Shown here: positions 1-64,000 of the stretch, piece by piece
Position numbering within the stretch: the first letter of the stretch is position 1
Layout of the letters: the number at the start of each line of letters is the position of its first letter
Origin: an uncultured Bacteroidales bacterium
Lineage (GTDB): Bacteria; Bacteroidota; Bacteroidia; Bacteroidales; GCA-2748055
Reading direction: 5' to 3'
Assembly (NCBI GenBank): GCA_963751705.1
Contig: CAVVVN010000008.1
Span: 131,259-195,258 of the forward strand
Length of the DNA stretch: 64,000 nt
Notes under the pieces: model-generated
Told to the model about the DNA's origin: nothing
What the model saw: the letters and a program-made list of their open reading frames with translations, nothing else
Databases searched by the model: none
Program-made: the position numbers and the translations under genes

Positions 1-177
1 CTCTTTCCTTATATGCAGGCAGTTCGTTTCCTGATCGATTACCTGGATGGAGATACCTATTACAAAGTCAAACACCCGGAGCATAACCTGGTCAGAACCC
101 TGGCTCAGCTGAAGCTGACCAAAGATGGAGAGGCTAAAATGGATAAGCTAAGGACGATCATTAAGAAGCTTTCCTGA
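1..177 (+). CDS. 3' end of an unidentified gene (partial, runs off the left edge)
   Basis: Frame 1 is open from base 1 to TGA at 175-177 (...FLIDYLDGDTYYKVKHPEHNLVRTLAQLKLTKDGEAKMDKLRTIIKKLS*). It is missing from the ORF track only because it has no start in the window. Family not recognised. Confidence 0.4.
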   Translation, partial: LFPYMQAVRFLIDYLDGDTYYKVKHPEHNLVRTLAQLKLTKDGEAKMDKLRTIIKKLS

Positions 178-184
178 TAAAACC

Positions 185-802
185 ATGATTGTTGAAAAAT
201 TCACCGGACCAGAGACTCAGATTTTTTCAGTCCGGGCAGAGAATCCCCTGGCTTTTAAAAACTGGGTAGATATTGATGGAGTGTCAAGCGGCTTTTCCAT
301 CCGGCACGACGGGTCTTCCATACACCTCTATTACCAGGTCACAGAGAGCCATGTGAGGGCCTTAAGCACTGTTTATAACGGACCGGTATGGGAGGACAGT
401 TGTGTGGAATTTTTCTTCTCCCCGAATAAGGAAGGTAAGGAATACTACAATTTTGAGTTTAATGCCATTGGCACGGTGCTGGGGGGATATGGACCAGACC
501 GAAACCGGAGAGAGCATCTTCCGGAATCTGTGTTGAAGCAGGTGGAAACCACTCCCTCCCTGGGCCGGGAGCCCATCGAGGGAATCTATGGAGAAACTAC
601 CTGGACCCTCCGGGTCAGAATTCCCTTAAAAACCCTTGTATATAGCAAAATAGAAGACCTTTCAGGCCTGGATGCGCATGCAAACTTTTACAAGTGCGGG
701 GATAAGCTTGACCAGCCTCATTTCCTCTCCTGGAAACCGGTGCTAAATCCCACTCCGGATTTTCACACCCCCCGCTATTTCGGTCAGCTCTCTTTTATGT
801 AA
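185..802 (+). CDS. Small cytoplasmic CBM9-like / DOMON-like carbohydrate-binding-fold protein
   Basis: ATG at 185, 205 aa, no signal peptide. The motif run VWEDSCVEFFFSP..YYNFEFNAIGT..NFYKCGD..PHFLSW..FHTPRYFG matches my recollection of Bacteroidetes 'carbohydrate-binding family 9-like' proteins (not searched). Confidence 0.5.
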   Translation: MIVEKFTGPETQIFSVRAENPLAFKNWVDIDGVSSGFSIRHDGSSIHLYYQVTESHVRALSTVYNGPVWEDSCVEFFFSPNKEGKEYYNFEFNAIGTVLGGYGPDRNRREHLPESVLKQVETTPSLGREPIEGIYGETTWTLRVRIPLKTLVYSKIEDLSGLDAHANFYKCGDKLDQPHFLSWKPVLNPTPDFHTPRYFGQLSFM

Positions 803-825
803 GTTTGCAGAAAGATCAAATCTGC

Positions 826-1578
826 ATGGAAAAATCAGCTGATCAGCTTCAGTCTGAAAAGTTATTTAAAAAGATTTGCCGTAAAATTGGCACCACCATG
901 CGGGATCATCAAATGATTCTTGAAGGAGATCATTTGCTTGTGGGGCTCTCCGGTGGAAAAGACTCCATGATTCTGCTGGAAGCCCTTGCAGAACGCAAAA
1001 GGGCTCTCCCTTTTGAGTTCACGCTAACAGCTGCCCATGTTGAAGCCCAGGGGATCGGATATGAAATCGACAAGGAGAGATTGACCTCGTTTTGTGAAAC
1101 TCTTGGTATTCCTGTACTCTATCGGGCCATCCAGCCCGATCTTGAAAAAGATCCCTCGAAAACAGATTGTTTTATCTGCTCATGGTACCGCAGAAAAGAG
1201 TTGTTTAAACTTACGAAAGAATTGGGCTGCAACAAGCTGGCACTGGGACATCACAGGAAGGACGCCATTGAAACACTTCTTATGAATATGATCTACCACG
1301 GTTCCATCAGCTCCCTGCCCTACTCGCTAACCCTGTTTGAAGGCAGGGTACAACTGATCCGTCCAATGATGGATCTGGAGGAAAGAATGCTGGAAGATTA
1401 TGCCCGTCTGAACAATCTGGTTCAGGTGGAAAAGAGCTGTCCGCATGAGGATCGGACCCAGCGGGAGAAGATGGCCGGACTTATCAGGCAGGTGGAGGAT
1501 CTCCACGGTCCGGGACCCTACAATATGTTTAAATCGATGAACAAGATCTTTGAAGAGTACCTGCCGGTCAAACATTGA
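826..1578 (+). CDS. ttcA: PP-loop ATPase, tRNA 2-thiocytidine synthase (TtcA) family
   Basis: PP-loop LVGLSGGKDS, CxxC (CFICSW) plus a downstream Cys (SCPHED), and GHHRKD. About 250 aa. The track ORF begins at a TTG (805); the first ATG is at 826. Confidence 0.7.
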   Translation: MEKSADQLQSEKLFKKICRKIGTTMRDHQMILEGDHLLVGLSGGKDSMILLEALAERKRALPFEFTLTAAHVEAQGIGYEIDKERLTSFCETLGIPVLYRAIQPDLEKDPSKTDCFICSWYRRKELFKLTKELGCNKLALGHHRKDAIETLLMNMIYHGSISSLPYSLTLFEGRVQLIRPMMDLEERMLEDYARLNNLVQVEKSCPHEDRTQREKMAGLIRQVEDLHGPGPYNMFKSMNKIFEEYLPVKH

Positions 1579-2779
1579 ATTTTTGCATCTCCCTTTTTGC
1601 AAGGTCTGATTTGATCCGTCGGACCCGGCTGTCGTTCTGCACTCCTGTGAATCCCGCAATCACTTCGGATGGAACCTCCATCTCCAATGCATTTCTAATA
1701 AAGGTGTTTACAGCTATACCAGCGGTTAAACGCCTGTACAGGGGCTGCTTTTCTGCCCCGGCCGAATCAGAAGGTATAATCCTGGTAAGGCCGATCTCCT
1801 TTCCCATGATCCTGAGATATTTATTCATGGTGATAAGGCTCATGGATGGGAAGGCCGTGCCATTTATATAGTATTTGTTCTCGTATTTCTGAAAAATAGC
1901 GGAAGCATATTTGTTCAGGGGAATAATTCGCAATCCACTCCCAGGCTTCCTTACAAGGACCTCATCCACTTTCAAATCCTCCTTTTTCAGCGCCTGTATT
2001 TCAGAATACCTGATGCCTGCAAAACACATAAAACAAAACAGGTCCCTGGCCCTCTCCTTCCGTATGTTGTCTGTAGAGAAATCCATCAGTTTCATTAACT
2101 CATCCCAATGTAGGTACAGAGGCATTTGAGACAGTTGCAGGGTAGCATTCATTCGTTTATAAAACTGCCTGTACTCACGATAGACATTATAGCCCCTGTC
2201 GGTGGCCCAGTTTAGAAACCATACCAGGTTGTTTACTGATTTATACGTGGTGGAAGGTTTATATCCTCTCTCAGCACAAAAGTTTACAAATCCATCCAGG
2301 AATTGTCCATCCATTTTATGAAAGGAGATGGAGGTCTCTGACTGGTCCTCAAATTCACGCAAGAGCTTATAGAGTGTCCTGACCTTTCGATACGTAGCGC
2401 TACTCCAGGCGGAACTCTCACTTTCCATAAATTGGTAGAAGAGATCAAAAAAGCCGCTCATGTATTTTGGTTTCAATTGCTGAAATATCTCGCGAAAACT
2501 CCCTGAGCTTAACTCTCTTCCAGAATACTTCAGTCCTTCTAAAGTTCTGGAAGCAATAGTCTGCAAAGAATCTAACCTGTTATTCAGATCCCGGGCATCC
2601 GGATAAAATGATCGGATCCTTTGCAGATCCGGATCCCATCCATTTTTATCCACCTTCACTCCGGTACCGATTTTAACCCGGTTTCCGCCAAAAGTAACAC
2701 TCATAAATATCGGGCAATCCAGGGAACGTATATTCCCGGTTTCATCCTTGCGCTTCTCTATATGGAACCGTGTTCTCAT
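1568..2779 (-). CDS. Tyrosine-recombinase-fold (integrase-like) protein lacking the catalytic His/Arg/His/Tyr residues
   Basis: 403 aa. N-terminal Arm-type region (MRTRFHIEKRKDETGN..) and a core-binding domain. The first catalytic Arg context is kept (ARDLFCFMCFAGIRYSEI). The C-terminal box reads LTAGIAVNTF...AGFTGVQNDSRVRRI instead of xTxHxxRHTF...LGHxxxxTTxxY. The 3' end overlaps ttcA by 11 nt (convergent). Confidence 0.8.
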   Translation of the reverse strand: MRTRFHIEKRKDETGNIRSLDCPIFMSVTFGGNRVKIGTGVKVDKNGWDPDLQRIRSFYPDARDLNNRLDSLQTIASRTLEGLKYSGRELSSGSFREIFQQLKPKYMSGFFDLFYQFMESESSAWSSATYRKVRTLYKLLREFEDQSETSISFHKMDGQFLDGFVNFCAERGYKPSTTYKSVNNLVWFLNWATDRGYNVYREYRQFYKRMNATLQLSQMPLYLHWDELMKLMDFSTDNIRKERARDLFCFMCFAGIRYSEIQALKKEDLKVDEVLVRKPGSGLRIIPLNKYASAIFQKYENKYYINGTAFPSMSLITMNKYLRIMGKEIGLTRIIPSDSAGAEKQPLYRRLTAGIAVNTFIRNALEMEVPSEVIAGFTGVQNDSRVRRIKSDLAKREMQKFNV

Positions 2780-2836
2780 CTTTTACAAGTATAGCCTGAA
2801 ATACAACTATGCAGGACAGATTTTATCAATAATCCG

Positions 2837-2844
2837 TAATTTTG
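2837..2844 (+). promoter_or_regulatory. Exact TAnnTTTG (-7 type) Bacteroidetes promoter box immediately upstream of the mnmD-like start
   Basis: TAATTTTG at 2837-2844, 4 nt before ATG 2849. This would imply a leaderless or near-leaderless mRNA. No -33 element was evaluated. Confidence 0.3.
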
Positions 2845-2848
2845 CCCG

Positions 2849-3508
2849 ATGGAGAGAAAGATATTACTTACTGCGGATGGCTCCCATACCATCTTTGTAT
2901 CTGGGATGGATGAACCATATCATTCCACCCATGGTGCTCTCCAGGAATCCAGGCATATCTTTATTAAGCATGGTCTTCAAACCGTAAAGAAGAAGTCTGT
3001 CAGAATCCTGGAGTTGGGATTCGGGACCGGACTGAACGCTCTTCTCACTTTAATTGAATCGATTCCGCTTGATCTGGATATATATTACCACACTGTTGAA
3101 AAGTATCCCCTTGTAGATTCTGAATACAAGAGATTGAACTTCGAAAAGCTGGCGAAGCAGTCGCCGAAAGGTGCACTGCAAGGTTTTCATAGCAGTCCCT
3201 GGGGAGAAAGCGTTCAAATTTCGGACAACTTCACTCTTTTCAAAGAAAAAGCAGACTTCAGGTCAATGAATCCCCCCCCGCATATCAACCTGATCTACTT
3301 CGATGCCTTCTCACCAGATAAACAACCTGAATTGTGGACGAGTTCTATTTTCGATACCATTTCCCGGGCTGCAGATCCCGGAGCCATTCTGGTTAGCTAT
3401 TCTTCCAAAGGCCTTGTTCGTAGAGCTCTAACCTCCAGCGGATTCGAAGTTCATAAAGTTGCGGGACCCCCTGGAAAAAGAGAGATGATCAGAGCCATTA
3501 AAATATAA
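2849..3508 (+). CDS. mnmD: SAM-dependent tRNA (mnm5s2U34) methyltransferase, MnmD / MnmC-methyltransferase-domain family
   Basis: 219 aa. N-terminus ...LLTADGSHTIF..MDEPYHSTHGALQES.HIFI and SAM motif ILELGFGTGLNAL. YFDAFSPDKQPELW is typical of stand-alone MnmC-like methyltransferases. Confidence 0.65.
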   Translation: MERKILLTADGSHTIFVSGMDEPYHSTHGALQESRHIFIKHGLQTVKKKSVRILELGFGTGLNALLTLIESIPLDLDIYYHTVEKYPLVDSEYKRLNFEKLAKQSPKGALQGFHSSPWGESVQISDNFTLFKEKADFRSMNPPPHINLIYFDAFSPDKQPELWTSSIFDTISRAADPGAILVSYSSKGLVRRALTSSGFEVHKVAGPPGKREMIRAIKI

Positions 3509-3567
3509 TTGTGTGGTCTATAATATTTCTTTTAACTTCGCAGGCATTATTAAAAAAAAGAATTTAC

Positions 3568-4287
3568 ATGAATAACAAACAGATTATCACACTCATTGTA
3601 GTAGCAGTTGCAGCCCTGGCTGTAGGATACTTTATCGGAACAGGCACCAGCGGTGTTAAATCTGAAAGTCAGATCACCATGAAAAACAAGGCTGACTCAC
3701 TTAACTATTTTCTAGGTTTAAACTGGGGGTACAGCGTTGGCGAAGCTCCCTGGGAGATCGATGCTGACCTGCTTGCGGCTGGCCTGCTTCAGGTGTTAAA
3801 AGATAGTTCATCGTTTGATCCGATGAGTGCACAAACCGTATTTCGCGATTTAAGCGTGTCTTTTTCAGATGCTGAAGCTAAAAAAGCTGAAGAAGAATCC
3901 ATGAAAACCATGGAAGATGGAATCGCCTTCCTGGAAGAAAACGGAAGAAGAGAAGAGGTTATAACCACCGAATCTGGATTGCAGTATGAAGTAATCACTA
4001 AAGGTGATGGACCTATGCCTGATGAAACTTCAACCGTTTCCGTGTTTTATGAAGGTACCCTTATTGACGGGACAATATTCGATAGCAGCTACGAAACTAA
4101 CGACACTATTTCTTTCCCCTTAAACGGGGTGATCCCGGGATGGACAGAAGGACTCCAGCTTATGCCGGTAGGATCCACCTACAAATTCTTTATTCCGTCG
4201 AACCTTGCGTACGGATCCAGAGCCACTGGACCAATTCCTGCCAATTCTACTTTAATCTTTAAAGTTGAATTGCTGGAAGTAAAATAA
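3568..4287 (+). CDS. FKBP-type peptidyl-prolyl cis-trans isomerase, membrane anchored
   Basis: ATG at 3568 (the track ORF starts upstream at GTG 3511). N-terminal TM IITLIVVAVAALAVGYFIG. C-terminal FKBP domain GLQYEVITKGDG...VFYEGTLIDGTIFDSS...GVIPGWTEGLQLMPVGSTYKFFIPSNLAYG. Confidence 0.85.
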   Translation: MNNKQIITLIVVAVAALAVGYFIGTGTSGVKSESQITMKNKADSLNYFLGLNWGYSVGEAPWEIDADLLAAGLLQVLKDSSSFDPMSAQTVFRDLSVSFSDAEAKKAEEESMKTMEDGIAFLEENGRREEVITTESGLQYEVITKGDGPMPDETSTVSVFYEGTLIDGTIFDSSYETNDTISFPLNGVIPGWTEGLQLMPVGSTYKFFIPSNLAYGSRATGPIPANSTLIFKVELLEVK

Positions 4288-4310
4288 GACCTTGATTGAT
4301 CATTAAAAAA

Positions 4311-4341
4311 GGCTGTCCGCCATGCGAACAGCCTTTTTTTT
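4311..4341 (+). terminator. Rho-independent terminator after the FKBP gene
   Basis: GGCTGTCCGC (4311-4320) pairs with GCGAACAGCC (4324-4333) with one mismatch. A T8 run follows at 4334-4341 and an A6 run precedes at 4305-4310, so it could act bidirectionally. Confidence 0.65.
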
Positions 4342-4416
4342 AATCATAGATCGAATTGTGGCTATCTTCAATATACTATCCTTAAATTTATACCCTAACT
4401 GAAAAAAAAATCAAGT

Positions 4417-4833
4417 ATGAGCTTCGAGATAAATGGCCGCCTGGCAGAAAAATTCGAAACACAGAAAGTCTCGGACCGGTTCCAGAAACGCGAATTTGTC
4501 CTTGAGATAAAATCAACCGGTAATACCGGATACGAATTTGTTGATTTTATAAAGTTCCAGTCCACACAGGATAAATGCTCACTGCTGGACCAGTTCAATC
4601 AGGACGATATTATTAAAGTTTCCTTTAACCTAAGAGGTCGCAAATGGGAAAAAGATGGACAGGTATCGTATTTTACTAATCTCGAAGCCTGGCGCATCGA
4701 AAAAGTATCTGGCGATTCAGGCGAAGAACCGGAAGGTGAATTCCCAATTGAGTCCAGTGATTCCAGTCAGGATGCTCCCTTTCCCTCTACTCCTCCCGAG
4801 AATGATTCCGGGTTTGATGATCTGCCATTTTGA
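4417..4833 (+). CDS. DUF3127-like OB-fold protein with an acidic/Pro-rich linker and SSB-type C-terminal tip (DDLPF)
   Basis: 138 aa. The N-terminal ~95 aa (MSFEINGRLAEKFETQKVSDRFQKREFVLE...SFNLRGRKWEKDGQVSYFTNLEAWRIE) resembles DUF3127. The tail SGDSGEEPEGEFPIESSDSS..ENDSGFDDLPF ends like bacterial SSB (DDDIPF). Confidence 0.7.
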   Translation: MSFEINGRLAEKFETQKVSDRFQKREFVLEIKSTGNTGYEFVDFIKFQSTQDKCSLLDQFNQDDIIKVSFNLRGRKWEKDGQVSYFTNLEAWRIEKVSGDSGEEPEGEFPIESSDSSQDAPFPSTPPENDSGFDDLPF

Positions 4834-4862
4834 AAACTTGAAAACAAAAACAAAACCCCTAA

Positions 4863-5726
4863 TTAATTTTTGGCAGAAACATCAATCCGGCTCTCTTCTA
4901 CCGAGCGATAATGCTTCGGGGTCACACTTTTTACTGGAATTCTAAATTCAATGGTAATACCTTTAAAAGTACTGTCTGTTACCATGAGTTCTCCCTTCAT
5001 GGATTTTACCAGTCCACTTGCCAGCTTATAGCTAAGTGTAATCGTATCGTTAGTATTGTACCAATCCTCCTCTTTATCAGTCGTATCAAAGATCTTTCTG
5101 ATTTCGTCCTGTAGCAGCATGCTACTGCTGTCCTTGATGGTAAAAATCAGTGTATTTTTATCGGCGAACGATGCGCCAAACTCTATGACTCCTTTTTTTG
5201 TCTGGGCCAGGGAATTTTCAATCAGGCAGCTTAAAGCTCTCGACAGGCGTTGCTTATCAGCAATGATTTTCGCCTTTTTAAATGCCTCTCTGACATTTAA
5301 TAATAAGGCGACCCTTTCCCTGTTTAACCTGTATCGATCCATATTATACTTATCGTATAAATCCTTCAACAGATCATAAATCGCTACTTCATCCTCCTTC
5401 AGTTGAAGATTTCCTGTTTCGATCAGGGTCAGATCAATCAGGTTGTCCATCATGTTTAAGAGCGAATTGCTATTCCGGGTAATATGGTCAATGTATGCGT
5501 CCCTCTGATTGCCATCCACATCTTCATCACCAAGAAGGTGGGAAAAACCGATGATGGCATTCATGGGAGTCCTGATCTCATGCGAGATATTGGATAGGAA
5601 CCTGGTTTTCACCCTGGTACCGTCGGACTGAAACTGTTTCAGCGTGTCCTCCAGCATCGCAACCTTCTGCTCCAGTTGCCTGGTGTAATCCAGAAGCTCA
5701 TTATAGTCAGGATTTTTTCCCATCAC
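4863..5726 (-). CDS. Soluble orphan sensor histidine kinase (HisKA + atypical HATPase_c)
   Basis: 287 aa with no TM segment and an N-terminal coiled coil. H-box SNISHEIRTPMNAIIGFSHLL and N-box-like LIENSLAQTKKG. G1 (IKDSSSM) and G2 (TLSYKLASGL) lack the usual glycines. No response regulator nearby. Confidence 0.7.
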   Translation of the reverse strand: MMGKNPDYNELLDYTRQLEQKVAMLEDTLKQFQSDGTRVKTRFLSNISHEIRTPMNAIIGFSHLLGDEDVDGNQRDAYIDHITRNSNSLLNMMDNLIDLTLIETGNLQLKEDEVAIYDLLKDLYDKYNMDRYRLNRERVALLLNVREAFKKAKIIADKQRLSRALSCLIENSLAQTKKGVIEFGASFADKNTLIFTIKDSSSMLLQDEIRKIFDTTDKEEDWYNTNDTITLSYKLASGLVKSMKGELMVTDSTFKGITIEFRIPVKSVTPKHYRSVEESRIDVSAKN

Positions 5727-5791
5727 CCATTATTCAGCAATATTTCAATTATCAGTTATACCAATCCTCACTCCGAGGGGTAATTGTAAAA

Positions 5792-6547
5792 TTATTGCTT
5801 CATCCGTTTAAGGATCTTCGCAGCTTTATCTTTATAGTAATGATTTGAGGATGAGGCAATCTTGGCCAGTTTTCTCCTGGCATTATCAGTTTCATCCATT
5901 GCAAGCAAACATCCTGCAAGATACCATTCGGCCTTTTGGATATAAAGGTTGTCATCATGCTCTATAACCCTGACAAAGGATTCGCTTGCTTCCTGGTGCT
6001 GATCAATTTCCATGTAAGATACGCCCATGTAGAAATCGGCTTCCATCTTATTTGAATTGATTTCCAGTACCTCGTCGAAACAATCAATGGCTCCCTCAAA
6101 TTCTCCTTTGAGAAAATGATCCTGGGCCTTATTCATCCAATACGTGGTAACTTCGTTGTCAACAGAACGGTTCGTAAGAACCAGTTCATAGGGTTTCATG
6201 TACTTGGCAAATAAATCATTATTAGAAAGTGGCCGTCCAAGTACAGTGGCCAGACCTATGGCCACCAACAGAGCGAGTGCTGCCGATGCTGCATAGTGCC
6301 ATGGCCGAGTGAATCGAAAAACCCTTTTTCCGGTCTCCGATCTTCGTGTCTCTTCCCGCAAGTCAGTCAACTGGGTCCGAAAGTCCAATACTTCAGTATC
6401 GGCAATGGCTTCATCAACCTCCTTATAGAGGTCAAGGTCCACCAATAACTCCGGACTGGCGTTGAGCTCCTGCTCAAACCTGGCCAACTCCTTCTCTGAG
6501 AGCTCGTTGTCCAGGTACTTTTGTAAAATGTGCCTGTCGCGTTTCAT
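5792..6547 (-). CDS. Single-pass membrane protein: anti-sigma-like N-terminal helix region + C-terminal TPR domain
   Basis: ATG at 6547 (MKRDRHILQKYLDNELSEKELARFEQEL...); the track ORF is extended upstream to 6676. TM WHYAASAALALLVAIGLATVLG. TPR-like repeats (FLKGEFEGAIDCFDEVLE.., FYMGVSYMEIDQHQEASESF.., WYLAGCLLAMDE..). No sigma factor adjacent. Confidence 0.7.
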   Translation of the reverse strand: MKRDRHILQKYLDNELSEKELARFEQELNASPELLVDLDLYKEVDEAIADTEVLDFRTQLTDLREETRRSETGKRVFRFTRPWHYAASAALALLVAIGLATVLGRPLSNNDLFAKYMKPYELVLTNRSVDNEVTTYWMNKAQDHFLKGEFEGAIDCFDEVLEINSNKMEADFYMGVSYMEIDQHQEASESFVRVIEHDDNLYIQKAEWYLAGCLLAMDETDNARRKLAKIASSSNHYYKDKAAKILKRMKQ

Positions 6548-6670
6548 ATCAATAAATATTAAATTAGTGTCAAGTATGCAGGACCCACGTACACCCATTC
6601 CTGGCCATACATTTGGAACCTGTACTCCCTGGTATAAGTATGCACGCTTGCATACCTTCCAGAGTATTAT

Positions 6671-6686
6671 GCACAATTAATTGTGC
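6671..6686. promoter_or_regulatory. Perfect 16-bp palindrome GCACAATTAATTGTGC in the intergenic region upstream of the TM-TPR gene
   Basis: Read directly at 6671-6686. It lies ~125 nt upstream of ATG 6547 (minus strand) and ~145 nt downstream of the GG-peptide stop. No T-run follows on the minus strand, so an operator is more likely than a terminator. Confidence 0.35.
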
Positions 6687-6831
6687 GTCAATTCAGGAAT
6701 TTCCGTTTCCGGATTTTCCTAACCGATTAGTTGTTCCAGGATACAACTCCCCTGTTCAACTTCACGGATTTATATGTCTTGCGGTCATAGGACCGTCTTA
6801 ATTTCTAATCAAAATTTCCAATTAATCCGAT

Positions 6832-6957
6832 TTACCTTGTTGGAGGATGTACCAAATCTTCAACAGGATCTCCTTTGGACAGTCCACCTTTCAAATAATT
6901 CAGTTCAGTTTTCTTGATAGCATCGTTTGCAAATGATTTCAAATTGACAGTTTTCAT
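6832..6957 (-). CDS. Unannotated 41-aa peptide with a Bacteroidetes GG-type leader (putative exported/modified peptide precursor)
   Basis: Hand translation of the minus strand from ATG 6957 to TAA 6832-6834 gives MKTVNLKSFANDAIKKTELNYLKGG|LSKGDPVEDLVHPPTR. The leader matches the pattern M-K-x-x-x-L-x-x-F/L...L-x-K-x-E-L-x-x-I/L-K-G-G of GG-leader natural-product/bacteriocin precursors. It is too short for the ORF track. Confidence 0.5.
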   Translation of the reverse strand: MKTVNLKSFANDAIKKTELNYLKGGLSKGDPVEDLVHPPTR

Positions 6958-7023
6958 GGCTTTTCAATTAGGGGTTCAACTTCTCTTTGTTTTTGTTTTC
7001 AATAGTTAATTCCAGAAAAGCAG

Positions 7024-7032
7024 CAAACGTTA
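7024..7032 (-). promoter_or_regulatory. Candidate Bacteroidetes promoter (-7 box TAACGTTTG) for the GG-leader peptide
   Basis: The minus strand reads gggTAACGTTTGctg (plus-strand caaacgtta at 7024-7032), which contains TAnnTTTG. A TTTA sits ~21 nt further upstream. About 67 nt from ATG 6957. Confidence 0.3.
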
Positions 7033-7187
7033 CCCGGAAAAGTGAACTTTTTTTAAACTTTTTTTCTCACACAAGTGCATATGATTGATTTTATGGAGTT
7101 TAATTGCAAATATAAAAATCGGCCATTTATCAGAATTACTTGCATCCTATCCCATTATTTCTTTCATTTACGCTATATTCTTCATAA

Positions 7188-10031
7188 ATGAAACAGGTCC
7201 TTAGATATCGCATTCTCTGTGTTTGCTAATTCTTGCATGCTTCATCCAATCTCCAGGATCGGCACAGGAAAGTAGAGGAGGATCCCGAACTGGTCGACCT
7301 GATCTTTGACATCAGCAATAAGGCTTATAACTATTTCAAGATCAATATCAACCTGGATTCGGCCGAATACTATTATAAAAAAGCCATCGACCTTGCCTAT
7401 AGCTCCAGCAACTACAATATCGACGACCGGGTAGCCAATAATTACATTTCCCTGGCTTCTTTGTACCGAGAAATTTACAATAATAGTGCTGCCCTGGCAT
7501 ATATGAATGAGGCCGAAAGGATATTAAAGAAAAATGATCCCAATCACAGTTACTTTGGGACCATTTACCACAACAAGGGAAATATTTATAAAGTACAGAA
7601 TGACCTGTACAGAACAAAGGAGTATTACGAATATGCCCTGGATTTCTTAATCAAAAATGGCTACCAGAATTCAATGATTTTACCTTCTGTCTATTCCAAC
7701 TATGTTGAGTTGCTATTTGAACTGGAAGAATATGAGCTTGCTGAGGAAAAACTTATCAACGATTGATCTAAATAGATTAGATGTTAGTCCAATTATTGAA
7801 TTTCGACTTCACAATACAAATGCTTCATTATACTCCCAGCTTGGAAAGTATGAACTTGCGAAAGACGACATTTCGAGAAGTCTCAAAAATTACTTAGTGA
7901 TCCACCAGGATTGAAAGAGTACACTGATGAAATCATTAATTACTACTATGATTTGATTGGATTTTATATGTTCTATGAGGAGAATGATATAGCGCTGAAA
8001 GAATGTGACAATGCCTACATGTTTATTGAGACCCTGGATCCACACGCAATTAAATCCAAGATTCATTTACCACTCTGATATATCATACCGTGCTGCCACC
8101 ATACATTATCGAAAAGGGAATCTTGAAAAGGCGTTATGGATTGTCAACAACAGCATCAAGGATCTAAATCTCTTCCTCAGTCGATTATCTACACTAGGGA
8201 TCAAATAGTTCCCGAACTAATGAATTAGCTACAGGTCTTCCGGAGCTTCATGTATTAAAAAGTCGGATTCTTTTCAATCAATTCAACCGATCCAACGAAT
8301 TTAAAGATCTACTTAATTCCTATGAAGCCTATAAAAAGGCTATTGAAATTCTGAATTATATGAAGCTGGCCATGACCGATGAGGATAGCCGGGTATTTGC
8401 TACTTCCCAGATCCTGGAGGTATATACGGAGGCGGTTTATATCGGGAAGATGCTTTTCGATCTGACCGGTGAATTCAAATACCTGGAACAATCCTTTGAG
8501 TTTGCTGAGACCAGCAAGTCCTTTGCCCTCTATAGTGAGATTAAGGATATGGAGGCCATGCAGTTTTCCGATCTGCCCGAAGATATCAAACAACAATGAA
8601 AAACGCTTTATGGGGGAGATACAGGCTTATGAGGAATTCCTCTATACTGAGCAGATTAAAACCGATCCGGATAGTTCCCAGATCGAATTTTTTAAGGAAA
8701 CCCTGTTTCACCTGAAAGATGACTACGACGGCCTCTACAAAGACATTGAGGAGAATTACCCAAAATACTATGAGTTAAAGTATAAGCCAAACTTTATCTC
8801 CCTGGAGGAAGCTCAGGGCAAACTTGCCTACCGGGATGCCTTGATTGAATATGTGCTGTCCGATAGTCTGCTTATTACCTACGTTGTCGACAGAAAAGGA
8901 ATCAATGTGTTTTCGCAGGAAATCGGGCCTGAGTTTGCCGGTGAATGTATGGAGTATTATATGCTCCTTAACAATCAGAATTTTAGTGGGGGGGTTCACG
9001 AAAACTACCGGAGGTATGTGAATCTTGGGCATAAGTTATATACGACATTGATAGAACCCTGCCTGCAATATACCGACAGGAAAAACTTTACCATCATTCC
9101 CGACGGTGCGATTACCTATATTCCTTTTGAGGGGCTGCTTACAGAGACCACAGATACGGAATATATCAATTACTTGGATCTGCCCTATTTGATTAAGGAG
9201 TATTCTGTGGGATATTCCCACTCTTCAACCCTCCTGTTCAGTGAGCGATACCAATCCAAATCCCCTGAAGAAAAGGTGCTCGCTTTTGCTCCGATATATG
9301 TGAATTCTCTCAACACCATGGATACGGCAGAATTTCGCCAGGTGGCTGAGAATTCAGATTTCCTCTTCCCTCTGGTGGGAACCATAAAAGAGGTACAGAG
9401 CATTAATGAAACCGTTCCTTCCAGGGTTTTTATGAATGAACAGGCTACGGAAGCTAATTTTAAAAAGTATGCTGCCGACTACAATGTGCTGCATCTCGCC
9501 ATGCATACCATCATGAAAGATGATTCCCCACTGTTATCTTTGCTGGCTTTTACAAATGTGGATACGGGCGACACCATAGAGGACAACCGGCTCTATGCTT
9601 ATGAAATCTATAACATGAAGCTGAATGCCCAGATGGCAGTCCTGAGTTCCTGCAACAGTGGTACTGGTAAAATGCAAAAAGGGGAAGGGATGATGAGCCT
9701 GGCCCGCGGATTTATTTACGCAGGCTGCCCCTCAATTATTATGACCCTGTGGCAGGTGGCCGATAAATCAAGTTCGGAGTTGATGACCTCCTTTTATAAG
9801 TACCTGAAAAGGGGGAAAAGCAAGCAGGAAGCCATGCGGCTTGCAAAAATAGATTACCTGGAAACCGCTGACGATCTAACCTCTAACCCCTATTTCTGGT
9901 CAGGATTTGTGGTGCTGGGTGACGGAAGCCCCATATACCGAAAATCAGGATTCGCTTACTGGATGATCGTCATTACCCTGTTTGCAGGGATTGTAATTTT
10001 TCTTCAGTTCCGGAAATCTAAAATCAACTAA
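7188..10031 (+). pseudogene. TPR-CHAT domain protein with a disrupted N-terminal half (pseudogene or truncated derivative); C-terminal CHAT domain and TM anchor intact
   Basis: ATG 7188 (MKQVLRYRILCVC) runs into an in-frame TAA at 7227-7229. TPR-like sequence then continues through frames 3>1>3>1>2>3, with switches near 7760, 7912, 8075, 8210 and 8590. From about 8610 a clean 473-aa reading frame carries CHAT motifs (VLHLAMHT, AVLSSCNSGTGK, SLARGFIYAGCPSIIMTLWQVAD) and a C-terminal TM. Confidence 0.65.
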
Positions 10032-10087
10032 CCCGAGAAAGCAACCTGGCCAGACGCACAAATTTGGACACTACCAATGGAAGAAGG

Positions 10088-11572
10088 TCAATCCCATTCA
10101 GGTACAGGCAAATGTTCAAAACGGTTGCCACAACTTTGGTTACAAGATTTTAACCACATTATCAAAGAATCTGTCATTTGAGAAACGATCTCCGGTTGAT
10201 AATCCGCTATGTTATTTTTTTCGTAAGGATCTATAGATAAGTCATATAGCTGAACATCTGTCAACTGACCATCTATTGTTGTTGTAATTAATTTATAAGT
10301 CTGTGTCATCCAGACTGCATTTTTTGAGTATGCAAATCCAATGGGATTATTTCTTATTATTTGAGTGCCTCTAATTGCATCGGAAATATCAATACCATCT
10401 TGAGGTTGGTTAACATCATAACAACTTTCTCCAATTAAATGCATTATAGTCGGCAACATATCTGACGTGACGCAAGGCATTGACACAACTTTTGGTTTCG
10501 GAAAAGCAATTGGATAAAGCAGGACACTCGGAATCCTAATTCCTCCTTCGTACAATTCTCCTTTCCAGCCCCTGAAAGGTTTATTTGAGCCATACCCTCC
10601 ATACTCAGAGAATTTTTTATTGTATTTTGCAGCTCCGTTGTCAGCACAAAACCAAATTAGAGTGTTTTTTTCCTGACCTGTTTTTTTTAGAGTATTTATT
10701 AACCGGCCAATTTGCTCATCCATTGCAGTAATGGCTCCATAGTGGTGTTTTCCTTCCTCCCCTTCATACATATCAAGGTATTTTCCACCACTAATCGTTG
10801 GAGTATGAGGAGCATGGAAGCAGATATAAGCAAAAAATGGATGAGCTTGGCTTGCATTTATTTCAACAAACGGGATTACCCTATCCATAATAACCCGGCT
10901 GTCATCACCCGAAAGGTTATCATCATGGGCTATCATTTCCCCTTTATGGTTCCAATAATTGTTTCCCCAGAGACCTGTTTCCTCACGTTTTTTCATTCCC
11001 CAATCTCCTTTATCGGGTAATAGCATAGGATCCCATGTAGGCACCACATTCTCAGTACTAAAACACTCATCAAATCCATTTATCCAAGGTGGACTGAAAT
11101 CGGTTTCAGGCTTTCTTGGACCAGCAACATAATCTTTATCTCCTTTATCCAGCAGTCCTAAATGCCATTTCCCAAAATGCCCTGTTGCATATCCTTTTTT
11201 TTTGAGTAATTCTGAAATTAAAACATCATTATCCGCAACATGCGAGCTACCCCAATGAGAAATTCCAAGACGGGCTCCGTTTTGCCCGGTAACTATTGAT
11301 GCACGGGTTGGAGCGCAAACAGTAGAAGCTGCGTAAAATCGATCGAAACGAACTCCTCTATATGCCATTTGATCAAGCGTTGGGGTTTTTTGAATCTTAT
11401 TGCCATTGTAGCCAGTATCACCCCATCCCATATCATCGGCAACAATAACAATGACATTTGGAAATTCTTTGTATTTGGGTTCATCCGACTGAGATGAACA
11501 TGAAGTTAACCATGGTGCAATTATCAGAACAGTTAAATAGTAATGCAGAAAAATAAAATATACTCTTTTCAT
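10088..11572 (-). CDS. S1-family sulfatase (Cys-type formylglycine), lipoprotein
   Basis: 494 aa. Signal ..APWLTSCSS. PNVIVIVADDMGWGD, FGly motif STVCAPTRASIVTG, GKWHLG, and a C-terminal LYDLSIDPYEKNN. Confidence 0.9.
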   Translation of the reverse strand: MKRVYFIFLHYYLTVLIIAPWLTSCSSQSDEPKYKEFPNVIVIVADDMGWGDTGYNGNKIQKTPTLDQMAYRGVRFDRFYAASTVCAPTRASIVTGQNGARLGISHWGSSHVADNDVLISELLKKKGYATGHFGKWHLGLLDKGDKDYVAGPRKPETDFSPPWINGFDECFSTENVVPTWDPMLLPDKGDWGMKKREETGLWGNNYWNHKGEMIAHDDNLSGDDSRVIMDRVIPFVEINASQAHPFFAYICFHAPHTPTISGGKYLDMYEGEEGKHHYGAITAMDEQIGRLINTLKKTGQEKNTLIWFCADNGAAKYNKKFSEYGGYGSNKPFRGWKGELYEGGIRIPSVLLYPIAFPKPKVVSMPCVTSDMLPTIMHLIGESCYDVNQPQDGIDISDAIRGTQIIRNNPIGFAYSKNAVWMTQTYKLITTTIDGQLTDVQLYDLSIDPYEKNNIADYQPEIVSQMTDSLIMWLKSCNQSCGNRFEHLPVPEWD

Positions 11573-11602
11573 AATCTGGTTTTACGGAAGGAGGTCAGCT
11601 AC

Positions 11603-13060
11603 TCAATTTGAATGGCGGATATCTTCATATTGCTTCCTTTTTTCTTGTAGCTGAATTTTCATACGAGCAAAAACATCTGCGAATTCAGTATCATAAATTA
11701 AACTAACCATTTCCTGGGGATCATTTCTCATATCGTATAATTCCCATATGGGCTCTTTCTCTGCTTCGTAAAAATGGATTAGCTTAAAATCTTTTGTTCG
11801 GATCCCGTAATGCGACGGTACCTCAAACTGTCCGAAATAATGATAAAAATGAGCTGACAGCCAGTCATCGGGCGTTTCACCACTGAGAATCGGCTTCATA
11901 GACTTTCCTTGAAATTCTTTGTGTATTTCTATTCCGGCATAATCAAGAAAGGTTGGAGCCAGATCAAGCATTGAAATAAACTCATCTGATATAGCTGGTT
12001 TAACTTCCTCCGGATAACGAATAATCAAAGGCACATGTAATGACTCTTCATACATCCACATTTTATTAAATAATCCATGGTCTCCCATAAACCATCCATT
12101 ATCCGAGGTATATATTACAATCGTATTATTCTTCAGTCCCGAGCCATCCACAAAACCAACAAGCCGCCCAATGTTTTCATCCAATGCTGCAACAAGCCGG
12201 TAATACCCTTTATAAATACTTTGATAGGCCCATTTTTGGTAATCCTGTGTCCCCATTTCAATTGTATCGGGGACTTTTTCATTAAAATGCGCAGGATAAA
12301 TGGTTGACAATTTTGAATATCCACATTTGTTGTTTCTCAATTCCGAATTCTTGCCTTCGAATGTATCGTAGAAATTTTCAGGTTCGGGAAGTATAGTATC
12401 GGCGAATATTTTCTCATACTTTTCAGGATAATGATAAGGTCCATGAGGTGCTTTGTGATGTACTAGCAGACAGAAGGGTTTCTCTTTATCCCTGTTTTTC
12501 AACCAATCAATTGCTATATCGGTAATTACTTCCGTAAGATAACCCGGTTGCACTACCCCTCCATCTCCACCATTTTGCCATTCCTGGCCCGTCTCTTTCA
12601 TCGGGCAATCAAAAAACTGTCCCTGATAAGGGATCACATTATAATAATCGAACCCGGCAGGTTGTGATACAAGATGCCATTTACCAATAACACCTGTTTC
12701 ATACCCAGCTTGCTGCAAGAGTTTGGGAAAATTTACCTGGTTTCGGTCAAAGCTGTCACCGTTGCGCATGTACCCATTATGAACGCTGTACTTCCCTGAA
12801 AGAATTGATGCCCTGCTCGGACCACAGAGCGAAACGACGTTAAAACAATTCGTGAATCTCATTCCCTGTTCTGCCAACTTATCAATGTTGGGTGTAGCCA
12901 GAAGTGAATTCCCATAAGCACTTACGGCCCCCACACTATGATCATCGGCCATTATGAAAATTATGTTGGGCCTTTGGGAGATCTCCTCCTGTTGGTTGCT
13001 GGTACAGGAAATAAATAATAAGTTCAGACAGATCATTAAAACATGGATTGTTCTATTCAT
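11603..13060 (-). CDS. S1-family sulfatase (Cys-type), lipoprotein
   Basis: 485 aa. Signal ..LLFISCTS. PNIIFIMADDH, FGly motif SLCGPSRASILSG, GKWHL, TSDNGWFMGDHG, and ELYDMRNDPQE. Confidence 0.9.
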   Translation of the reverse strand: MNRTIHVLMICLNLLFISCTSNQQEEISQRPNIIFIMADDHSVGAVSAYGNSLLATPNIDKLAEQGMRFTNCFNVVSLCGPSRASILSGKYSVHNGYMRNGDSFDRNQVNFPKLLQQAGYETGVIGKWHLVSQPAGFDYYNVIPYQGQFFDCPMKETGQEWQNGGDGGVVQPGYLTEVITDIAIDWLKNRDKEKPFCLLVHHKAPHGPYHYPEKYEKIFADTILPEPENFYDTFEGKNSELRNNKCGYSKLSTIYPAHFNEKVPDTIEMGTQDYQKWAYQSIYKGYYRLVAALDENIGRLVGFVDGSGLKNNTIVIYTSDNGWFMGDHGLFNKMWMYEESLHVPLIIRYPEEVKPAISDEFISMLDLAPTFLDYAGIEIHKEFQGKSMKPILSGETPDDWLSAHFYHYFGQFEVPSHYGIRTKDFKLIHFYEAEKEPIWELYDMRNDPQEMVSLIYDTEFADVFARMKIQLQEKRKQYEDIRHSN

Positions 13061-13085
13061 TGCTTTTCTATCTTAGAAGTATAGT

Positions 13086-14390
13086 TCACTTGGATATACC
13101 TACACTGCTTTCTAATTCTATGATTGCATCATATAAAACCCCTGCGGATCCCTTAAATTTTTCAGATCCACGAGGTTGATTATCTAAAGTGTACCATTCC
13201 ATGAAATCATCATTTTTAATAACTCTCTGTACAAGAGGAATTAAATGTTTATACGCCTCTTCTAAATAACCATATCTGACTAGTTGCTTTACCATTCGAG
13301 CCCCAAACCAGGTCCAGTCACCACCATTTTGATAGGTATATGGAATTTCCAATTGAGGATTCTTGATAAATCCTTTTGGATAGGCTGGTTCTACAGATAA
13401 CCCAATGGAGGAAGCATTCACTCGCTTCATTCGTTTCTCCATTTCCTTCAGTGTTATCAGAATTTCATCTGTCGATAGTATTCCAGCTTCTATGGCTACG
13501 GCAGTTCCTCCAAAATAAAACACCTCCTTCTCGTTAAAACTCTCTGGGAATGGAGACTTATCCAGATATATATGTGGAATAAATTTATTGTTTTCACTAT
13601 CCCAAAGATACTTACGGACATTTTCAACCAATTGCTTTTTGAACGATCCAAATTTCTCTTCAGATTCAGGGACCATGTCAAACAGATTATTTAATGCCAC
13701 GATAAGCATTGCATTATCATAGATATCAATAGCAAGATTTGTTTTATCGTCCATATAAACTCCCCAGCTACTTTCAGGTTGTACATCACCCCAATCTATC
13801 GTAGTTGCACCAAATATAAGCCCATACTTCTCGCTATACCGGTTTTGCAATAAAAACTCAATGGCTAATTCCATTCGTTCTTTAACTGTTCTATCTCCTA
13901 CTTTATCAAGCAAAATAGTTTTGTCATTTGTGTGCTTAATATATTTATAAACAGCTTGAATAAGAGAACTTTCCTGGTCGGTTTCGACCGTTGCTTTATC
14001 GCCGGCATATTCCGGCGCCAAAGATGAACGATATTGGAAACTTGATGAATTTGGACTTAAATTTTCCCGGGGAGTGATTACATCCAGAATACTTCCATTT
14101 TCTTCCTGCATTTTGAAAAACAACAACAAATTCTCTTTTGCTTGTTCAGGAGGATTTACCAATAAAGCAATGTTCATAAACGTATTATAATCTCGAATAA
14201 AAACTTGATTTGTATACCCCGAGCCAGCATCAAATCCTTCCTTTATTGTGTGAAGGGCCTTTTCTTTTACAATCGCAAGATTCTTATCATCCTTTACTAT
14301 TATTCTCAATTTTTCAATCGATTTATCTTGTTCGGTTGCACACATAACTTGTGTAACAAGAATAATTGTAATTAATCCTAGTTTTTTCAT
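13086..14390 (-). CDS. Six-hairpin (alpha/alpha)6 glycoside-hydrolase-like protein, GDE_C/GH63/GH100-like superfamily, family unassigned (paralog of 22429-23730)
   Basis: ATG at 14390 (MKKLGLITIIL..; the track extends to 14426). Motifs GSGYTNQVFIRD, VETDQESSLIQA, TTIDWGDVQ, IDIYDNAMLIVAL and YQNGGDWTWFG recall amylo-1,6-glucosidase/neutral-invertase-type barrels. Confidence 0.6.
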   Translation of the reverse strand: MKKLGLITIILVTQVMCATEQDKSIEKLRIIVKDDKNLAIVKEKALHTIKEGFDAGSGYTNQVFIRDYNTFMNIALLVNPPEQAKENLLLFFKMQEENGSILDVITPRENLSPNSSSFQYRSSLAPEYAGDKATVETDQESSLIQAVYKYIKHTNDKTILLDKVGDRTVKERMELAIEFLLQNRYSEKYGLIFGATTIDWGDVQPESSWGVYMDDKTNLAIDIYDNAMLIVALNNLFDMVPESEEKFGSFKKQLVENVRKYLWDSENNKFIPHIYLDKSPFPESFNEKEVFYFGGTAVAIEAGILSTDEILITLKEMEKRMKRVNASSIGLSVEPAYPKGFIKNPQLEIPYTYQNGGDWTWFGARMVKQLVRYGYLEEAYKHLIPLVQRVIKNDDFMEWYTLDNQPRGSEKFKGSAGVLYDAIIELESSVGISK

Positions 14391-14450
14391 ATGATTGCTA
14401 TATAAAATTAAGCGATCGAAAACCACCCGATATATATAGAAAAGTAAAAC

Positions 14451-15809
14451 TTACTTCCCAGTTTCAAACCTTGCTCCTGTCTCCTTACTAAATTGCTCCA
14501 ATTGCCGGTGCATTTCAGAAGCCATATCCGGATATTCTGCTGCCACATTATACATTTCCGCCGGATCGAGCAAGAGGTCAAACAACTGAATCCCTTCGCT
14601 TTCGGTCACCCTGTATTTCCATTTCCCCTGACGTACCGCCTCGAGGTTTTCGCCTCGGCAATAAAACAGGGTTTCAGTGGGGGATTCCAGTGCACCGTTC
14701 AGAAGTGGCAGCAGGCTGTTGCCATCAATTTTCCGGTCACCGGGAAGAGAGGCACCGCAAACATGTGCTATGGTCGTAAACAAATCCATGGTAGTGGCCA
14801 TTTCGCCGGTCACGCGGTTTCCTTCAATATGAGTCGCCCAGCGTATAATGCCCGGAACCCGAAATCCACCTTCGTAAGTGCTTGCCTTGGCTCCCCGCAG
14901 CAACCCGGTACTGCCGGCATGCCAGCGTTCCACCCCACGCTGCAACATGCGGTCCGGCAGGTTGTGCCATGGGCCGTTGTCGCTTGTAAAAATTACCAGT
15001 GTATTTTCATCCAGGCCAAGTTCTTTCAGTTTTAAAAGAATTTGACCTGTGCTCCAGTCGATGGTTTCAATCACATCGCCATAGAGACCTCCTTTCGAAT
15101 GTCCTCTGAACTCCTCCGAAGTGGCCAACGGCAGGTGTGGCATACTGTGAGCCAGGTAAAGAAAAAACGGCTCCCCGCTATTTGTTTCCATAAAATCGAG
15201 CGCCCTTTGGGTATAGTTTTTTGTGAGCTCATCCTGCTCCCACCCTATTTCTATCACCGGCTGGTCATCTTCATACAAAAAAAGTTTATCATCTTCCGAA
15301 AGCCAGGGGCACCAGGGCAGCAGCATGTCGTTGCTGTAAGGCAGACCGTAAAACCGGTCGAATCCCCGGTTGGTGGGCAAAAATTGTTCTCCGTGTCCGA
15401 GATGCCATTTCCCGATGGCCATGGTTGAATAACCTTCATCTTTCAACATATTGGCTATGGTAATTTCCGAAACAGGCAATCCTTTTTCAAGGTCGGGAGG
15501 CCCACAATTAGTTGGAATATTCCGGATGGGATAGCGACCGGTGAGCAGCGCTGCCCGGGAGGGTGTGCACACCGAGGCCGCCGCATAAAACGAAGTGAAA
15601 CGGATACCTTCGTAGGCCATTTGGTCGATATTGGGCGTTTGAAAAACCGGATGGCCGTAGCAACTCAAATCGCCGTACCCCATGTCGTCCGCAAAAATCA
15701 AGATTACGTTGGGTTTTTGTCCCTTTTGTTGTTGAGCTGAAACAAGCGTCGAAAACCCAAAAAGTACAGCCGGAACAACGGCAATTCGTAACATTGTTTT
15801 TAGATTCAT
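14451..15809 (-). CDS. S1-family arylsulfatase (Cys-type)
   Basis: 452 aa with a signal peptide ending VSAQ. PNVILIFADDMGYGD, FGly motif ASVCTPSRAALLTG, GKWHLG, TSDNGP. Visibly more GC-rich than its neighbours. Its start overlaps the upstream stop (TCAT at 15806-15809). Confidence 0.9.
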   Translation of the reverse strand: MNLKTMLRIAVVPAVLFGFSTLVSAQQQKGQKPNVILIFADDMGYGDLSCYGHPVFQTPNIDQMAYEGIRFTSFYAAASVCTPSRAALLTGRYPIRNIPTNCGPPDLEKGLPVSEITIANMLKDEGYSTMAIGKWHLGHGEQFLPTNRGFDRFYGLPYSNDMLLPWCPWLSEDDKLFLYEDDQPVIEIGWEQDELTKNYTQRALDFMETNSGEPFFLYLAHSMPHLPLATSEEFRGHSKGGLYGDVIETIDWSTGQILLKLKELGLDENTLVIFTSDNGPWHNLPDRMLQRGVERWHAGSTGLLRGAKASTYEGGFRVPGIIRWATHIEGNRVTGEMATTMDLFTTIAHVCGASLPGDRKIDGNSLLPLLNGALESPTETLFYCRGENLEAVRQGKWKYRVTESEGIQLFDLLLDPAEMYNVAAEYPDMASEMHRQLEQFSKETGARFETGK

Positions 15810-16867
15810 TTACGTAAGTTTTCAATTTTCAAGACATAACTGTTTGTTCCATCACTTCCGTCGACAGCTACCCCACTTGGGCAATACAAGTAGTCCATTC
15901 CCCCATCTTCCGTAAAAAGCAGCTGTGGCCGTTCAAACTTGACCTGATTGGTATAACGAGCATTGGCATTTTTAGGAATCTTCCCCTTTAAATAATGATT
16001 CCCAAAATGATGGAAGCCGGATAAAGATTGTTCATTGAAATCTATTCCATCCTTTGAGATCCATAGAAGGCCTCCTCCATACTCCAGTATTCCATGATTA
16101 TCGGTAGTCAATAAACAAATATGATTCCTCCAGATAAAAGCATACCCATCCTCTATGGTCCTGTCGTTGTTCGTAATGGGTTCGGATTGAATAATGTAGG
16201 GGCCCTCCAGTCGGTCGGCAATGGCAAGTCCCATGCTTACTTTTCCTCCGGGGCGCGGCCCCGACATTGATTTGAAATATAAAAAATAACGGCCGTCCGG
16301 ATGTTTCAGCAAAGTTGGATTATTTACCCCACATCCACTGTCGTAGCACCAGATTGAGGTATCGGAAGGAGGACTTAATAAGGGTTCTTTCACGTTGGGA
16401 ACTTCTTTCCAGGGGCCATTCAGGCTGTCACTGACCATCATCCCGATTCTCTGGTTAGGACCATGATTAGGCGCTCCGTCGTTAGATATATATACCAACA
16501 CATATTTTCCGTCTATCTTTTTTATGCTAGGGTTATGAAAACCCACTGCGTTCCAGTATCCTTCACCTTTTCCTTTCCCGATTACTTCCACCAGGTGAAA
16601 GGGCCCTTCGGGTTGCTCACTAATGTAATGGGCAATTTCACTACGATATCGCCACCCCTCATCAAATGGAATCGAGCTGGGCCATCTGGCACAAAAAATA
16701 TGTACTTTCCCATTCTCGTCTCTGATTGGTGAACTTCCCCAGATGTCATATCCTGGTTCGTTTATTGCCTCTCCCACTAAAACTAAATGGTCTGAGCTTG
16801 CCACAGGATATGTTAATTGTGAAGTATCTACACCTAGCAGACAAACTAAAATGATGATCCCTTTCAC
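15806..16867 (-). CDS. Five-bladed beta-propeller glycoside-hydrolase-like protein (GH43/GH117-like clan), family unassigned
   Basis: 353 aa, GTG start. Blade-like repeats FHNPSIKKIDGKYVLVYI, VNNPTLLKHPDGRYFLYFK, EDGYAFIWRNHICLLTTD, and FERPQLLFTEDGGMDYLY. N-terminal hydrophobic signal. Confidence 0.5.
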   Translation of the reverse strand: MKGIIILVCLLGVDTSQLTYPVASSDHLVLVGEAINEPGYDIWGSSPIRDENGKVHIFCARWPSSIPFDEGWRYRSEIAHYISEQPEGPFHLVEVIGKGKGEGYWNAVGFHNPSIKKIDGKYVLVYISNDGAPNHGPNQRIGMMVSDSLNGPWKEVPNVKEPLLSPPSDTSIWCYDSGCGVNNPTLLKHPDGRYFLYFKSMSGPRPGGKVSMGLAIADRLEGPYIIQSEPITNNDRTIEDGYAFIWRNHICLLTTDNHGILEYGGGLLWISKDGIDFNEQSLSGFHHFGNHYLKGKIPKNANARYTNQVKFERPQLLFTEDGGMDYLYCPSGVAVDGSDGTNSYVLKIENLRK

Positions 16868-16885
16868 AGAAAATTCTTTAAATCC

Positions 16886-19234
16886 CTATTTTATACCCCA
16901 TTGCATATTTGGTTCACTGCCCATTTTAAAAACAAGCTCTCCACCTTCAGACAAAATATCGAAATCAATGTTATTCTTCCGATATGCTTGTCCATTCCAG
17001 GTACAGGACTGTATGTAGATATTTTCTTCTGAGTTATTCACGGTGCGAATTATCAGTTTCTCACCATTGGCAAGATCAATACTAATTTTTTGATACAAAG
17101 GGGAACCGAACTGAATATTCGGTATTGTTTCAGTTAAGCCAGCCACATCAAATAGTCCCATTGAAGCAATCACATACCATGCACCTAATTGGCCCTGATC
17201 CTCATCCTGACCGTAGCCATATCCATGAATCCGTTCTGTACCGTAAAACTCATTGCAAATTAAACGACTCCATTTTTGAGTAAGCCATGGTGCACCGCTG
17301 TGATTAAACAGGAAAGACATGTGTAAAGATGGCTGATTTCCATGATTGTAGAAGTTTTTCACACCTCCAAAAGCATGAATTGTTTTACCACTTCCAAAGC
17401 CTGATTCGCGAGACCATACAAAAATTGAATCCAGTCGTGTATTAAATTCATTATGTCCCATTTTTTGAATTAAGGTTTCCACATCATGCGGCACATAAAA
17501 GGTATACTGGTAGGAATTACCTTCCTGAAAACCTCTCCATCCCTGTTGAGGATCAAAATCCGGGATCCAATCTCCGTAAGCATTTTTGGGAACAATGAAT
17601 TTCAACGAATCATGCCACAGATTTTGCCACCCATTGGCCAACTCATTAAATCTCTCAACATCTTCCGTTTTACCCAATTTTTCGGCCATTCTGGCAGCAG
17701 CATAGGCACTGAAAGCATACTCCAGAGTATGTGATGCACTAAAATAACTGCCGTGATAAATGGTGCCCCAACGGTCCACATTTAAAAAATGCACATATGC
17801 ATCTTTTACAAAGGACCAGTTATCTAATTTACCACTCCCTTTATTACGATTTTCGGTCTCAAGTACATCTTTCTTCAATCCCTGATATACCCATTCCGGA
17901 TCAATGCCAGGAATGCCGATATTGTATGCAGCCCATGACGTTAATCCAATAAAATTGGTGCCAACGCCTGAAGTAAACCGGCTATTGGCAATACCATCAC
18001 TAAACCAACCTCGATCTTTATAAACAGTTAAATGCGTATTTACAAAATCTCTGTAAACTTCCGGATAAACTAAAGCCCATAATTGAGTTAAATTCCAGAA
18101 GGCGCCCCAGATTGCATCTGTATTAATGAAATTGAATTCAGGAGTATCAAGGCTTTTCATGGGTAAATAACCAATGGTACCATCAGCTTTAGGGTATGCT
18201 CCATTAATATCATTAGCTACTCCACGGCCAAGTAATGCATGAAAGAGTCCTGTATAGAATTTTGTCAGATTATCGTCGTTCTCATCTTCAATGTAAATGC
18301 GAGATAATTGTTTTTCCCATATGGCAAATGCATCATTTTTTACCTGATCAAAACTTTTATCTTTTGACTCTTCTATCCGATTTAAACGAGCATGGTTAAG
18401 TGAAGTGTAGGATAAGCCAGTCTTTACTGATATTACTGTATTTGCTTCGGTGTTAGTATAGGTCAAATACAGACCAGCTCCTTTACCGTTCGCCTGTGAT
18501 TTGCCAGGGTGTATTTCCTTAGCGTTAAAAGCATTTACGGCATCAGGGGGTTCGGTCACAATGGCGTTAAAAAAATGCTTCATGGGGGCTGAACCCAATT
18601 TTTCCACATCATCTTTTGCATAAAGAGCATCATACATGACCCATCCTTCAAATTCATTATCTGAAACCTGAGTTACATAGGAATCAATTACTTTTCCGCT
18701 TTCCCCCTGTCGCAGTCCTACGTTTAAGATAATATGAGACTCTTTTGCCTCTGGAAATGTATACCTTTGATACCCGACCCTTTTTGTAGCAGTTAATTCA
18801 ACTTTAATATTATAATCATCTAATTGAACCGTATAGAAACCAGGTTTACTTAATTCCGTTTCATGCCTGAAATGACTTCTAAACCCTTCTTCAGGATTCT
18901 CTAAAGCGCCGGGTATTGTTTTTATTGCGCCAGTCATTGGCATCCATGCAAAACCACCGATCTGAAATTCATGGAGATGAGCAAACCCTTCCAACGTTTT
19001 ATGCCGGTAATCATAGCCATTTGCTTCCCAACCGCCCGGACTGCCAATATGGGCGTCCGTATTTGGGCCTAACTTAGCCATCCCGAAAGGTAAAGCTGCA
19101 GGGGTGAAAAAAAACCATCGGCAATGTGCTGTACCAATATTGGGATCGACATATTTTAATACCCCATCGTTTTGGGCTTGACTGCTAATGGTCACAAAAA
19201 ATAAAGCAGTGAAAATAAATGCAATCTTTTTCAT
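16886..19234 (-). CDS. GH92 alpha-mannosidase
   Basis: 782 aa, signal ..SSQAQ. YVDPNIGT, LHEFQIGG, NHGNQPSLHMSFLFNHSGAPWLTQKW, and GQDEDQGQLGAWYV. Confidence 0.9.
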   Translation of the reverse strand: MKKIAFIFTALFFVTISSQAQNDGVLKYVDPNIGTAHCRWFFFTPAALPFGMAKLGPNTDAHIGSPGGWEANGYDYRHKTLEGFAHLHEFQIGGFAWMPMTGAIKTIPGALENPEEGFRSHFRHETELSKPGFYTVQLDDYNIKVELTATKRVGYQRYTFPEAKESHIILNVGLRQGESGKVIDSYVTQVSDNEFEGWVMYDALYAKDDVEKLGSAPMKHFFNAIVTEPPDAVNAFNAKEIHPGKSQANGKGAGLYLTYTNTEANTVISVKTGLSYTSLNHARLNRIEESKDKSFDQVKNDAFAIWEKQLSRIYIEDENDDNLTKFYTGLFHALLGRGVANDINGAYPKADGTIGYLPMKSLDTPEFNFINTDAIWGAFWNLTQLWALVYPEVYRDFVNTHLTVYKDRGWFSDGIANSRFTSGVGTNFIGLTSWAAYNIGIPGIDPEWVYQGLKKDVLETENRNKGSGKLDNWSFVKDAYVHFLNVDRWGTIYHGSYFSASHTLEYAFSAYAAARMAEKLGKTEDVERFNELANGWQNLWHDSLKFIVPKNAYGDWIPDFDPQQGWRGFQEGNSYQYTFYVPHDVETLIQKMGHNEFNTRLDSIFVWSRESGFGSGKTIHAFGGVKNFYNHGNQPSLHMSFLFNHSGAPWLTQKWSRLICNEFYGTERIHGYGYGQDEDQGQLGAWYVIASMGLFDVAGLTETIPNIQFGSPLYQKISIDLANGEKLIIRTVNNSEENIYIQSCTWNGQAYRKNNIDFDILSEGGELVFKMGSEPNMQWGIK

Positions 19235-22200
19235 CTTTGTTGAATTCCCCAGGTTTTATTTGGCTCTGGCCCCATTTCCAGTTCCAAGGTTCCGCCCATT
19301 AACAATTCTTTGGCCGGAAATTTAAAGTCATTCAGGGGCTTTCCGTTCAACATGGCGGATTGCACATACATATTTATCCGTGAAGCGTTATTCGCATTAA
19401 TGATGAATTTTTTACCCCTCCCGTAGCGATTTCCTAAATCAATTTCCACATTTTCATACAAGGGGCTGCCAATTTCATACACCGGTTCAACGCTCGTTCC
19501 TCCATCGGTTTGAAACAAACCCAGTGCAGCCATGATGAACCAGGCACTCATTTGTCCCTGGTCTTCGTCGCCCAAATAGGCATTGGAAAGGCCGTAACCG
19601 TAATAACGGCTGAGGATGGCCCGACTCCATTTTTGTGTGAGCCAGGGCTTGTCCACCCAATTGAAAAGGAAAGCAAAATGCATGGACTGCTGGTTCCCCT
19701 GTGCAACAGGATAGTCCCAGTACTGGTCCCTTTTTCCGTTATATCTTAGTTTATAACTCTCTTCAAATCCCCAGTCGAGACGTTCAATAAACCTGTCCTT
19801 GCCGATTGCTTCAGCCAGTGCAGGAACATCCTGGGGAACGAAAAAGGTCAACTGCCAGGCATTTCCTTCTACGTAATGATGATTCCGACCCGATTGATAG
19901 GGATCAAAATCGGGAAGCCACTTTCCACCTGAGTCCTTCATCCGGGCATATCCGGTTTCCGGGTCGATGGCATTCTTCCAGTAATATCCCCGGTTTAAAA
20001 AGAGTTTATAATCAGCATCTTTGCCAAGGGCTTTTGCAAACTGGCTTACCGTCCAGTCGTCAAAGGAGTATTCGAGCGTATTGGAAAAGCGACCTTTATC
20101 ATATGGTACATAATGGTATTTCATGTACGGTACCAAATCGCGGTTACCTGCAAATCCTCCATCTACTTTCCGGGCAGGAGTGGTTTGCATTTTCTTTACG
20201 GCTTCGAATGCTTTTTCTGCATTAAAATCGCGAATTCCCATCTGGTAAGCTCCCACGATCAGAGGTATTTCATGTTCCGCCACCATTACCGGAATATACT
20301 CCATCCCGGCCGGTCCTTTTGCCAACCAACCTCCGGCATCGTACATGGCCAGTTGTGAATTTACCCATCTGTTGCTCCACTCGGGAGTTACCAGGTTCCA
20401 GAATTGATTGAGGTTCCAGAAAGTGTTCCAAAAGGCATCGCATCCAAGAGCCGGTGAAGAAGGATCATCCAATTGCCGCACCTGTTCACCTGAGTCCATC
20501 CATTTTCCGTCGACATCGCTGAAGATATTCCTGCTGCAAAGAGCCCGGTACATATTGGAATAAAATCGACGTTTTTCATGACGGTCATTGGTGGTAATTT
20601 TCAACCTTTCAAACAGGTCATTCCAGGTATCTACATGATATTGCCGAACAGCGTCAAAGTCCCAACCAAAGGGGGTGGCAATTTCCGTTTCCAGGTTTTT
20701 CCCGGCATTTTCGATGCTAACGTAAGAGATACCGGTGCGGACCTGTACCACGGGGTTTTTCTCGGCGTCAAAATAGACAAATGCTCCAGCATCTTCTGGT
20801 TGTTCCCTTTCAAGAACCATTTCATTTTCTATGATTCCTTCTTCGGTCCAGAAGCCTATTTTTTCGATGGGTTGATCAAATTCTATTACAAAATGCACGA
20901 TATACTCCTGGGAAATGCCGCCTGACCAGGTATTGGGGGACTTTTGATGGCTAAACCCTTCGATTCGGGACGATCCAACCTGTTTCATGGAGACCTTCTG
21001 AAGCTGAAAACGATACTCAGCGGGAATCTGCAAATCGATTAGCACCCTTGATTGTTCTCTATCTTTTGGAAAAGTGTAACGTTGAAATCCGCATCTGGTA
21101 GTTGAAGTCAATTCAGCAGTAATATCATAATCGATAAGATCGACTTTATAATATCCAATGGGTGCCTTCTCGGTTTCTGCATTTATTCGGGAGCGATACC
21201 CCTCATCGGGTTTTCTTTCATCGCCAACATTGGTTTTTAGCGGCCCGTTGGTGGGCATCATTCCCAAGCCACCCAAAGTCCATTCGTGAATGTGACTGAA
21301 GCAACCAACCGTTTCCATGATGGGATCATATCCTGCCTGCCATCCACTGTTCTGGTTGTCAGGGCTCAACTTGACCATGCTGAAGGGCATCCAGGGCCCG
21401 GGAGCAATCATCCAGCGCGAATGGGCGGTTCCCATTTTGGTGTCGGCATAACCTGCTGCTGTGATCCGTTCACAAGGCTTTCGCTGCACCTTTCCCTTCG
21501 CAACCAGTTCACCGTCCACATGGATTTCATAATCGCTTTGTCGAGGACTTTCAACCGCTGGCATGGGGGCTTCAAAGATGTACCGCCCTGTTTCAACAGT
21601 TTCGCTTAAAATGGTACTCCCCTCGAGACTAACTTCTATCAGGGGGGTTCCCTTCAGGTGCTCAACATCCACCAGAAGAGGCTGCATGGCACCTCGGTCA
21701 TCATGGATCTCGTAATCCGGGGCTTCGACCTTTCTCACGAAAAGCTGGCCCGGTGCCTTTAATTCGGCATTCCCCGGAGCCATCATACTGATCTGGTCAA
21801 AAACAAGCCAGGAACCCTGAAGGGTGGTGAGCCTGATCTCATTGCCACCTTCCCGTATTAGTCCGGAAGGTACCGGTATCTCTATACGATATTGCGAAGT
21901 ATCGGATATTACCTCTTTGGTGATTTCATTGCTCACACCCTCCGGAAGCTGGAATTTCCATGATTCCCCATTTAATACCACTTTAAACACGGGTGGATCA
22001 TCTTTATGATTATTGACCACGTCAATGATCAACGACCATGATCCCGACTTAGGAACCTTGTCCATACCAAACAGGATGGTCAATGTATGAGAACGCCAGC
22101 CTGAAGTTCCCCAGGTGCCGCCCCATTGATCGGAAGGCCCAGGCAATATGAAAGGCCAGTTTTCCTTTTCATTCGAATGGCCGATAAGATAATAACCATC

Positions 22201-22374
22201 CTCCCATCCAAAATCCTTATCGAGGAACTGTTCGTAGCTGTCGTATGATAAAGCAAATTCAGCAGCGCTATTATCTCCCTCTCCAAGATTCCAGAGTAAT
22301 TGAGGTTCAGACTGGCAGGAAAAAAAGAAAAAAGCTGCCGGGAAAATCATTAAATTAAGAATTATCTGCTTCAT
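19231..22374 (-). CDS. GH92 alpha-mannosidase with a ~310-aa N-terminal extension, lipoprotein
   Basis: 1047 aa. Signal ..FFFFSCQS. N-terminal extra domain(s) (..GNEIRLTTLQGSWLVFDQISM..). The GH92 core starts about YADTKMGTAHSRW; QGNQQSMHFAFLFNWVDKPWLTQKW and GDEDQGQMSAWFI. Its stop overlaps the downstream start (TCAT at 19231-19234). Confidence 0.9.
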   Translation of the reverse strand: MKQIILNLMIFPAAFFFFSCQSEPQLLWNLGEGDNSAAEFALSYDSYEQFLDKDFGWEDGYYLIGHSNEKENWPFILPGPSDQWGGTWGTSGWRSHTLTILFGMDKVPKSGSWSLIIDVVNNHKDDPPVFKVVLNGESWKFQLPEGVSNEITKEVISDTSQYRIEIPVPSGLIREGGNEIRLTTLQGSWLVFDQISMMAPGNAELKAPGQLFVRKVEAPDYEIHDDRGAMQPLLVDVEHLKGTPLIEVSLEGSTILSETVETGRYIFEAPMPAVESPRQSDYEIHVDGELVAKGKVQRKPCERITAAGYADTKMGTAHSRWMIAPGPWMPFSMVKLSPDNQNSGWQAGYDPIMETVGCFSHIHEWTLGGLGMMPTNGPLKTNVGDERKPDEGYRSRINAETEKAPIGYYKVDLIDYDITAELTSTTRCGFQRYTFPKDREQSRVLIDLQIPAEYRFQLQKVSMKQVGSSRIEGFSHQKSPNTWSGGISQEYIVHFVIEFDQPIEKIGFWTEEGIIENEMVLEREQPEDAGAFVYFDAEKNPVVQVRTGISYVSIENAGKNLETEIATPFGWDFDAVRQYHVDTWNDLFERLKITTNDRHEKRRFYSNMYRALCSRNIFSDVDGKWMDSGEQVRQLDDPSSPALGCDAFWNTFWNLNQFWNLVTPEWSNRWVNSQLAMYDAGGWLAKGPAGMEYIPVMVAEHEIPLIVGAYQMGIRDFNAEKAFEAVKKMQTTPARKVDGGFAGNRDLVPYMKYHYVPYDKGRFSNTLEYSFDDWTVSQFAKALGKDADYKLFLNRGYYWKNAIDPETGYARMKDSGGKWLPDFDPYQSGRNHHYVEGNAWQLTFFVPQDVPALAEAIGKDRFIERLDWGFEESYKLRYNGKRDQYWDYPVAQGNQQSMHFAFLFNWVDKPWLTQKWSRAILSRYYGYGLSNAYLGDEDQGQMSAWFIMAALGLFQTDGGTSVEPVYEIGSPLYENVEIDLGNRYGRGKKFIINANNASRINMYVQSAMLNGKPLNDFKFPAKELLMGGTLELEMGPEPNKTWGIQQR

Positions 22375-22428
22375 TATCAGTAGTTTTTGTTTTTTGAAAT
22401 TCCTTTATTTGGGAAATATTTGATCTTG

Positions 22429-23730
22429 CTATTCCAGGTTTTCCTTTGCCCATTCCCTGAACATCATTATGGACTTTCCAAGCACACCAGCGGACCCTTT
22501 GAATTCAGCCGAACCGGCAGGTGTACCATCCAGTCTATACCATTCATAAAAATCATCATTTTTGATAACCCGTTCAAACATAGGCTGGACAAGTGTATAT
22601 GCTTCCTCCACAAAGCCATACCTGATCAGTTGCTGGATCATTCTTCCCCCGAACCAGGTCCAGTCACCCCCGTTTTGATAATGATACGGCCTGGATACAC
22701 CCTTACCAAGTACCTCTTGAGGATAAGGTGGGTAGAGAGTAAGGCCTATCGAAGGTGCGCCAGAGGCTGCAATATTTCTTTTCATATGAGACAGTACAGC
22801 AGCGATCTCTTCCCTGTTTAAATTCCCGGCTTCAATAGCCACTGCAGTTCCCCCGTGGTAATGAATTTCATTCTCATCAAATGTGGATGGGAAAGGAGAT
22901 CCATCGAGATAGATATGTGGAATGTACTTTTTATTCTCATCATCCCATAAATGTAATCTTATGTTCGTCTTGGTTTTTGTGTGCAGGTCCCTCCATCTTT
23001 CTTTTTCTTCCGGCGAATCCGCAAAACTCTCCATAGCCTCCAGAGCGATCATCAACATCGCATTATCATAAATATCTATGCTCCAGTGCGTAAGTTCATC
23101 CACATCGACTATTACGCCACCTTCTACCTGCACATCCCCCCAGTCGAAGGTGGTCGCCCCAGTAATAAGACCATATTCTGCCGAATACCGCTCCGCCAGA
23201 AGATAATCTATCGCATCTGAAAGTCGCTGATAAACGGTTTCCCCGGCAACCACCTCATTCAAAATATCGCGATCCCCTGTTTTGTCAATATACTTGAAGA
23301 TGGCCTGGATCAAGGAAGTCTCCTGATCAGTTTCAACGGTATTTTTAAATCCGATATGACCGGGGGCTGTGATTGATTCATAGGTGTTCGGGTCACCCCA
23401 GGTGAAAGCTTCCCTGGGCACGTAGCCATCCAGCAACTCCCCGTTCTTCTGCTGGAAATGAAAAAACATCAATAGATTCTCCCGAATAATAGCTACGTCG
23501 TATTCCTCACAGGACAATTCTATGAATGAATTCAAATCACGTGCCCATACCATTTGATAACCGGAACCTGCATAAAACCCATTTTTCATCAAATCCCTGG
23601 CCATCTGATCCACCTTGATAAGGTTCGTGTCGTTCATAATCTGCCGGGCAAGTTCCGGGTTCTTTGCATCCCTAAAGGAACACGAGACCAAAAATAGTAG
23701 CGAAAGTGTATAATAAACTTGTCTTTTCAT
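22429..23730 (-). CDS. Six-hairpin (alpha/alpha)6 glycoside-hydrolase-like lipoprotein, paralog of 13086-14390
   Basis: 433 aa. Signal ..LFLVSCSF. The same motif set as its paralog: GSGYQMVWARD, VETDQETSLIQA, TTFDWGDVQ, IDIYDNAMLMIAL, YQNGGDWTWFG, and FKGSAGVL. Confidence 0.6.
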   Translation of the reverse strand: MKRQVYYTLSLLFLVSCSFRDAKNPELARQIMNDTNLIKVDQMARDLMKNGFYAGSGYQMVWARDLNSFIELSCEEYDVAIIRENLLMFFHFQQKNGELLDGYVPREAFTWGDPNTYESITAPGHIGFKNTVETDQETSLIQAIFKYIDKTGDRDILNEVVAGETVYQRLSDAIDYLLAERYSAEYGLITGATTFDWGDVQVEGGVIVDVDELTHWSIDIYDNAMLMIALEAMESFADSPEEKERWRDLHTKTKTNIRLHLWDDENKKYIPHIYLDGSPFPSTFDENEIHYHGGTAVAIEAGNLNREEIAAVLSHMKRNIAASGAPSIGLTLYPPYPQEVLGKGVSRPYHYQNGGDWTWFGGRMIQQLIRYGFVEEAYTLVQPMFERVIKNDDFYEWYRLDGTPAGSAEFKGSAGVLGKSIMMFREWAKENLE

Positions 23731-23781
23731 ATGATCATAAATTTACTGATTCGATATTATATATTCCTATATGTCATTTTG

Positions 23782-25575
23782 TTACAATTGATCCATGAAC
23801 TCTGTAAGCAATTGGTATTCTCTCCAGATCCTTTGATTAATGGATGAAAGTTCACCCAATTCACCACGCGAGCGAACCCTTGAGGCAAATGCGTTTATCA
23901 TTTTTTCAACCGGCGCCTTTGACAAGGCATCCCTGGCTGTATCGATTTGCTCCTGTGTGAATGCAATTCTATTCAAATGAAGCAAATAGGATGCTCTAAG
24001 ATCCCATGCGGGTTGCATCAATCTGCCCACTTTATCCAGATAGATTGCAAACTCAAAATATGCTCCGAACCATTTGAGATTTGCAATTTTATCCGGGTTC
24101 GCCTCCACGGAAATACAGTCCCCCACCAGATCAGACATTTGTTTGCATGCTTGAAGTTGTTCCGGTGTCAATCTTCCCCAGGCAGGTCGATAAGCATAAT
24201 ATTCTTCCGACCGGATTGAATTAATAAGGCCCGAGGCGTCCAGTTCTATCATGGCCGGAGCCAGTTTTTTTTCAGCGCATGTTCCCAGCTCATCACGGCA
24301 AAAATCCCGGTAAATCTTCTGCCAGCTCGTGGTGTCTTTCGGATGAGCCGCAAAATGGGCAAAGGTTTCCCAGTTAAGGCGAATTTCTTCCGTCCTCCAA
24401 TGAATGGCTACAACACCATCAAGGCCATCATGGTAGGCCTTCTGAATATGATCTTTGATGTTTTTTACATTGGGCTGAAAATGCCAGAGTGCATAATCAC
24501 TTTCGAGCCAGGGTATGGCCCATACTTTTCGGTGCTCAGCAATTTCCTTGAAGAAATCGGGATGGGGATCCAGCCCCTGACCAGGGTTGAGCATGGAAAA
24601 AACGATATCTTCCGGAAGCGCCCGGTCCATTCCCCTTAGCAGGGAAGCCATCTGTGACTCGGCTCCCCAGCCGCCGATCACAATTTTGGTATCCGGCGCT
24701 TTTAAGCGGATATAATCATAGGCCCGCTGTATATATGCCTGGGCCCACACACCAAGGAACCGGGTAGACTCGCTGACCCCGTCTCCCGCATATAACTCCT
24801 GATACTCCTGATAGAAGGCTTCCATATCCCGGTTCCGCAGGGCTATGGCCGGGTCCACGCCAAACATGCAGTGCTCATTCAACCACAAATAAATCCAGTC
24901 AATCCCCTGGTATGTGTCAATGATATCATCAATCGTGGCATGCAGGATGCCAATGGCGTCAGGATCAAAGGGATTATAAATCAGGCTCCCTGAGCCCATC
25001 CAGTACATATCGGTATGGGTACGAATGGAGGCATATTCGGGAGGAGCCACTCCGAACTCAAAACCCATGGCCATTTCTATGTTCCTTTCGTGTGCCATCT
25101 TCATAACATCCTGCATCAGTGCCTGCGCCTGTTCATAGCGTTCTTCATTCGTATAGGCAGTGACTGCAGCGTCTGCACCAAAATACTCCGCTCCCGGAGG
25201 CAGGTCAAAGAGGGTGTCTGTTCCGAAAGCGAAATCCGCTACCTTCATGGGCAGATAACCCCAACGGGCGGTCCCGGAATGATCAAACCCGGCTTCAGGC
25301 AGCACATTTTTGTATTGGATCCTGATCATGGGCTCCACATAATTGAAATAGCGTTCTCCTCCACCCGTATAATTATGGAACGCAATGAGATTGATGCCCT
25401 GTTCCTGACAATCATCAAGATAGTTTCTGTAATCCTCCAGGTTCCATGCAGTGGGACCCGACAGGAAATTATGCCACGGCAGAACACCGCGTATCTGGAA
25501 GGATTGTGCAAAACCGTTGAACTCAATCCCTTGCAATAAAATTAATAGGAGCGCATAAACAGCAATCTTTTTCAT
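23782..25575 (-). CDS. Secreted protein of unknown family, probable (beta/alpha)8 clan-A-like glycoside hydrolase
   Basis: 597 aa, signal ..NGFAQ. Alternating strand/helix pattern. Candidate acid/base motif IYLWLNEHCMFG and candidate nucleophile motif WAIPWLESDYALW. No family recognised. Confidence 0.55.
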   Translation of the reverse strand: MKKIAVYALLLILLQGIEFNGFAQSFQIRGVLPWHNFLSGPTAWNLEDYRNYLDDCQEQGINLIAFHNYTGGGERYFNYVEPMIRIQYKNVLPEAGFDHSGTARWGYLPMKVADFAFGTDTLFDLPPGAEYFGADAAVTAYTNEERYEQAQALMQDVMKMAHERNIEMAMGFEFGVAPPEYASIRTHTDMYWMGSGSLIYNPFDPDAIGILHATIDDIIDTYQGIDWIYLWLNEHCMFGVDPAIALRNRDMEAFYQEYQELYAGDGVSESTRFLGVWAQAYIQRAYDYIRLKAPDTKIVIGGWGAESQMASLLRGMDRALPEDIVFSMLNPGQGLDPHPDFFKEIAEHRKVWAIPWLESDYALWHFQPNVKNIKDHIQKAYHDGLDGVVAIHWRTEEIRLNWETFAHFAAHPKDTTSWQKIYRDFCRDELGTCAEKKLAPAMIELDASGLINSIRSEEYYAYRPAWGRLTPEQLQACKQMSDLVGDCISVEANPDKIANLKWFGAYFEFAIYLDKVGRLMQPAWDLRASYLLHLNRIAFTQEQIDTARDALSKAPVEKMINAFASRVRSRGELGELSSINQRIWREYQLLTEFMDQL

Positions 25576-25596
25576 TATATCGTTCTGATAATTCTT

Positions 25597-25636
25597 GAAA
25601 AAGTATTCGGTGTATTAAGTTACACCGAATACTTTC
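25597..25636 (-). terminator. Strong hairpin (15-bp perfect stem) between a GH92 gene and the unknown TIM-barrel gene; possible internal terminator or attenuator
   Basis: AAAGTATTCGGTGTA (25600-25614) pairs with TACACCGAATACTTT (25621-25635) around a 6-nt loop. On the minus-strand transcript the stem is followed by UUUUUC. Confidence 0.45.
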
Positions 25637-25688
25637 ATCTGTTATTACAAAAATGTTGCTGAGACAACACTTTTATAACCAGGCTCAG

Positions 25689-27968
25689 TTACTCAATTCC
25701 CCATTCCTTATTGGGCTGATTTCCCATAATCAGTTCAAGTTTTCCTCCATTCACGATATCTTTGAATTTAAACCTGCAACTGTTGAGCGGTTCACCGTTC
25801 AGACGGGCTGACTGAACATAATAATTGTCGCTAGAGTTATTTTTAGCTTCAATCACAAACTTACCCCCGGGGTAATAATTTTCATCCAGATGGATGGTGA
25901 TCCTGTCAAAGAGCGGGCTACCGATATTGACCATCGGTTCTACGGCTGCCCCGCCTTCCATCTCAAACAGGCCCATGGAACTCATCACGAACCAGGCCCC
26001 CATCTGTCCTTCATCCTCGTCACCCAGCCAGCCATGCAGCGGGGTGGCCCCATAGTACCTGTTCATGATCTCCCGGGTCCACTTTTGTGTGAGCCAGGGT
26101 TTTCCTGAATAATTAAAGAGGTAAGCTGCCTGCATGTTCGGCTGATTGCCATGGTTGATGTAATGCGCTGCCATTCTGTCTCCGGTGGCATTGAAATTCT
26201 CATTCTGTGATAACTCAAATCCATCGTTCAACCTCTGGTTAAACTCCTCCTCGCCAATCATACTGACAAGTTCTTTTACATCCTGCGGAACAAAGAAGGT
26301 GTACTGCCAGGAGTTTCCTTCCACAAACTCGTTCCGGGGACTACTCAAAATATTAAAGTCTTCCCTGAAACTGCCATTTTCGTGCCTGGGACGCATAAAT
26401 TTGGTTTCAGGATCAAACATATTCTTGTAATATTCGGCCCGCTTCGAAAACTCCCGGAATTCCTTTTTTTTGCCGAGAGCCTTGGCAAATTGCGCCACAC
26501 ACCAGTCGTCATAGGCATATTCAAGCGTATTGGAAACATGTCCTGCTTCAGTTGGTACGTACCCATATTTCAGATATGGTTCCAGTTTCAAGTTCCCGAC
26601 AGATCCACCACAATCATATTTATGCCCGGGCACCGTTTGCTGGTGATATATAGCTTCCCAGGCCGTCTCTACATCATAATCCCTGATCCCCTTCTGATAG
26701 GCACTCACGATCAGGGGTATGGAGTGGGAGGCCACCATGATGCTCGAATACTCGATCCCTGCGGGTCCTTTTGACAACCAGCCGCCATCCCGATACATCT
26801 GCAACAGGGATTTCACCCACATGCTCGCCATATCGGGGTTGGCCAGGGTCCACAACTGGTTGAGGTTCCAGAAGGTGTTCCAGAACGCGTCGCAGCCCAG
26901 CATGGGTGAGTCATATTGCTTCACTTCTTCACAGGGATCCATATATTTACCATTTACATCGCTAAGGATAGCACGCGCTACATAGGAGCGGTAGAGGTTG
27001 GTATAGAACTTTGTCTTATCCACTTCGCTGCCTCCGCTCACCTCAATCTTGCTCAGCAGGCCATTCCAAACCTTCCGGGCGTCCGCCCTGACGGACTCGA
27101 AGTCCCAACTATACGGTTTGATCAATTCCTCCTCCAGGTTAAGCCTGGCCTGATCGATGCTGACCAGTGAGATACCCGTTTGCAGGAGGACTATTTCTCC
27201 TTCTTCCGTCTCGAAATCCACGTATGCCCCGATATCTCCTTTACCCGATATTTTGGTAATGTCTTTCTGAATTTCTTTTTCTTCCCAGCCACCAAAAAGT
27301 TTAAAAGGCTTGTTGAAGCGGGCCACGAAATGAACCACATAATCGTTGAACCTGCCACTGAGCTGATGCGAATAACCTTCAATCTCCGTATCACTTACTT
27401 TGGTGATCACGGCATCCAGCACTTCCGTTTTATATTCCTGCGGGAAGATCAGGTTGAAATATACATGACCCTCCTTAGTTTCGGGAAAGGTAAAACGAAA
27501 AAAACCGCAGCGCGTCGTACTGGTCAGTTCCGTTCGGATACCGAAGTCAACCAGGTCCACCGAATAATATCCCGGGTTGGCCTGCTCCGTATTCTTGTCA
27601 ATTCGGGAGCGATGGCCGGCAGTACCTCCTGTGCTGATCGGCACATCGGCATGGGGATATATTTGGGGTCTAAGCACCCCTTTGGCAGGCATGACTGACA
27701 AGCCAGACATGGTCCAGGCATGGATATGGCTGAATCCAAATACACTTCCGATTGTGTATTCGTAACCGGCCTTCCAATTCTGGCTCTGGTTGTCCGGGCT
27801 AAGTTGCACCATGCCAAATGGCAGGGTAACGCCCGGATTTAACATCCATCGTGATTCAGATGTACCCAACAATGGATCTGCATAGTCAACAGGTTCCTTT
27901 TGTTGCGAAAACAAATTTATAGCAGAGAAGCTGCAACAAATCAGGATAATCAAAAATACTTTTTTCAT
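25689..27968 (-). CDS. GH92 alpha-mannosidase
   Basis: 759 aa, signal ..LFSQQ. YADPLLGT, SHIHAWTMSG, NHGNQPNMQAAYLFNYSGKPWLTQKW, and GDEDEGQMGAWFV. Confidence 0.9.
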   Translation of the reverse strand: MKKVFLIILICCSFSAINLFSQQKEPVDYADPLLGTSESRWMLNPGVTLPFGMVQLSPDNQSQNWKAGYEYTIGSVFGFSHIHAWTMSGLSVMPAKGVLRPQIYPHADVPISTGGTAGHRSRIDKNTEQANPGYYSVDLVDFGIRTELTSTTRCGFFRFTFPETKEGHVYFNLIFPQEYKTEVLDAVITKVSDTEIEGYSHQLSGRFNDYVVHFVARFNKPFKLFGGWEEKEIQKDITKISGKGDIGAYVDFETEEGEIVLLQTGISLVSIDQARLNLEEELIKPYSWDFESVRADARKVWNGLLSKIEVSGGSEVDKTKFYTNLYRSYVARAILSDVNGKYMDPCEEVKQYDSPMLGCDAFWNTFWNLNQLWTLANPDMASMWVKSLLQMYRDGGWLSKGPAGIEYSSIMVASHSIPLIVSAYQKGIRDYDVETAWEAIYHQQTVPGHKYDCGGSVGNLKLEPYLKYGYVPTEAGHVSNTLEYAYDDWCVAQFAKALGKKKEFREFSKRAEYYKNMFDPETKFMRPRHENGSFREDFNILSSPRNEFVEGNSWQYTFFVPQDVKELVSMIGEEEFNQRLNDGFELSQNENFNATGDRMAAHYINHGNQPNMQAAYLFNYSGKPWLTQKWTREIMNRYYGATPLHGWLGDEDEGQMGAWFVMSSMGLFEMEGGAAVEPMVNIGSPLFDRITIHLDENYYPGGKFVIEAKNNSSDNYYVQSARLNGEPLNSCRFKFKDIVNGGKLELIMGNQPNKEWGIE

Positions 27969-28072
27969 GATTTCTAGTGTTTTGTTTAATATTTACAGAA
28001 TAAGGTTTGCTTCTTTAATATTCGCGATCAGTATAGTGACATCACCATACTGGAATTTAATGGCAATACAAA

Positions 28073-29842
28073 TCATACCTCATCATGGCACTTTTGATTT
28101 GACTTTCTGTATGATTTCACAAAGGCTTTTACAAGCATGGCCCTTTTGTCAGATTCGTTTATTATTTTGTAAGATTCTGCCGCTGCCGGTACTACAATAG
28201 TCTCAGCATAGTTGAATCGTTTTTTCAAGCCGTTTTTGGTTTCTATCAAGATACTTGAACCTTCTACCAAACTTAATACATGGCATTTATTTTCAGTTTG
28301 AACTTCAACGGCTGTCGTAAAATGATATCGGTGAACATCATACAGATGCTTTTCGTGTGTAGGCAGGTGGAAAAGATCCCAATCTGTTCCTCTGTCAATT
28401 AAAACAGGTTTGGGAATTAGTTTTTCTTTCACGTAGTCTCCTTTTCGATTGAAACAGAGATTGTCCATTGCGCGCTGAATATTTATGGGTCGAGGGTGAC
28501 CATCCATATCCATGCGAAGCCAGTCGTACATCTTGAACGTAAAAATATAAGGAGTTGAACTTATTTCAAGGACAAGATTATTAATGCCCGAACCATGAAT
28601 AGTTCCCGGAGGAATCAGAAATAAGTCATGTTTACATGCCTTGTGTGTTTGTACATATTTATCAATCTGAACTTCGTTCTTTTTCTTGAAACTTTCTATT
28701 AAGACATCCTCAAATTCTTTGGGTTTTATATCTTCCTGAAACCCCAGGAATACTTTGGCATTGTCCTTTGTGTCGAGAATATAGTAGGTTTCTTCCTGTG
28801 TAAAATCCTCGTTGAAATGTGTTTTCGTGTATTCTTTGTGTGGATGGCACTGGATGGAGAGATTTCCCCCATTGAAGGTGTCAAGAAAGTCGAAACGAAT
28901 CGGAAACTCCACTCCAAATTCAGGATAAGCTTCACCTAAAACATTTTCTCCTTCCTGGAACATTACGGTGTCAAAAGAAACCTCTGCCACATTTCCCGAA
29001 CTTTCAAAAATCAGCCCGTTTTCGGGAACAATAAGCTCGAAAGACCATGCATAATTTGGGACATCTTTATTCAATCCATTTATTTTATTTACACACCACT
29101 GCCCTCCCCAGGAACCAGGTTCAAACCATGGACGAACACGTAAAACATTCTGGCTGATTTCATTCAATCCCATTCTTAAGTCATTGCCTTTCAACCAGGT
29201 AATTTTATCGGGACGCTGTCCGTCCACAAGCAAATCAATCTCTGGGAGAATTTTCTGTTTTTGTTTATTAAGTACTATCCAATCGACAAAATAGAAACGC
29301 TTGTACATGGGTTTTATCTCATCGGGTTGTGAAGCTCCAATGTTTATAATTGATTTTGCACGTGCACGAAACTGTAATTCATTCTTTGGCAGATCGACAT
29401 AGACCAGAATCCCTTCAATTCCAGCCAGGCTGGCCCCAACACCATAAACGATATTTATGGCGGCCGTATCATCCAATTCTATGTTTTGTAATTTATCAAT
29501 CTGAAAGAAATCTGGCAGATCAAGAGTGGTTCTTGTGCCAAAAATCGGGTCTTCTCCACCCAGAAACGGGCCAATCATTTCATCGATCTCTTCTTCCTCT
29601 TTCAAATAATCAGAAACATTGATCCAGTTAGCTAAAACTCCATTTTGGTGTAAATACCTATTAAGATTCTTTTTGATTAATTCGAAAAAAACTCCCTGAT
29701 AGCCTTCGATTATTACTGTTTTGCTTTTCATTAGTTCAGCAGCCAGGCTCTCAAATCCAAGATAAATCTTCCCCTCACCTAAATTATGTGTAGGGTATAA
29801 ACAGTAATCACCCACACTTTCTTTCTTCTTTTTGACAGGCAT
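28073..29842 (-). CDS. Long-form class I phosphomannose isomerase (cupin) with an extra N-terminal domain
   Basis: ATG at 29842 (alternative GTG at 29878, as in the track). PMI-type motifs [37 protein letters not shown] and [11 protein letters not shown]. The ~250 aa before the cupin have no family I recognise. Confidence 0.7.
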
Positions 29843-29891
29843 TAAATACTGACTCGATTTTCTGTATGCTCTATTCACGTTTTTCTGGCTT

Positions 29892-32678
29892 TTAGTTTAC
29901 TTCTGATGGAGGCATTTTTTCCACTCCCCATCCTTTATTGGGATTAGGGCCTAACCACAATTCCAGAGTGCCTCCTTTGGCGAATATTTCATGTGAGAAC
30001 CAAAAATCATTCAGTGGTTTTCCATTTAATTCCGCTTTTTGGATATAGCAGTTTTCTTTAGAACTATCATGTGTCCTGATTATAAAATAGTCGCCAGAAT
30101 AATATTTGCTGTCAAGTTTAATCCTTATTTCATCAAATACAGGGCTGGTAATTTCGTACACAGGATTTACTGATTCCGTACCATTCAGACTAAACAAACC
30201 CATGGACATTAAAGCACTAACTCCACCCATTTGTCCCTGGTCTTCGTCGTGCCCTCCATAGCCCTTATCGGGTGTAACTCCCCCATAAGCCTGTTCATTT
30301 ACTTTACGTACCCAATATTGAGTAAGCCAGGGCTTTCCGGCATAGCTAAAAACATGTGCATTTGAGCATCCGGGTTGATTGGCATAGCTGACATAACCAC
30401 TGCTATATCCAAAAACAAAATCCTGCGCGTCGGCTTGTTCGAAAGCAAAATTTAGTTTTTCGCAGAGTTTATCATTCCCGCCCATCAGCCTGGCCAGTCC
30501 GGCAATATCGTGCGATACAGACCAGGTTGCCTGCCAGGCATTGGCCTCTATCCAGCCACCTCCATTTAATGCATTCGTATGTAACCATTCCCCTTTCTCT
30601 GTTTTTGGAAATATTAAACCTTCATCCGCATTATACAGTTTCTTCCAACCTTCCGACCTCTTTAGAAAGTATTTTGCATCCTTCTTTTTTCCAAGATCCT
30701 GTGCCATTTGAGACAATGCCCAATCCTGGAATGCCCATTCAAGGGTTTCCCCTGCATTGCCTGGCTTCCATCCATTTTTTTTATAAAATTCAATTTCATC
30801 TCCTCCCATCATCCCTCCTGGTTCATGATTCCTTTGCATAGTTTCAAAAGCATGTTGAGGGTCTACTTTCCGAAGCAATCCTTTCATGTATGCAGAAACA
30901 ATCAGGTTTGTTGCCGGACAGCCGGTCATAATATAGGAGTAACCACCCGCACATGGTCCACGTGGCAATAGATTTCCATTGTCAGCATATTGCACCAGAG
31001 AGGCTGAGAAATCATCGAGCAAATGTGGCCAGGCCAACCCCCACAAAATATTCAGGTTCCATTGTGTCAGCCAGAAAGCATCGGAATTATACATATTAAA
31101 CAGCGACTTTCCTGTATCATCTTTAGGCAAGGTCCTTACCTTTAATTTAGCGTTGGTATGACTGCCATTACGTTCGCCTTCGGTATAATCAGGGTAGTCG
31201 CCACTATAATCGTTTAATTTATGCCTTCCTAAAAGCGTATGCCATAAATCCGTATAGAATTTAACCCGCTGGTTGCTGGAACCACCTTTTACCTCAATCT
31301 TACCCAAGGCTTGATTCCATTCATCTTGCGCTTCCTGCTTTACTTTATTGAAATCCCAATGCTTACATTCAGCATCCATATTCATCCTGGCATTTTCTAT
31401 ACTTGTATAGGAGATGGAGACTTTTACCTGTACGGATTCGCCTGCTTTCATCTGATAATTTGCGGCGACTCCTGCAGTTGGAGCATCATGGTAGCTCCAA
31501 CCACTTTCCCGCCGCGGTATGCTCTTATTTTCTGCTTCTAGGTATTCTATATCACTTAGTTTGTTTTCACCTTCCCAACTGTCAAGCTGAAGCATAGGTT
31601 TATCGAACCTGATAACAAAATATATTTTAATGTTGGTTGGCCCCCCCCAAAGCCTGCCCACCGAATTGAATGATCCTTCGATTTCGGTGTCACTGACCTT
31701 CTTTACTTTTGCTCCGGTCATGGTGCTTGTAGAAACATACCCTCCCAGATTTACCAGAATTTTTGCGATATCATTTTTGGTGTACTTAATACGGTAAAAG
31801 CTTACCCGGTCCGTACAGGTTTGTTCCACCCAGGTTTCATACCGGTCAAGGTAAATGCGATGGTAACCGGGCTGGACAATCTCGCTGTTATGTGAGAATC
31901 CTGATTTCCAGCCTTCGTGCCAAAGCGAAGTGTTTACGTCGCCTGTGGTTGGCATCAATTCAACACCAGATAACATCCAGGCATGGATTTGCGGAAAACT
32001 GAGAACCTCCGTGCTGTTATAGTTATAGCCGCCCCCCATTTGATTTTTGTTCCGGGTCAGCGGGGCAGCACTAATCATTCCAAAAGGGCGACTCCCTGTA
32101 ACAAAAAAGAAATACCGGCCCCTTGTTGTTTCTATATAAGGGTCCACCATCGAAACAGGATCGAGTACAGTCTGCGTTGAAGGGAACACCTCTATTTCAG
32201 ATAGTCCCATATGGTCACCGATCCCGTCGGTAACTACAAAACGAAACCACTCAATGTTCTTCGGAGCAAACGTGACAATACATGCACTCCCGTCGTTGGG
32301 AATAAGATTCACACTCAGTTTGGAACCGTCGCTGAATTCAAGTGTTCCTCCTGCCAGGTGTGCGTCAAGTGTTGGCCGATCGTAAAAAATTATCTTATCG
32401 ATGCATTGAGGTGTGTCCCAGTTTAGTTGAATCCAGGGATAATTAATCGCTCCCCAAAAAGTTGTATGGCTGTCAGAAGCCCATTCACCCAAATTGGGCA
32501 TTCGGATTATGCCATCGGTAATATTTGCAGCGGCAAAATTACTATTCTGTTCGACCGATGCTTTTACGGTAGCCATTCCGGCAATATTTCCCGGTCCGGC
32601 ATGCAATTGTAACAGCCCAACCAGAAAAATAATACATGTGGATACCAGGTATTGATAGGTACATAAATTCCGTTTCAT
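29892..32678 (-). CDS. GH92 alpha-mannosidase with an N-terminal discoidin (F5/8 type C, CBM32-like) domain
   Basis: ATG at 32678 ([14 protein letters not shown]..; the track extends to 32738, which would overlap the MFS gene). N-terminal AANITDG..WASD...[18 protein letters not shown]...LSEIEVF. GH92 core with [25 protein letters not shown] and [11 protein letters not shown]. Confidence 0.85.
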
Positions 32679-32689
32679 AACTAAGGTTT

Positions 32690-33841
32690 TTAGTCTTTTA
32701 ATGCAAAGAATGACAAGATCAACAAATAAGCTGCACAAGCTACCAGTACAAAGATCCCGGCGCTTATGTTTGTCATATCGGTAATTTTACCCATTATCGG
32801 TGGGAGGACAGCCCCCCCCGAAACAGCCATAATCATCAAGCCTGAAATTTCATTGGCATTGTCCTGATATTTTTTAATCGTTATGGAAAAAATCAGCGGG
32901 AAGATATTGGATGCTGCCAGGCCAATAGAAAACATTAATGCCAGAGCAAAAAAGGATGTTGAAGAAAAAATAAACACAACAATTGTTACTAAAGTTGCAA
33001 GGGATGAGCCTAACAGAAACTTTTTAGAGGACATTCGGGTCAACAGCACGGCACCCACAAGTGTCCCCAGTAATTTGCCAAAAAAATACAGGCTTCTCCC
33101 CTGTATAGCCGGTTCAGCATCTAATCCTATTTTTTCCATTAGAAATTGCCCCGATATCGAATTAATTCCCACATCGATACCCACTATAAAAAAAATGCCA
33201 AGAACCATAAATGCGATGTACCTCACTGATAACAATTGAAGACAAGAGCCAATGGTTGCTTTCTTTTTGTTCGACCGAATTTCAGAAATTTTCGTAAAAT
33301 GCAACCAGATAACGGCTAAAAGAGAAACCCCTCCAAAAACCAAAAGCAAGATTTTCCAATCTCCAAAACGTACTGCAAAAAGGGTGGCCAGAAACGGTGC
33401 CACCATCGATCCAATGGATTTGATGAACTGTGAAAAACTTAAGAAACTCGAACTTCGATTTGATGGAACAATATCGATTAACAAAGGATTTGCTGAGACC
33501 TGAATGATTGTATTTCCAATTCCGAGTAAAGCAAAACCGCCTAAAAGTACCGGAAAAGTATAAAATATAAAGGGCAATAACAGACCCAGAGATGTTAAGA
33601 TCATCCCGATATTTAACATATTTCGTTTCCCGATTCGGTCCTGTAGAATACCAACCGGAACGGATAGAATAAAAAACCAGGCAAAAACGGCAAGAGGTAT
33701 CATTTGTGCCAGGGTATTACTTAACTCAAAATCGGCCTTTGCATTGTCCACTCCAAGTCCAACCAGGTCGCAAAAACTCATAATAAAAAAGCTTAACAGC
33801 ACCGGGGTGACGTATGCGGCAGAAATTTTTTGTTTGGTCAT
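32690..33841 (-). CDS. MFS sugar transporter (FucP/GluP-like)
   Basis: 383 aa. About 12 hydrophobic segments and the motif GILQDRIGKRNML after TM2. Confidence 0.8.
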   Translation of the reverse strand: MTKQKISAAYVTPVLLSFFIMSFCDLVGLGVDNAKADFELSNTLAQMIPLAVFAWFFILSVPVGILQDRIGKRNMLNIGMILTSLGLLLPFIFYTFPVLLGGFALLGIGNTIIQVSANPLLIDIVPSNRSSSFLSFSQFIKSIGSMVAPFLATLFAVRFGDWKILLLVFGGVSLLAVIWLHFTKISEIRSNKKKATIGSCLQLLSVRYIAFMVLGIFFIVGIDVGINSISGQFLMEKIGLDAEPAIQGRSLYFFGKLLGTLVGAVLLTRMSSKKFLLGSSLATLVTIVVFIFSSTSFFALALMFSIGLAASNIFPLIFSITIKKYQDNANEISGLMIMAVSGGAVLPPIMGKITDMTNISAGIFVLVACAAYLLILSFFALKD

Positions 33842-33844
33842 TTT

Positions 33845-34768
33845 CTAATTATATAGTTGTGAATAGTAATTATTGTCGCACAGGCGTGCACTCCCTATGA
33901 TCGCAGCATTTTCACCTAAAGCAGAAATACATATTTCGGGTTGCAGCTTGTTCATTTTCAATGCAGCTCGCAGTGGGTTCTCAAAAATTGAAAAGCTATG
34001 GGCAATGTTGCCCCCAATTACAAGGCATTCTACCCCAAAATTTTTCACCCAGGGCGAAAGAAAGGTCCCCAACATGTTTCCAAATATTTCAAATATCTCA
34101 ATGGTTGATCCATCGCTTCCTGCCAATTCGGCCATTTCTTTCACTCCCTTGATATATTTCCCTGTCCTGCTCTTATATTCATGTAAAAACCAACGAGTGG
34201 AAAAATAATCGTCCGCAATTGAATTTTTGAAGGGAATGTGATATATAAACCCATCATCGGGAACACCGTTTTCACCAGCTACCGGAAGTTTATTCCGTAT
34301 GAAAGTTGATCCGAATCCAGTCCCGAGAGTGATGGCAAGTACATGATTAAATTCTGAGGGTCTTCCCTGTGAAGTCTCACCAACAGCAAAGGCCGAAGCA
34401 TCGTTAATAAACCGGACCGGAAAATCTTCAGGCAAATTCAATATTCCCGATAATTCTTTCCTCACGTTGACTCCATGCAGGGCTCCAAACTTTTTTACTT
34501 TCTTATCAAAAAGGGCTATGCCTTTTTCATAATCAAACGGCCCGGGCATGGCAAACCCTAATCCAAGAATTTTTTGAATCCCAAATTCTTGCGACGACTG
34601 GCTTATCGCATCTGCCCATTTTTGTAATATTTCCGATTTGGAAGCTGCATTGTTTACGCTGGTTCTTACGAAAGTGTGATCCAGTGGTATATTTGTATTC
34701 AGATCAACCAGCTGACAGGTAATATGACTCCCGCCTATATCAATACCTAAAGCTAGTTTCTGTGTCAT
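33845..34768 (-). CDS. ROK-family sugar kinase (probable hexo/mannokinase)
   Basis: 307 aa. LGIDIGGSHITCQLVD (ATP-binding DxGG), NDASAFAVGE, ITLGTGFGS, and VIGGNIA. Confidence 0.8.
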   Translation of the reverse strand: MTQKLALGIDIGGSHITCQLVDLNTNIPLDHTFVRTSVNNAASKSEILQKWADAISQSSQEFGIQKILGLGFAMPGPFDYEKGIALFDKKVKKFGALHGVNVRKELSGILNLPEDFPVRFINDASAFAVGETSQGRPSEFNHVLAITLGTGFGSTFIRNKLPVAGENGVPDDGFIYHIPFKNSIADDYFSTRWFLHEYKSRTGKYIKGVKEMAELAGSDGSTIEIFEIFGNMLGTFLSPWVKNFGVECLVIGGNIAHSFSIFENPLRAALKMNKLQPEICISALGENAAIIGSARLCDNNYYSQLYN

Positions 34769-34832
34769 TGTCTGAATAGAATTGAGGAAGTGAATTCGTC
34801 ATTGTGCTGATGTGAGATGTATTGTTTTAATG

Positions 34833-34887
34833 GGCTATATCCATGTTTTAACAGGCTAAATCCATGTCTAAATTCCAAATGTCCATA
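34833..34887 (-). promoter_or_regulatory. Phased direct repeats (21-bp period) upstream of the ROK-MFS-GH92 transcription unit; candidate activator or operator site
   Basis: GGCTATATCCATGTTTTAA (34833-34851) and GGCTAAATCCATGTCTAAA (34854-34872) match at 16/19 positions. The core TCCAT recurs at 34840, 34861 and 34882, exactly 21 bp apart. Located 65-120 nt upstream of ATG 34768. Confidence 0.4.
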
Positions 34888-35116
34888 CATATGCAAAATA
34901 AGGAATTCATTGGTAATAACCGCTTGTACAGGTGTGTTTTTTATAGATTTATCAAGGGAGACCTTCCCCCGCTAAAGTTGACACCAAGTTAGCTCTACTT
35001 TAAGCCATTAGCATATTTTGAACCGGGAGGATTCGGATATTCTTTACCCTCAGAATAATTGGATGTATTACAGAACCTACCTGTTTCTTCATCCATAGCC
35101 GTTTAAATTGTGAATT

Positions 35117-37405
35117 CTAATTTTTCCACAATGCTCCCGGTTCAGGTCCCATTTCATATTGAAGTACTCCTCCTTCTACTATTTGATGAAAGGGGATCTG
35201 AGGTTTTTCTATGGGATCCCCATTAAGGGTCGCCTTCTGGATATAGATATTCTCCTGGCTGTTGTTCTTTGCTTCAATCACAAATGTTTTCCCTGGATAG
35301 TAATCCGGGTCCAGGTGTATGGTGATCTTTTCGAACAGGGGACTTGTAAGGTCAACCACAGGTTCCAGGTTTACACCGCCCACCATCTCGAACAATCCCA
35401 TGGCGCTGATCACAAACCACCCACCCATCTGCCCCTCATCCTCGTCTCCTTCCCAACCGTGATAAGGAGTGGAACCATAGTACTTATCCATGATGGCCCT
35501 GCTGTATTTCTGGGTCAGCCAGGGCTTGCCCGAATAATTAAACAGATAGGCAGCTTGCATATTTCCCTGGTTGCCATGATTGATATAGTACTCAACTGCA
35601 TCTGTCCTGGCCCTGTCAAAAGCGTGAGCCGCAAAATCGTGTCTGACCGATTTTTCAAATCCCTCTTCCAAACGCTTACTAAAAGCATCATTTCCTCCCA
35701 TGGCCTCAATGAGCCCCTTAATATCATGTGCCACGTACCAGGAGTATTGCCATGAATTCCCTTCCGTGAAACTAAAACCTGAAAACGGATTAAAATCGTC
35801 CAGCCAGTTTCCCTCCGAATCGCGGGGAACCATATACTTCAGCTCCGGATGAAAAATATTTCTCCAGTACTCCGACTTGGCCATAAAATCCTTGTAATCC
35901 TTCTTCTTCTTCAGGCCTTTTGCCATTTGCGCCACGCAATAAAAATCAAACGCAATGTCCATGGTCACATCAGTCCTGAATACATCGTAGGGCATATAGC
36001 CCTTTTCCAGATAGGTATCCAGATACATATTTCCGGCCCATCCCTTTTTACCAGGGAACCGTGTACCCTGCTTGGTGACCGCATTTCTGACGGCTCTGTA
36101 TAGTTCCTCTCCATCTCCTTCCCATATACCCTTTTGCCATGCAGAGATCATCTGCACAATTTCATGAGTTACATCCATCACCCCGGTATGTTCAATGCCT
36201 GTGGGACCACAATTGGTCCAACCAGTCTTATCAAATAACTCCAGTTGGGTATTTACCCAGTTTTTCGTAATAGTCGGCGATAACAGCGAGTATACCATGT
36301 TGTGATTCCAGTAAGTATTCCAGAAGGCATCCCCTCCGTACATTTCAGATCCGGCAGGCAGTTGTTGCTCTCTTTCAAGGGGATCAATGTACTTCCCGTC
36401 CACATCGGTCCAGGTCTGCTTCTGGCAATAACAGCGATAGAGATTGGTGTAAAACTTCTTCATATTCTCCTCTGTTCCTCCCTCAACCTCAACACGACCC
36501 AGCACTTCACTCCACTCTTTACGGGCATCAGCCACTGCAGCATCAAAATCCCAGCCAAATGGAGCAAGTTCTTTATTCAGGTTGTTTCTTGCCCCCTCGA
36601 GACTAACCAGCGACAATCCCACCTGTGCCATAACGGCTTCACCTTTTTTCACATCAAAGGTTACATAGGCTGCCACATCCTCTTTCCCTTTAATCTCCGT
36701 GACCCGTGGCTTTTCGCCGTCGGCTTTGGTCCAGCCAACCATATATTGAATATCCTTATTAAAACGAATCTCAAAATGCAATACATACTCCGTCCACGCC
36801 TTCATGGATGAATACCCTGACAGAGTACGCGGACCGGTCTGTTCAATGACTCCATCCACCAGTTTCTGGTTATATTCATCAGGTATGGAGAGATCGATCA
36901 TCACCCGGGCATCCTCATAGTCGTTATGGAAGGTATACTTATGAAATCCGCACCGGGCAGTGGCTGTGAGCTCCGCTCTGGCATCACTGTCATACAACTC
37001 CACGGTATAGTAGCCGGGGAAGCCTTTTTCTGTCTCCTTGAACACACGCGAATGGTAAGCAGCCCCGGCTCCCCTGTAAGCACAATCGGGAGGAGTATCC
37101 TTAAAAGTAGGATCCTGCACCTGGGGCATCATCAGCAAACCGGACATGGTCCAGGCATGGAGATGGCTAAATCCGGAAACATTGTTGATGGAGTAATCAT
37201 ATCCGGCCATCCACCCCCGGTTTTGATTGTCAGGCCCCAGCTGGACCATCCCATAGGGTCTGCCCGCATAGGGTCCCAGCATCCAACGGGAGTTGGAGGT
37301 ACCCAGAAACACATCCACATAATCGATGGGCCCTTTCTCCTGACCAAAGCCCTGAAAGGTTAAAGAAATCAATAAGCTTAATGATATTAGATGTGCTCTT
37401 TTCAT
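35117..37405 (-). CDS. GH92 alpha-mannosidase
   Basis: ATG at 37405 (the track starts at GTG 37408). YVDVFLGT, SHLHAWTMSG, NHGNQGNMQAAYLFNYSGKPWLTQKY, and GDEDEGQMGGWFV. Confidence 0.9.
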   Translation of the reverse strand: MKRAHLISLSLLISLTFQGFGQEKGPIDYVDVFLGTSNSRWMLGPYAGRPYGMVQLGPDNQNRGWMAGYDYSINNVSGFSHLHAWTMSGLLMMPQVQDPTFKDTPPDCAYRGAGAAYHSRVFKETEKGFPGYYTVELYDSDARAELTATARCGFHKYTFHNDYEDARVMIDLSIPDEYNQKLVDGVIEQTGPRTLSGYSSMKAWTEYVLHFEIRFNKDIQYMVGWTKADGEKPRVTEIKGKEDVAAYVTFDVKKGEAVMAQVGLSLVSLEGARNNLNKELAPFGWDFDAAVADARKEWSEVLGRVEVEGGTEENMKKFYTNLYRCYCQKQTWTDVDGKYIDPLEREQQLPAGSEMYGGDAFWNTYWNHNMVYSLLSPTITKNWVNTQLELFDKTGWTNCGPTGIEHTGVMDVTHEIVQMISAWQKGIWEGDGEELYRAVRNAVTKQGTRFPGKKGWAGNMYLDTYLEKGYMPYDVFRTDVTMDIAFDFYCVAQMAKGLKKKKDYKDFMAKSEYWRNIFHPELKYMVPRDSEGNWLDDFNPFSGFSFTEGNSWQYSWYVAHDIKGLIEAMGGNDAFSKRLEEGFEKSVRHDFAAHAFDRARTDAVEYYINHGNQGNMQAAYLFNYSGKPWLTQKYSRAIMDKYYGSTPYHGWEGDEDEGQMGGWFVISAMGLFEMVGGVNLEPVVDLTSPLFEKITIHLDPDYYPGKTFVIEAKNNSQENIYIQKATLNGDPIEKPQIPFHQIVEGGVLQYEMGPEPGALWKN

Positions 37406-37411
37406 CACTGA

Positions 37412-39721
37412 TTACTTAGGACTTAAAGGTCTGTTTTCGAATCCAGTTCCCCATGCTTCATTTGGTTTGGATCCCATCTCAAATACTAACTTGCCTCCAG
37501 CTTGCAGGTCACTTGCATATATCCAGCATTTAGTCAGTTCTTTTCCATTTAAAAATGCCTTCTGCACATATATATTTTCCGGGCTGTTATTCTTAGTTTC
37601 AATTACAAACTTACTTCCGGGATAATATTTTGGATCAAGTGTAATCTCGATTTTATCGAATAGTGGCGATCCGATTTCGTAAATTGGATTTTCGCGACAA
37701 CCTCCATCCAATTGAAATAAACCAATGCTGGTCATTACATACCAGGCTCCCATCTGCCCCTGATCTTCATCCCCTGGCCATCCATTATAGGGATTGTCGC
37801 CAAAATATTCCTGTATCATTAAACGCGAATATTTTTGGGTTAGCCAGGGTTTTCCCGAATAGTTAAATAACCAGGCTGCCTGCATGTTGGGCTGGTTCCC
37901 TACATTTACATATTCCGGGTGATAAAACTTCTTTTTGCGTGATTCAATCATCCCATGCTCCAACCGGTCGTTAAATGTACCTTCACCCATCAAATCAATT
38001 AGCCCATAAATATCCTGCGGAACAAACCAGGTGTATTGCCAGGCCGATCCTTCACAAAACCAGGTGGAATGTTGTAAGGGGTCAAAAGGTTCCATCCAGC
38101 TTCCATCAATATACCTGGGTCTCATAAATTTGATTTCAGGGTCAAACATATTACGGTAGTTTTGTCCCCGATTCATAAAATATTGATAATCTGATTTTTT
38201 ATCGAGCTGTTTTGCCATTTGAGCTACACACCAATCATCGTAAGCATATTCCAGGGTATTGGATGATCCGGCTTCAGACCATCTCCATCCGGCCTCCACC
38301 GGAACGTAGCCATGTTTCATGTAGGGTTCTAACTGACGGTTTCCAACAAAGCCGCCACCTTCGTGGTTACGTCCGGGGACGGTTTGCAGCTTGTACATGG
38401 CTTTGTATGCCTTCTCAACGTCAAAGTTGCGAATGCCATGCTGGTAGGCGGCAACAATGAAAGGTATTTCGTGAGAAGCCACCATAATTCCCGAGTATTC
38501 AATTCCGGTAGGACCTTTGGGTAACCATCCTCCGCGATCAGAAATTTCAAGCATGGAGTTCACCCATTTATTAGTTAAATCAGGTGAAATCATATTCCAC
38601 AATTGGTTTATGTTCCAGAAAGTAGTCCAGAGAGCATCGCACCCATAAATTCCATTGTCAGGATCATCAAGAACCTGTACCTTTTCGTACATGTCCCGAT
38701 ACATTCCATTCACATCAGAGAAATCTGCCCGTGCTGTATAGGTGCGATATAAATTTGTATAGAATTTTCGCTTATCGGCCTCTTCTCCTTCTACTTTAAT
38801 TTTACTCAATAAGTCATTCCACACTTCTGCTCCATGAGCTTTACAGGCTTCGAAGTCCCATCCAAAAGGCTCATTCGATTCTTTTTCAAGGTTTAACCGG
38901 GCTTGTTCGACACTAACAAAAGAAATTCCTGTTTTCAGAAGAACCTGCTCTCCTTCGTTTGTCGCAAACTCAAGATATGCACCAAAATCACCATTTCCAT
39001 AGAAAGTGGTTTCATCACTATCCGGGGTATTATTTAAACCTCCCCAAGTACCAATTGATGTAAATGGTTTGTTCAGTTTTGCCACAAAATAGATGGTATA
39101 ATCATTTTGTAAACGACAATTAATTCCCTGTCCCATTTGAGTACTATGGCCCACAATCTCTGTATCACTTATCTTTTCAACTTTGGTGTCGTATTGCCGA
39201 TACCCGTATTCTGTTGGAATTGTAAGATCAAACAGGATACGTGATTTCTTTGCTTTTGGATAAGTATATCGTTGAAATCCGGTACGTTTGGTCGCAGTTA
39301 TTTCTGCCCGGATTTTGTAGTCTTCTAAGGTGACAGCATAGTATCCGGGAGTGGCTACTTCTGTATCATGACTAAACCGGGAGCGATACCCCGAATCCGG
39401 ATCTTTTGGATGACCCGGTTCCGTTTTTAACTTGCCGGTTGTTGGCATAGTTAACAAACCGCCCATTACCCAGGAATGAATATGACTAAACCCTGCAATA
39501 TTTTCTATGGAATATTCGTATCCTGCTTTCCATCCCTGCGTTTGGTTGTCGGGACTTAAATTTACCATTCCGGATGGCATGGTTACTCCCGGGAACAGCA
39601 TCCAGCGGGAATCTGCTGTGCCAATCATAGGGTCGACATAATCAACTGCTTGTTTTGCTTGTGCTAAACAATTTATTCCTGATAAGAATAACATTAGAAT
39701 AAGTGCCATAATATTTTTCAT
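37412..39721 (-). CDS. GH92 alpha-mannosidase
   Basis: 769 aa, signal ..NCLAQA. YVDPMIGT, SHIHSWVMGG, NVGNQPNMQAAWLFNYSGKPWLTQKY, and [13 protein letters not shown]. Confidence 0.9.
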   Translation of the reverse strand: MKNIMALILMLFLSGINCLAQAKQAVDYVDPMIGTADSRWMLFPGVTMPSGMVNLSPDNQTQGWKAGYEYSIENIAGFSHIHSWVMGGLLTMPTTGKLKTEPGHPKDPDSGYRSRFSHDTEVATPGYYAVTLEDYKIRAEITATKRTGFQRYTYPKAKKSRILFDLTIPTEYGYRQYDTKVEKISDTEIVGHSTQMGQGINCRLQNDYTIYFVAKLNKPFTSIGTWGGLNNTPDSDETTFYGNGDFGAYLEFATNEGEQVLLKTGISFVSVEQARLNLEKESNEPFGWDFEACKAHGAEVWNDLLSKIKVEGEEADKRKFYTNLYRTYTARADFSDVNGMYRDMYEKVQVLDDPDNGIYGCDALWTTFWNINQLWNMISPDLTNKWVNSMLEISDRGGWLPKGPTGIEYSGIMVASHEIPFIVAAYQHGIRNFDVEKAYKAMYKLQTVPGRNHEGGGFVGNRQLEPYMKHGYVPVEAGWRWSEAGSSNTLEYAYDDWCVAQMAKQLDKKSDYQYFMNRGQNYRNMFDPEIKFMRPRYIDGSWMEPFDPLQHSTWFCEGSAWQYTWFVPQDIYGLIDLMGEGTFNDRLEHGMIESRKKKFYHPEYVNVGNQPNMQAAWLFNYSGKPWLTQKYSRLMIQEYFGDNPYNGWPGDEDQGQMGAWYVMTSIGLFQLDGGCRENPIYEIGSPLFDKIEITLDPKYYPGSKFVIETKNNSPENIYVQKAFLNGKELTKCWIYASDLQAGGKLVFEMGSKPNEAWGTGFENRPLSPK

Positions 39722-39779
39722 ACGCCGATTATTTGAATATTTAAATCCAATAAAAATCTCATAAAAGTGTCAGGATTGA

Positions 39780-42701
39780 TTACCACTTCACTTTAATAAA
39801 TTTCGTTTCATAGGGAAGTAATGCCACGCTGGCAACATCATTCGGTGATTCTCCGAGTACGTCAACCTCCTGCGTTTGAAAAGTGTTGATCCCTTTTACT
39901 GCAAAATTTGTTTGTTCCCCATTTAGTTCGCGTAAGTGAAAGATAACGGCATTTTCACCGGTCAGTGGTTTTGAATTAACCAATAATACATTGTTTGGGA
40001 ACTCCTCAAATACAGATTCAAAGTCATTGTTACGCTCAGTCTTTCCTGCAGGGATGACACGGCCTAACAAGGGGATCCTTGCATTCCAGCCAAATTGAGT
40101 TGAAAAACTATTGGATACATCGGCGGAAGAAGTAAAGTAATAGGTCCATTCAAACTCACCACGTTGGTCTACTGCAAAGTTTGTAACCCAGTAATTGTTC
40201 ATGGGCCAGCCAATCACATATGGTTTTTCAGGTTTTGCTGAAGCGTCGTAGCGCCCGGTGTTAATCCCCCCAAACTGCATCAGTGCGGTTTCGGGACTTC
40301 CAAAAACCAATTGTGTATCCTCATTTTTTACCGACACAAAATTCTGTACGGTGTTCCAGTCATTTGATGATCCGGGAATTTGATCTACTCCTGCTTCAAT
40401 CACCCCACCCTGGACTTCAAAATTGATCTTCCCATTTTCAAGTTGAAAAGGGAATGCCGCATAAATTGATTCCGGATCAGTAACGGGCTTTTTAACGACG
40501 TTGTAAACAAAGTCAATCCTTTTTGTTGTGTTATAAAGCCTGATTCCCAGCTTAAAACCCTCATCGCCATAAGCGGCCATTTCCATTTTCCCGGCAAAGT
40601 GCATCTCCTTCCAGATGGGCTGATTTTCAATTCCTTTGAAAGCAAAATTCGCAAGGCCATATCGCTTGTAGTCCTGCATCCACTTACGATCGGGTTCCCT
40701 CCTTTCGACCAGATGGCCTTTGTTTATTTCCGCCCTGTTTCCTAATTGTTCGTAAATAATTTCACCCAGTTTCCAGGGTGCATTTTTATCGACAAGTTCT
40801 TTGTTTAGTTCTTTGTCGATCAAGCTTGTAACAACTCCTTTTTTCGTGTCAACCACAATTTTGTACCACTTATTTTCCAGGGAAGAAAGCTCATTTGTAT
40901 CCATTTTCACTCTCTTTCTGCTGGCATCTTCATTGACTTCTATCCGTAACTGCTTACAGCCAAAAGCGGGAACATCATTCACCCAAATCAGCCAGTATGC
41001 ACTACCTCCGTGAGCTTCGTACACCTGTGCGGGCATTATGTCCCCTTTCTCATCTATGATCTTAAACTCCTTATTTATTGGAAGTTGCTGCTCGTCTATA
41101 TAAACCTTCATGCAGGCACTCCGTTTCCATGCCATGGTGTTAAACACTGCGATACTTGGCACATCAAGTTTAGGAATGTATTCCTGCAACAGGCCCATCG
41201 CCTCTTCATTAACAGAGCGAGCCCTGCGATGAGCTTCCCAGGCATAGGATTCTTTCAGAGCCCTTTGTTCCATAGATCCTTTGCTATAGGGGCGGCTAAT
41301 ACTTGCATGAAATCCAAAGGTATGTTCGTCGTAAAACAGGATGGCATCATTCACAGCAAAGATCCTTTCGTCAATCTCAGCTGGCATCTTTTCCCCAAGT
41401 ACTTTAGCCATGCTCAATGCTTCCTGGGACGCAATAATATCCACATGGGATTCCCTCGATTTACTAACCTCTCTTGCACCGGAACCAAACCCATCGGTCC
41501 ACCAATCGGGCCAGGCAGCACGATAAACTTCTAATTCATCAGCATGTTTTTCTTCAATTTCTTCGAAAAATTCGTATGCTGTTGCGGTTTTTATTTTGGG
41601 CCAATCATATTTCTTGTTCCATTTCATTACCATCTCACAAGCACTTTGTGATGGGGGGGAATTATCAGTTGTATATCCTGAATGCTGAATTGAAGCAATA
41701 TCAAATGGATAGCCTAATTCATATATTTCTGCCAGATATATCAACATTTTCTTTTCAAAATTTTCAAAATCATCTCCATGAATTCCGAAAAAATTACCGT
41801 GCATGTAGTGTTCGGCACGGTGAGCCAACATTCTTTTCCCTGAAGGTGATTCCCACCAAAAAACTGTTGGTTTATCAAAGGGAATTAAAGCCCGGTGCCC
41901 ATGAGTTCCCATATTCAGGTATTTTACGCCCAATGTATTATAGTAATCGCTAAAACACCAGCCAATACCATTCACATCATTTTGCATGGCTACTTTTGCC
42001 TGTAAGCCGTGCTTACGGAACTCTTCAAATGGTTTTAAAGAAGATGCGTACGTTTGTTCATCTGGCATTTCGTCAAAGTTCAGGTACATGGCGGCCAGTT
42101 CTATGCGGCCTTCTTTTACTCTTTGCTTCAGGCGGTCAATCTGTTTTTGAGGCCTTGAGATCAGATATTTTTCCACCGGCCATGTGACTTCACAGGTCCA
42201 TCTGAATTTTGCAGCATCTGGATAATCATCAGTTTGATCACAATAGTCGAGTGCATAATCAATAAACCTTAAATGCTCCGCTAAAATATCACTCTGGGGG
42301 CGTGTATACCCAATATCCGTATGCGTGTGTTGCACAAAATTCACCCGCCATTTCCGGGAAGGCATAGCAGTTGCTGTTATGGAAGTTGTTTTATCATCAA
42401 CAAGCAGTTTTAAGCCTGTTACCTTCCGGCTTTTATTAGCTTTGGCAAAAAAGAACAGGTCGTTATTTCCCTTACGCAATCTTTGTTTGATTATCACGCG
42501 GTTGCCCTGTTTGATAATGGCTTCTGTGTTGTTTTCCCCCTCATACGCGACCTTACACAATATGGGTAACTCCGTCTGATTATTCTTTAGTTCGGCTTGT
42601 AAAACCACAGCTTTTGTTATTGTAATTTTGTCTTCCGGTATTCCGGAAACAAAACCAGAACAGATAATTAAGAGCGTAATAATAATGGTTAGTTTTGTCA
42701 T
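39780..42701 (-). CDS. GH38-type alpha-mannosidase, copy A
   Basis: 973 aa with a signal peptide. Metal-site-like VNFVQHTHTDIGYT. Large multi-domain architecture. Colinear without indels with 59255-62176 (constant offset 19,475 nt). Confidence 0.8.
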   Translation of the reverse strand: MTKLTIIITLLIICSGFVSGIPEDKITITKAVVLQAELKNNQTELPILCKVAYEGENNTEAIIKQGNRVIIKQRLRKGNNDLFFFAKANKSRKVTGLKLLVDDKTTSITATAMPSRKWRVNFVQHTHTDIGYTRPQSDILAEHLRFIDYALDYCDQTDDYPDAAKFRWTCEVTWPVEKYLISRPQKQIDRLKQRVKEGRIELAAMYLNFDEMPDEQTYASSLKPFEEFRKHGLQAKVAMQNDVNGIGWCFSDYYNTLGVKYLNMGTHGHRALIPFDKPTVFWWESPSGKRMLAHRAEHYMHGNFFGIHGDDFENFEKKMLIYLAEIYELGYPFDIASIQHSGYTTDNSPPSQSACEMVMKWNKKYDWPKIKTATAYEFFEEIEEKHADELEVYRAAWPDWWTDGFGSGAREVSKSRESHVDIIASQEALSMAKVLGEKMPAEIDERIFAVNDAILFYDEHTFGFHASISRPYSKGSMEQRALKESYAWEAHRRARSVNEEAMGLLQEYIPKLDVPSIAVFNTMAWKRSACMKVYIDEQQLPINKEFKIIDEKGDIMPAQVYEAHGGSAYWLIWVNDVPAFGCKQLRIEVNEDASRKRVKMDTNELSSLENKWYKIVVDTKKGVVTSLIDKELNKELVDKNAPWKLGEIIYEQLGNRAEINKGHLVERREPDRKWMQDYKRYGLANFAFKGIENQPIWKEMHFAGKMEMAAYGDEGFKLGIRLYNTTKRIDFVYNVVKKPVTDPESIYAAFPFQLENGKINFEVQGGVIEAGVDQIPGSSNDWNTVQNFVSVKNEDTQLVFGSPETALMQFGGINTGRYDASAKPEKPYVIGWPMNNYWVTNFAVDQRGEFEWTYYFTSSADVSNSFSTQFGWNARIPLLGRVIPAGKTERNNDFESVFEEFPNNVLLVNSKPLTGENAVIFHLRELNGEQTNFAVKGINTFQTQEVDVLGESPNDVASVALLPYETKFIKVKW
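40531..41483 (-). repeat. Near-identical core of the GH38 duplication (copy A side)
   Basis: Aligned by eye to 60006-60958. I find only 4 substitutions in 953 bp (40761, 40767, 41015, 41046). 41047-41483 is a 437-bp perfect match. The next 60 nt (41521-41580) show 15 mismatches. Confidence 0.85.
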
Positions 42702-42754
42702 GGTTTTAATTTTATCATGTTAGTTATTGTGTATTCTGCTACCTGAAGATAACC

Positions 42755-45031
42755 CTATTTCCCCCATTCCAAGTTGGGCCTTGGTCCCATCTTCAGAATT
42801 AGCGAGCCACCTTTAATCAGGTCTGAATGATTAAACCTGGGGGAATCCAATTGCTTTCCATTTAAAACAGCCGATTGAATGTATTTATTCTTTGCAGATA
42901 CATCATTGGCTTCGATATAAAATGTCTTGCCATTTCCCAGGTCTATGCTAACCTTATCAAAAAGCGGACTCCCAATATCATAAACCGGACTTCCCGGACA
43001 AACAGGATAAAATCCCATTGCACTGAAGATATACCAGGAAGACAACTCTCCTTCATCCTCATCACCACATATTCCTAAAGGGCCATCATTATACCATATT
43101 TTCATGATATCCCTTACTCTACGTTGCGTCTTCCATGGCTCGCCGGCATAATTGTATAAGTAAGAAATGTGAAAACCAGGTTGGTTTCCATGGCTGTATT
43201 GTCCGATTAATCCTGTCCCGTCAGGAAACTGATTAAGGAATCGATACTTTGATCCTCTGCCGTATTGTGTCTGAAACAGAGCATCCAGCTTTGAAATGAA
43301 CTTCTCCCTTCCTCCCATAAGTGTAATGAGACCTTCAACATCCTGGGGAACATGAAAAGTGTAGGTCCAGGCGTTTGTTTCCGTATAATAGTCGCGTCCG
43401 CCCTGGCCTCCACTCCAAATGGGATCCAACATCTTGTCATTAAAAACCCAATTCCCATCCGCAAGCTTAGGTGCCATAAAACCGATACGGGAATCATACA
43501 GATTCTTATAATTCTGGGCCCGCTTCGTAAAAAGGTCGTAATCCTCCTTTTTATGTAAGGTTTTGGCCATCTGAGCCATGCACCAATCATCGTAACAATG
43601 CTCCAATGTAACCGCTACGGCCTGTCTTTTTTCGAAATTTTTTACCTGCGGAACCCATTCCTCCTGTCCCAAAGCGAGTGCCGGAAAAAATCCCTTTTCA
43701 ATATAAACGCTATCCAATTCGGTCAGAGGACCATTTTGCCAGGGAATCATTGTAGCCTGCAGTGCATTTTTTTTCATCCCTTCATAGGCTTTTTCTACAT
43801 CAAAATCCCTGAAACCCTTAAAATAGGCATCTGTTATGGTCACGATTTCATGTCGCGCAATCATCACCCGCCGTTTTAAGGCAGCATCACCAAGCCACCC
43901 GGTTTGTTCATACATGCGCAGATAAGAGCGAATAATATCATTTTGTCTTTCAGGCTCCAGAAGCAGACCTAAAGGGTACAATGATCTAAAAGATCCCCAA
44001 CTTTCACCCATCTGGTAAAAGTCGTGTCCATCAGTGGAATGAACCTGATTATCGAACCCGCTAAAATATTGTCCATATTCTGAGATATTCGTAGTTTTTC
44101 TTCCCAGAACCCGATACATAGCGGTGTAGAATATGGTGCGTTGGCTCTCTGTTCCTCCCTCGATTTGCACTTTATTCAATGCTGTGTTCCAGATGTCTCT
44201 TCCGATTTTCTTTATACGCTCAAAATCCCAGTCTGGAATCTCCCTTTCTAAATTGAGTTTGGCCTGTTCCTCACTTATGAATGAGAAGCCTACCTTAACC
44301 AGAATCTGTTCCCCCTCATCGGTAGGATATTTGGCATAAAGGCCAATATTTTTTCCTGATATAAGCTTCTCACCCCCTGATACATCTTTGCCTTTCCAGG
44401 TCCCAAAAGTGTTGATAGGTTTGTGGAATCTTGAATAGAAGTATATTTTTCTTGGAACGTCATCACCCCGTGTGGAGATTTGATACCCCTCGATAGCATC
44501 ATTGCTTACTATCTTCACAGCTGCATCCTGGAGCAATCCAATCAGTAGATTGGAATTTTCAGACTGAGGGAAGGTGAAGCGATAGATTCCAGAATGTTGA
44601 GTAACAGTATATTCAGCCTCGATATCGTAATCTTCCAGAAGAACAGAGTAGTAATAAGGAGTGGCTTTCTCAAGATCATGGTCAAAGCCCGAAGCGTTTT
44701 TATCCGGATCAACGGAGATATCTCCTGTTGTGGCCATGATCGTAAAGGCCCGGACTGAAAAATCGTTTGACATTGAATTTGCAGAAAAGGCATAAATCTT
44801 ATCTGCAAGATATGTATCTCTGATTCCGGGAGTCGTTCTCTGGGTCAGTCGAATCATCCCCCGTGGTAACTGAACATCGGGTGTCGTGGCTTTAAGAAGA
44901 TGCCCGATTGAACCTATATATGGATTCACATAATCCACCAGCTCCTGGCCATATAGGAACTTAGGCATGGCAGTGAAAATCAGACAGAAAGCAATTGATA
45001 AAGTCGTAAAATGACAGGATTTTGTTCCCAT
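42755..45031 (-). CDS. GH92 alpha-mannosidase (divergent member)
   Basis: 758 aa. YVNPYIGS, SHGNQPGFHISYLYNYAGEPWKTQRR, and GDEDEGELSSWYI (the usual GQM is replaced by GEL). Confidence 0.85.
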   Translation of the reverse strand: MGTKSCHFTTLSIAFCLIFTAMPKFLYGQELVDYVNPYIGSIGHLLKATTPDVQLPRGMIRLTQRTTPGIRDTYLADKIYAFSANSMSNDFSVRAFTIMATTGDISVDPDKNASGFDHDLEKATPYYYSVLLEDYDIEAEYTVTQHSGIYRFTFPQSENSNLLIGLLQDAAVKIVSNDAIEGYQISTRGDDVPRKIYFYSRFHKPINTFGTWKGKDVSGGEKLISGKNIGLYAKYPTDEGEQILVKVGFSFISEEQAKLNLEREIPDWDFERIKKIGRDIWNTALNKVQIEGGTESQRTIFYTAMYRVLGRKTTNISEYGQYFSGFDNQVHSTDGHDFYQMGESWGSFRSLYPLGLLLEPERQNDIIRSYLRMYEQTGWLGDAALKRRVMIARHEIVTITDAYFKGFRDFDVEKAYEGMKKNALQATMIPWQNGPLTELDSVYIEKGFFPALALGQEEWVPQVKNFEKRQAVAVTLEHCYDDWCMAQMAKTLHKKEDYDLFTKRAQNYKNLYDSRIGFMAPKLADGNWVFNDKMLDPIWSGGQGGRDYYTETNAWTYTFHVPQDVEGLITLMGGREKFISKLDALFQTQYGRGSKYRFLNQFPDGTGLIGQYSHGNQPGFHISYLYNYAGEPWKTQRRVRDIMKIWYNDGPLGICGDEDEGELSSWYIFSAMGFYPVCPGSPVYDIGSPLFDKVSIDLGNGKTFYIEANDVSAKNKYIQSAVLNGKQLDSPRFNHSDLIKGGSLILKMGPRPNLEWGK

Positions 45032-45085
45032 TTTTGAAAGATTTTTCAGTTTATTAACATTGATTGATTCATCTATTGCATTCGT

Positions 45086-46294
45086 TCAAGAATTGTACTT
45101 GTTTTTAAGGTATATATAGCATTTTTGAAATTCATGGATAAGACCTGCATCTTCTTTCGGGTCCATTCCACAAACCTCCTGAAGAATATAGGAAACTCCC
45201 TGCGCTTTGTATGCTTCAAAAAGGCGGTCCGGTTCAGACATTTCTCCATGCTCACCTGCAGCCCTAAAGAAAAATGCGCTGGCCATAGCTTCCAAAATAA
45301 GACCATAGGGTTTATCCTGGGTTTTGGCCAAGCGGATAATCCCCATAAAGCGATCGTCTGCTCCTAATTTACGAATACGATCCTGTCCCACACGGAATAT
45401 GGTATCCTGAAGTGCCCTGTTTTTAAAACGAAACAAAAGATTATCGATATGTGTATCCAGGTCCCTTGCACTAAAATCGTCAGAATAGATCCTTTGCAGC
45501 ACACTTGCAGCTTCTTGCATCACTTTCCTGACAGCCTTGTAAATAGCTTCATCTTCTAATACCTCATAGATGTATGTTGCACCGGGATGATGCAATGATC
45601 CTATATAAGCTGCCGTAGCATGCCCCAGGTTATGAATAAATGCCTTACGATCTACCCAGGCCTTAATGTTTTCTTTTGGGGCCAGCCCTGTCACCTGTGG
45701 AATACTCCCTTTAAATCCTCTGGCATCAAGGATCAATGTATTATAGCTTTCAGCATAAACTGCCAGGGGATCAAGGTCCAGTTCCGTTTGTTTCATAATG
45801 GGAACCATTTTTCCAATACTGGTTTCTACAAGGCCCACCAGTTTGTCCAATGAATAATCTGAAGGCAGATAGCCTATTAACTCTTCATGAAAAAATTGGG
45901 CAGCCGAACGTAAATTCTCAGCAATAATTATATCTAAGGGCTTGTTCTTGTCTTCCTTGTAGCGCAATAACAATCCTTCAGCGATGAGCGGAATAATTTT
46001 TTTCAGTGCGTTTTTCCCTGCAGAGACCGCAATAATCGAAGACCTGGATACCTCCCTTATTACAGATCCATGATCAAGCCCGGAAATGGCCCTTACTCCT
46101 GAAACCTTAATAGTTTTCTCCTCATCTCCTTTTATCAGCACCCTATATTCCCCATGCTTGTTGAGCAGGTCGATAAGGTTCTGATCAATATCTGAGAATA
46201 CAACTTCATACCCGGAAACCCCAAACAGTTGCCCAATGAATGAACGTCCAATCTTTCCTGCACCGAAGATTAATATCGATTTAGGACTATTCAT
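45086..46294 (-). CDS. Mannitol-1-phosphate 5-dehydrogenase-like (mannitol dehydrogenase family) oxidoreductase
   Basis: 402 aa. The N-terminus ILIFGAGKIGRSFIGQLFGVSGYEVVFSDIDQNLIDLLN closely parallels the MtlD Rossmann start (HFGAGNIGRGFIG..). Its start overlaps the PfkB gene stop by 8 nt. Confidence 0.65.
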   Translation of the reverse strand: MNSPKSILIFGAGKIGRSFIGQLFGVSGYEVVFSDIDQNLIDLLNKHGEYRVLIKGDEEKTIKVSGVRAISGLDHGSVIREVSRSSIIAVSAGKNALKKIIPLIAEGLLLRYKEDKNKPLDIIIAENLRSAAQFFHEELIGYLPSDYSLDKLVGLVETSIGKMVPIMKQTELDLDPLAVYAESYNTLILDARGFKGSIPQVTGLAPKENIKAWVDRKAFIHNLGHATAAYIGSLHHPGATYIYEVLEDEAIYKAVRKVMQEAASVLQRIYSDDFSARDLDTHIDNLLFRFKNRALQDTIFRVGQDRIRKLGADDRFMGIIRLAKTQDKPYGLILEAMASAFFFRAAGEHGEMSEPDRLFEAYKAQGVSYILQEVCGMDPKEDAGLIHEFQKCYIYLKNKYNS

Positions 46295-47468
46295 TTATCT
46301 GTTCTTTGTATTTCTCATAATAAGGATGAATTAATTGATATTTTTCGCCTGGCTTTCTTTCAAAATATGTGCCGCCCATATAGAAGCATGAATAACCTCC
46401 GGAAACAACTCCCCACATACAGGCCTTTTTTAAATCCAATTGTTTTTCCTCTCGAGAAAGTTGAGAGATAATTGAATAAATAACACCTCCCGCAAAGTTG
46501 TCACCACAACCCGTGGTATCTCCCAGGTGAAAATTCTTCAATTCGTCATATACAGCCTTGCTGACAGGCAACTCAAGATCTCGAATTCTTCTGAAAATGC
46601 TTTTTTCTTTTGCATACAAGTGAATATTCCTCGAACCATTTGTGACTATTACAGCTCCAGTTCCATTTGATTTGAAAAACTCCAATGCATCGCTAATTGC
46701 TGTTTTACCGCTTAGTCGCAAGGCTTCTTCAAAGTCGGCGATTAGGAGATCTATGTGGGCATAACTTTCAATACTCTCACCAAGTGGCCATGCTTGCTCT
46801 GGATTAGCTTTCTCATTACGAAAATCATATACAGTATTTACAATTGTAATACACCCTTTTGACTTTGCCTTAATAAGTATAGCTGTAAGATGATCGTGAA
46901 TAGACGGAACCAGTGCTGTACCTCCAAATACCACCAGATCAGAACCGAAAAAACGATCATCCAATGATTCAGCTTGAAGGTTCCATGCAGCTCCTATGGT
47001 ATTGATAAAAATACGTTCTCCCGCTCCATTGTCATAGGCAGGATCGGACAACACAATGGTGGAAGGCGTCACCTCATCACCTAAATGATAGTTGTCAGTC
47101 AATACCGGCGTTTTCTTTATTGCTTCCATCAGATAGCTGCCATCCTTGTCCCTACCCCCTCTTCCATAAAAATGAAATGTAAAATTCCCCTCATAAGCCA
47201 TTTGAGCTGCATGAATTATCGCAACTATGCCCGGACCTCCAATGTTGATCTTATCTGCAGGTCTCATATTAGTCAATTCTTCAAGCACTTCCTCAAGTCC
47301 CTTCCCCATATAGGATTCAAACTCCTCTTTAAACACCAGGCGACCTGGAATCAGGCCACCGTCACCTCTTTTTTTTGACTGGCAAACTGAGAAAAGTTCT
47401 GAATTAAAAGATATATGGTTGTAAACCCTGTCAACCAGGCAACAACCAACTCCTGAAACGCGAATCAT
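46287..47468 (-). CDS. PfkB-family carbohydrate kinase (long form)
   Basis: 393 aa. PfkB signature GDTTGCGDNFAGG and a GG dipeptide region (NIGGPG). Longer than typical fructokinases or ribokinases. Confidence 0.75.
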   Translation of the reverse strand: MIRVSGVGCCLVDRVYNHISFNSELFSVCQSKKRGDGGLIPGRLVFKEEFESYMGKGLEEVLEELTNMRPADKINIGGPGIVAIIHAAQMAYEGNFTFHFYGRGGRDKDGSYLMEAIKKTPVLTDNYHLGDEVTPSTIVLSDPAYDNGAGERIFINTIGAAWNLQAESLDDRFFGSDLVVFGGTALVPSIHDHLTAILIKAKSKGCITIVNTVYDFRNEKANPEQAWPLGESIESYAHIDLLIADFEEALRLSGKTAISDALEFFKSNGTGAVIVTNGSRNIHLYAKEKSIFRRIRDLELPVSKAVYDELKNFHLGDTTGCGDNFAGGVIYSIISQLSREEKQLDLKKACMWGVVSGGYSCFYMGGTYFERKPGEKYQLIHPYYEKYKEQINE

Positions 47469-47470
47469 TT

Positions 47471-48145
47471 TTATAAGTAATTTAGGTAATCTGATATAAG
47501 CAGGTGCAGGGGAGTTTCATCCTCCTCTATGGTCGGGAACCTTCCAACTTGCTCAAAAAAGCGATTGTCAAGGCTGTCATCATTTACTGCACTTACTTCA
47601 CCTACAAGCACTTTCCCTTTTCCAGGCTCCCCATAGAACCGGTGGTAGAGGCCTTGTTCGAGACAAATACTTTCTCCAGGTGTCAGGGTGATTTTATCAC
47701 CAGCATTCAGGCTTCTGATGATACCATCGGTTTTTACTGTAAAAGATTGATCCGAAAGCCTTTCATTTTCATCCGAATCATACAGCTCGATGATCAGGTT
47801 TCCACCGCCACGGTTGATGATATCTTCCATTTTGCTCCAGTGAAAATGCATGGGGGTCTCCTGCATTTCTTCAACGATCATGGCTTTTTCAGCATAAGGT
47901 TTTTTGTCTAATTTCATGTTCCCGTTACGCAGTGTAAAAAGAATGAGTCCGCGATTATAAAATTCTCCGCTGCCAAAATCAGTCAGATCCCAGCCTAACA
48001 TGTTGTCAACAATTTCAGAACAGGTTTCATTCTTTCCTCTCCAGTCCTCCGGATTCCAATAAGCAAAGGGGGGAAGGTGAAAATTCATTTGTCCGAAAAA
48101 GTCTTTCGATTGCTTAATAAGCAGGTTAATTTCACTTCTTTTCAT
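47471..48145 (-). CDS. D-lyxose/D-mannose ketol-isomerase family cupin
   Basis: 224 aa. MKRSEINLLIKQSKDFF..FHLPPFAYWNPEDW and PMHFHWSKMEDIINRGGGNL, as in the YdaE/Z5688-type lyxose-mannose isomerases. Confidence 0.75.
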   Translation of the reverse strand: MKRSEINLLIKQSKDFFGQMNFHLPPFAYWNPEDWRGKNETCSEIVDNMLGWDLTDFGSGEFYNRGLILFTLRNGNMKLDKKPYAEKAMIVEEMQETPMHFHWSKMEDIINRGGGNLIIELYDSDENERLSDQSFTVKTDGIIRSLNAGDKITLTPGESICLEQGLYHRFYGEPGKGKVLVGEVSAVNDDSLDNRFFEQVGRFPTIEEDETPLHLLISDYLNYL

Positions 48146-48168
48146 ATCAGTCTAATTTTATCTCGTCT

Positions 48169-49980
48169 TTATAATGACAGTAAATAGGCTACCATGTCAT
48201 CTATTTCCTGCTCACTGAGTTCGGATGTCTTTCCATGTCTATCATCCGGATTATAGATTGTAAAAACTTCACGCAGGGAAACAGCCCGCCCGTCATGCAG
48301 GTAAGGCGCCGTCCGCCAGGCTTCAATCAATGACGGGGTATCTACTTTTTTCCCAACATCCTGCCCCAGGGTTGTACCCAGATCGTACATATTCTTATCG
48401 GTATAAAGAGGCGCCGGATGGCACTGTCCACAACCCAGCTGTTCATATATCTTTTTTCCGCGTTTAGCAGCCTTCCCAAGCTTTCCTTTGATTAAAAAAG
48501 GGCTCCTTTCCGGCTCCAATGATTTCAGGTAAGCATCAATGGCTTTGGCATCCTTTTCGGGACGAACTTTAAATTGAATATGCCTAATACCTGCCCGAAC
48601 GCCTGTCTCTCCATCGGCACGTACACCCAGCCACATGGCCCGGGGGGTTTTATGTGCCCATATCATCGACTTTACATTTTTAGGATTGCCCATGCCATCG
48701 TTAAGAAGGTCCCAGTTCAATCCATCGGTGCGGGCATCGGGGTGACAGGTCGCGCAACTAAGCCAGTTCTGGAAACATAAGGATGCATCGTTGAAGAAAA
48801 TCTCACCCTGTCGCTCTGCCGTAATCGGAACCTCTGGAGCCAGCTGGTAGTATGCCGTTTGAATATTGTCCGGATCGGAGAAATCGAGCACTTCCAGGTC
48901 ATCAGAAAAATAATGGGCAACATAGACCGTATTTCCATGCACAGCAATGGCTCGCGGACCATTCCCGTTTAGCTTGATCCGCTTGCGTATATCCTGCAGA
49001 AACGAAAGGTTATTGTGTGTGTTGAGATGCACCTCCTTTGTCGTATTCCCTACTTCTGCTTCCATTTTGCGGGTCATCTCAGACAGGTTTATCAGGCTGA
49101 TTTCATGATTCCCTGCCGCGCTTACTATCATTGTTTTACCATCCCCTGAAAAACCAATAGCCCAGGGATTCGTGAAGCCCCGATCTACATCATCAAGCAG
49201 AACCGTGTATTGCAACGATAAGTCAGAAACACGGATGACACTGAGTGCATCTGTAGAAATCCACCCTCGTGCCAGTTGCGTCGTCGGTACAAAATAACGG
49301 GCCATTAAATGGGTCACATAAACATACTTACCGTCTGGAGATAGTTTAAGGCTGCGTAATCCTTCCGCTCCGTTTACGAGTGGAATGGTGGTCACTTCAA
49401 GGCTTTGGGTGTTAATTACCGAAACCCTGGAGGCGACATAGTCCAGATTGGCAGCTCCATCAGGGATATGGTTGGCAACAAATAAATATTTCCCATCGGG
49501 GGTCAGGTCGGCTGCCACCGGTTCACGTAATACCGGAACACGTGCAATCGCTTTGCCCTTCTTCAGGTTAATGATCGACACATCGTTATTGAAGCGGTTA
49601 CAAACATACAATGTTTCACCATCGGGGCTAAGTACGGGCGACATTGGGGTATGCCCCACGGGAATTTCCTGCTTAAGCCTTCCTGTTTCCGAATCAATTT
49701 GATATACACTCCCATTATATCGCCCGGCCGTCACAAACAAATCTTTCCCATCTGCAGCCGGGATCACTCCGGTAGGTTCTGAATTCAATGGGAACTCATG
49801 AAGCACTTCTTTTGTTCCGGCATCCACACAAAGAATCTTTTTACCGGTGGCTGCCGTTACATAAATGGTTTGCTTATCCGGACTCAGATCAATGTCACAG
49901 GGCGACAGATAATTCTGCGCCAAAGCGGCCGGGCAGCTAAAAAGCAATAGTAGTACAGAATAAAATACTTGCTTTAACAT
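48169..49980 (-). CDS. Fusion of an N-terminal YVTN/lactonase-like beta-propeller with a C-terminal di-haem cytochrome c peroxidase/MauG-family domain
   Basis: 603 aa with a signal peptide. Repeats LSPDKQTIYVT, LSPDGETLYVCN, LTPDGKYLFVAN and LSPDGKYVYVT. CxxCH at 48742-48756 (CATCH) and 48418-48432 (CGQCH). CCP hallmark TPSLIEAWRTAPYLHDGR. Confidence 0.8.
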   Translation of the reverse strand: MLKQVFYSVLLLLFSCPAALAQNYLSPCDIDLSPDKQTIYVTAATGKKILCVDAGTKEVLHEFPLNSEPTGVIPAADGKDLFVTAGRYNGSVYQIDSETGRLKQEIPVGHTPMSPVLSPDGETLYVCNRFNNDVSIINLKKGKAIARVPVLREPVAADLTPDGKYLFVANHIPDGAANLDYVASRVSVINTQSLEVTTIPLVNGAEGLRSLKLSPDGKYVYVTHLMARYFVPTTQLARGWISTDALSVIRVSDLSLQYTVLLDDVDRGFTNPWAIGFSGDGKTMIVSAAGNHEISLINLSEMTRKMEAEVGNTTKEVHLNTHNNLSFLQDIRKRIKLNGNGPRAIAVHGNTVYVAHYFSDDLEVLDFSDPDNIQTAYYQLAPEVPITAERQGEIFFNDASLCFQNWLSCATCHPDARTDGLNWDLLNDGMGNPKNVKSMIWAHKTPRAMWLGVRADGETGVRAGIRHIQFKVRPEKDAKAIDAYLKSLEPERSPFLIKGKLGKAAKRGKKIYEQLGCGQCHPAPLYTDKNMYDLGTTLGQDVGKKVDTPSLIEAWRTAPYLHDGRAVSLREVFTIYNPDDRHGKTSELSEQEIDDMVAYLLSL

Positions 49981-50038
49981 GTCCAGATTCTTTGCTTATT
50001 TCGATGAAAAAAAGATGAGTTATGTCGTATTTGAATTC

Positions 50039-52678
50039 TTACAATTTCATTAAAAAAGATGCCGGAGCATATGTATTCAGTTCAAAGGAAAATTTTCCGT
50101 TTTTCACTTCAATAGGATCACCTTGTTTTTCACCACGCAGGGTAAGAGGTTGAACAGACGAAACATGCATTCCTTTGGGTAATTTTACACTACATTTCCC
50201 GGAACTACCAGCTTGTTCCCACAGGCGAAGAATGGTTCCTTCTCCATCCGGATTATCTCCAAAGGCTGTTACCAGAATCCCTTCCCGGGAAAGGGTCAAT
50301 CCCTGGTTCTTACTTTTTAACTTGCCGGCTTTCCCATCTGCTGACCCAACCAGTAAGGGCAATCGGGCCTCCCATGATTTTTTTGTCAGATTCATAAGCG
50401 TTTGTTCATTCTTTGATTTGGCCCATATGCGAACCCGTTCTGTCCACGATCCCTCCTGCCACAGCGGGAAATTGGTATTCCACATGTTGTTGTATAGATT
50501 GACAAAGACCGATGCTGTGCTTGGAACATAATCCATGGAGAACTTCCACAATCCGGGTTCTCCAAAACTCATTATGGGCGAATCCATTGCCGACAATACC
50601 ATTCCTGTATTATCGGCTTGAGTAAGTGCAGCTCCTGTATTTACCGACATTAAATACCTTCCGGCCCCGGGAATGATATCGGTGGCCGGATTAATGGGGG
50701 CCCCTAATCGCCCAATAGTGAATGTGGGATTATCCACAGCAAAGGGGAAACACAACCAGCCACCCTCTGCATGTTTTTCGGCCGTTTTGTTATCGACTTT
50801 CCATTCAATATCAACATAGGCTGCGTCGTGTGGAAAGGTAAAAACCAAAGTGTAATTATCTGCAAAGCCCCGGGTATCTGTTGCTGATAAAACAGCAACA
50901 TCTGCAACATGGGTATGTGATACTGATAATTCCCAATTCTCAGGGGTAAAAGCCCAATAGGGTACTGTATCAGCTTTCGGCATTCCCGGTTTTCCGAAAT
51001 CAACCAAACCCCAACTATCCTTAATCCGGTTGTAGCTGTTCATCCATCTGTCAACTTCAACAGAACTAAAACGCTCGTGTAAAAACTGCCCTATGGCATA
51101 TGCAGAAGATTGATCTACCAATTCACGCTGGCTCTTATTCTCCTTTAAAGAAGAAACACCCCCTCTTGTCAGATCGAAAACAGCAGTAAAATGTGGTGTG
51201 ATAAGCGTCTTTTTTTTATCAGACGAAACTTTATCTTCTTTTAGGTCCTTCTCAGAAATCGTAATGTATCCACCTGCGGGAACGTCTTTGACAAATAAGG
51301 TTCTTTCATCTCCCCAGGGCAGTCTTACCATCCCGGAACGCTTCCAGGGGAGGGCATTATAAACCACAAAGCGCCTGCCGGGAACATCCACCGATCTTGC
51401 CAGTAAGTTTAGCCGGCTATCCAGTTCAGGGGATACAATGTCATTTGCATTATGGATGTATTGGCGATGAGCATCGTAGGACTTTAACCATTTTGCTTTT
51501 TTTCTCGTTGGTAAGCCCGGGATATTTTCATCCTCAGCTCTGAGCTCGGCATTAGCTTCTAAAACCCATTGTTTCCACTCATTCCCATATATTTTAAGTG
51601 GCCCATATGCAGAAGCGCTTCCCCAGGTATGTTCGCCATACAAAAGACTTTGTTCATAAGCCTTTGCAAGTTTTTCGCTTAAAGGCAGGGTCTGAATTCC
51701 CCAAATTCTCATTTGAGTATTCAGGGCATCTAAAGCAGGTCCCAGGGGACGAATATTACGGGCAATTTTCGATTCCTGAGGATTTGACATTAATCCGTGT
51801 ATCCATGTATCCGGTGTATCTCCTTTAACAACGGGCAAATCAGGGTTCTCTTCAAGCAAGGCTTTTGCAAAATCATCGAGGGTAGCGAAATGGACTTTTA
51901 CTCCGGACATCTCTTTTTCTGCATAAGCCAGAAGTTTATCAATATCTTGTTCCGTTGGTGGTCCATGATTGTCACCTGTCATCTGCATGGCCAAATAATT
52001 CTTATAGGGCCAGGTTTTAGGGGGTTTTATATCCGATCCATATAAGGATGTATAATGACAGAGTATTTTAGAACCATCGGGGCCTTCCCACCAGAATAAT
52101 TCAGGGAAACGGGGATAATTACTCGCCGGATTACAGCCCAGCTGCAAGAATTTTATTCCTGCATGATGCAACAAAGTAGGCAATACCCATGAATGGCAAG
52201 GGACATCCGTCATTTTTGCACTGATGGGCAAGGGTAGTCCGTACATGCGGTTAACTGCAGAGGAGTATCCTAACCCACGTACCAGATCTTCGTAATCAAG
52301 CGATCCGGTATGCAATGTGCCGGGAAGCCCGTGAACCACCAAAGAACCTTCTTTTATTGCTTTTTCAATCCTGACTTTACGTTCCGGAGTCTGTAAGGGA
52401 CCAAGAATTTGAGCTTGTAATGGCCAGCCGGCTACTGTCCACGAAAAATGTTTATCTGAGGGCTGCTGTGCATTTTTCTCGATCACATCTAATGATTTAT
52501 CCATCATTTCCTCCCGGTAACGTTCAAAAACATTCTCCGGCAGATCGGTATATCCTAAATCAAAGTGCGTTTTAAACACGACCCAAACATCCGTGACCTG
52601 GGACTTTTGGGCAAAACAATTCATAGTTGTAAGTGCCAGAATAACGCCGATTAAAGCTCGATTAAAAGTTTTTTTCAT
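50039..52678 (-). CDS. Divergent GH38-like alpha-mannosidase-fold protein
   Basis: ATG at 52678 (MKKTFNRALIGVILALTTMNCFAQ; the track starts at TTG 52705). VWVVFKTHFDLGYTD parallels VQHTHTDIGYT of the GH38 copies, but the first His is Lys. About 880 aa and multi-domain. Confidence 0.55.
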   Translation of the reverse strand: MKKTFNRALIGVILALTTMNCFAQKSQVTDVWVVFKTHFDLGYTDLPENVFERYREEMMDKSLDVIEKNAQQPSDKHFSWTVAGWPLQAQILGPLQTPERKVRIEKAIKEGSLVVHGLPGTLHTGSLDYEDLVRGLGYSSAVNRMYGLPLPISAKMTDVPCHSWVLPTLLHHAGIKFLQLGCNPASNYPRFPELFWWEGPDGSKILCHYTSLYGSDIKPPKTWPYKNYLAMQMTGDNHGPPTEQDIDKLLAYAEKEMSGVKVHFATLDDFAKALLEENPDLPVVKGDTPDTWIHGLMSNPQESKIARNIRPLGPALDALNTQMRIWGIQTLPLSEKLAKAYEQSLLYGEHTWGSASAYGPLKIYGNEWKQWVLEANAELRAEDENIPGLPTRKKAKWLKSYDAHRQYIHNANDIVSPELDSRLNLLARSVDVPGRRFVVYNALPWKRSGMVRLPWGDERTLFVKDVPAGGYITISEKDLKEDKVSSDKKKTLITPHFTAVFDLTRGGVSSLKENKSQRELVDQSSAYAIGQFLHERFSSVEVDRWMNSYNRIKDSWGLVDFGKPGMPKADTVPYWAFTPENWELSVSHTHVADVAVLSATDTRGFADNYTLVFTFPHDAAYVDIEWKVDNKTAEKHAEGGWLCFPFAVDNPTFTIGRLGAPINPATDIIPGAGRYLMSVNTGAALTQADNTGMVLSAMDSPIMSFGEPGLWKFSMDYVPSTASVFVNLYNNMWNTNFPLWQEGSWTERVRIWAKSKNEQTLMNLTKKSWEARLPLLVGSADGKAGKLKSKNQGLTLSREGILVTAFGDNPDGEGTILRLWEQAGSSGKCSVKLPKGMHVSSVQPLTLRGEKQGDPIEVKNGKFSFELNTYAPASFLMKL

Positions 52679-52701
52679 ACCCGTTTCCATTCTATGTAAG
52701 T

Positions 52702-55700
52702 TCAAATTATGACTTGCATATAGGTGATTGTTCCAATTTTATCAGAGTCAGGAACCTGCCATACAACTTTTTTGTCTTTGTTTAGCTCAAAAAGAGGTGT
52801 GCCTTTGCCTTTTGCATCCCAACCAAGCCAGTTGCAAACAATGGTGTTGCCATTATCAAGCCTGTTAATTCCAAGAATAAATTGCAGTTTCATCGCCGGG
52901 ACATCTTTTTCAGTTAATTCCCATACGATATTTCCTGCTGTATCATATTCAAGAATTCCTTTCTGCCACGAAACCAAGGTATGTCCATTTTTCAGGCGTT
53001 GCCCCATAAAGACATGCCCCGGGGCATTAAAGTCACGGATAATTTTTCCTTCAGCATCATATTCCCGGGCAAGATTATCTCCCAGATGTCCTACAAGATA
53101 GGTTCCCTGAGGTGTTTTCCGTGCATGCCGGAGTGCCCAGTGCCTGTCTTCATTTTTGCATGTAAGTGGAATGGTCTTTACAATCTCTCCCTGTGGATTT
53201 ATCTCACAAATGCGCAGAGGAACTGATTCTGCAATCAGGGTATTTCCATCACTCAGGCGTTGACAGCTATTGACCTCTCCTTCTGACTTATAGTAAAATA
53301 CCTGCATATGACCGGGTGTTACCTCAATGACCTCTTTGCCCGTTGCAAACAGGACATTCCCGCTGGGGAGTTTTGTCACATCCGTACAGGATCTTGCATC
53401 ATGCTCCCAGATAACACGCCCCTGCCGGTCAAATTCCCGAACCTTCTGAGCTCCATAGTCAGAACATATAAAACTACGTGATGACTGCAGCTGTGTAATA
53501 GAAGGAGAATTGGCAAGGCAGCTTTCCGGATATGGATTCTCGTACAAATGCGGTTTTTCTGCTCCTGGCGGGTAATACCACAAAGACTCCCAGTACCGCT
53601 GATCAGTCTTGTAAAAGTCAATTGGATCCTTAGCCAGGTCGAATGAATCAGGAAGTATCCCATACTTTTTCATCTCACGAACATATTCCCGACGTGGCTT
53701 AAAGCCCTCCATGTCGAATCTTTTTCGTTGATCAAGCAACGAACCTGCCGCCCGGATGCCTTGAAGGATTAATTGGTACTCCGGATCATTCTTGCTCGTA
53801 AATATCGCTTTTTGAGTACTGCTTTTTTCCAATTTACACTTCCCGTATCCTCCAGCATCAGCAGAAAGTGGAGCCAGCAGGATCAATGATTTCTCCGGGT
53901 AACTCAGGTTATAGACAATATCCCGCATAAAATTTGTCTTCCATGTTTTATCACCTACCACCCAGGCTTGTATATGAACGTAGGAAGGATGGGTTGCCAG
54001 GCGGGTATCTCCCTGATGGCAGGATGCACATTTTTTTTCCAGGACTGCTTTCATTTCCTGCACTTCGGGTAGGTCCAGATCACTGTTATCGGTAATCAGG
54101 TGTCCTTCATTCAGTCCAATTGATCCTGTTCCCAGGGCTGCGTATGTACCTGGATAAGTAGCTCCGGTATTTATCCAGTAACGAAGTAACTTAATTTCCT
54201 TCTCAGAAAGTTTCGCATCATGGTGGCTTCCATCGAGCTTGTCCATCAGCGGACTGGCAGCATCTCCTATATCACGGGGAGGATAATTACTGACTGCCAG
54301 ATTTCTTCCCATGACATACTCTCCCCTGGCCTTGAGATTGTAATAACTATGAGAATAAATGGGACCATGATCTCCGGTCAGCAATATACCTCCCATATAA
54401 TTTTCAGGCCTGTGGCATTTGACACAATGTTTGTCAAGCACCGGCTGTATATCCCTGGGAAAGTCAATAATATCCGGTATATCTCTAACGGGTTCAGGGA
54501 TGGAGGGCTTTCGCCGGGCGGCAAGCGGTCTGCTATTTTTCTGTGGAACAGGAGCAGTGGTCCTTTTTTCATGGCATCCGACACAACCTGTTACTTCTCC
54601 CGGCACAACCGATAAAAAACTCTGCATACGCTTTACACTGCTATCGTCTTTATCAAGTGCAACAAAAAAGAAAGGACGGTTTGCAGGTAGTTCCATAATC
54701 GCTGAGCCATCAGCTTCTACAGGAACTGTACCCAGAATACGTTCCAGGGTAAAGCTGCCGCCCCAGGTCAGGGGCTCCATGCTCCCGGTAAACTGACAGG
54801 GTTTTGGCAATGCTTCCAGGATCAATAGTTTTTTTATTTCTCCCTGTTTAATCCCTTCCATGTTTCTACCGGTATACACATCATTTACAAAGAGTGTTCC
54901 GGTTCCTTTCGATAGATCCACCCTGGAAGGGATAACCGGTTCCCGCTTACGCCCGGTTAAGGGACGGGGTTCCTGTACATTCGTATGACCGAATTCCGGT
55001 GGCAGAGAAAAAAATGGAAGTTCATTTCCTTCTGAATCAATAAAAAACATTTTATTGCCACTTGCTGCAATATACAAGTCTTCAGACAAGGGGTACGGAT
55101 CCCGGAAATCACTTCCCTGACTAAGATATTTCAATTGATTAAGATCATCCGGGCCATTGGAAATATTCGCCGTGGCTACTCGCCCGCTATGATCTGTCTG
55201 TCCATGCCCGGGAGAGCAGCTCAGGACAATACTGGAGCTGCCGGGAATCGGTTTGGCATCGATAAAAACATTACCCGGGTTTAAATTGCCATAATAAACC
55301 ATCTGGTTGGTTCCATCGGGCTTCATGGTCCATAAATGATGATAATGCACCTGGCTCCTGTCAATATACTCCCAGCGGGTATAGAGAATTTGTCCGTCGG
55401 GTAGCACCCACGGGGTGTTGTCATGTTCGATATTTGCAGATAACTGGCGAATATTTTTCCCATCCCCATCACACCGGTAAATAGTTGCAACGGGTACCTG
55501 CCAGCAATTCACCCATCTGTTACAGCGACTGGATACAAATATTATCCCACCGTCAGGCAGGTAGATAGGTTCAATATCGGCATAGGGGCCAAAGGTTAAC
55601 TGCTTTAAACCGGTTCCATCAACATTAATTTCGTAAATATGAAAATGCTCGCTCCCGGCTTTTCTCCAGGAAAACAGGATTTTTTGACCATCGTAATGTA

Positions 55701-56433
55701 ACTGGGGATCGCGAACCGTTCCTTCAGGATCATTCACCAAGGTGCTTATATTACCTGTGCTCATATTGTATTTGCATAAACGCCCCTGCTTCCCATAGTT
55801 TTTGTATGATGGATCCAGGCAGTAGTAGGCGAAATTTGCATACCAATGCCCCCATACGTGGTCCTTGCAATCTTCCCGAACAGCAAACACTATCTCCTCA
55901 AAGTTCAACTGCTTTTTAATCGCATTCAATTTCGCTTTGCGCCTTTTTTCAGTCTCTCTCTTTCGGAGCTCAACGATTCTTGCAGGTTCAGGATCGGGAA
56001 ATGTAATATCCCATATGGAATAACACAGGGCCGGATCTTTATTTATAGATAGGATGCGAAAGAAACGCCCCTGAAATTCCAGGTGGTTTAAGGTGGTTAA
56101 ACCACCTTTCCCATTCTTTTCATGGTATACCGTATTCCAATCTTCACCGTTTCCGGAAGATTGAATACAAAATTCCTTTGCAGAGGTATTCTCCCAGTGA
56201 ATGATAATATTCTCAAACGATACTGATTTGTGAAAGTCATAAAGCAACCAGGCAGTCTGCTCATTTTTTTTACTGACCCACCGGCTGGTTTCATCTCCAT
56301 CAAAGGCGTATTCAGCCAGATAAGTCGTACCTAATTTACCCGAAGAACGACTTATTGTATCCTGAGCCTGCAACACAGGGTTGAACAGAGATAATACCAG
56401 CACAACTGGAAAAGAAATCGATTTGATTTTCAT
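52702..56433 (-). CDS. Giant secreted multidomain protein: discoidin domain + TolB/HzsA-like beta-propeller + three CxxCH haem-c motifs (PSCyt1-like) + C-terminal beta-propeller
   Basis: ATG at 56433 (MKIKSISFPVVLVLSLFNPVLQAQ; the track starts at TTG 56454). Discoidin YAFDGDETSRWVS..AWLLYDF. Propeller DPQLHYDGQKILFSW / IEPIYLPDGGIIFVS / NTPWVLPDGQILYTR. CVGCH 54571-54585, CVKCH 54412-54426 (IQPVLDKHCVKCH..GGILL, PSCyt1-like), and CASCH 54016-54030. The C-terminal repeats run D.QGRVIWE, NPQGEIVKT, DAEGKIIRDF, DTAGNIVWEL and KDKKVVWQV. Confidence 0.8.
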   Translation of the reverse strand: MKIKSISFPVVLVLSLFNPVLQAQDTISRSSGKLGTTYLAEYAFDGDETSRWVSKKNEQTAWLLYDFHKSVSFENIIIHWENTSAKEFCIQSSGNGEDWNTVYHEKNGKGGLTTLNHLEFQGRFFRILSINKDPALCYSIWDITFPDPEPARIVELRKRETEKRRKAKLNAIKKQLNFEEIVFAVREDCKDHVWGHWYANFAYYCLDPSYKNYGKQGRLCKYNMSTGNISTLVNDPEGTVRDPQLHYDGQKILFSWRKAGSEHFHIYEINVDGTGLKQLTFGPYADIEPIYLPDGGIIFVSSRCNRWVNCWQVPVATIYRCDGDGKNIRQLSANIEHDNTPWVLPDGQILYTRWEYIDRSQVHYHHLWTMKPDGTNQMVYYGNLNPGNVFIDAKPIPGSSSIVLSCSPGHGQTDHSGRVATANISNGPDDLNQLKYLSQGSDFRDPYPLSEDLYIAASGNKMFFIDSEGNELPFFSLPPEFGHTNVQEPRPLTGRKREPVIPSRVDLSKGTGTLFVNDVYTGRNMEGIKQGEIKKLLILEALPKPCQFTGSMEPLTWGGSFTLERILGTVPVEADGSAIMELPANRPFFFVALDKDDSSVKRMQSFLSVVPGEVTGCVGCHEKRTTAPVPQKNSRPLAARRKPSIPEPVRDIPDIIDFPRDIQPVLDKHCVKCHRPENYMGGILLTGDHGPIYSHSYYNLKARGEYVMGRNLAVSNYPPRDIGDAASPLMDKLDGSHHDAKLSEKEIKLLRYWINTGATYPGTYAALGTGSIGLNEGHLITDNSDLDLPEVQEMKAVLEKKCASCHQGDTRLATHPSYVHIQAWVVGDKTWKTNFMRDIVYNLSYPEKSLILLAPLSADAGGYGKCKLEKSSTQKAIFTSKNDPEYQLILQGIRAAGSLLDQRKRFDMEGFKPRREYVREMKKYGILPDSFDLAKDPIDFYKTDQRYWESLWYYPPGAEKPHLYENPYPESCLANSPSITQLQSSRSFICSDYGAQKVREFDRQGRVIWEHDARSCTDVTKLPSGNVLFATGKEVIEVTPGHMQVFYYKSEGEVNSCQRLSDGNTLIAESVPLRICEINPQGEIVKTIPLTCKNEDRHWALRHARKTPQGTYLVGHLGDNLAREYDAEGKIIRDFNAPGHVFMGQRLKNGHTLVSWQKGILEYDTAGNIVWELTEKDVPAMKLQFILGINRLDNGNTIVCNWLGWDAKGKGTPLFELNKDKKVVWQVPDSDKIGTITYMQVII

Positions 56434-56450
56434 CTCGCAAATTTGCATTA

Positions 56451-57746
56451 TCAATTTTCCAAAAATCTTCTGTTTACTTTATTGTACCACTCTACGTTTT
56501 TCCAGTTCTCCCAATAAGGGTGGCTGTAATTCCATGGGGTAGATCCCCATAGTTGATAATCAGACGAAAGTTGCATGCTTTCTTCACACCAATCATATAA
56601 CCACTTCCAGGTCAGGTCTTTATGATCCATGTGCCACCAGGGGCCCCAGGCTTCAGTGGTCGTAAGTGGGGCACCAATTTCTTCCGACCACTCTTTTGCC
56701 CAGGCCAATCGGTTGTGCATGTCTTTCATCAGCATTGGGCGCGATGAAAGCATTGTTTTTTCCAGCCTGTCCATATAGTCTTTATGGTCGTGAATGCCCC
56801 GGTCTTTTTTTATCCCGCCAAAACCGGAACGTGAATTAAATCGTTCACTTTGGGAGAGCCAAAAGTGCAGTTCCAGTACATCAAAAGATTTAATATTCAT
56901 TGCCCTGATTTCTTTCCAATAGGAGGTAAATGAGAAGGTAAATCGTAATTCGGGATATTTGTGTTGAAAGTGGGTTAAGGTGCTGTTTAAGTAATTGCGT
57001 ACAAATTCCATTTGCCGGGGATTCCAGGCCAGCCTGTCAAAGTTCGCCTGGACACTTCCTGCCGCTTCCATGGCAGCTAATGCCGAAGCGGATGGTTCCA
57101 TGTTTATTTGACCCAGGTGGTTTAGCTCCTCTGCTACCGGGCTGAAATATGGAAATTCCTGGTCGAAATCAACATAAACAACATGGCTTAAAAGATCTTC
57201 CTTTTTCAATAGGTCCAATACTTTTTCCCAGGCTTTCCATATCTCTTCAGGATGGGTATAATCTTCCTTGAGGTTTGGGAATTCAAGTACACCTCCAAGT
57301 GCCCAGGAAGAAAGTATAACAGAGATGTTTTTCTCCTTGGCTGTTTTCATAAAATCCAATAATTCAGTAATCACGGCATGTTTGCGATCCTTATCAGTGG
57401 CACCCCAATTTTCCAGTGGAGCAGCGGCAATGGTCACTTCCTGATCCTTATGTTCCATTTTCCCAATTACCAATGGAAAAGCATCGATGCGTACCGTGTT
57501 AAACCCGCGCTCGAGGAGTTCGTCAAGAACTTTATTGTAGTCTTCAAAAAAACCACCTTTATAATGTTGATTTAACCAGGAGAAGTCCCACATGGCAATG
57601 GTCAGTCGGGATGGTGTAAGTTCTGAGCGCATGTCGTAATTTCCAGACTTTTCATTTGCTCTGGTTTCAGGCTGTTTGGACGTACAGCTAAACAGGACAA
57701 TTCCGATGAGTAAAAAAACACTCATTACACATGTGTATTTTTTCAT
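56451..57746 (-). CDS. Lipoprotein, cellulase-like (beta/alpha)8 barrel of unassigned family
   Basis: ATG at 57746 (MKKYTCVMSVFLLIGIVLFSCTS; the track starts at TTG 57767). GFNTVRIDAFP, ISVILSSWALGG, candidate acid/base VYVDFDQEFPYF, and candidate nucleophile PLTTTEAWGPWW. Confidence 0.55.
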   Translation of the reverse strand: MKKYTCVMSVFLLIGIVLFSCTSKQPETRANEKSGNYDMRSELTPSRLTIAMWDFSWLNQHYKGGFFEDYNKVLDELLERGFNTVRIDAFPLVIGKMEHKDQEVTIAAAPLENWGATDKDRKHAVITELLDFMKTAKEKNISVILSSWALGGVLEFPNLKEDYTHPEEIWKAWEKVLDLLKKEDLLSHVVYVDFDQEFPYFSPVAEELNHLGQINMEPSASALAAMEAAGSVQANFDRLAWNPRQMEFVRNYLNSTLTHFQHKYPELRFTFSFTSYWKEIRAMNIKSFDVLELHFWLSQSERFNSRSGFGGIKKDRGIHDHKDYMDRLEKTMLSSRPMLMKDMHNRLAWAKEWSEEIGAPLTTTEAWGPWWHMDHKDLTWKWLYDWCEESMQLSSDYQLWGSTPWNYSHPYWENWKNVEWYNKVNRRFLEN

Positions 57747-57810
57747 ATTGTATAAGTTATTTTGCAATTACTGAGCCCTCACCGGTCAGTGGTTTTGATA
57801 GTACCCAAAT

Positions 57811-59235
57811 TTATAATTCAAGTTCCGGATAGTATCCTGAAATTAGTTCCCTGTCTATTTTGTCAAGGTCTTTCAGCCGTACAGGTTTGTCCTGTGGCCG
57901 CAATCCCTTCTGGTTGATCCGGTTCATCAGGCTCCAATCTTTCACCGGGTACTCCGGGCTTGGATCGGCAGGTTCCCGGGCCGAGAGATCGTAACGGGTA
58001 AAATCAATTACTTTCTCCGGGCTGTTTTTATGCCAGTTCCGAAGAAGGGCCAGCCGGAATTCTTTATTCATAAACCAGCGGATCTCTTCATCACCCCATG
58101 AATTACCTATTCCCAATCCTTTTTCTTCAAAACGGTAATTCCATTTTTCATTATCCGGATAATGCTGCCTCCATATCTCCCCATACTCTCCAAACGAGAT
58201 AAACTGAACATCCGGCCAACGTTCTTTGGTTCCACTTACCCATTTTTCGAGAGCCCTTAGAACGAGCTGATCGTGCCAGTTTTTCCGTTCAGGTGCTTTC
58301 ACAAGAGAAGCCTCCCATATATTGGGAATCCAGCCAAACCCATTTAATTCAAAGCCACGGTCGAAATGCAACGATTGGGTATGCATAACCGAAATATGCC
58401 CGATATCCAGTCCCCATTCTATATAGTTTTCTATGGGCCCCACTCCGCGTCGGCTCGAAGCCCCGTTATACAGACTGGAACTGCTGGTAACACCTCCACT
58501 GATCTTTGCGCATAAGAAATCGATGCTCCAACCGTCTAGATTTACACAGTCGATAAAATCCCTGTTATTCTGGGCTGGCTTACAAAAATGTTCTTTTGAA
58601 GGATAGTAAGGATACGACGGAGATCCATCCGCACCACCACCATCAACATCATGCTGGCTCCAGATCACCCCGTGGGCAACATGGACATCCTCTTCCTCCG
58701 AAAGGTAGCGCATATTTTCAGCAGCCAGATATCCTCCCATAATGGATTTTGGCCTGTATCCGTTTCCTACAAAATCAGAAATTATCTGAAGCGCTTCACT
58801 TATTTCTTTATTTACTCGTTGCCGGGGAAGGTACATGGCCGGAAAATATCCCGGCATATAGGATATTTCATCGCCGTATTTTTTCTGGCACTCTACAACA
58901 TATTTCCTGATATCCACATAATTTTTTCTTTTATCTTCCAGTGCATTCAGCGTAAATCCCCAGGTTAAGCGGCCTTCTGGATTATTCTTTGAAAAAGCTT
59001 CACGCATATCACGCACCACTTCCAGAGTGTGTATTTCATATTCCTCCCGCGGATGAAGTTTTACATCTCTGGACACTTCCCATGGGGAAGTCCGAATCAT
59101 TATACATAAGGTTACAAAACGCTTACCTGTTAACTGATCTACTAAGGAATTATTCATTGCACTCAAGACATGAGGAGCTGCCATTGCCCCTACGCCTGAA
59201 AGAGCTGAATCTTTTAAAAAAGTACGTCTATTCAT
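57811..59235 (-). CDS. Tat-exported protein of unknown function
   Basis: 474 aa. Twin-arginine signal MNRRTFLKDSALSGVGAMAAPHVLSA. No family recognised. Confidence 0.6.
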   Translation of the reverse strand: MNRRTFLKDSALSGVGAMAAPHVLSAMNNSLVDQLTGKRFVTLCIMIRTSPWEVSRDVKLHPREEYEIHTLEVVRDMREAFSKNNPEGRLTWGFTLNALEDKRKNYVDIRKYVVECQKKYGDEISYMPGYFPAMYLPRQRVNKEISEALQIISDFVGNGYRPKSIMGGYLAAENMRYLSEEEDVHVAHGVIWSQHDVDGGGADGSPSYPYYPSKEHFCKPAQNNRDFIDCVNLDGWSIDFLCAKISGGVTSSSSLYNGASSRRGVGPIENYIEWGLDIGHISVMHTQSLHFDRGFELNGFGWIPNIWEASLVKAPERKNWHDQLVLRALEKWVSGTKERWPDVQFISFGEYGEIWRQHYPDNEKWNYRFEEKGLGIGNSWGDEEIRWFMNKEFRLALLRNWHKNSPEKVIDFTRYDLSAREPADPSPEYPVKDWSLMNRINQKGLRPQDKPVRLKDLDKIDRELISGYYPELEL

Positions 59236-59254
59236 TATATTCTTAATCGGTCCT

Positions 59255-62185
59255 TTACCAGGTAACTTTTATGAATTTTGTTTCATGGGGAAGTAATGCC
59301 ACGCTGGCAACATCTATCGCTGATTCTCCGAGTACGTCAACCTCCTGCGTTTGAAAAGTGTTGATCCCTTTAACTGCAAAATTTGTTTTTTTGCCATTTA
59401 ACTCACGCATATGAAAGATAACGGCATTTTCACCGGTCAGTGGTTTTGAATTAACCAATAATACATTGTTTGGGAACTCCTCAAATACAGATTCAAAGTC
59501 GGTGTTACGCTCAGTCTTTCCTGCAGGGATGACACGGCCTAACAACGGAATCCTTGCATTCCAGCCAAATTGAGTTGAAAAACTATTGGATACATCGGCG
59601 GAAGAAGTGAAGTAATAGGTCCATTCAAACTCACCACGTTGGTCTACTGCAAAGTTTGTAACCCAGTAATTGTTCATGGGCCAGCCAATCACATATGGTT
59701 TTTCAGGTTTTGCTGAAGCGTCGTAGCGCCCGGTGTTAATCCCCCCAAACTGCATCAATGCGGTTTCGGGACTTCCAATAACCAATTGTGTATCCTCATT
59801 TTTTACCGACACAAAATTCTGTACGGTGTTCCAGTCATTTGATGATCCGGGAATTTGATCTACTCCTGCTTCTACCAGGCCTCCCTGTACATCAAAGTTT
59901 ATTTTCCCTTCGTCAAGCAGGAATGGAAATGCCACATAGATAGCTTCAGGATCGGTCACCGGTTTCTTCACCACATTATAGACAAAATCAATCCTTTTTG
60001 TTGTATTATAAAGCCTGATTCCCAGCTTAAAACCCTCATCGCCATAAGCGGCCATTTCCATTTTCCCGGCAAAGTGCATCTCCTTCCAGATGGGCTGATT
60101 TTCAATTCCTTTGAAAGCAAAATTCGCAAGGCCATATCGCTTGTAGTCCTGCATCCACTTACGATCGGGTTCCCTCCTTTCGACCAGATGGCCTTTGTTT
60201 ATTTCCGCCCTGTTTCCTAATTGTTCGTAAATAATCTCACCTAGTTTCCAGGGTGCATTTTTATCGACAAGTTCTTTGTTTAGTTCTTTGTCGATCAAGC
60301 TTGTAACAACTCCTTTTTTCGTGTCAACCACAATTTTGTACCACTTATTTTCCAGGGAAGAAAGCTCATTTGTATCCATTTTCACTCTCTTTCTGCTGGC
60401 ATCTTCATTGACTTCTATCCGTAACTGCTTACAGCCAAAAGCGGGAACATCATTCACCCAAATCAGCCAGTATGCACTACCTCCGTGAGGTTCGTACACC
60501 TGTGCGGGCATTATGTCCCCGTTCTCATCTATGATCTTAAACTCCTTATTTATTGGAAGTTGCTGCTCGTCTATATAAACCTTCATGCAGGCACTCCGTT
60601 TCCATGCCATGGTGTTAAACACTGCGATACTTGGCACATCAAGTTTAGGAATGTATTCCTGCAACAGGCCCATCGCCTCTTCATTAACAGAGCGAGCCCT
60701 GCGATGAGCTTCCCAGGCATAGGATTCTTTCAGAGCCCTTTGTTCCATAGATCCTTTGCTATAGGGGCGGCTAATACTTGCATGAAATCCAAAGGTATGT
60801 TCGTCGTAAAACAGGATGGCATCATTCACAGCAAAGATCCTTTCGTCAATCTCAGCTGGCATCTTTTCCCCAAGTACTTTAGCCATGCTCAATGCTTCCT
60901 GGGACGCAATAATATCCACATGGGATTCCCTCGATTTACTAACCTCTCTTGCACCGGAGCCAAAACCATCGGTCCACCAATCGGGCCAGGCAGCGCGGTA
61001 AACTTCAAGTTCGCCTGCATGCTTCTCCTCAATCTCCTCAAAAAATTCGCAGGCTGTGGCAGTTTTAAGCTTCGGCCAATCGTATTTGTTGTTCCACTTC
61101 CGGATCATTTCGCTGCCCCTCAACGAGGGAGGTGAGTTATCCGTATGATACCCTGAATACTGAATAGAGGTAATATCAAATGGATAGCCTGTATCATACA
61201 ATTCTGAAAGATAGATCAACATCTTCTTTTCAAAATTTTCAAAATTATCTGTGTGAATTCCGAAGAAATTACCCTGGTGGTAGTGTTCTGCACGGAAAGC
61301 AAGCATTCTGTTCCCTGAGGGAGATTCCCACCAAAAGGCAGTAGGCCTGTCAAAGGGGATCAGGGCTCTATGGCCATGTGTACCCATATTTAAATATTTT
61401 ACCCCCAGTGTACTATAGAAGTCATTGAAACACCAGCCAATGCCGTTGACATCATTTTGCATGGCCACTTTGGCCTGTAAGCCGTGCTTACGGAACATTT
61501 CAAAAGGTTTGAGTGAGGCAGCATAAGCTTGCTCATCAGGCATCTCATCAAAGTTCAGGTACATGGCAGCCAGTTCTATGCGGCCTTCTTTTACTCTTTG
61601 CTTCAGGCGGTCAATTTGTTTTTGAGGCCTTGAGATCAGATATTTTTCCACCGGCCAGGTTACTTCACAGGTCCATCTGAATTTTGCAGCATCTGGATAA
61701 TCATCGGTTTGGTCACAATAGTCAAGCGCATAATCGATCATCCGGAGATGGTCGGCTAACACATCGCTTTGAGGACGGGTATATCCTATATCGGTATGTA
61801 CGTGTTGCACAAAATTCACCCGCCATTTCCGGGAAGGCATAGCAGTTGCTGTTATGGAAGTTGTTTTATCATCAACAAGCAGTTTTAAGCGTGTTACCTC
61901 CCCGCTTTTATTAGCTTTGGCAAAAAAGAACAGGTCGTTATTTCCCTTACGCAGTCTTTGTTTGATTATCACGTGGTTGCCCTGTTTGATAATGGCTTCT
62001 GTGCTGTTTTCCCCCTCATACGCAAGCTTACACAACATGGGTACCTCCGTCTGATTATTCTTTAGCTCGGCTTGTAATACAATCGCTTTGGTCACAGTAG
62101 TTTTATCTGCCGGCATTCCGGAAACAAAACCGGAACAGATAAAAAAGAGCGTAATAATAAATGTGAATTTTGTCATGGTTCTCAT
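59255..62185 (-). CDS. GH38-type alpha-mannosidase, copy B
   Basis: 976 aa (an alternative ATG at 62176 aligns exactly with the copy A start). About 93% amino-acid identity to copy A overall. VNFVQHVHTDIGYT. Confidence 0.8.
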   Translation of the reverse strand: MRTMTKFTFIITLFFICSGFVSGMPADKTTVTKAIVLQAELKNNQTEVPMLCKLAYEGENSTEAIIKQGNHVIIKQRLRKGNNDLFFFAKANKSGEVTRLKLLVDDKTTSITATAMPSRKWRVNFVQHVHTDIGYTRPQSDVLADHLRMIDYALDYCDQTDDYPDAAKFRWTCEVTWPVEKYLISRPQKQIDRLKQRVKEGRIELAAMYLNFDEMPDEQAYAASLKPFEMFRKHGLQAKVAMQNDVNGIGWCFNDFYSTLGVKYLNMGTHGHRALIPFDRPTAFWWESPSGNRMLAFRAEHYHQGNFFGIHTDNFENFEKKMLIYLSELYDTGYPFDITSIQYSGYHTDNSPPSLRGSEMIRKWNNKYDWPKLKTATACEFFEEIEEKHAGELEVYRAAWPDWWTDGFGSGAREVSKSRESHVDIIASQEALSMAKVLGEKMPAEIDERIFAVNDAILFYDEHTFGFHASISRPYSKGSMEQRALKESYAWEAHRRARSVNEEAMGLLQEYIPKLDVPSIAVFNTMAWKRSACMKVYIDEQQLPINKEFKIIDENGDIMPAQVYEPHGGSAYWLIWVNDVPAFGCKQLRIEVNEDASRKRVKMDTNELSSLENKWYKIVVDTKKGVVTSLIDKELNKELVDKNAPWKLGEIIYEQLGNRAEINKGHLVERREPDRKWMQDYKRYGLANFAFKGIENQPIWKEMHFAGKMEMAAYGDEGFKLGIRLYNTTKRIDFVYNVVKKPVTDPEAIYVAFPFLLDEGKINFDVQGGLVEAGVDQIPGSSNDWNTVQNFVSVKNEDTQLVIGSPETALMQFGGINTGRYDASAKPEKPYVIGWPMNNYWVTNFAVDQRGEFEWTYYFTSSADVSNSFSTQFGWNARIPLLGRVIPAGKTERNTDFESVFEEFPNNVLLVNSKPLTGENAVIFHMRELNGKKTNFAVKGINTFQTQEVDVLGESAIDVASVALLPHETKFIKVTW
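60006..60958 (-). repeat. Near-identical core of the GH38 duplication (copy B side)
   Basis: Counterpart of 40531-41483 at offset +19,475. The antisense track ORFs 40801-41013 and 60276-60488 translate identically. Confidence 0.85.
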
Positions 62186-62197
62186 TTTTCACGATAG

Positions 62198-64000
62198 TTA
62201 TTTATTGTGTAATAATCCAATACCGGGTATTTCCCCGGGATGTATGATTTGAAATAATTTCAAGTAATCGTTGTTCACAGCAAAAAGGATCCCTTGACTG
62301 CCATCTGCAAGTTTTATTTTTCGAATATTTTTTACCTCTCCTTTTACAAGTAATCCGCTATCGTAAGGCATTACAGATTTAAACGCACCTTGGCCGTCCC
62401 CCAGTAATATCCCCCCAAAACTAGCATCTCCTCTGGGTACTTCCACTTTAGAACCATACAAATTACCTGCATATATCACATCTTCATTCCCATCCCTATT
62501 TAAATCATGTACGACCATGGTATTTAAGGGAGCAATCTGCACAAAATTATCCCCTAAAGGCAAAAGCTTAAACTGTCCATTTCCTATATTTTCCACATAA
62601 GAATGGGCAAAACTTTTAATTTGATAATGTGCTGCCTGTTCTAAATGTTCTGTTGAATAAATATCGGCCAGGCTTGCTGTTGCATAGGAATGAAAATCTT
62701 TAAATTTTATTTTTATGGCAGGAATCTGTTCTGCTGAACCATCTCTGCAATCCACAGGAATCTCTATGCCATCTTCATAGGTACTAAATACAATATCATT
62801 TTTGCCATTGTTATCAAAATCATAGGTATATAGATTAAATGGAGCGTTTTCACTTGCCTGATAATTATAGTTTTTTCCCAGATTTCCCAGAATAAAGTCT
62901 AAATCGCCATCAGAGTCGAAATCATAACTTAACAAACCTAACCACCACCCATTCGTATCCGATAAACCTGCTGATTTACTTTCATTTACAAATTTTCCAT
63001 TATTGTTTTTCAGATAGGTGATTCCCATCCACTCACCGATAATGATTAAATCCTCATGCTCATCCTGATCCAAATCATTCCATAGAGCCTGGGTTACCAT
63101 GCCTAGGTTTAATAAATCCGGAGCGACATCTTTGGTTACATCCACAAATTTGATGCTATCGGTTGAACTTATATTTTGGAGTATGGAACTCTTTGGTGCC
63201 ATGGGGTAATTTCTGGGGATCATTCTTCCTCCGACAAACAGGTCCAAATCTCCATCCTTATCATAATCTGCAGGAACAACTACAGATCCACTTTCTGTCA
63301 TCTTTGGGAGAGCAGTTATTTCTTTTTTAAAAACACCGTCTCCTTGATTCATATAAAATTTATCCTGGTAATAACTATCTCCCTTCCTATTCTCATTGCC
63401 TCCACATACCACATAAAGATCTACCAAACCATCCTGGTTAGCATCAAAAAAAGCCGCACTTACATCCTCACTTATTTTATCCTTTTCCCATAGATCGGAT
63501 AATATTTCTGAAAAAGTCCCATCGCTATTTTGCCGAAACATTTTAGCCGAGGATTGGTATGCCCCTCCAACGTAAAAGTCATCTAATCCATCATTATCTA
63601 TATCTGCTACTGCCAGGGCAGGCCCATATTGGGAGGTTTTATAGGGAAGTGCTACCTGATAACGATAGTCATCGAAGGGATTTTCTTCGTGTTTATAGAG
63701 GACGCCTGCCTGTCGGGTAATATCTTTAAATAATTTTTCTTCATCCTCTAGCTTTTCCGTTTGAGGGTACCTTGCGTTTTTATAATCAATCTTTAGCAAT
63801 TGGTTTGTTTTAACTTGATTGAGGACTTGTTCCTTTCCATCTTGCCAGAGCACCTTTATTTTTTCAATTTCTTCTTTTTCCCCTGTTCCAAAATGCACTA
63901 CTGGTTCCACAGATGATTGAAAGCCCCTGGTCAGAGTCATCTCCTGGTATTGCAGTTCCCCACGATCCTCTAACCATACTTTACAACCTATTCCAAAAGC
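62198..64000 (-). CDS. FG-GAP/VCBS-repeat protein with an ASPIC/UnbV-like module (CRTAC1-like), partial: 5' end beyond the window
   Basis: Repeated Ca-binding-type motifs DIDNDGLDDFYVGG, DANQDGLVDLYVV, DYDKDGDLDLFVGG, DFDSDGDLDFILGN, DFDNNGKNDIVFS and DLNRDGNEDVIYAGN. The frame stays open from 63940 to base 64000 (..AFGIGCKVWLEDRGELQYQEMTLTRGFQSSVEPVVHFGTG.., UnbV-like). Confidence 0.75.
   Translation of the reverse strand, partial: AFGIGCKVWLEDRGELQYQEMTLTRGFQSSVEPVVHFGTGEKEEIEKIKVLWQDGKEQVLNQVKTNQLLKIDYKNARYPQTEKLEDEEKLFKDITRQAGVLYKHEENPFDDYRYQVALPYKTSQYGPALAVADIDNDGLDDFYVGGAYQSSAKMFRQNSDGTFSEILSDLWEKDKISEDVSAAFFDANQDGLVDLYVVCGGNENRKGDSYYQDKFYMNQGDGVFKKEITALPKMTESGSVVVPADYDKDGDLDLFVGGRMIPRNYPMAPKSSILQNISSTDSIKFVDVTKDVAPDLLNLGMVTQALWNDLDQDEHEDLIIIGEWMGITYLKNNNGKFVNESKSAGLSDTNGWWLGLLSYDFDSDGDLDFILGNLGKNYNYQASENAPFNLYTYDFDNNGKNDIVFSTYEDGIEIPVDCRDGSAEQIPAIKIKFKDFHSYATASLADIYSTEHLEQAAHYQIKSFAHSYVENIGNGQFKLLPLGDNFVQIAPLNTMVVHDLNRDGNEDVIYAGNLYGSKVEVPRGDASFGGILLGDGQGAFKSVMPYDSGLLVKGEVKNIRKIKLADGSQGILFAVNNDYLKLFQIIHPGEIPGIGLLHNK

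Follow-up and report, generated by a model that had tools for sequence, protein, structure and literature searches.

The question raised by this locus is why two closely similar GH38 alpha-mannosidase genes stand on either side of a 16.5-kb interval in an uncultured Bacteroidales bacterium: whether they mark the edges of a cassette that can be lost, amplified or inserted, or are old neighbours that exchange sequence with each other in place. The window, that is, the whole stretch of DNA analysed, is 64,000 nucleotides long. Its host is a Prolixibacteraceae-like bacterium within the Bacteroidota. Its locus combines SusC/SusD, an FG-GAP gene, two GH38, eight GH92, sulfatases and mannose catabolism genes in a long co-directional array, a content that points to an alpha-mannan utilisation locus. 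Past the right end of the window, two loci of the same species, L084 and L085, have a SusC-like and a SusD-like gene closely upstream of the FG-GAP/GH38-B region, and the FG-GAP/ASPIC protein measures 1070 aa in conspecific genomes, where it is preceded by SusC and SusD. We are fairly confident that the two genes, here GH38-A and GH38-B (Table 1), are anciently diverged paralogues that have been homogenised by gene conversion within their native locus.

The initial annotation had placed the two genes in direct orientation around positions 42702-59254 (16,553 bp), and these coordinates are exact. GH38-A is the downstream (3′) repeat and carries an A-type catalytic domain, while GH38-B is the upstream (5′) repeat and carries a B-type one. 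In both copies, PF01074 (the N-terminal catalytic domain) and PF07748 score above the gathering threshold, and the His-x-His-x-Asp metal-binding motif reads QHTHTD in GH38-A and QHVHTD in GH38-B, family membership being assigned by sequence; a comparison of GH38-A with solved structures returned no relative at E <= 1e-5. The pair is the sole high-identity repeat within the window. Pairwise alignment gives 91.1% nucleotide identity over 2931 columns, of which nine, all at the gene's 5′ end, are gaps. On the 3′ side, homology reaches precisely to the stop codon (39780 / 59255); on the 5′ side, it continues for about 27 nt ahead of the ATG.

Table 1. Features of the GH38 repeat pair and of the interval enclosed by it (positions within the 64-kb window).
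Feature	Position	Strand	Basis or remark
GH38-A, alpha-mannosidase paralogue, 973 aa	39780..42701	-	ORF, Pfam PF01074 + PF07748; identical to protein P0124
Second near-identical tract of A (= B 59550-59872)	40075..40397	-	3 mismatches in 323 bp
Short divergent C-terminal-domain block of A, aa ~721-765 (= B 59873-60005)	40398..40530	-	
Homogenised core of A, aa ~421-720	40531..41483	-	Read as gene-conversion tract
Divergent block of A, GH38 N-terminal catalytic domain, aa ~120-420, PF01074 (= B 60959-61815)	41484..42340	-	
5′ leader of A, still homologous to B copy	42702..42728	-	Flank alignment, BLAST extent
GH92	42755-45031	-	Pfam, NCBIfam
Mannitol-dehydrogenase-family (MtlD-like) protein	45086-46294	-	Pfam, NCBIfam
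PfkB kinase	46287-47468	-	Pfam, NCBIfam
D-lyxose/mannose isomerase (LyxI)	47471-48145	-	Pfam, NCBIfam
Beta-propeller + di-haem protein, 603 aa, 2 CxxCH	48169..49980	-	Pfam, NCBIfam, PDB match
GH38-like / DUF5054 protein	50039..52705	-	Pfam, tblastn
F5/8-type-C + propeller + HZS-alpha middle + tri-haem (3 CxxCH) + Mal s 1-like protein	52702..56454	-	Pfam, NCBIfam
Cellulase-like (PF12876) lipoprotein, lipobox LFSC	56451-57767	-	Pfam, N-terminus
DUF3863/3864 protein with Tat motif RRTFLK	57811-59235	-	Pfam, N-terminus
GH38-B, alpha-mannosidase paralogue, 976 aa	59255..62185	-	ORF, Pfam GH38 domains; identical to protein P0121
Homogenised core of B, partner of A core	60006..60958	-	
Divergent catalytic-domain block of B (B-type)	60959..61815	-	
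FG-GAP/ASPIC gene, 3′ part, directly upstream of GH38-B	62198..63940	-	Pfam

The overall figure conceals a mosaic, in which identity per 100 nt spans 58% to 100%. The near-perfect repeat of about 1 kb that had been described corresponds to the paired cores of Table 1, which differ at four of 953 bp (positions 40761, 40767, 41015 and 41046 of A). Uninterrupted matches of 437, 247 and 230 bp occur, and the longest of them compares with a mean of 67 and a maximum of 159 when the 253 mismatches are placed at random (20,000 shuffles); the mosaic is far beyond chance. Identity in the catalytic block is 73-95% per 100 nt, and both sequence types of the short C-terminal divergent block recur across species.

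Substitution rates follow the same blocks. In the catalytic block, A and B are separated by a dS of 1.20 and a dN of 0.073 (omega 0.06); along the gene, dS passes from 1.20 to 0.011 in the core, climbs to 1.38 in the divergent C-terminal block before falling to 0.10, and synonymous divergence thus jumps about 100-fold between adjoining blocks of one gene. The divergent blocks have an omega of 0.05-0.06, which indicates purifying selection on both copies. Within the core, the two copies are 98-100% identical to each other, against 85-99% to the related species L082 and 67-83% to L001, whereas in the catalytic block this order is reversed, A being 84-98% identical to its orthologues in L082 and L001 and 73-89% identical to B. 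The catalytic block of B is, in turn, 90-96% identical to L086, a JGI metagenome contig from another species. Neighbour-joining trees, built one per gene segment with sequences of related species included, give incongruent topologies: in the catalytic-domain tree, all A-type sequences, drawn from six related species, have a B-type clade (W_B, S4_B, P0128 and P0002) as their sister group, whereas in the core tree A and B are sisters. Over part of their length, the paralogues thus resemble each other more closely than they resemble their orthologues, as in concerted evolution. The suggestion that the mosaic identity is a footprint of recombination is borne out by the shift in dS, the incongruent segment trees and patches that vary between strains. 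A recent segmental or tandem duplication was considered and rejected, given that divergence is not uniformly low and homology stops at the gene ends; likewise, the catalytic dS of 1.2 and the deep, separate B-type clade speak against a recent duplication of GH38 itself.

We propose that intrachromosomal homologous recombination would have copied stretches from one GH38 gene to the other repeatedly and without crossing over, a non-reciprocal gene conversion that would lead to concerted evolution and would have left roughly 1.3 kb of the 2.9 kb almost identical. Divergence would have persisted in two blocks, namely the N-terminal catalytic-domain block and the C-terminal-domain block of about 130 bp. 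Selection keeping two catalytic variants may be the cause, as the low omega and the persistence across species suggest; alternatively, the 20-27% mismatch of the divergent blocks may now prevent strand exchange there.

The arrangement itself appears stable within the species. The order GH38-B, interval, GH38-A is present in 3/3 conspecific assemblies, all metagenome-derived, which agree on the boundaries of the conversion tracts, and in none of these three strains does the core contain a single fixed A/B difference over about 900 bp. Substitutions between strains fall inside the GH38 genes in 10 of 15 (P = 1.8e-6), 8 of 31 (P = 0.04) and 24 of 59 cases (P = 2e-4). In strain 2, nine of the ten differences in A are the B allele (consensus of a long-read metagenome assembly), and in strain 4, the B consensus has five A alleles in an unbroken row towards its 3′ end. 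These patches span window positions 40027-40134 in the A copy of strain 2 and the counterpart of A 39812-39897 in the B copy of strain 4. Because the strain differences mostly copy the allele of the paralogue, conversion is probably still going on within the species, with cross-talk during the polishing of long-read assemblies as a caveat: the B copy of strain 2 has 13 single-base indels, all within its A-resembling part, which indicates that polishing is unreliable there, so that some strain-specific conversion patches could be consensus cross-talk.

The initial annotation had regarded the repeats as ample substrate for RecA-mediated deletion or amplification of the interval; as a substrate for homologous recombination they are indeed adequate, and crossovers within their identical tracts could also remove or double the 16.5 kb, but no such product was seen within the species. 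Neither a deletion nor an amplification variant occurs among the three conspecific assemblies, at the level of assembled sequence, and no chimeric GH38 from a deletion or duplication junction is present in the ≥90% protein cluster, for which about 15 billion proteins were sampled. A metagenome scan with GH38-B returned no junction contigs; almost all relatives showed at most 55% identity, and two, L153 and L165, were close partial matches. Against a deletable cassette the annotation itself had set a fixed arrangement together with separately acquired copies, and this is largely what emerges: the arrangement is fixed in every available conspecific genome, and the catalytic-domain tree shows that the copies are not recent duplicates.

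As regards gene content, the interval had been said to contain all the unusual redox and unknown genes. Its nine genes are as described, and the only CxxCH proteins of the window lie inside it; the claim fails for the unknown genes, two ORFs without a Pfam match being located outside (23782-25575 and 28073-29878). The lengths of 1250, 888 and 438 aa given for three of the products are those of the longest possible ORFs; in a conspecific genome, the corresponding genes are called at 1243, 879 and 424 aa. The module upstream of A (42755..48145) is predicted to serve cytoplasmic mannose catabolism, with an exo-mannosidase. The GH38-like/DUF5054 protein, which lies outside the repeat, is about 21% identical to the GH38 of L001 (tblastn).

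The alternative offered for the interval, that it was inserted as a cassette into an ancestral GH38 neighbourhood, does not hold. There is no shift in GC content (0.415-0.466 inside against 0.384-0.480 outside, with strand skew alike); Pfam and NCBIfam reveal no mobility gene (transposase or integrase) among the nine interval genes, the sole integrase of the window being at 1568-2779; the genes form one tight co-directional array with intergenic gaps of -8 to 58 nt; and they are native GH38 neighbours elsewhere. The flanking repeats are intact GH38 genes, not IS elements. No empty site with clean boundaries was found, and sister species hold the interval genes in other orders. The 16.5-kb interval is native, not a mobile or foreign insert, and would represent the meeting place of two native GH38-anchored modules: in one, B comes first, with the Cellulase-like gene and the haem proteins after it; in the other, the isomerase-kinase-dehydrogenase-GH92 set precedes A.

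Related species present these genes in various combinations. L082 has LyxI-PfkB-MtlD-GH92-GH38-Cellulase-like with a single GH38, and the four genes upstream of A are also directly upstream of this GH38, at 91% nucleotide identity; L086 has GH92b-GH38-Cellulase-like-haem protein, L001 haem protein-GH38, and L169 GH38-haem protein-propeller/di-haem protein, while the distant L090 has LyxI-PfkB-MtlD near GH38. The Cellulase-like gene directly follows GH38 in L082 and L086, and the DUF3863 gene is absent from both. At diagnostic sites of the catalytic block, L082 carries 130 A-type and 17 B-type states and L086 carries 13 and 131, respectively. The C-terminal block of L082 is B-type (6 A-type, 27 B-type) despite its A-type catalytic sites, and its downstream neighbour is that of B. 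In L153, a B-type 5′ end after FG-GAP is followed by an A-type catalytic block, and the contig stops inside the gene. Catalytic types and flanks are thus paired differently: FG-GAP with B in the window and with A in L153, and between a GH92 gene and the Cellulase-like gene an A/B chimera in L082 (GH92g) and a B-type gene in L086 (GH92b). That L082 might be a second locus of the same genome was rejected, given its DNA identity of about 91% and the two cluster members contributed by each of two NCBI conspecific genomes.

These differing pairings in sister species suggest that exchanges rearranged the locus over longer times, and recombination at GH38 has probably reshuffled it in the course of evolution. 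A bolder extension, which we offer tentatively and consider rather doubtful, is that A-type and B-type are long-lived variants maintained next to each other across at least five sister species, with the rest of the gene serving as a portable homology region within which recombination would make the copies alike and also move catalytic types between flanking modules. If so, paralogous CAZyme genes would act as hinges in the reshuffling of polysaccharide utilisation loci, and the 16.5-kb interval would be a unit that can be permuted in order around GH38.

The mosaic could also have arisen in the reverse order, from a recent GH38 duplication of which the identical core is the remnant, the divergent blocks of B having been imported from a B-type species by homologous recombination. 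The identity of the B catalytic block to L086 matches that of the neighbouring Cellulase-like and haem genes (90-94%), which is compatible with an interspecies origin, and mosaic GH38 genes in sister species show that segments move. We nevertheless hold this history to be improbable: it still needs an ancient B-type lineage and merely moves the old paralogy to another genome, the context of the B-type gene in L086 is that of the window (GH38, Cellulase-like, haem protein), which fits vertical descent, and a fresh segmental duplication would not be expected to show homology that stops at the gene ends. In any case, the differences in patches from strain to strain, which run both ways, suggest that the paralogues exchange sequence within the genome.

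It seems very unlikely that the 16.5-kb block is a discrete cassette, either inserted between the GH38 genes or lost and amplified by RecA crossovers with copy-number variation as the result. The minimum length for RecA-dependent exchange is well below the exact runs of 437, 247 and 230 bp, and the single GH38 of L082, with an A-type 5′ and a B-type 3′ part, lies between both cassette edges and resembles the junction expected from unequal crossing-over or a circle. However, the full arrangement is retained in all three conspecific assemblies, the ≥90% cluster holds no chimeric junction protein, mobility genes and compositional anomalies are lacking in the interval, and the association of its genes with GH38 is conserved in other species; moreover, L082 belongs to a different species (about 91% nucleotide identity) and has no downstream haem genes, and is thus not a simple excision product. 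That near-identity is an assembly artefact, produced by collapsing or cross-polishing more divergent paralogues, is extremely unlikely. The indel noise of the strain-2 B copy is confined to the repeat region, as such an artefact would have it, but three independent assemblies, which stem from at least two projects and have contigs of 1.09 Mb, 310 kb and 142 kb, place the tract boundaries alike, both GH38 genes of the window are intact ORFs, and every assembly separates the divergent blocks cleanly between the two copies.

Apart from the repeats, the two haem proteins of the interval deserve mention. The 603-aa propeller/di-haem protein is a homologue of the beta and gamma subunits of hydrazine synthase (NCBIfam NF052342, E 5.7e-48; PDB 5c2v_B, E 4.7e-29, and 5c2v_C, E 2.3e-25), and the tri-haem protein is a homologue of its alpha subunit (NCBIfam NF052339; PDB 5c2v_A), with homologues that adjoin GH38 in L001, L086 and L169. 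A literature search for hydrazine-synthase homologues in polysaccharide utilisation loci found nothing relevant, and as an observation this pair is more interesting than the GH38 gene conversion. In L001, the haem-protein gene and GH38 have identical leader and signal-peptide sequences. A deletion that removed the first GH38, the Cellulase-like gene and the F5/8-type-C domain from L001 was considered and is weakened by the haem-protein homologue of L169, which also has no F5/8-type-C domain, so that its absence in L001 may be ancestral.

The preferred reading, gene conversion between native paralogues, has practical and functional implications. Near-identical stretches in paralogous enzyme genes break short-read contigs, as in L153, and confuse polishing, as in the B copy of strain 2, and whole-gene trees of the paralogues would mislead at GH38-A/B. 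The pair offers a clear case in which the non-catalytic parts are homogenised by conversion and two catalytic-domain lineages persist, a persistence that predicts different specificities of the two mannosidases, for substrate or for linkage. By recombining at shared enzyme genes, polysaccharide utilisation loci would also have a concrete means of rapid reordering from one species to another.

Gene conversion between direct repeats is a textbook process, of which the GH38 pair is a clean but ordinary bacterial example; a full-text literature search found no paper on gene conversion in polysaccharide utilisation loci. The closest likeness is to tufA/tufB of Salmonella and E. coli and to rRNA operons, which are likewise dispersed direct-repeat paralogues on one chromosome, part of the gene being closer between paralogues than between orthologues, with sharp tract boundaries, short and apparently strain-variable tracts and a gene order that is kept despite the repeats. 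Unlike in tufA/tufB, conversion at GH38 respects domains, the catalytic domain forming two deep lineages while the rest is homogenised, and the genes encode secreted CAZymes within one polysaccharide utilisation locus and are not dosage-sensitive core genes. Direct-repeat deletion and tandem amplification are exemplified by the rrn- or IS-flanked duplications of Salmonella and E. coli. Like these, the GH38 pair encloses a multi-gene interval between direct repeats that match perfectly over several hundred bp, but its repeats are functional genes and no deletion or amplification product was observed. At the level of the locus, the yeast-mannan loci of Bacteroides thetaiotaomicron represent Bacteroidota alpha-mannan loci that combine GH92, GH38 and sulfatases. 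Marine flavobacterial GH92/sulfatase loci are further examples of alpha-mannan utilisation in Bacteroidota (PMC6298971). The present locus resembles such systems in its SusC/SusD pair and in its many GH92, GH38 and sulfatase genes on one strand, and differs from them in the D-lyxose/mannose isomerase-kinase-dehydrogenase set and the two hydrazine-synthase-like haem proteins found here.

Every gene from the FG-GAP gene down to about 10 kb is carried on the minus strand, with intergenic gaps of -8 to 58 nt between FG-GAP and GH92e. The array is a single, very large polysaccharide utilisation locus of the alpha-mannan type. It comprises the GH38 genes A and B, one GH38-like gene, eight GH92 genes, three sulfatase genes, ROK and MFS genes, and an isomerase-kinase-dehydrogenase set; in conspecific genomes a SusC/SusD pair is located just past the window's right end. 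The window's left end beyond the sulfatases, about 37 kb from the repeats, is probably the locus boundary. The nearest GTDB species representative is an uncultured Sunxiuqinia MAG (Prolixibacteraceae, Marinilabiliales), whose GH38 protein is 83% identical. Among the loci compared, the best conserved neighbour of this GH38 clade is a 601-aa protein from the array: 28 of these loci encode a homologue at most a few kb upstream of GH38.

Features of the window and of related loci
Feature	Sequence	Position	Strand	Remarks
GH38-A	window	39780-42701	-	973 aa; Pfam GH38 N- and C-terminal domains
GH38-B	window	59255-62185	-	976 aa; Pfam GH38 N- and C-terminal domains
Interval between A and B	window	42702-59254		16,553 bp; nine genes
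Core	window	A 40531-41483, B 60006-60958		4/953 positions differ
Second near-identical tract	window	A 40075-40397		3/323 positions differ from B
Catalytic block	window	A 41484-42340		PF01074, residues ~120-420; identity to B down to 68-89%
C-terminal divergent block	window	A 40398-40530		identity to B down to 68-89%
Four contiguous diagnostic sites differing in strain-2 A	window	40027-40134		
Propeller/di-haem protein	window	48169-49980	-	603 aa
GH38-like/DUF5054	window	50039-52705	-	
Large haem protein	window	52702-56454	-	1250 aa
Tat-signal DUF3863/DUF3864	window	57811-59235	-	
FG-GAP	window	62198-63940	-	
Large ORF	window	28073-29878	-	601 aa; no Pfam match
Large ORF	window	23782-25575	-	597 aa; no Pfam match
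Tyrosine-recombinase/integrase-like gene	window	1568-2779	-	
Left end: the preceding gene, histidine-kinase fragment, TPR proteins, CHAT-domain protein	window	1568-2779, 4863-10031		
Both haem-protein genes, adjacent	L169	3296-8499		directly after GH38
Both haem-protein genes	L039 (distant)	13760-15529, 21932-22564		near GH38
Haem-protein homologue	L001	6522-9870		
Haem-protein homologue	L086	5551-6660		
Direct repeat, ~123 nt	L001	6484-6606, 9953-10075		first 60 nt 97% identical
Strain-2 GH38-B	L085	10001-12960		13 single-base indels
Strain-4 GH38-B	L084	near 10001		one extra base
GH38, then two transposase genes (DDE_Tnp_1, IS110 family) and hybrid two-component regulator	L168	5493-7681		

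The initial annotation described two direct GH38 repeats with a near-perfect stretch of about 1 kb, which ORFs, Pfam domains and alignment bear out; its inventory of the interval is correct in content, except that not all unknown genes lie inside, since the two Pfam-less ORFs are outside. Over the full alignment, A and B share 91.1% nucleotide identity, with gaps in only nine columns at the gene 5′ end, and their identity varies along the gene as a pronounced mosaic. The longest exact runs measure 437, 247 and 230 bp; when the 253 mismatches were shuffled at random in 20,000 trials, no identical run exceeded 159 bp. The homology stops precisely at the stop codons on one side and some 27 nt before the ATG of A on the other, and the 64-kb window contains no other high-identity repeat.

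Block-wise identities come from a codon alignment including the orthologue of L001 (a Sunxiuqinia-like MAG) and from a nine-sequence alignment adding L082 (a sister species, about 91% identical) and L086 (a JGI metagenome contig). In the catalytic block, A is 92-98% identical to L082, 82-92% to L001 and 73-89% to B, and B is 91-96% identical to L086. Nei-Gojobori estimates between A and B give a dS of 1.20 (dN/dS 0.06) in the catalytic block and 1.38 (dN/dS 0.05) in the short C-terminal divergent block, against 0.011 in the core, where dN/dS is not informative, and 0.10 in the near-identical tract following the C-terminal divergent block. In per-segment trees of 15 proteins, the catalytic domain yields a B-type clade (window B, strain-4 B, P0128 and P0002) whose sister group comprises all the A-type sequences, drawn from six related species, and the core unites A and B as mutually closest. 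Taken together, block-wise identities, dS and segment trees indicate that the A/B paralogy is older than the radiation of these species, and the identical tracts arose later, via gene conversion. Two deep sequence types, purifying selection on both copies, sharp tract boundaries and an arrangement fixed in three genomes are established.

The earlier suggestion that the mosaic is a recombination footprint thus holds, given the dS shifts between blocks and the conflicting segment trees, and a recent segmental duplication failed every test applied. Insertion of a cassette into an ancestral GH38 neighbourhood, also proposed initially, is contradicted by unchanged GC content and skew at the interval borders, by the absence of mobility functions among the nine interval genes in Pfam and NCBIfam, and by the company that these genes keep elsewhere; a mobile cassette likewise failed each test. 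Interval genes accompany this GH38 clade in L082 (sigma70, then isomerase-kinase-dehydrogenase-GH92g-GH38-Cellulase-like, then SusC/SusD), L086 (GH92b-GH38-Cellulase-like-haem protein), L001 (GH92b-haem protein-GH38), L169 (GH38-haem protein-propeller/di-haem protein) and the distant relative L090 (isomerase-kinase-dehydrogenase, then GH38-like gene, then GH38). Most simply, the window can be described as a head-to-tail junction of two modules, each anchored by a GH38 gene. The DUF3863/3864 gene alone sets the window's species apart from its close relatives: it separates GH38-B from the Cellulase-like gene, which directly follows GH38 in L082 and L086. Homologues about 45% identical occur upstream of GH38 in L030, L035 and L106.

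Deletion or amplification variants of the interval, a further early proposal, were not found: no deletion or duplication junction appears among three conspecific assemblies, the ≥90% protein cluster or the metagenome contig scan. Proteins identical to window A (P0124) and window B (P0121) derive from a 1.09-Mb contig, and two further conspecific assemblies, ERZ25039603 contig_59742 (strain 2; L081, L085; 99.94% identity to the window over 22.9 kb) and GCA_942492075.1 contig CALODE010000002.1 (strain 4; L083, L084), share the window's gene order, SusC-SusD-FG-GAP-B-DUF3863-Cellulase-like-haem protein-GH38-like-propeller/di-haem-isomerase-kinase-dehydrogenase-GH92-A-GH92. The cluster at ≥90%, drawn from about 15 billion proteins, holds only these conspecific copies and one sister-species gene. 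Strain-2 B is called as 431- and 159-aa fragments, with all its indels within the A-like part, and strain-4 B is truncated to 861 aa; such frameshifts suggest faulty long-read polishing of the repeat, not pseudogenes.

In these consensus metagenome assemblies, substitutions relative to the window cluster in the GH38 genes: 10/15 differences for strain-2 A (12.7% of the compared span; P = 1.8e-6), 8/31 for strain-4 A (12.7%; P = 0.04) and 24/59 for strain-4 B (19.9%; P = 2e-4). Nine of the ten strain-2 A differences are the B allele, including the contiguous run of four, where the window's A retains the state of L082 and L001. In strain-4 B, five consecutive A alleles lie near the 3′ end and further ones at the core edge, and one core site is G in both window copies and A in both strain-4 copies. 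These patches match the expectation for short-tract conversion in both directions, a process that may still be under way; since the strain-2 B indels show polishing to be unreliable in the repeat, part could be artefacts. Strain divergence has a second local hotspot in the GH38-like/DUF5054 gene, for which the window contains no repeat partner: of the 31 substitutions between strain 4 and the window across 22.9 kb, it accounts for 12.

Relatives were also scored at the 253 A/B-distinguishing sites. L082 is A-type in the catalytic block (130 A/17 B states) and B-type in the C-terminal divergent block (6 A/27 B), and its GH38 is followed by Cellulase-like, as on B's side in the window. L086 has a B-type catalytic block (13 A/131 B) and a C-terminal block half of each type. 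In L153, the gene after FG-GAP is B-like at its 5′ end (23 B/7 A) and A-type in the catalytic block (73 A/18 B), and the contig stops inside this gene, as short-read contigs do at repeats. Catalytic type is thus uncoupled from flanking context among sister species. The L082 configuration (5′ A/3′ B, GH92g upstream, Cellulase-like downstream) resembles the junction expected from A-B unequal crossing-over or circle formation in a window-like layout, which is suggestive only, because L082 belongs to another species and the haem genes are missing downstream. In L168, from the species with P0131 (GH38 85% identical to A), the transposases after GH38 are a further sign of rearrangement-prone surroundings.

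Both c-type haem proteins of the interval are distant homologues of anammox hydrazine synthase (HZS) subunits. Consisting of a beta propeller and, fused to it, a gamma di-haem domain, the 603-aa protein can be aligned end to end with HZS beta (PDB 5c2v_B, E 4.7e-29), followed by HZS gamma (5c2v_C, E 2.3e-25); it also hits the NCBIfam model for the beta-gamma fusion (E 5.7e-48), far under the curated cutoff. For the 1250-aa protein, the matches are HZS alpha (5c2v_A, E 1.2e-14) and the HZS-alpha middle domain of Pfam. Several species show the two proteins paired with GH38 of this clade, and literature searches returned no mention of hydrazine-synthase-like proteins in polysaccharide loci; the pair is a lead that merits a separate follow-up. 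In L001, a direct repeat spanning leader, ATG and signal peptide is common to the haem-protein gene and the GH38 gene downstream of it, and the haem protein is without the F5/8-type-C domain found in its window and L086 counterparts. Either a deletion scar or a small conversion may explain this; the L169 homologue has no such domain either, so the ancestral protein may have lacked it.

By what is established for RecA-dependent recombination, the long identical A/B runs would be where strand invasion begins, and non-crossover resolution would copy one GH38 gene onto the other. Tracts would end where mismatch density reaches 20-27%, or selection would remove catalytic-block convertants. A crossover would either remove the nine genes, with a 5′B/3′A chimera left behind, or duplicate the nine genes. 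Products of this kind are probably rare, and deletions probably disadvantageous through the loss of mannose catabolism genes. A literature search on gene conversion in polysaccharide utilisation loci found no paper describing such a case. Concerted evolution of dispersed bacterial paralogues is known from tufA/tufB, the rrn operons (PMC8022953), surveyed cases (PMC6053082) and M. tuberculosis antigen families (PMC13061034), and the A/B pair, which passed the defining tests, behaves like these classical examples. Somewhat unusual are the sparing of the catalytic domain and conversion between enzyme genes of one utilisation locus.

Follow-up and report, generated by a model that had tools for sequence, protein, structure and literature searches.

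A hydrazine synthase-like gene pair in a glycan-degradation locus of an uncultured Bacteroidales bacterium

A 64,000-nucleotide stretch of an uncultured Bacteroidales genome (contig CAVVVN010000008.1; here called the window) encodes a large secreted cytochrome whose core is a full-length homologue of HzsA, the alpha subunit of hydrazine synthase (HZS), together with a partner in which HzsB-like and HzsC-like parts are fused. What is shown is homology to HZS, invariant haem motifs, linkage of the two genes and loss of HZS-specific residues. The reading favored here, held at a probability of roughly 55%, goes further: that the alpha and beta-gamma proteins form a periplasmic, glycan-tethered, HZS-like oxidoreductase with five haems that serves as an accessory to glycan breakdown and is not specific to mannan.

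Both genes lie on the same strand with one gene between them. The alpha-like gene occupies 52702..56433 (-) and the beta-gamma gene 48169..49980 (-), while the intervening gene, separated by short gaps, is GH38-like (50039..52705 (-)). Around the alpha-like gene, an array on one strand includes eight GH92, three GH38-type and three sulfatase genes. An FG-GAP/UnbV_ASPIC (CRTAC1-like) gene at 62198..64000 (-) runs past the end of the window. The presence of the beta-gamma and CRTAC1-like genes beside the alpha-like gene indicates a hydrazine synthase-like gene set and not a lone protein. A DUF3863/DUF3864 gene at 57811..59235 (-) recurs near an alpha/beta-gamma pair in another locus (L087), although its membership in the system is uncertain. 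An initial annotation of the alpha-like gene had overlooked both the fused partner two genes downstream and the CRTAC1-like gene.

Architecture of the alpha-like subunit

The alpha-like protein has 1243 aa when read from the ATG at 56433, which is likely the true start; a public protein (P0001) of this length is 100% identical. An in-frame TTG at 56454 gives a longer frame (52702..56454 (-), 1250 aa), and numbering from the TTG is converted to the ATG numbering by subtracting 7. Secretion, claimed from the start, is borne out by a Sec-type signal peptide at 56362..56433 (-) (residues 1–24, MKIKSISFPVVLVLSLFNPVLQAQ, read from the sequence); inspection of this segment found no lipobox cysteine. 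The predicted structure is confident (pLDDT 89.2).

The mature protein begins with a CBM32/discoidin module at 56005..56346 (-) (residues ~30–143), as the initial annotation had proposed. The Pfam family F5_F8_type_C scores 56.7 bits against a cut-off of 28.2 (residues 38–138 in the TTG numbering), and solved CBM32 modules match at E 1e-10, or 5.6e-20 with a family profile. A TolB/PD40-like beta-propeller follows at 54934..55893 (-) (residues ~181–500), with a family mean identity of 58% and many invariant polar residues, and then an HZS_alpha middle domain at 54568..54843 (-) (residues 531–622), which ends in the first haem motif and scores 69.5 bits against a cut-off of 26.6 (residues 538–629 in the TTG numbering). 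The suspected kinship of the propeller region with "HzsA-related" proteins is upheld by this domain and by the Foldseek match to HzsA. Across phyla, the propeller and haem domains retain 56–65% identity versus 31% for the CBM32, a contrast consistent with a constant site for a small molecule joined to targeting modules that vary.

Three CxxCH motifs lie exactly where they had first been placed. The first, CVGCH at 54571..54585 (-) (C617–H621), corresponds to haem alpha-I of HzsA, and the second, CVKCH at 54412..54426 (-) (C670–H674), to haem alpha-II. A PSCyt1-like context had been suggested for the second motif, but no Pfam PSCyt1 match appears at E ≤ 1, and the motif aligns with the alpha-II site. 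The third, CASCH at 54016..54030 (-) (C802–H806), is an extra cytochrome c-type site at which the Pfam models Haem_bd and Cytochrome_CBB3 both fall under their cut-offs; HzsA, with two haems, has no counterpart to it. In 20,000 shuffles of its sequence, three such motifs never arise together, and only two of the 37 open reading frames in the window, the alpha-like and beta-gamma genes, contain CxxCH at all. Lack of conservation among homologues had been named as one way to overturn the proposal; the three motifs are invariant in 39 of 39 and 120 of 120 homologues. Motif 1 is followed by the invariant residues E622 and R624, and the alpha family alignment has no Tyr ligand after His621. Met603, near haem 1, is also invariant and could be the sixth ligand of that haem, in which case haem 1 would act simply as an electron carrier.

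The protein ends in a six-bladed propeller of the arylsulfotransferase-like/Mala_s_1-like kind at 52723..53448 (-) (residues 996–1237). The arylsulfotransferase-like character proposed earlier stands, while the five blades counted then become six in the predicted structure (24 strands), and the PQQ alternative is not supported, with no Pfam PQQ family matching. The Mala_s_1-like model scores 45.4 bits (cut-off 27.5). PDB entry 3NO2, which is BACCAC_01654 of Bacteroides caccae, matches the C-terminal 258 aa at E 1e-21 and TM 0.84. The 2306 relatives of this propeller are mostly stand-alone proteins of ~300 aa, whereas here the propeller is fused to an HZS-alpha-like core; no HZS-like genes lie beside the two stand-alone members examined.

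The fused partner and hydrazine synthase

The partner is a 603-aa protein that begins with a Sec signal peptide and joins an HzsB-like seven-bladed propeller to an HzsC-like di-haem domain of the peroxidase/MauG type. Among PDB sequences it matches 5c2v_B at E 4.7e-29 and 5c2v_C at E 2.3e-25, its best fold match is HzsB (5c2v_B, TM 0.83), and the NCBIfam model hydrazine_BC scores 163.6 bits (E 5.7e-48). Its two haem motifs, CATCH at 48742..48756 (-) (C409–H413) and CGQCH at 48418..48432 (-) (C517–H521), are invariant in 61 homologues. An insertion with helices (299–320) between two propeller strands aligns with the matching stretch of HzsB and may be the blade-6 insertion that sits in the tunnel of HZS (PMC12758564), with the blade assigned from the strand list of the model.

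The di-haem part, which is modeled with low confidence, shares two CxxCH motifs and a conserved Trp with the cytochrome c peroxidase/MauG/MbnH superfamily. The Pfam family CCP_MauG scores 35.1 bits against a cut-off of 25.6, and MauG and MbnH themselves match weakly, although HzsC is closer (E 1e-26, versus E 1e-7 for the best peroxidase). Trp450 (48631..48633 (-)) aligns with gamma-His144 of HZS, a position taken by the catalytic Trp in peroxidase and MauG (PMC12758564), and 50 of the 61 homologues have Trp there. The beta-gamma protein departs from that superfamily in its fused seven-bladed propeller and in an extra conserved cysteine, Cys402, seven residues ahead of haem motif 1.

The alpha core is a full-length homologue of HzsA. 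Foldseek aligns it with 5c2v_D over 783 columns (E 1.1e-27, target-normalised TM 0.61), and phmmer finds HzsA at E 1e-14 with both haem sites included. In HZS (PDB 5C2V) as in the alpha-like protein, a propeller is followed by a middle domain that binds haem and then by the C-terminal haem domain; both HzsA haem sites have their equivalents, and the beta propeller and gamma di-haem domain of HZS are matched by a partner whose gene is linked. Identity is just ~20%, however, and the differences are many. Haem alpha-I lacks its Tyr ligand, haem gamma-I has no third covalent Cys (the alignment shows a gap at gamma-Cys165) and Trp stands in for gamma-His144. To the HzsA plan the alpha-like protein adds a CBM32 at the N-terminus, one more haem and a further propeller at the C-terminus, the separate beta and gamma subunits of HZS are fused, and the setting is a glycan-degradation locus in place of anammox.

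Clusters of alpha, FG-GAP and beta-gamma genes are known in non-anammox bacteria (Hagglund et al. 2025, PMC12758564). The homologues of clades I–III were judged there not to be true hydrazine synthases. The locus shares with clades I–IV of that study an alpha gene co-localised with a fused beta-gamma gene, a nearby FG-GAP/CRTAC1-like gene, a canonical haem alpha-I and Trp at the gamma-His144 position. In those clusters the FG-GAP gene sits between the pair; here it is found four genes upstream, and the gene that splits the pair is GH38-like. The alpha-like protein stands apart from the described clades in its three haem sites and added arylsulfotransferase-like propeller, and the beta-gamma protein lacks the extra N-terminal multihaem domains of clade I. 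Members of the alpha family are among the weak HzsA homologues listed in the supplement of that study, and discoidin-domain members appear in its hit tables; carbohydrates, CBM32 and glycan loci are not mentioned.

A second precedent comes from the PSCyt proteins of Verrucomicrobia and Planctomycetes. In 2017, c-type cytochromes fused to carbohydrate-binding modules were reported near sulfatases in Verrucomicrobia, and a role in carbohydrate metabolism was suspected (He et al., PMC5615132). Like the alpha-like protein, for which a periplasmic location is predicted, these are periplasmic c-type cytochromes with carbohydrate-binding/F5_F8_type_C modules, often near sulfatase genes. The alpha-like protein differs from them in having no PSCyt Pfam match at E ≤ 1 and in its HZS-like fold and partner.

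Relatives and competing explanations

The architecture had been called unprecedented, a view that these two precedents and the size of the family do not sustain. The alpha core family comprises at least 3887 clusters at 90% identity and at least 1649 at 50% (E ≤ 1e-30), with at least 599 confirmed matches in species-representative genomes. Most members carry CBM32, and the last propeller is missing from most of the top 120. The remark that no member had been characterised agrees with literature searches, which found no experiment on any alpha or beta-gamma family member.

A beta-gamma gene directly adjoins the alpha gene in relatives P0003 (66% identical), P0004 (72%), P0058 and P0106, and in the last two the genes share a 4-nt overlap. 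Among 80 distant loci, 16 have beta-gamma within 10 kb, always on the same strand and adjacent in 14; ~78% of the distant loci with adequate flanks have none inside 10 kb, which counts against the reading favored here. The flanks of four discoidin-bearing long forms, though short, likewise show no beta-gamma gene.

The initial annotation proposed a redox enzyme acting on sulfated alpha-mannan or a decoration of it (by oxidation, demethylation or sulfo-group chemistry), with the CBM32 and last propeller binding or catalysing. The mannosidase and sulfatase array, the CBM32 and the NCBI label "aryl-sulfate sulfotransferase" on stand-alone relatives of the last propeller all speak for it, as does a related mannan-type locus (L082) with a GH38 79–80% identical and one GH92. 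Close relatives do sit among glycoside hydrolase genes, as anticipated, but the sets vary: GH38 with GH92; GH106 with GH31 and sulfatase; GH43 with GH127 and GH32; GH2; and GH29. Long-form relatives with the same C-terminal propeller have beta-gamma as a neighbour at glycan loci that differ in their enzymes, and at the GH43/GH127/GH32 locus no sulfatase or mannosidase gene is called in the ~16 kb covered. Across 45 loci, most of them from the PVC group (Planctomycetota, Verrucomicrobiota and Lentisphaerota), neighbouring genes vary widely and glycoside hydrolases are only scattered; the PVC-group contexts are unrelated to mannan. The absence of the last propeller from most of the top relatives, the arylsulfotransferase Pfam score (17 bits, under the cut-off of 24.2) and a published paper on diatom sulfated-mannan degradation that makes no mention of a cytochrome or propeller component also count against it. 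Chemistry specific to mannan or sulfate is thus unlikely, and the occurrence of the pair in loci for different glycans points to a general accessory to glycan breakdown.

It is also improbable that the alpha-like protein is purely an electron conduit, a periplasmic cytochrome whose three haems are all non-catalytic and shuttle electrons from periplasmic sugar dehydrogenases to the respiratory chain or in the opposite direction. Three canonical CxxCH motifs, the lost Tyr ligation of HzsA and the possible Met603 ligand would suit such a carrier, and GFO_IDH_MocA oxidoreductases occur near homologues (5 of 178 neighbours, and also at L083), as does an adjoining AP_endonuc_2 gene at L094. GFO_IDH_MocA genes are very numerous in PVC-group genomes, however, and their proximity is probably due to chance. 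Only one part of the protein is more conserved than the 320-residue propeller, whose many invariant polar residues are unexpected in a passive carrier, and the linked peroxidase/MauG-type partner points to catalysis.

Housekeeping detoxification of peroxide or NO, in the manner of cytochrome c peroxidase, with an incidental locus position and a CBM32 that anchors the protein to the cell's own envelope glycans, has even less in its favor. It draws on the peroxidase/MauG-like traits of the di-haem module, the heterogeneous contexts of distant relatives, an AhpC gene near the L093 member and the spread of both families through aerobes and strict anaerobes (Pontiella, Anaerohalosphaera), a spread that also weakens oxygen-dependent ideas. 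An incidental position is hard to reconcile with the repeated occurrence of the pair in glycoside hydrolase arrays (four locus types, same strand, overlapping stop and start codons) and with the tight packing of the alpha-like gene, 17 nt from its upstream neighbour.

Despite the homology of the two proteins to all three HZS subunits, a true hydrazine synthase or other enzyme converting NO, hydroxylamine or ammonium is scarcely credible given NCBIfam scores far under every equivalog cut-off (72.9/800, 119.7/560, 94.9/625 and 163.6/1250 bits), the replaced or missing residues around His621, gamma-Cys165 and gamma-His144, the same verdict on clades I–III (PMC12758564) and a window that holds no other anammox gene.

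A proposed glycan-tethered oxidoreductase

As a glycan-tethered oxidoreductase, the alpha and beta-gamma proteins would be exported to the periplasm by their Sec signal peptides, and haem would be attached there, three on alpha and two on beta-gamma. In HZS, a tunnel joins the two reaction sites. By analogy, the subunits may dock in the same way. Alpha haem 1, which would be flanked by propeller and middle domain, and the di-haem module's first haem would then be the two reaction sites of a complex with a comparable tunnel, and the other haems would exchange electrons with an external redox partner. Given the missing HZS residues and the peroxidase/MauG-like di-haem module, the expected chemistry involves an oxidant or reactive species that is small and commonly available, peroxide being the first candidate, and not nitrogen compounds. 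As putative add-on modules, CBM32 and the arylsulfotransferase-like propeller would keep the complex attached to glycan or bind sugars once released. The alpha/beta-gamma pair belongs to an abundant HZS-like family, here set in a mannan-degrading cluster and equipped with predicted sugar-binding modules.

Alpha and its likeness to hydrazine synthase

The minus-strand open reading frame 52702..56454 was confirmed, and its ATG at 56433 gives a protein of 1243 aa, identical to a public record (P0001). This protein, the product of 52702..56433(-), is called alpha here. The gene upstream stops at 56451, leaving a gap of 17 nt to the ATG. The N terminus, MKIKSISFPVVLVLSLFNPVLQAQ, looks like a Sec signal peptide and has no lipobox; the initial annotation had likewise proposed a signal peptide. 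Pfam and NCBIfam ranges are printed for the 1250-aa translation from a TTG start; subtracting 7 gives the ATG numbering used for single residues. They cover an F5_F8_type_C (CBM32) module at residues 38–138 (Pfam, 56.7 bits, cut-off 28.2), PD40/TolB-like propeller repeats (Pfam and NCBIfam), an HZS_alpha domain at 538–629 (Pfam, 69.5 bits, cut-off 26.6), weak matches to cytochrome c models around residue 800 (Pfam/NCBIfam) and a Mala_s_1-like propeller (PF22701) at 1031–1209 (45.4 bits, cut-off 27.5). The three CxxCH haem-attachment motifs originally read at 54571–54585, 54412–54426 and 54016–54030 agree exactly with the translation. None of 20,000 shuffles of the protein yields as many, and the only CxxCH carriers among the 37 ORFs of the window are alpha and one other protein. 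Three ORFs on the opposite strand (52724–53101, 54220–54615 and 54419–54796) lie wholly within the alpha gene and were set aside. Promoter and terminator scans gave counts no higher than in shuffles.

An AlphaFold2 model of residues 166–1243 (pLDDT 89.2, pTM 0.75) has as its best solved fold match HzsA of Kuenenia, the alpha subunit of the hydrazine synthase (HZS) of anammox bacteria (5C2V). The Foldseek match to 5c2v_D (E 1.1e-27) runs over 783 columns and the entire 770-residue chain, with a target-normalised TM of 0.61 and 20% identity. The three-part fold of HZS alpha, consisting of a propeller, a haem-binding middle domain and a C-terminal haem domain, is thus also present in the window protein. 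The full-chain match and the HZS_alpha score bear out the link to HzsA-related proteins first drawn from the sequence alone. phmmer aligns four stretches of alpha with HzsA, including the first CxxCH (CSGCHY in HzsA). The second motif had been read as PSCyt1-like, a reading that does not hold: phmmer pairs HzsA VDFRRDIQPILDAKCAMCH with alpha IDFPRDIQPVLDKHCVKCH, so this motif corresponds to the alpha-II haem site, and PSCyt1 (PF07635) is absent from the Pfam families at E ≤ 1. The third haem of alpha has no equivalent in the two-haem HzsA.

HZS alpha also has a zinc site shared by His587 and Cys303. The likeness has clear limits. The iron ligand of haem alpha-I in HZS is Tyr591, four residues past the CxxCH histidine, instead of that histidine (PMC12758564, PMC12607021). 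In the window protein, His621 is followed by EKRTTAPV, and the family consensus is CHExRT; Tyr occurs in neither, so an ordinary His-ligated haem 1 is expected. Alpha scores 72.9 bits with the curated model for the HZS alpha equivalog (NF052339), against a cut-off of 800. TolB itself (TIGR02800) was also rejected, at 44.4 bits against a cut-off of 343; the two have the propeller fold alone in common. The name "translocation protein TolB" that homologues P0038 and P0074 carry in NCBI and UniRef records is therefore misleading.

Both ends of alpha carry modules beyond this core. The N-terminal module was rightly taken for a discoidin/F5-8C domain, and it matches solved CBM32 domains from a Paenibacillus glucanase/chitosanase (E 1e-10; 5.6e-20 with a profile), NagH/NagJ-type enzymes and alginate lyases. 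At the other end, the last 258 aa find their match in BACCAC_01654, an uncharacterised protein of Bacteroides caccae (3NO2; E 1e-21, TM 0.84). Searching with this propeller alone gave 2306 clusters; almost all of these are proteins of about 300 aa that stand alone and carry PF22701, PF14269 and PF05935. Because NCBI often names these relatives "aryl-sulfate sulfotransferase", the comparison with arylsulfotransferases made in the initial annotation is apt as a likeness, although PF05935 itself reaches only 17 bits against a cut-off of 24.2. The PQQ alternative offered beside it finds no counterpart, as no Pfam PQQ family is reported for alpha. Arylsulfotransferases carry the sulfo group on a catalytic histidine. 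As guides to function, the stand-alone relatives were set aside: the two members inspected sit in loosely hydrolase-rich surroundings with no HZS-like genes adjoining, and both contexts are uninformative. In two Lentisphaerota loci (L046 804–1520 and L054 507–1076), a stand-alone propeller homologue, 30–38% identical, lies 4–9 kb upstream of a short-form alpha, which hints that the window fusion joins genes that elsewhere are neighbours.

The alpha family is large. A protein search found at least 3887 clusters at 90% identity, and when the 810-aa core was run exhaustively with HMMER against representatives of 50%-identity clusters, 1649 matched at E ≤ 1e-30 and 5804 at E ≤ 1e-10. Species-representative genomes gave at least 599 confirmed matches, with none above 56% identity among the matches listed. 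Of the best 80 of these loci, most belong to Planctomycetota, Verrucomicrobiota and Lentisphaerota (the PVC group), several to Hydrogenedentota and a few to Armatimonadota, Acidobacteriota, Bacteroidota and Proteobacteria. Each of the three CxxCH motifs is invariant in both alignments (39 and 120 homologues), the conservation that the initial annotation had singled out as one of its checks. Also invariant are E622 and R624 past the first motif and K601 and M603 ahead of it, and R602 is kept in 119 of 120 homologues. Mean identity to the window protein, over 38 sequences, is 65% for the middle (HZS_alpha) domain, 58% for the propeller, 56% for the second-haem region, 43% for the third-haem domain, 38% for the C-terminal propeller (present in 13 of the 38) and 31% for the CBM32.

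The usual family form is about 970 aa long and combines a CBM32, a propeller, the HZS_alpha domain and the haem domains. The window alpha is an extended, less common variant of this family. Its architecture, once called unprecedented, is not so, since about 16 of the top 120 homologues also bear the C-terminal propeller, with or without the CBM32. Public names among these several thousand proteins include "discoidin domain-containing protein", which is silent on the haem-binding core, and the TolB name that falls below its curated cut-off. Genes with an HZS_alpha domain adjoin the alpha homologue in L004, L023, L024, L040 and other PVC-group loci (nine neighbours in 45 loci), which suggests local gene duplication within the family. 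The A. lusitana protein P0074 is 50% identical to the window alpha. Gene clusters of A. lusitana have been placed in clade IV of the HZS-like homologues (PMC12758564), a clade whose alpha homologues may include P0074.

A fused beta-gamma partner

The second gene downstream of alpha, on the same strand with one gene between, lies at 48169–49980(-). Its 603-aa product has a signal peptide and carries two CxxCH motifs. Residues 26–364 match HzsB (E 4.7e-29) and residues 389–536 match HzsC (E 2.3e-25). The top NCBIfam model is the hydrazine synthase beta-gamma fusion subunit (163.6 bits, E 5.7e-48), and this partner is called beta-gamma here. As a true HZS subunit it was rejected, with 119.7, 94.9 and 163.6 bits for NF052340, NF052341 and NF052342 against cut-offs of 560, 625 and 1250. 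The structural model (pLDDT 83) has HzsB as its best fold match (TM 0.83). Between two strands of its propeller lies an insertion with helices at 299–320 that aligns with the corresponding HzsB stretch. In HZS, the blade-6 insertion sits in the tunnel joining the two active sites (PMC12758564), and the beta-gamma insertion, with the blade assigned from the strand list, may be its counterpart.

Two features of the HZS gamma subunit, a third covalent haem bond through Cys165 and His144 near haem gamma-I, are lost in beta-gamma. In the alignment to HzsC, Cys165 falls on a gap and His144 on Trp450, a position that is Trp in 50 of 61 homologues, while both haem motifs are kept in all 61. At the gamma-His144 position, Trp represents the peroxidase/MauG state, and other non-anammox homologues have it too (PMC12758564). 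Beta-gamma scores 35.1 bits with the di-haem cytochrome c peroxidase/MauG family (PF03150, cut-off 25.6), and with two CxxCH motifs and Trp450 its di-haem module is predicted to be peroxidase/MauG-like.

Two further cysteines stand out. Cys402 (48775–48777), seven residues ahead of the first CxxCH, is kept in 60 of 61 homologues and has no equivalent in HzsC as aligned. Cys127, in the propeller, is kept in 58 of 61. They could form a disulfide, provide a further link to haem or act as a ligand. The beta-gamma family has at least 6627 clusters, and its nearest named members among the matches listed, about 60% identical, belong to Pontiella species, Planctomycetes bacterium CA13 and Novipirellula.

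Gene neighbourhoods in the window and in relatives

On the minus strand of the window, the gene order is FG-GAP/UnbV_ASPIC, GH38, DUF3863/DUF3864, cellulase-like, alpha, GH38-like and beta-gamma, then lyxose isomerase, PfkB kinase and mannitol-dehydrogenase-like genes, then an array of GH92, GH38, MFS transporter, ROK kinase and sulfatase genes. The three genes directly downstream of beta-gamma (45086–48145(-), the first D-lyxose(mannose)-isomerase-like) and the MFS transporter and ROK kinase (32690–34768) make up a plausible route for released mannose. The FG-GAP/UnbV_ASPIC (CRTAC1-like) gene at 62198–64000(-) lies four genes upstream of alpha, neither between nor beside the pair. Listed as a 580-aa ORF, it extends past the window end: there is no in-frame stop at 64000–63940, and the listed N terminus starts within the UnbV_ASPIC domain. 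Two proteins of about 600 aa in the GH92 array, 28073–29878(-) and 23782–25575(-), are without a Pfam match, the second having a sub-threshold GHL10 match only; they may be enzymes that act on glycans, or binding proteins. At its low-coordinate edge the locus holds a tyrosine recombinase (1568–2779(-)) with Arm-DNA-bind_5 and Phage_int_SAM_5 domains, a combination typical of Bacteroidota elements, as well as two separate but adjacent ORFs for a HisKA kinase and a TPR protein, and also a CHAT-domain protein (4863–6676(-), 8469–10031(+)). No SusC/SusD pair, tRNA or Rfam match was found in the 64-kb window, which has a G+C content of 43%.

Several relatives that bear the C-terminal propeller show the pair among varied hydrolases. 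P0004 (72% identical, locus L082) lies in the order GH38, alpha, beta-gamma, unknown, GH92, and P0003 (66%, L084) directly follows beta-gamma. P0058 (46%, L087) belongs to a locus with GH106, SASA, DUF3863/4, two unknowns, beta-gamma overlapping alpha by 4 nt, a further unknown, GH31 and sulfatase. For P0106 (46%, L088 and L089), the order is GtaA-like, GH43, GH127, beta-gamma overlapping alpha, and GH32. Alpha is followed by GH2 for P0021 (L090) and by a sugar transporter for P0005 (L086), and it is preceded by a GH29 fucosidase for P0040 (L083). P0023 and P0061 have short, uninformative flanks. L082 is a smaller, related mannan-type locus with alpha directly beside beta-gamma. Its GH38 (221–3142) is 79–80% identical to each of two window GH38 genes, 39780–42701(-) and 59255–62185(-), so these two are probably close paralogues. 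The window DUF3863/DUF3864 gene (57811–59235(-)) lies two genes upstream of alpha, and a 47% identical copy (L087 2561–4021) lies three genes upstream of the beta-gamma/alpha pair in the unrelated GH106/GH31/sulfatase locus; it may be a recurrent companion of alpha and beta-gamma.

In 16 of 80 more distant loci, alpha has a beta-gamma homologue no more than 10 kb away, always on the same strand and directly adjacent in 14; when flanks of at least 3 kb are required on both sides, the count is 9 of 40. The link between alpha and beta-gamma is therefore recurrent, appearing both here and in the propeller-bearing relatives. A Pfam tally of 178 neighbours in 45 distant loci gave 11 CCP_MauG, nine further HZS_alpha paralogues and five GFO_IDH_MocA. 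No consistent glycan context was found among these 178 neighbours, where glycoside hydrolases are only scattered. The glycan-locus setting is clear for the subfamily with the extra propeller, not for the whole family. An oxidative 3-keto-glycoside pathway was considered as the partner process and set aside: GFO_IDH_MocA, 3keto-disac_hyd and AP_endonuc_2 occur nearby in small counts, and genomes of Planctomycetota and Verrucomicrobiota are very rich in these families.

A putative two-subunit complex and its possible roles

The three HZS subunits have their homologues in alpha and beta-gamma, all of the haem-attachment motifs are kept, and the genes are linked. The features that define HZS chemistry have been lost from the pair. 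Such pairs have been described outside anammox bacteria. Hagglund et al. (2025) reported alpha and fused beta-gamma homologues co-localised in non-anammox bacteria, close together as in the window, with an FG-GAP (CRTAC1-family) gene inside the clusters of clades I–III, and concluded that key catalytic residues are not conserved in these homologues (PMC12758564). Their supplementary tables include "discoidin domain-containing protein" entries of about 960–980 aa among weak HzsA matches, and their text makes no mention of carbohydrates (PMC12758564). Separately, a 2017 paper noted c-type cytochromes that are fused to CBMs and lie near sulfatases (PMC5615132). Three points are new as far as the literature searched shows: the pair recurs within loci for glycan degradation that differ in content, a CBM32 regularly belongs to the alpha family, and a subfamily has added an arylsulfotransferase-like propeller. 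No functional study of any alpha-family member was found in the literature searched.

By analogy with HZS, alpha and beta-gamma probably form a two-subunit HZS-like complex (a probability of about 0.7), which would be periplasmic and hold five c-type haems. Its reactive centres would be the first, peroxidase/MauG-like haem of beta-gamma and haem 1 of alpha, with electrons carried by the remaining haems. The CBM32 and the last propeller may tether the complex to a glycan or bind sugars. Across phyla, the propeller and haem domains stay at 56–65% identity and the targeting modules vary in presence, and the pair is found among different hydrolase sets; a small and common substrate would therefore be expected, rather than one particular polysaccharide. 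Peroxide would be the first candidate, and peroxide-type chemistry, argued from the likeness to MauG-type proteins, is less likely than not. Both families occur in strict anaerobes (Pontiella, Anaerohalosphaera) as well as in aerobic planctomycetes, which argues against chemistry that strictly needs oxygen. For the extra-propeller subfamily, a role in glycan catabolism has roughly even odds.

Alpha and beta-gamma could instead act purely as an electron carrier, a possibility to which the invariant Met603 and the three canonical haems of alpha lend weight; the highly conserved propeller and the catalytic-type partner fit it poorly. An incidental detoxification system is also possible, but it fits poorly with a pair that lies repeatedly inside hydrolase arrays, in the same orientation and with stop and start codons that overlap. 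The case for mannan-specific or sulfate-specific chemistry is weakened by the occurrence of the pair in the GH106/GH31 (L087) and GH43/GH127 (L088) contexts as well. Sequence, as far as it can tell, excludes true hydrazine synthesis, with scores far under the cut-offs, no Tyr ligand, a gap at Cys165 and Trp in place of His144.

The origin of hydrazine synthase is an open question in the anammox field, and the 2025 study assigned no role to the homologues of alpha and beta-gamma. The window locus and its relatives give these homologues a concrete setting, that of glycan-degradation loci and CBM32 fusion. With close homologues in cultivated Pontiella, Novipirellula and Anaerohalosphaera species, this setting makes their function testable. 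A five-haem periplasmic complex in a hydrolase and sulfatase locus is outside the usual picture of glycan degradation. If the HZS-like complex is catalytic on or near glycans, it would represent a new kind of accessory activity; if it instead serves peroxidase-type protection or carries electrons, the finding would be a modest one. In the boldest and rather improbable version, CBM-bearing HZS-like complexes would be a widespread but so far unrecognised class of redox accessory enzymes of glycan breakdown. With the CBM32 and the extra propeller holding sugars or glycan chains, a high-valent peroxidase/MauG-type di-haem centre would oxidise them. If true, such enzymes would be to haem c what the copper-dependent oxidative enzymes are to copper, workable in anaerobes, and hydrazine synthase would have descended from a glycan-linked enzyme.
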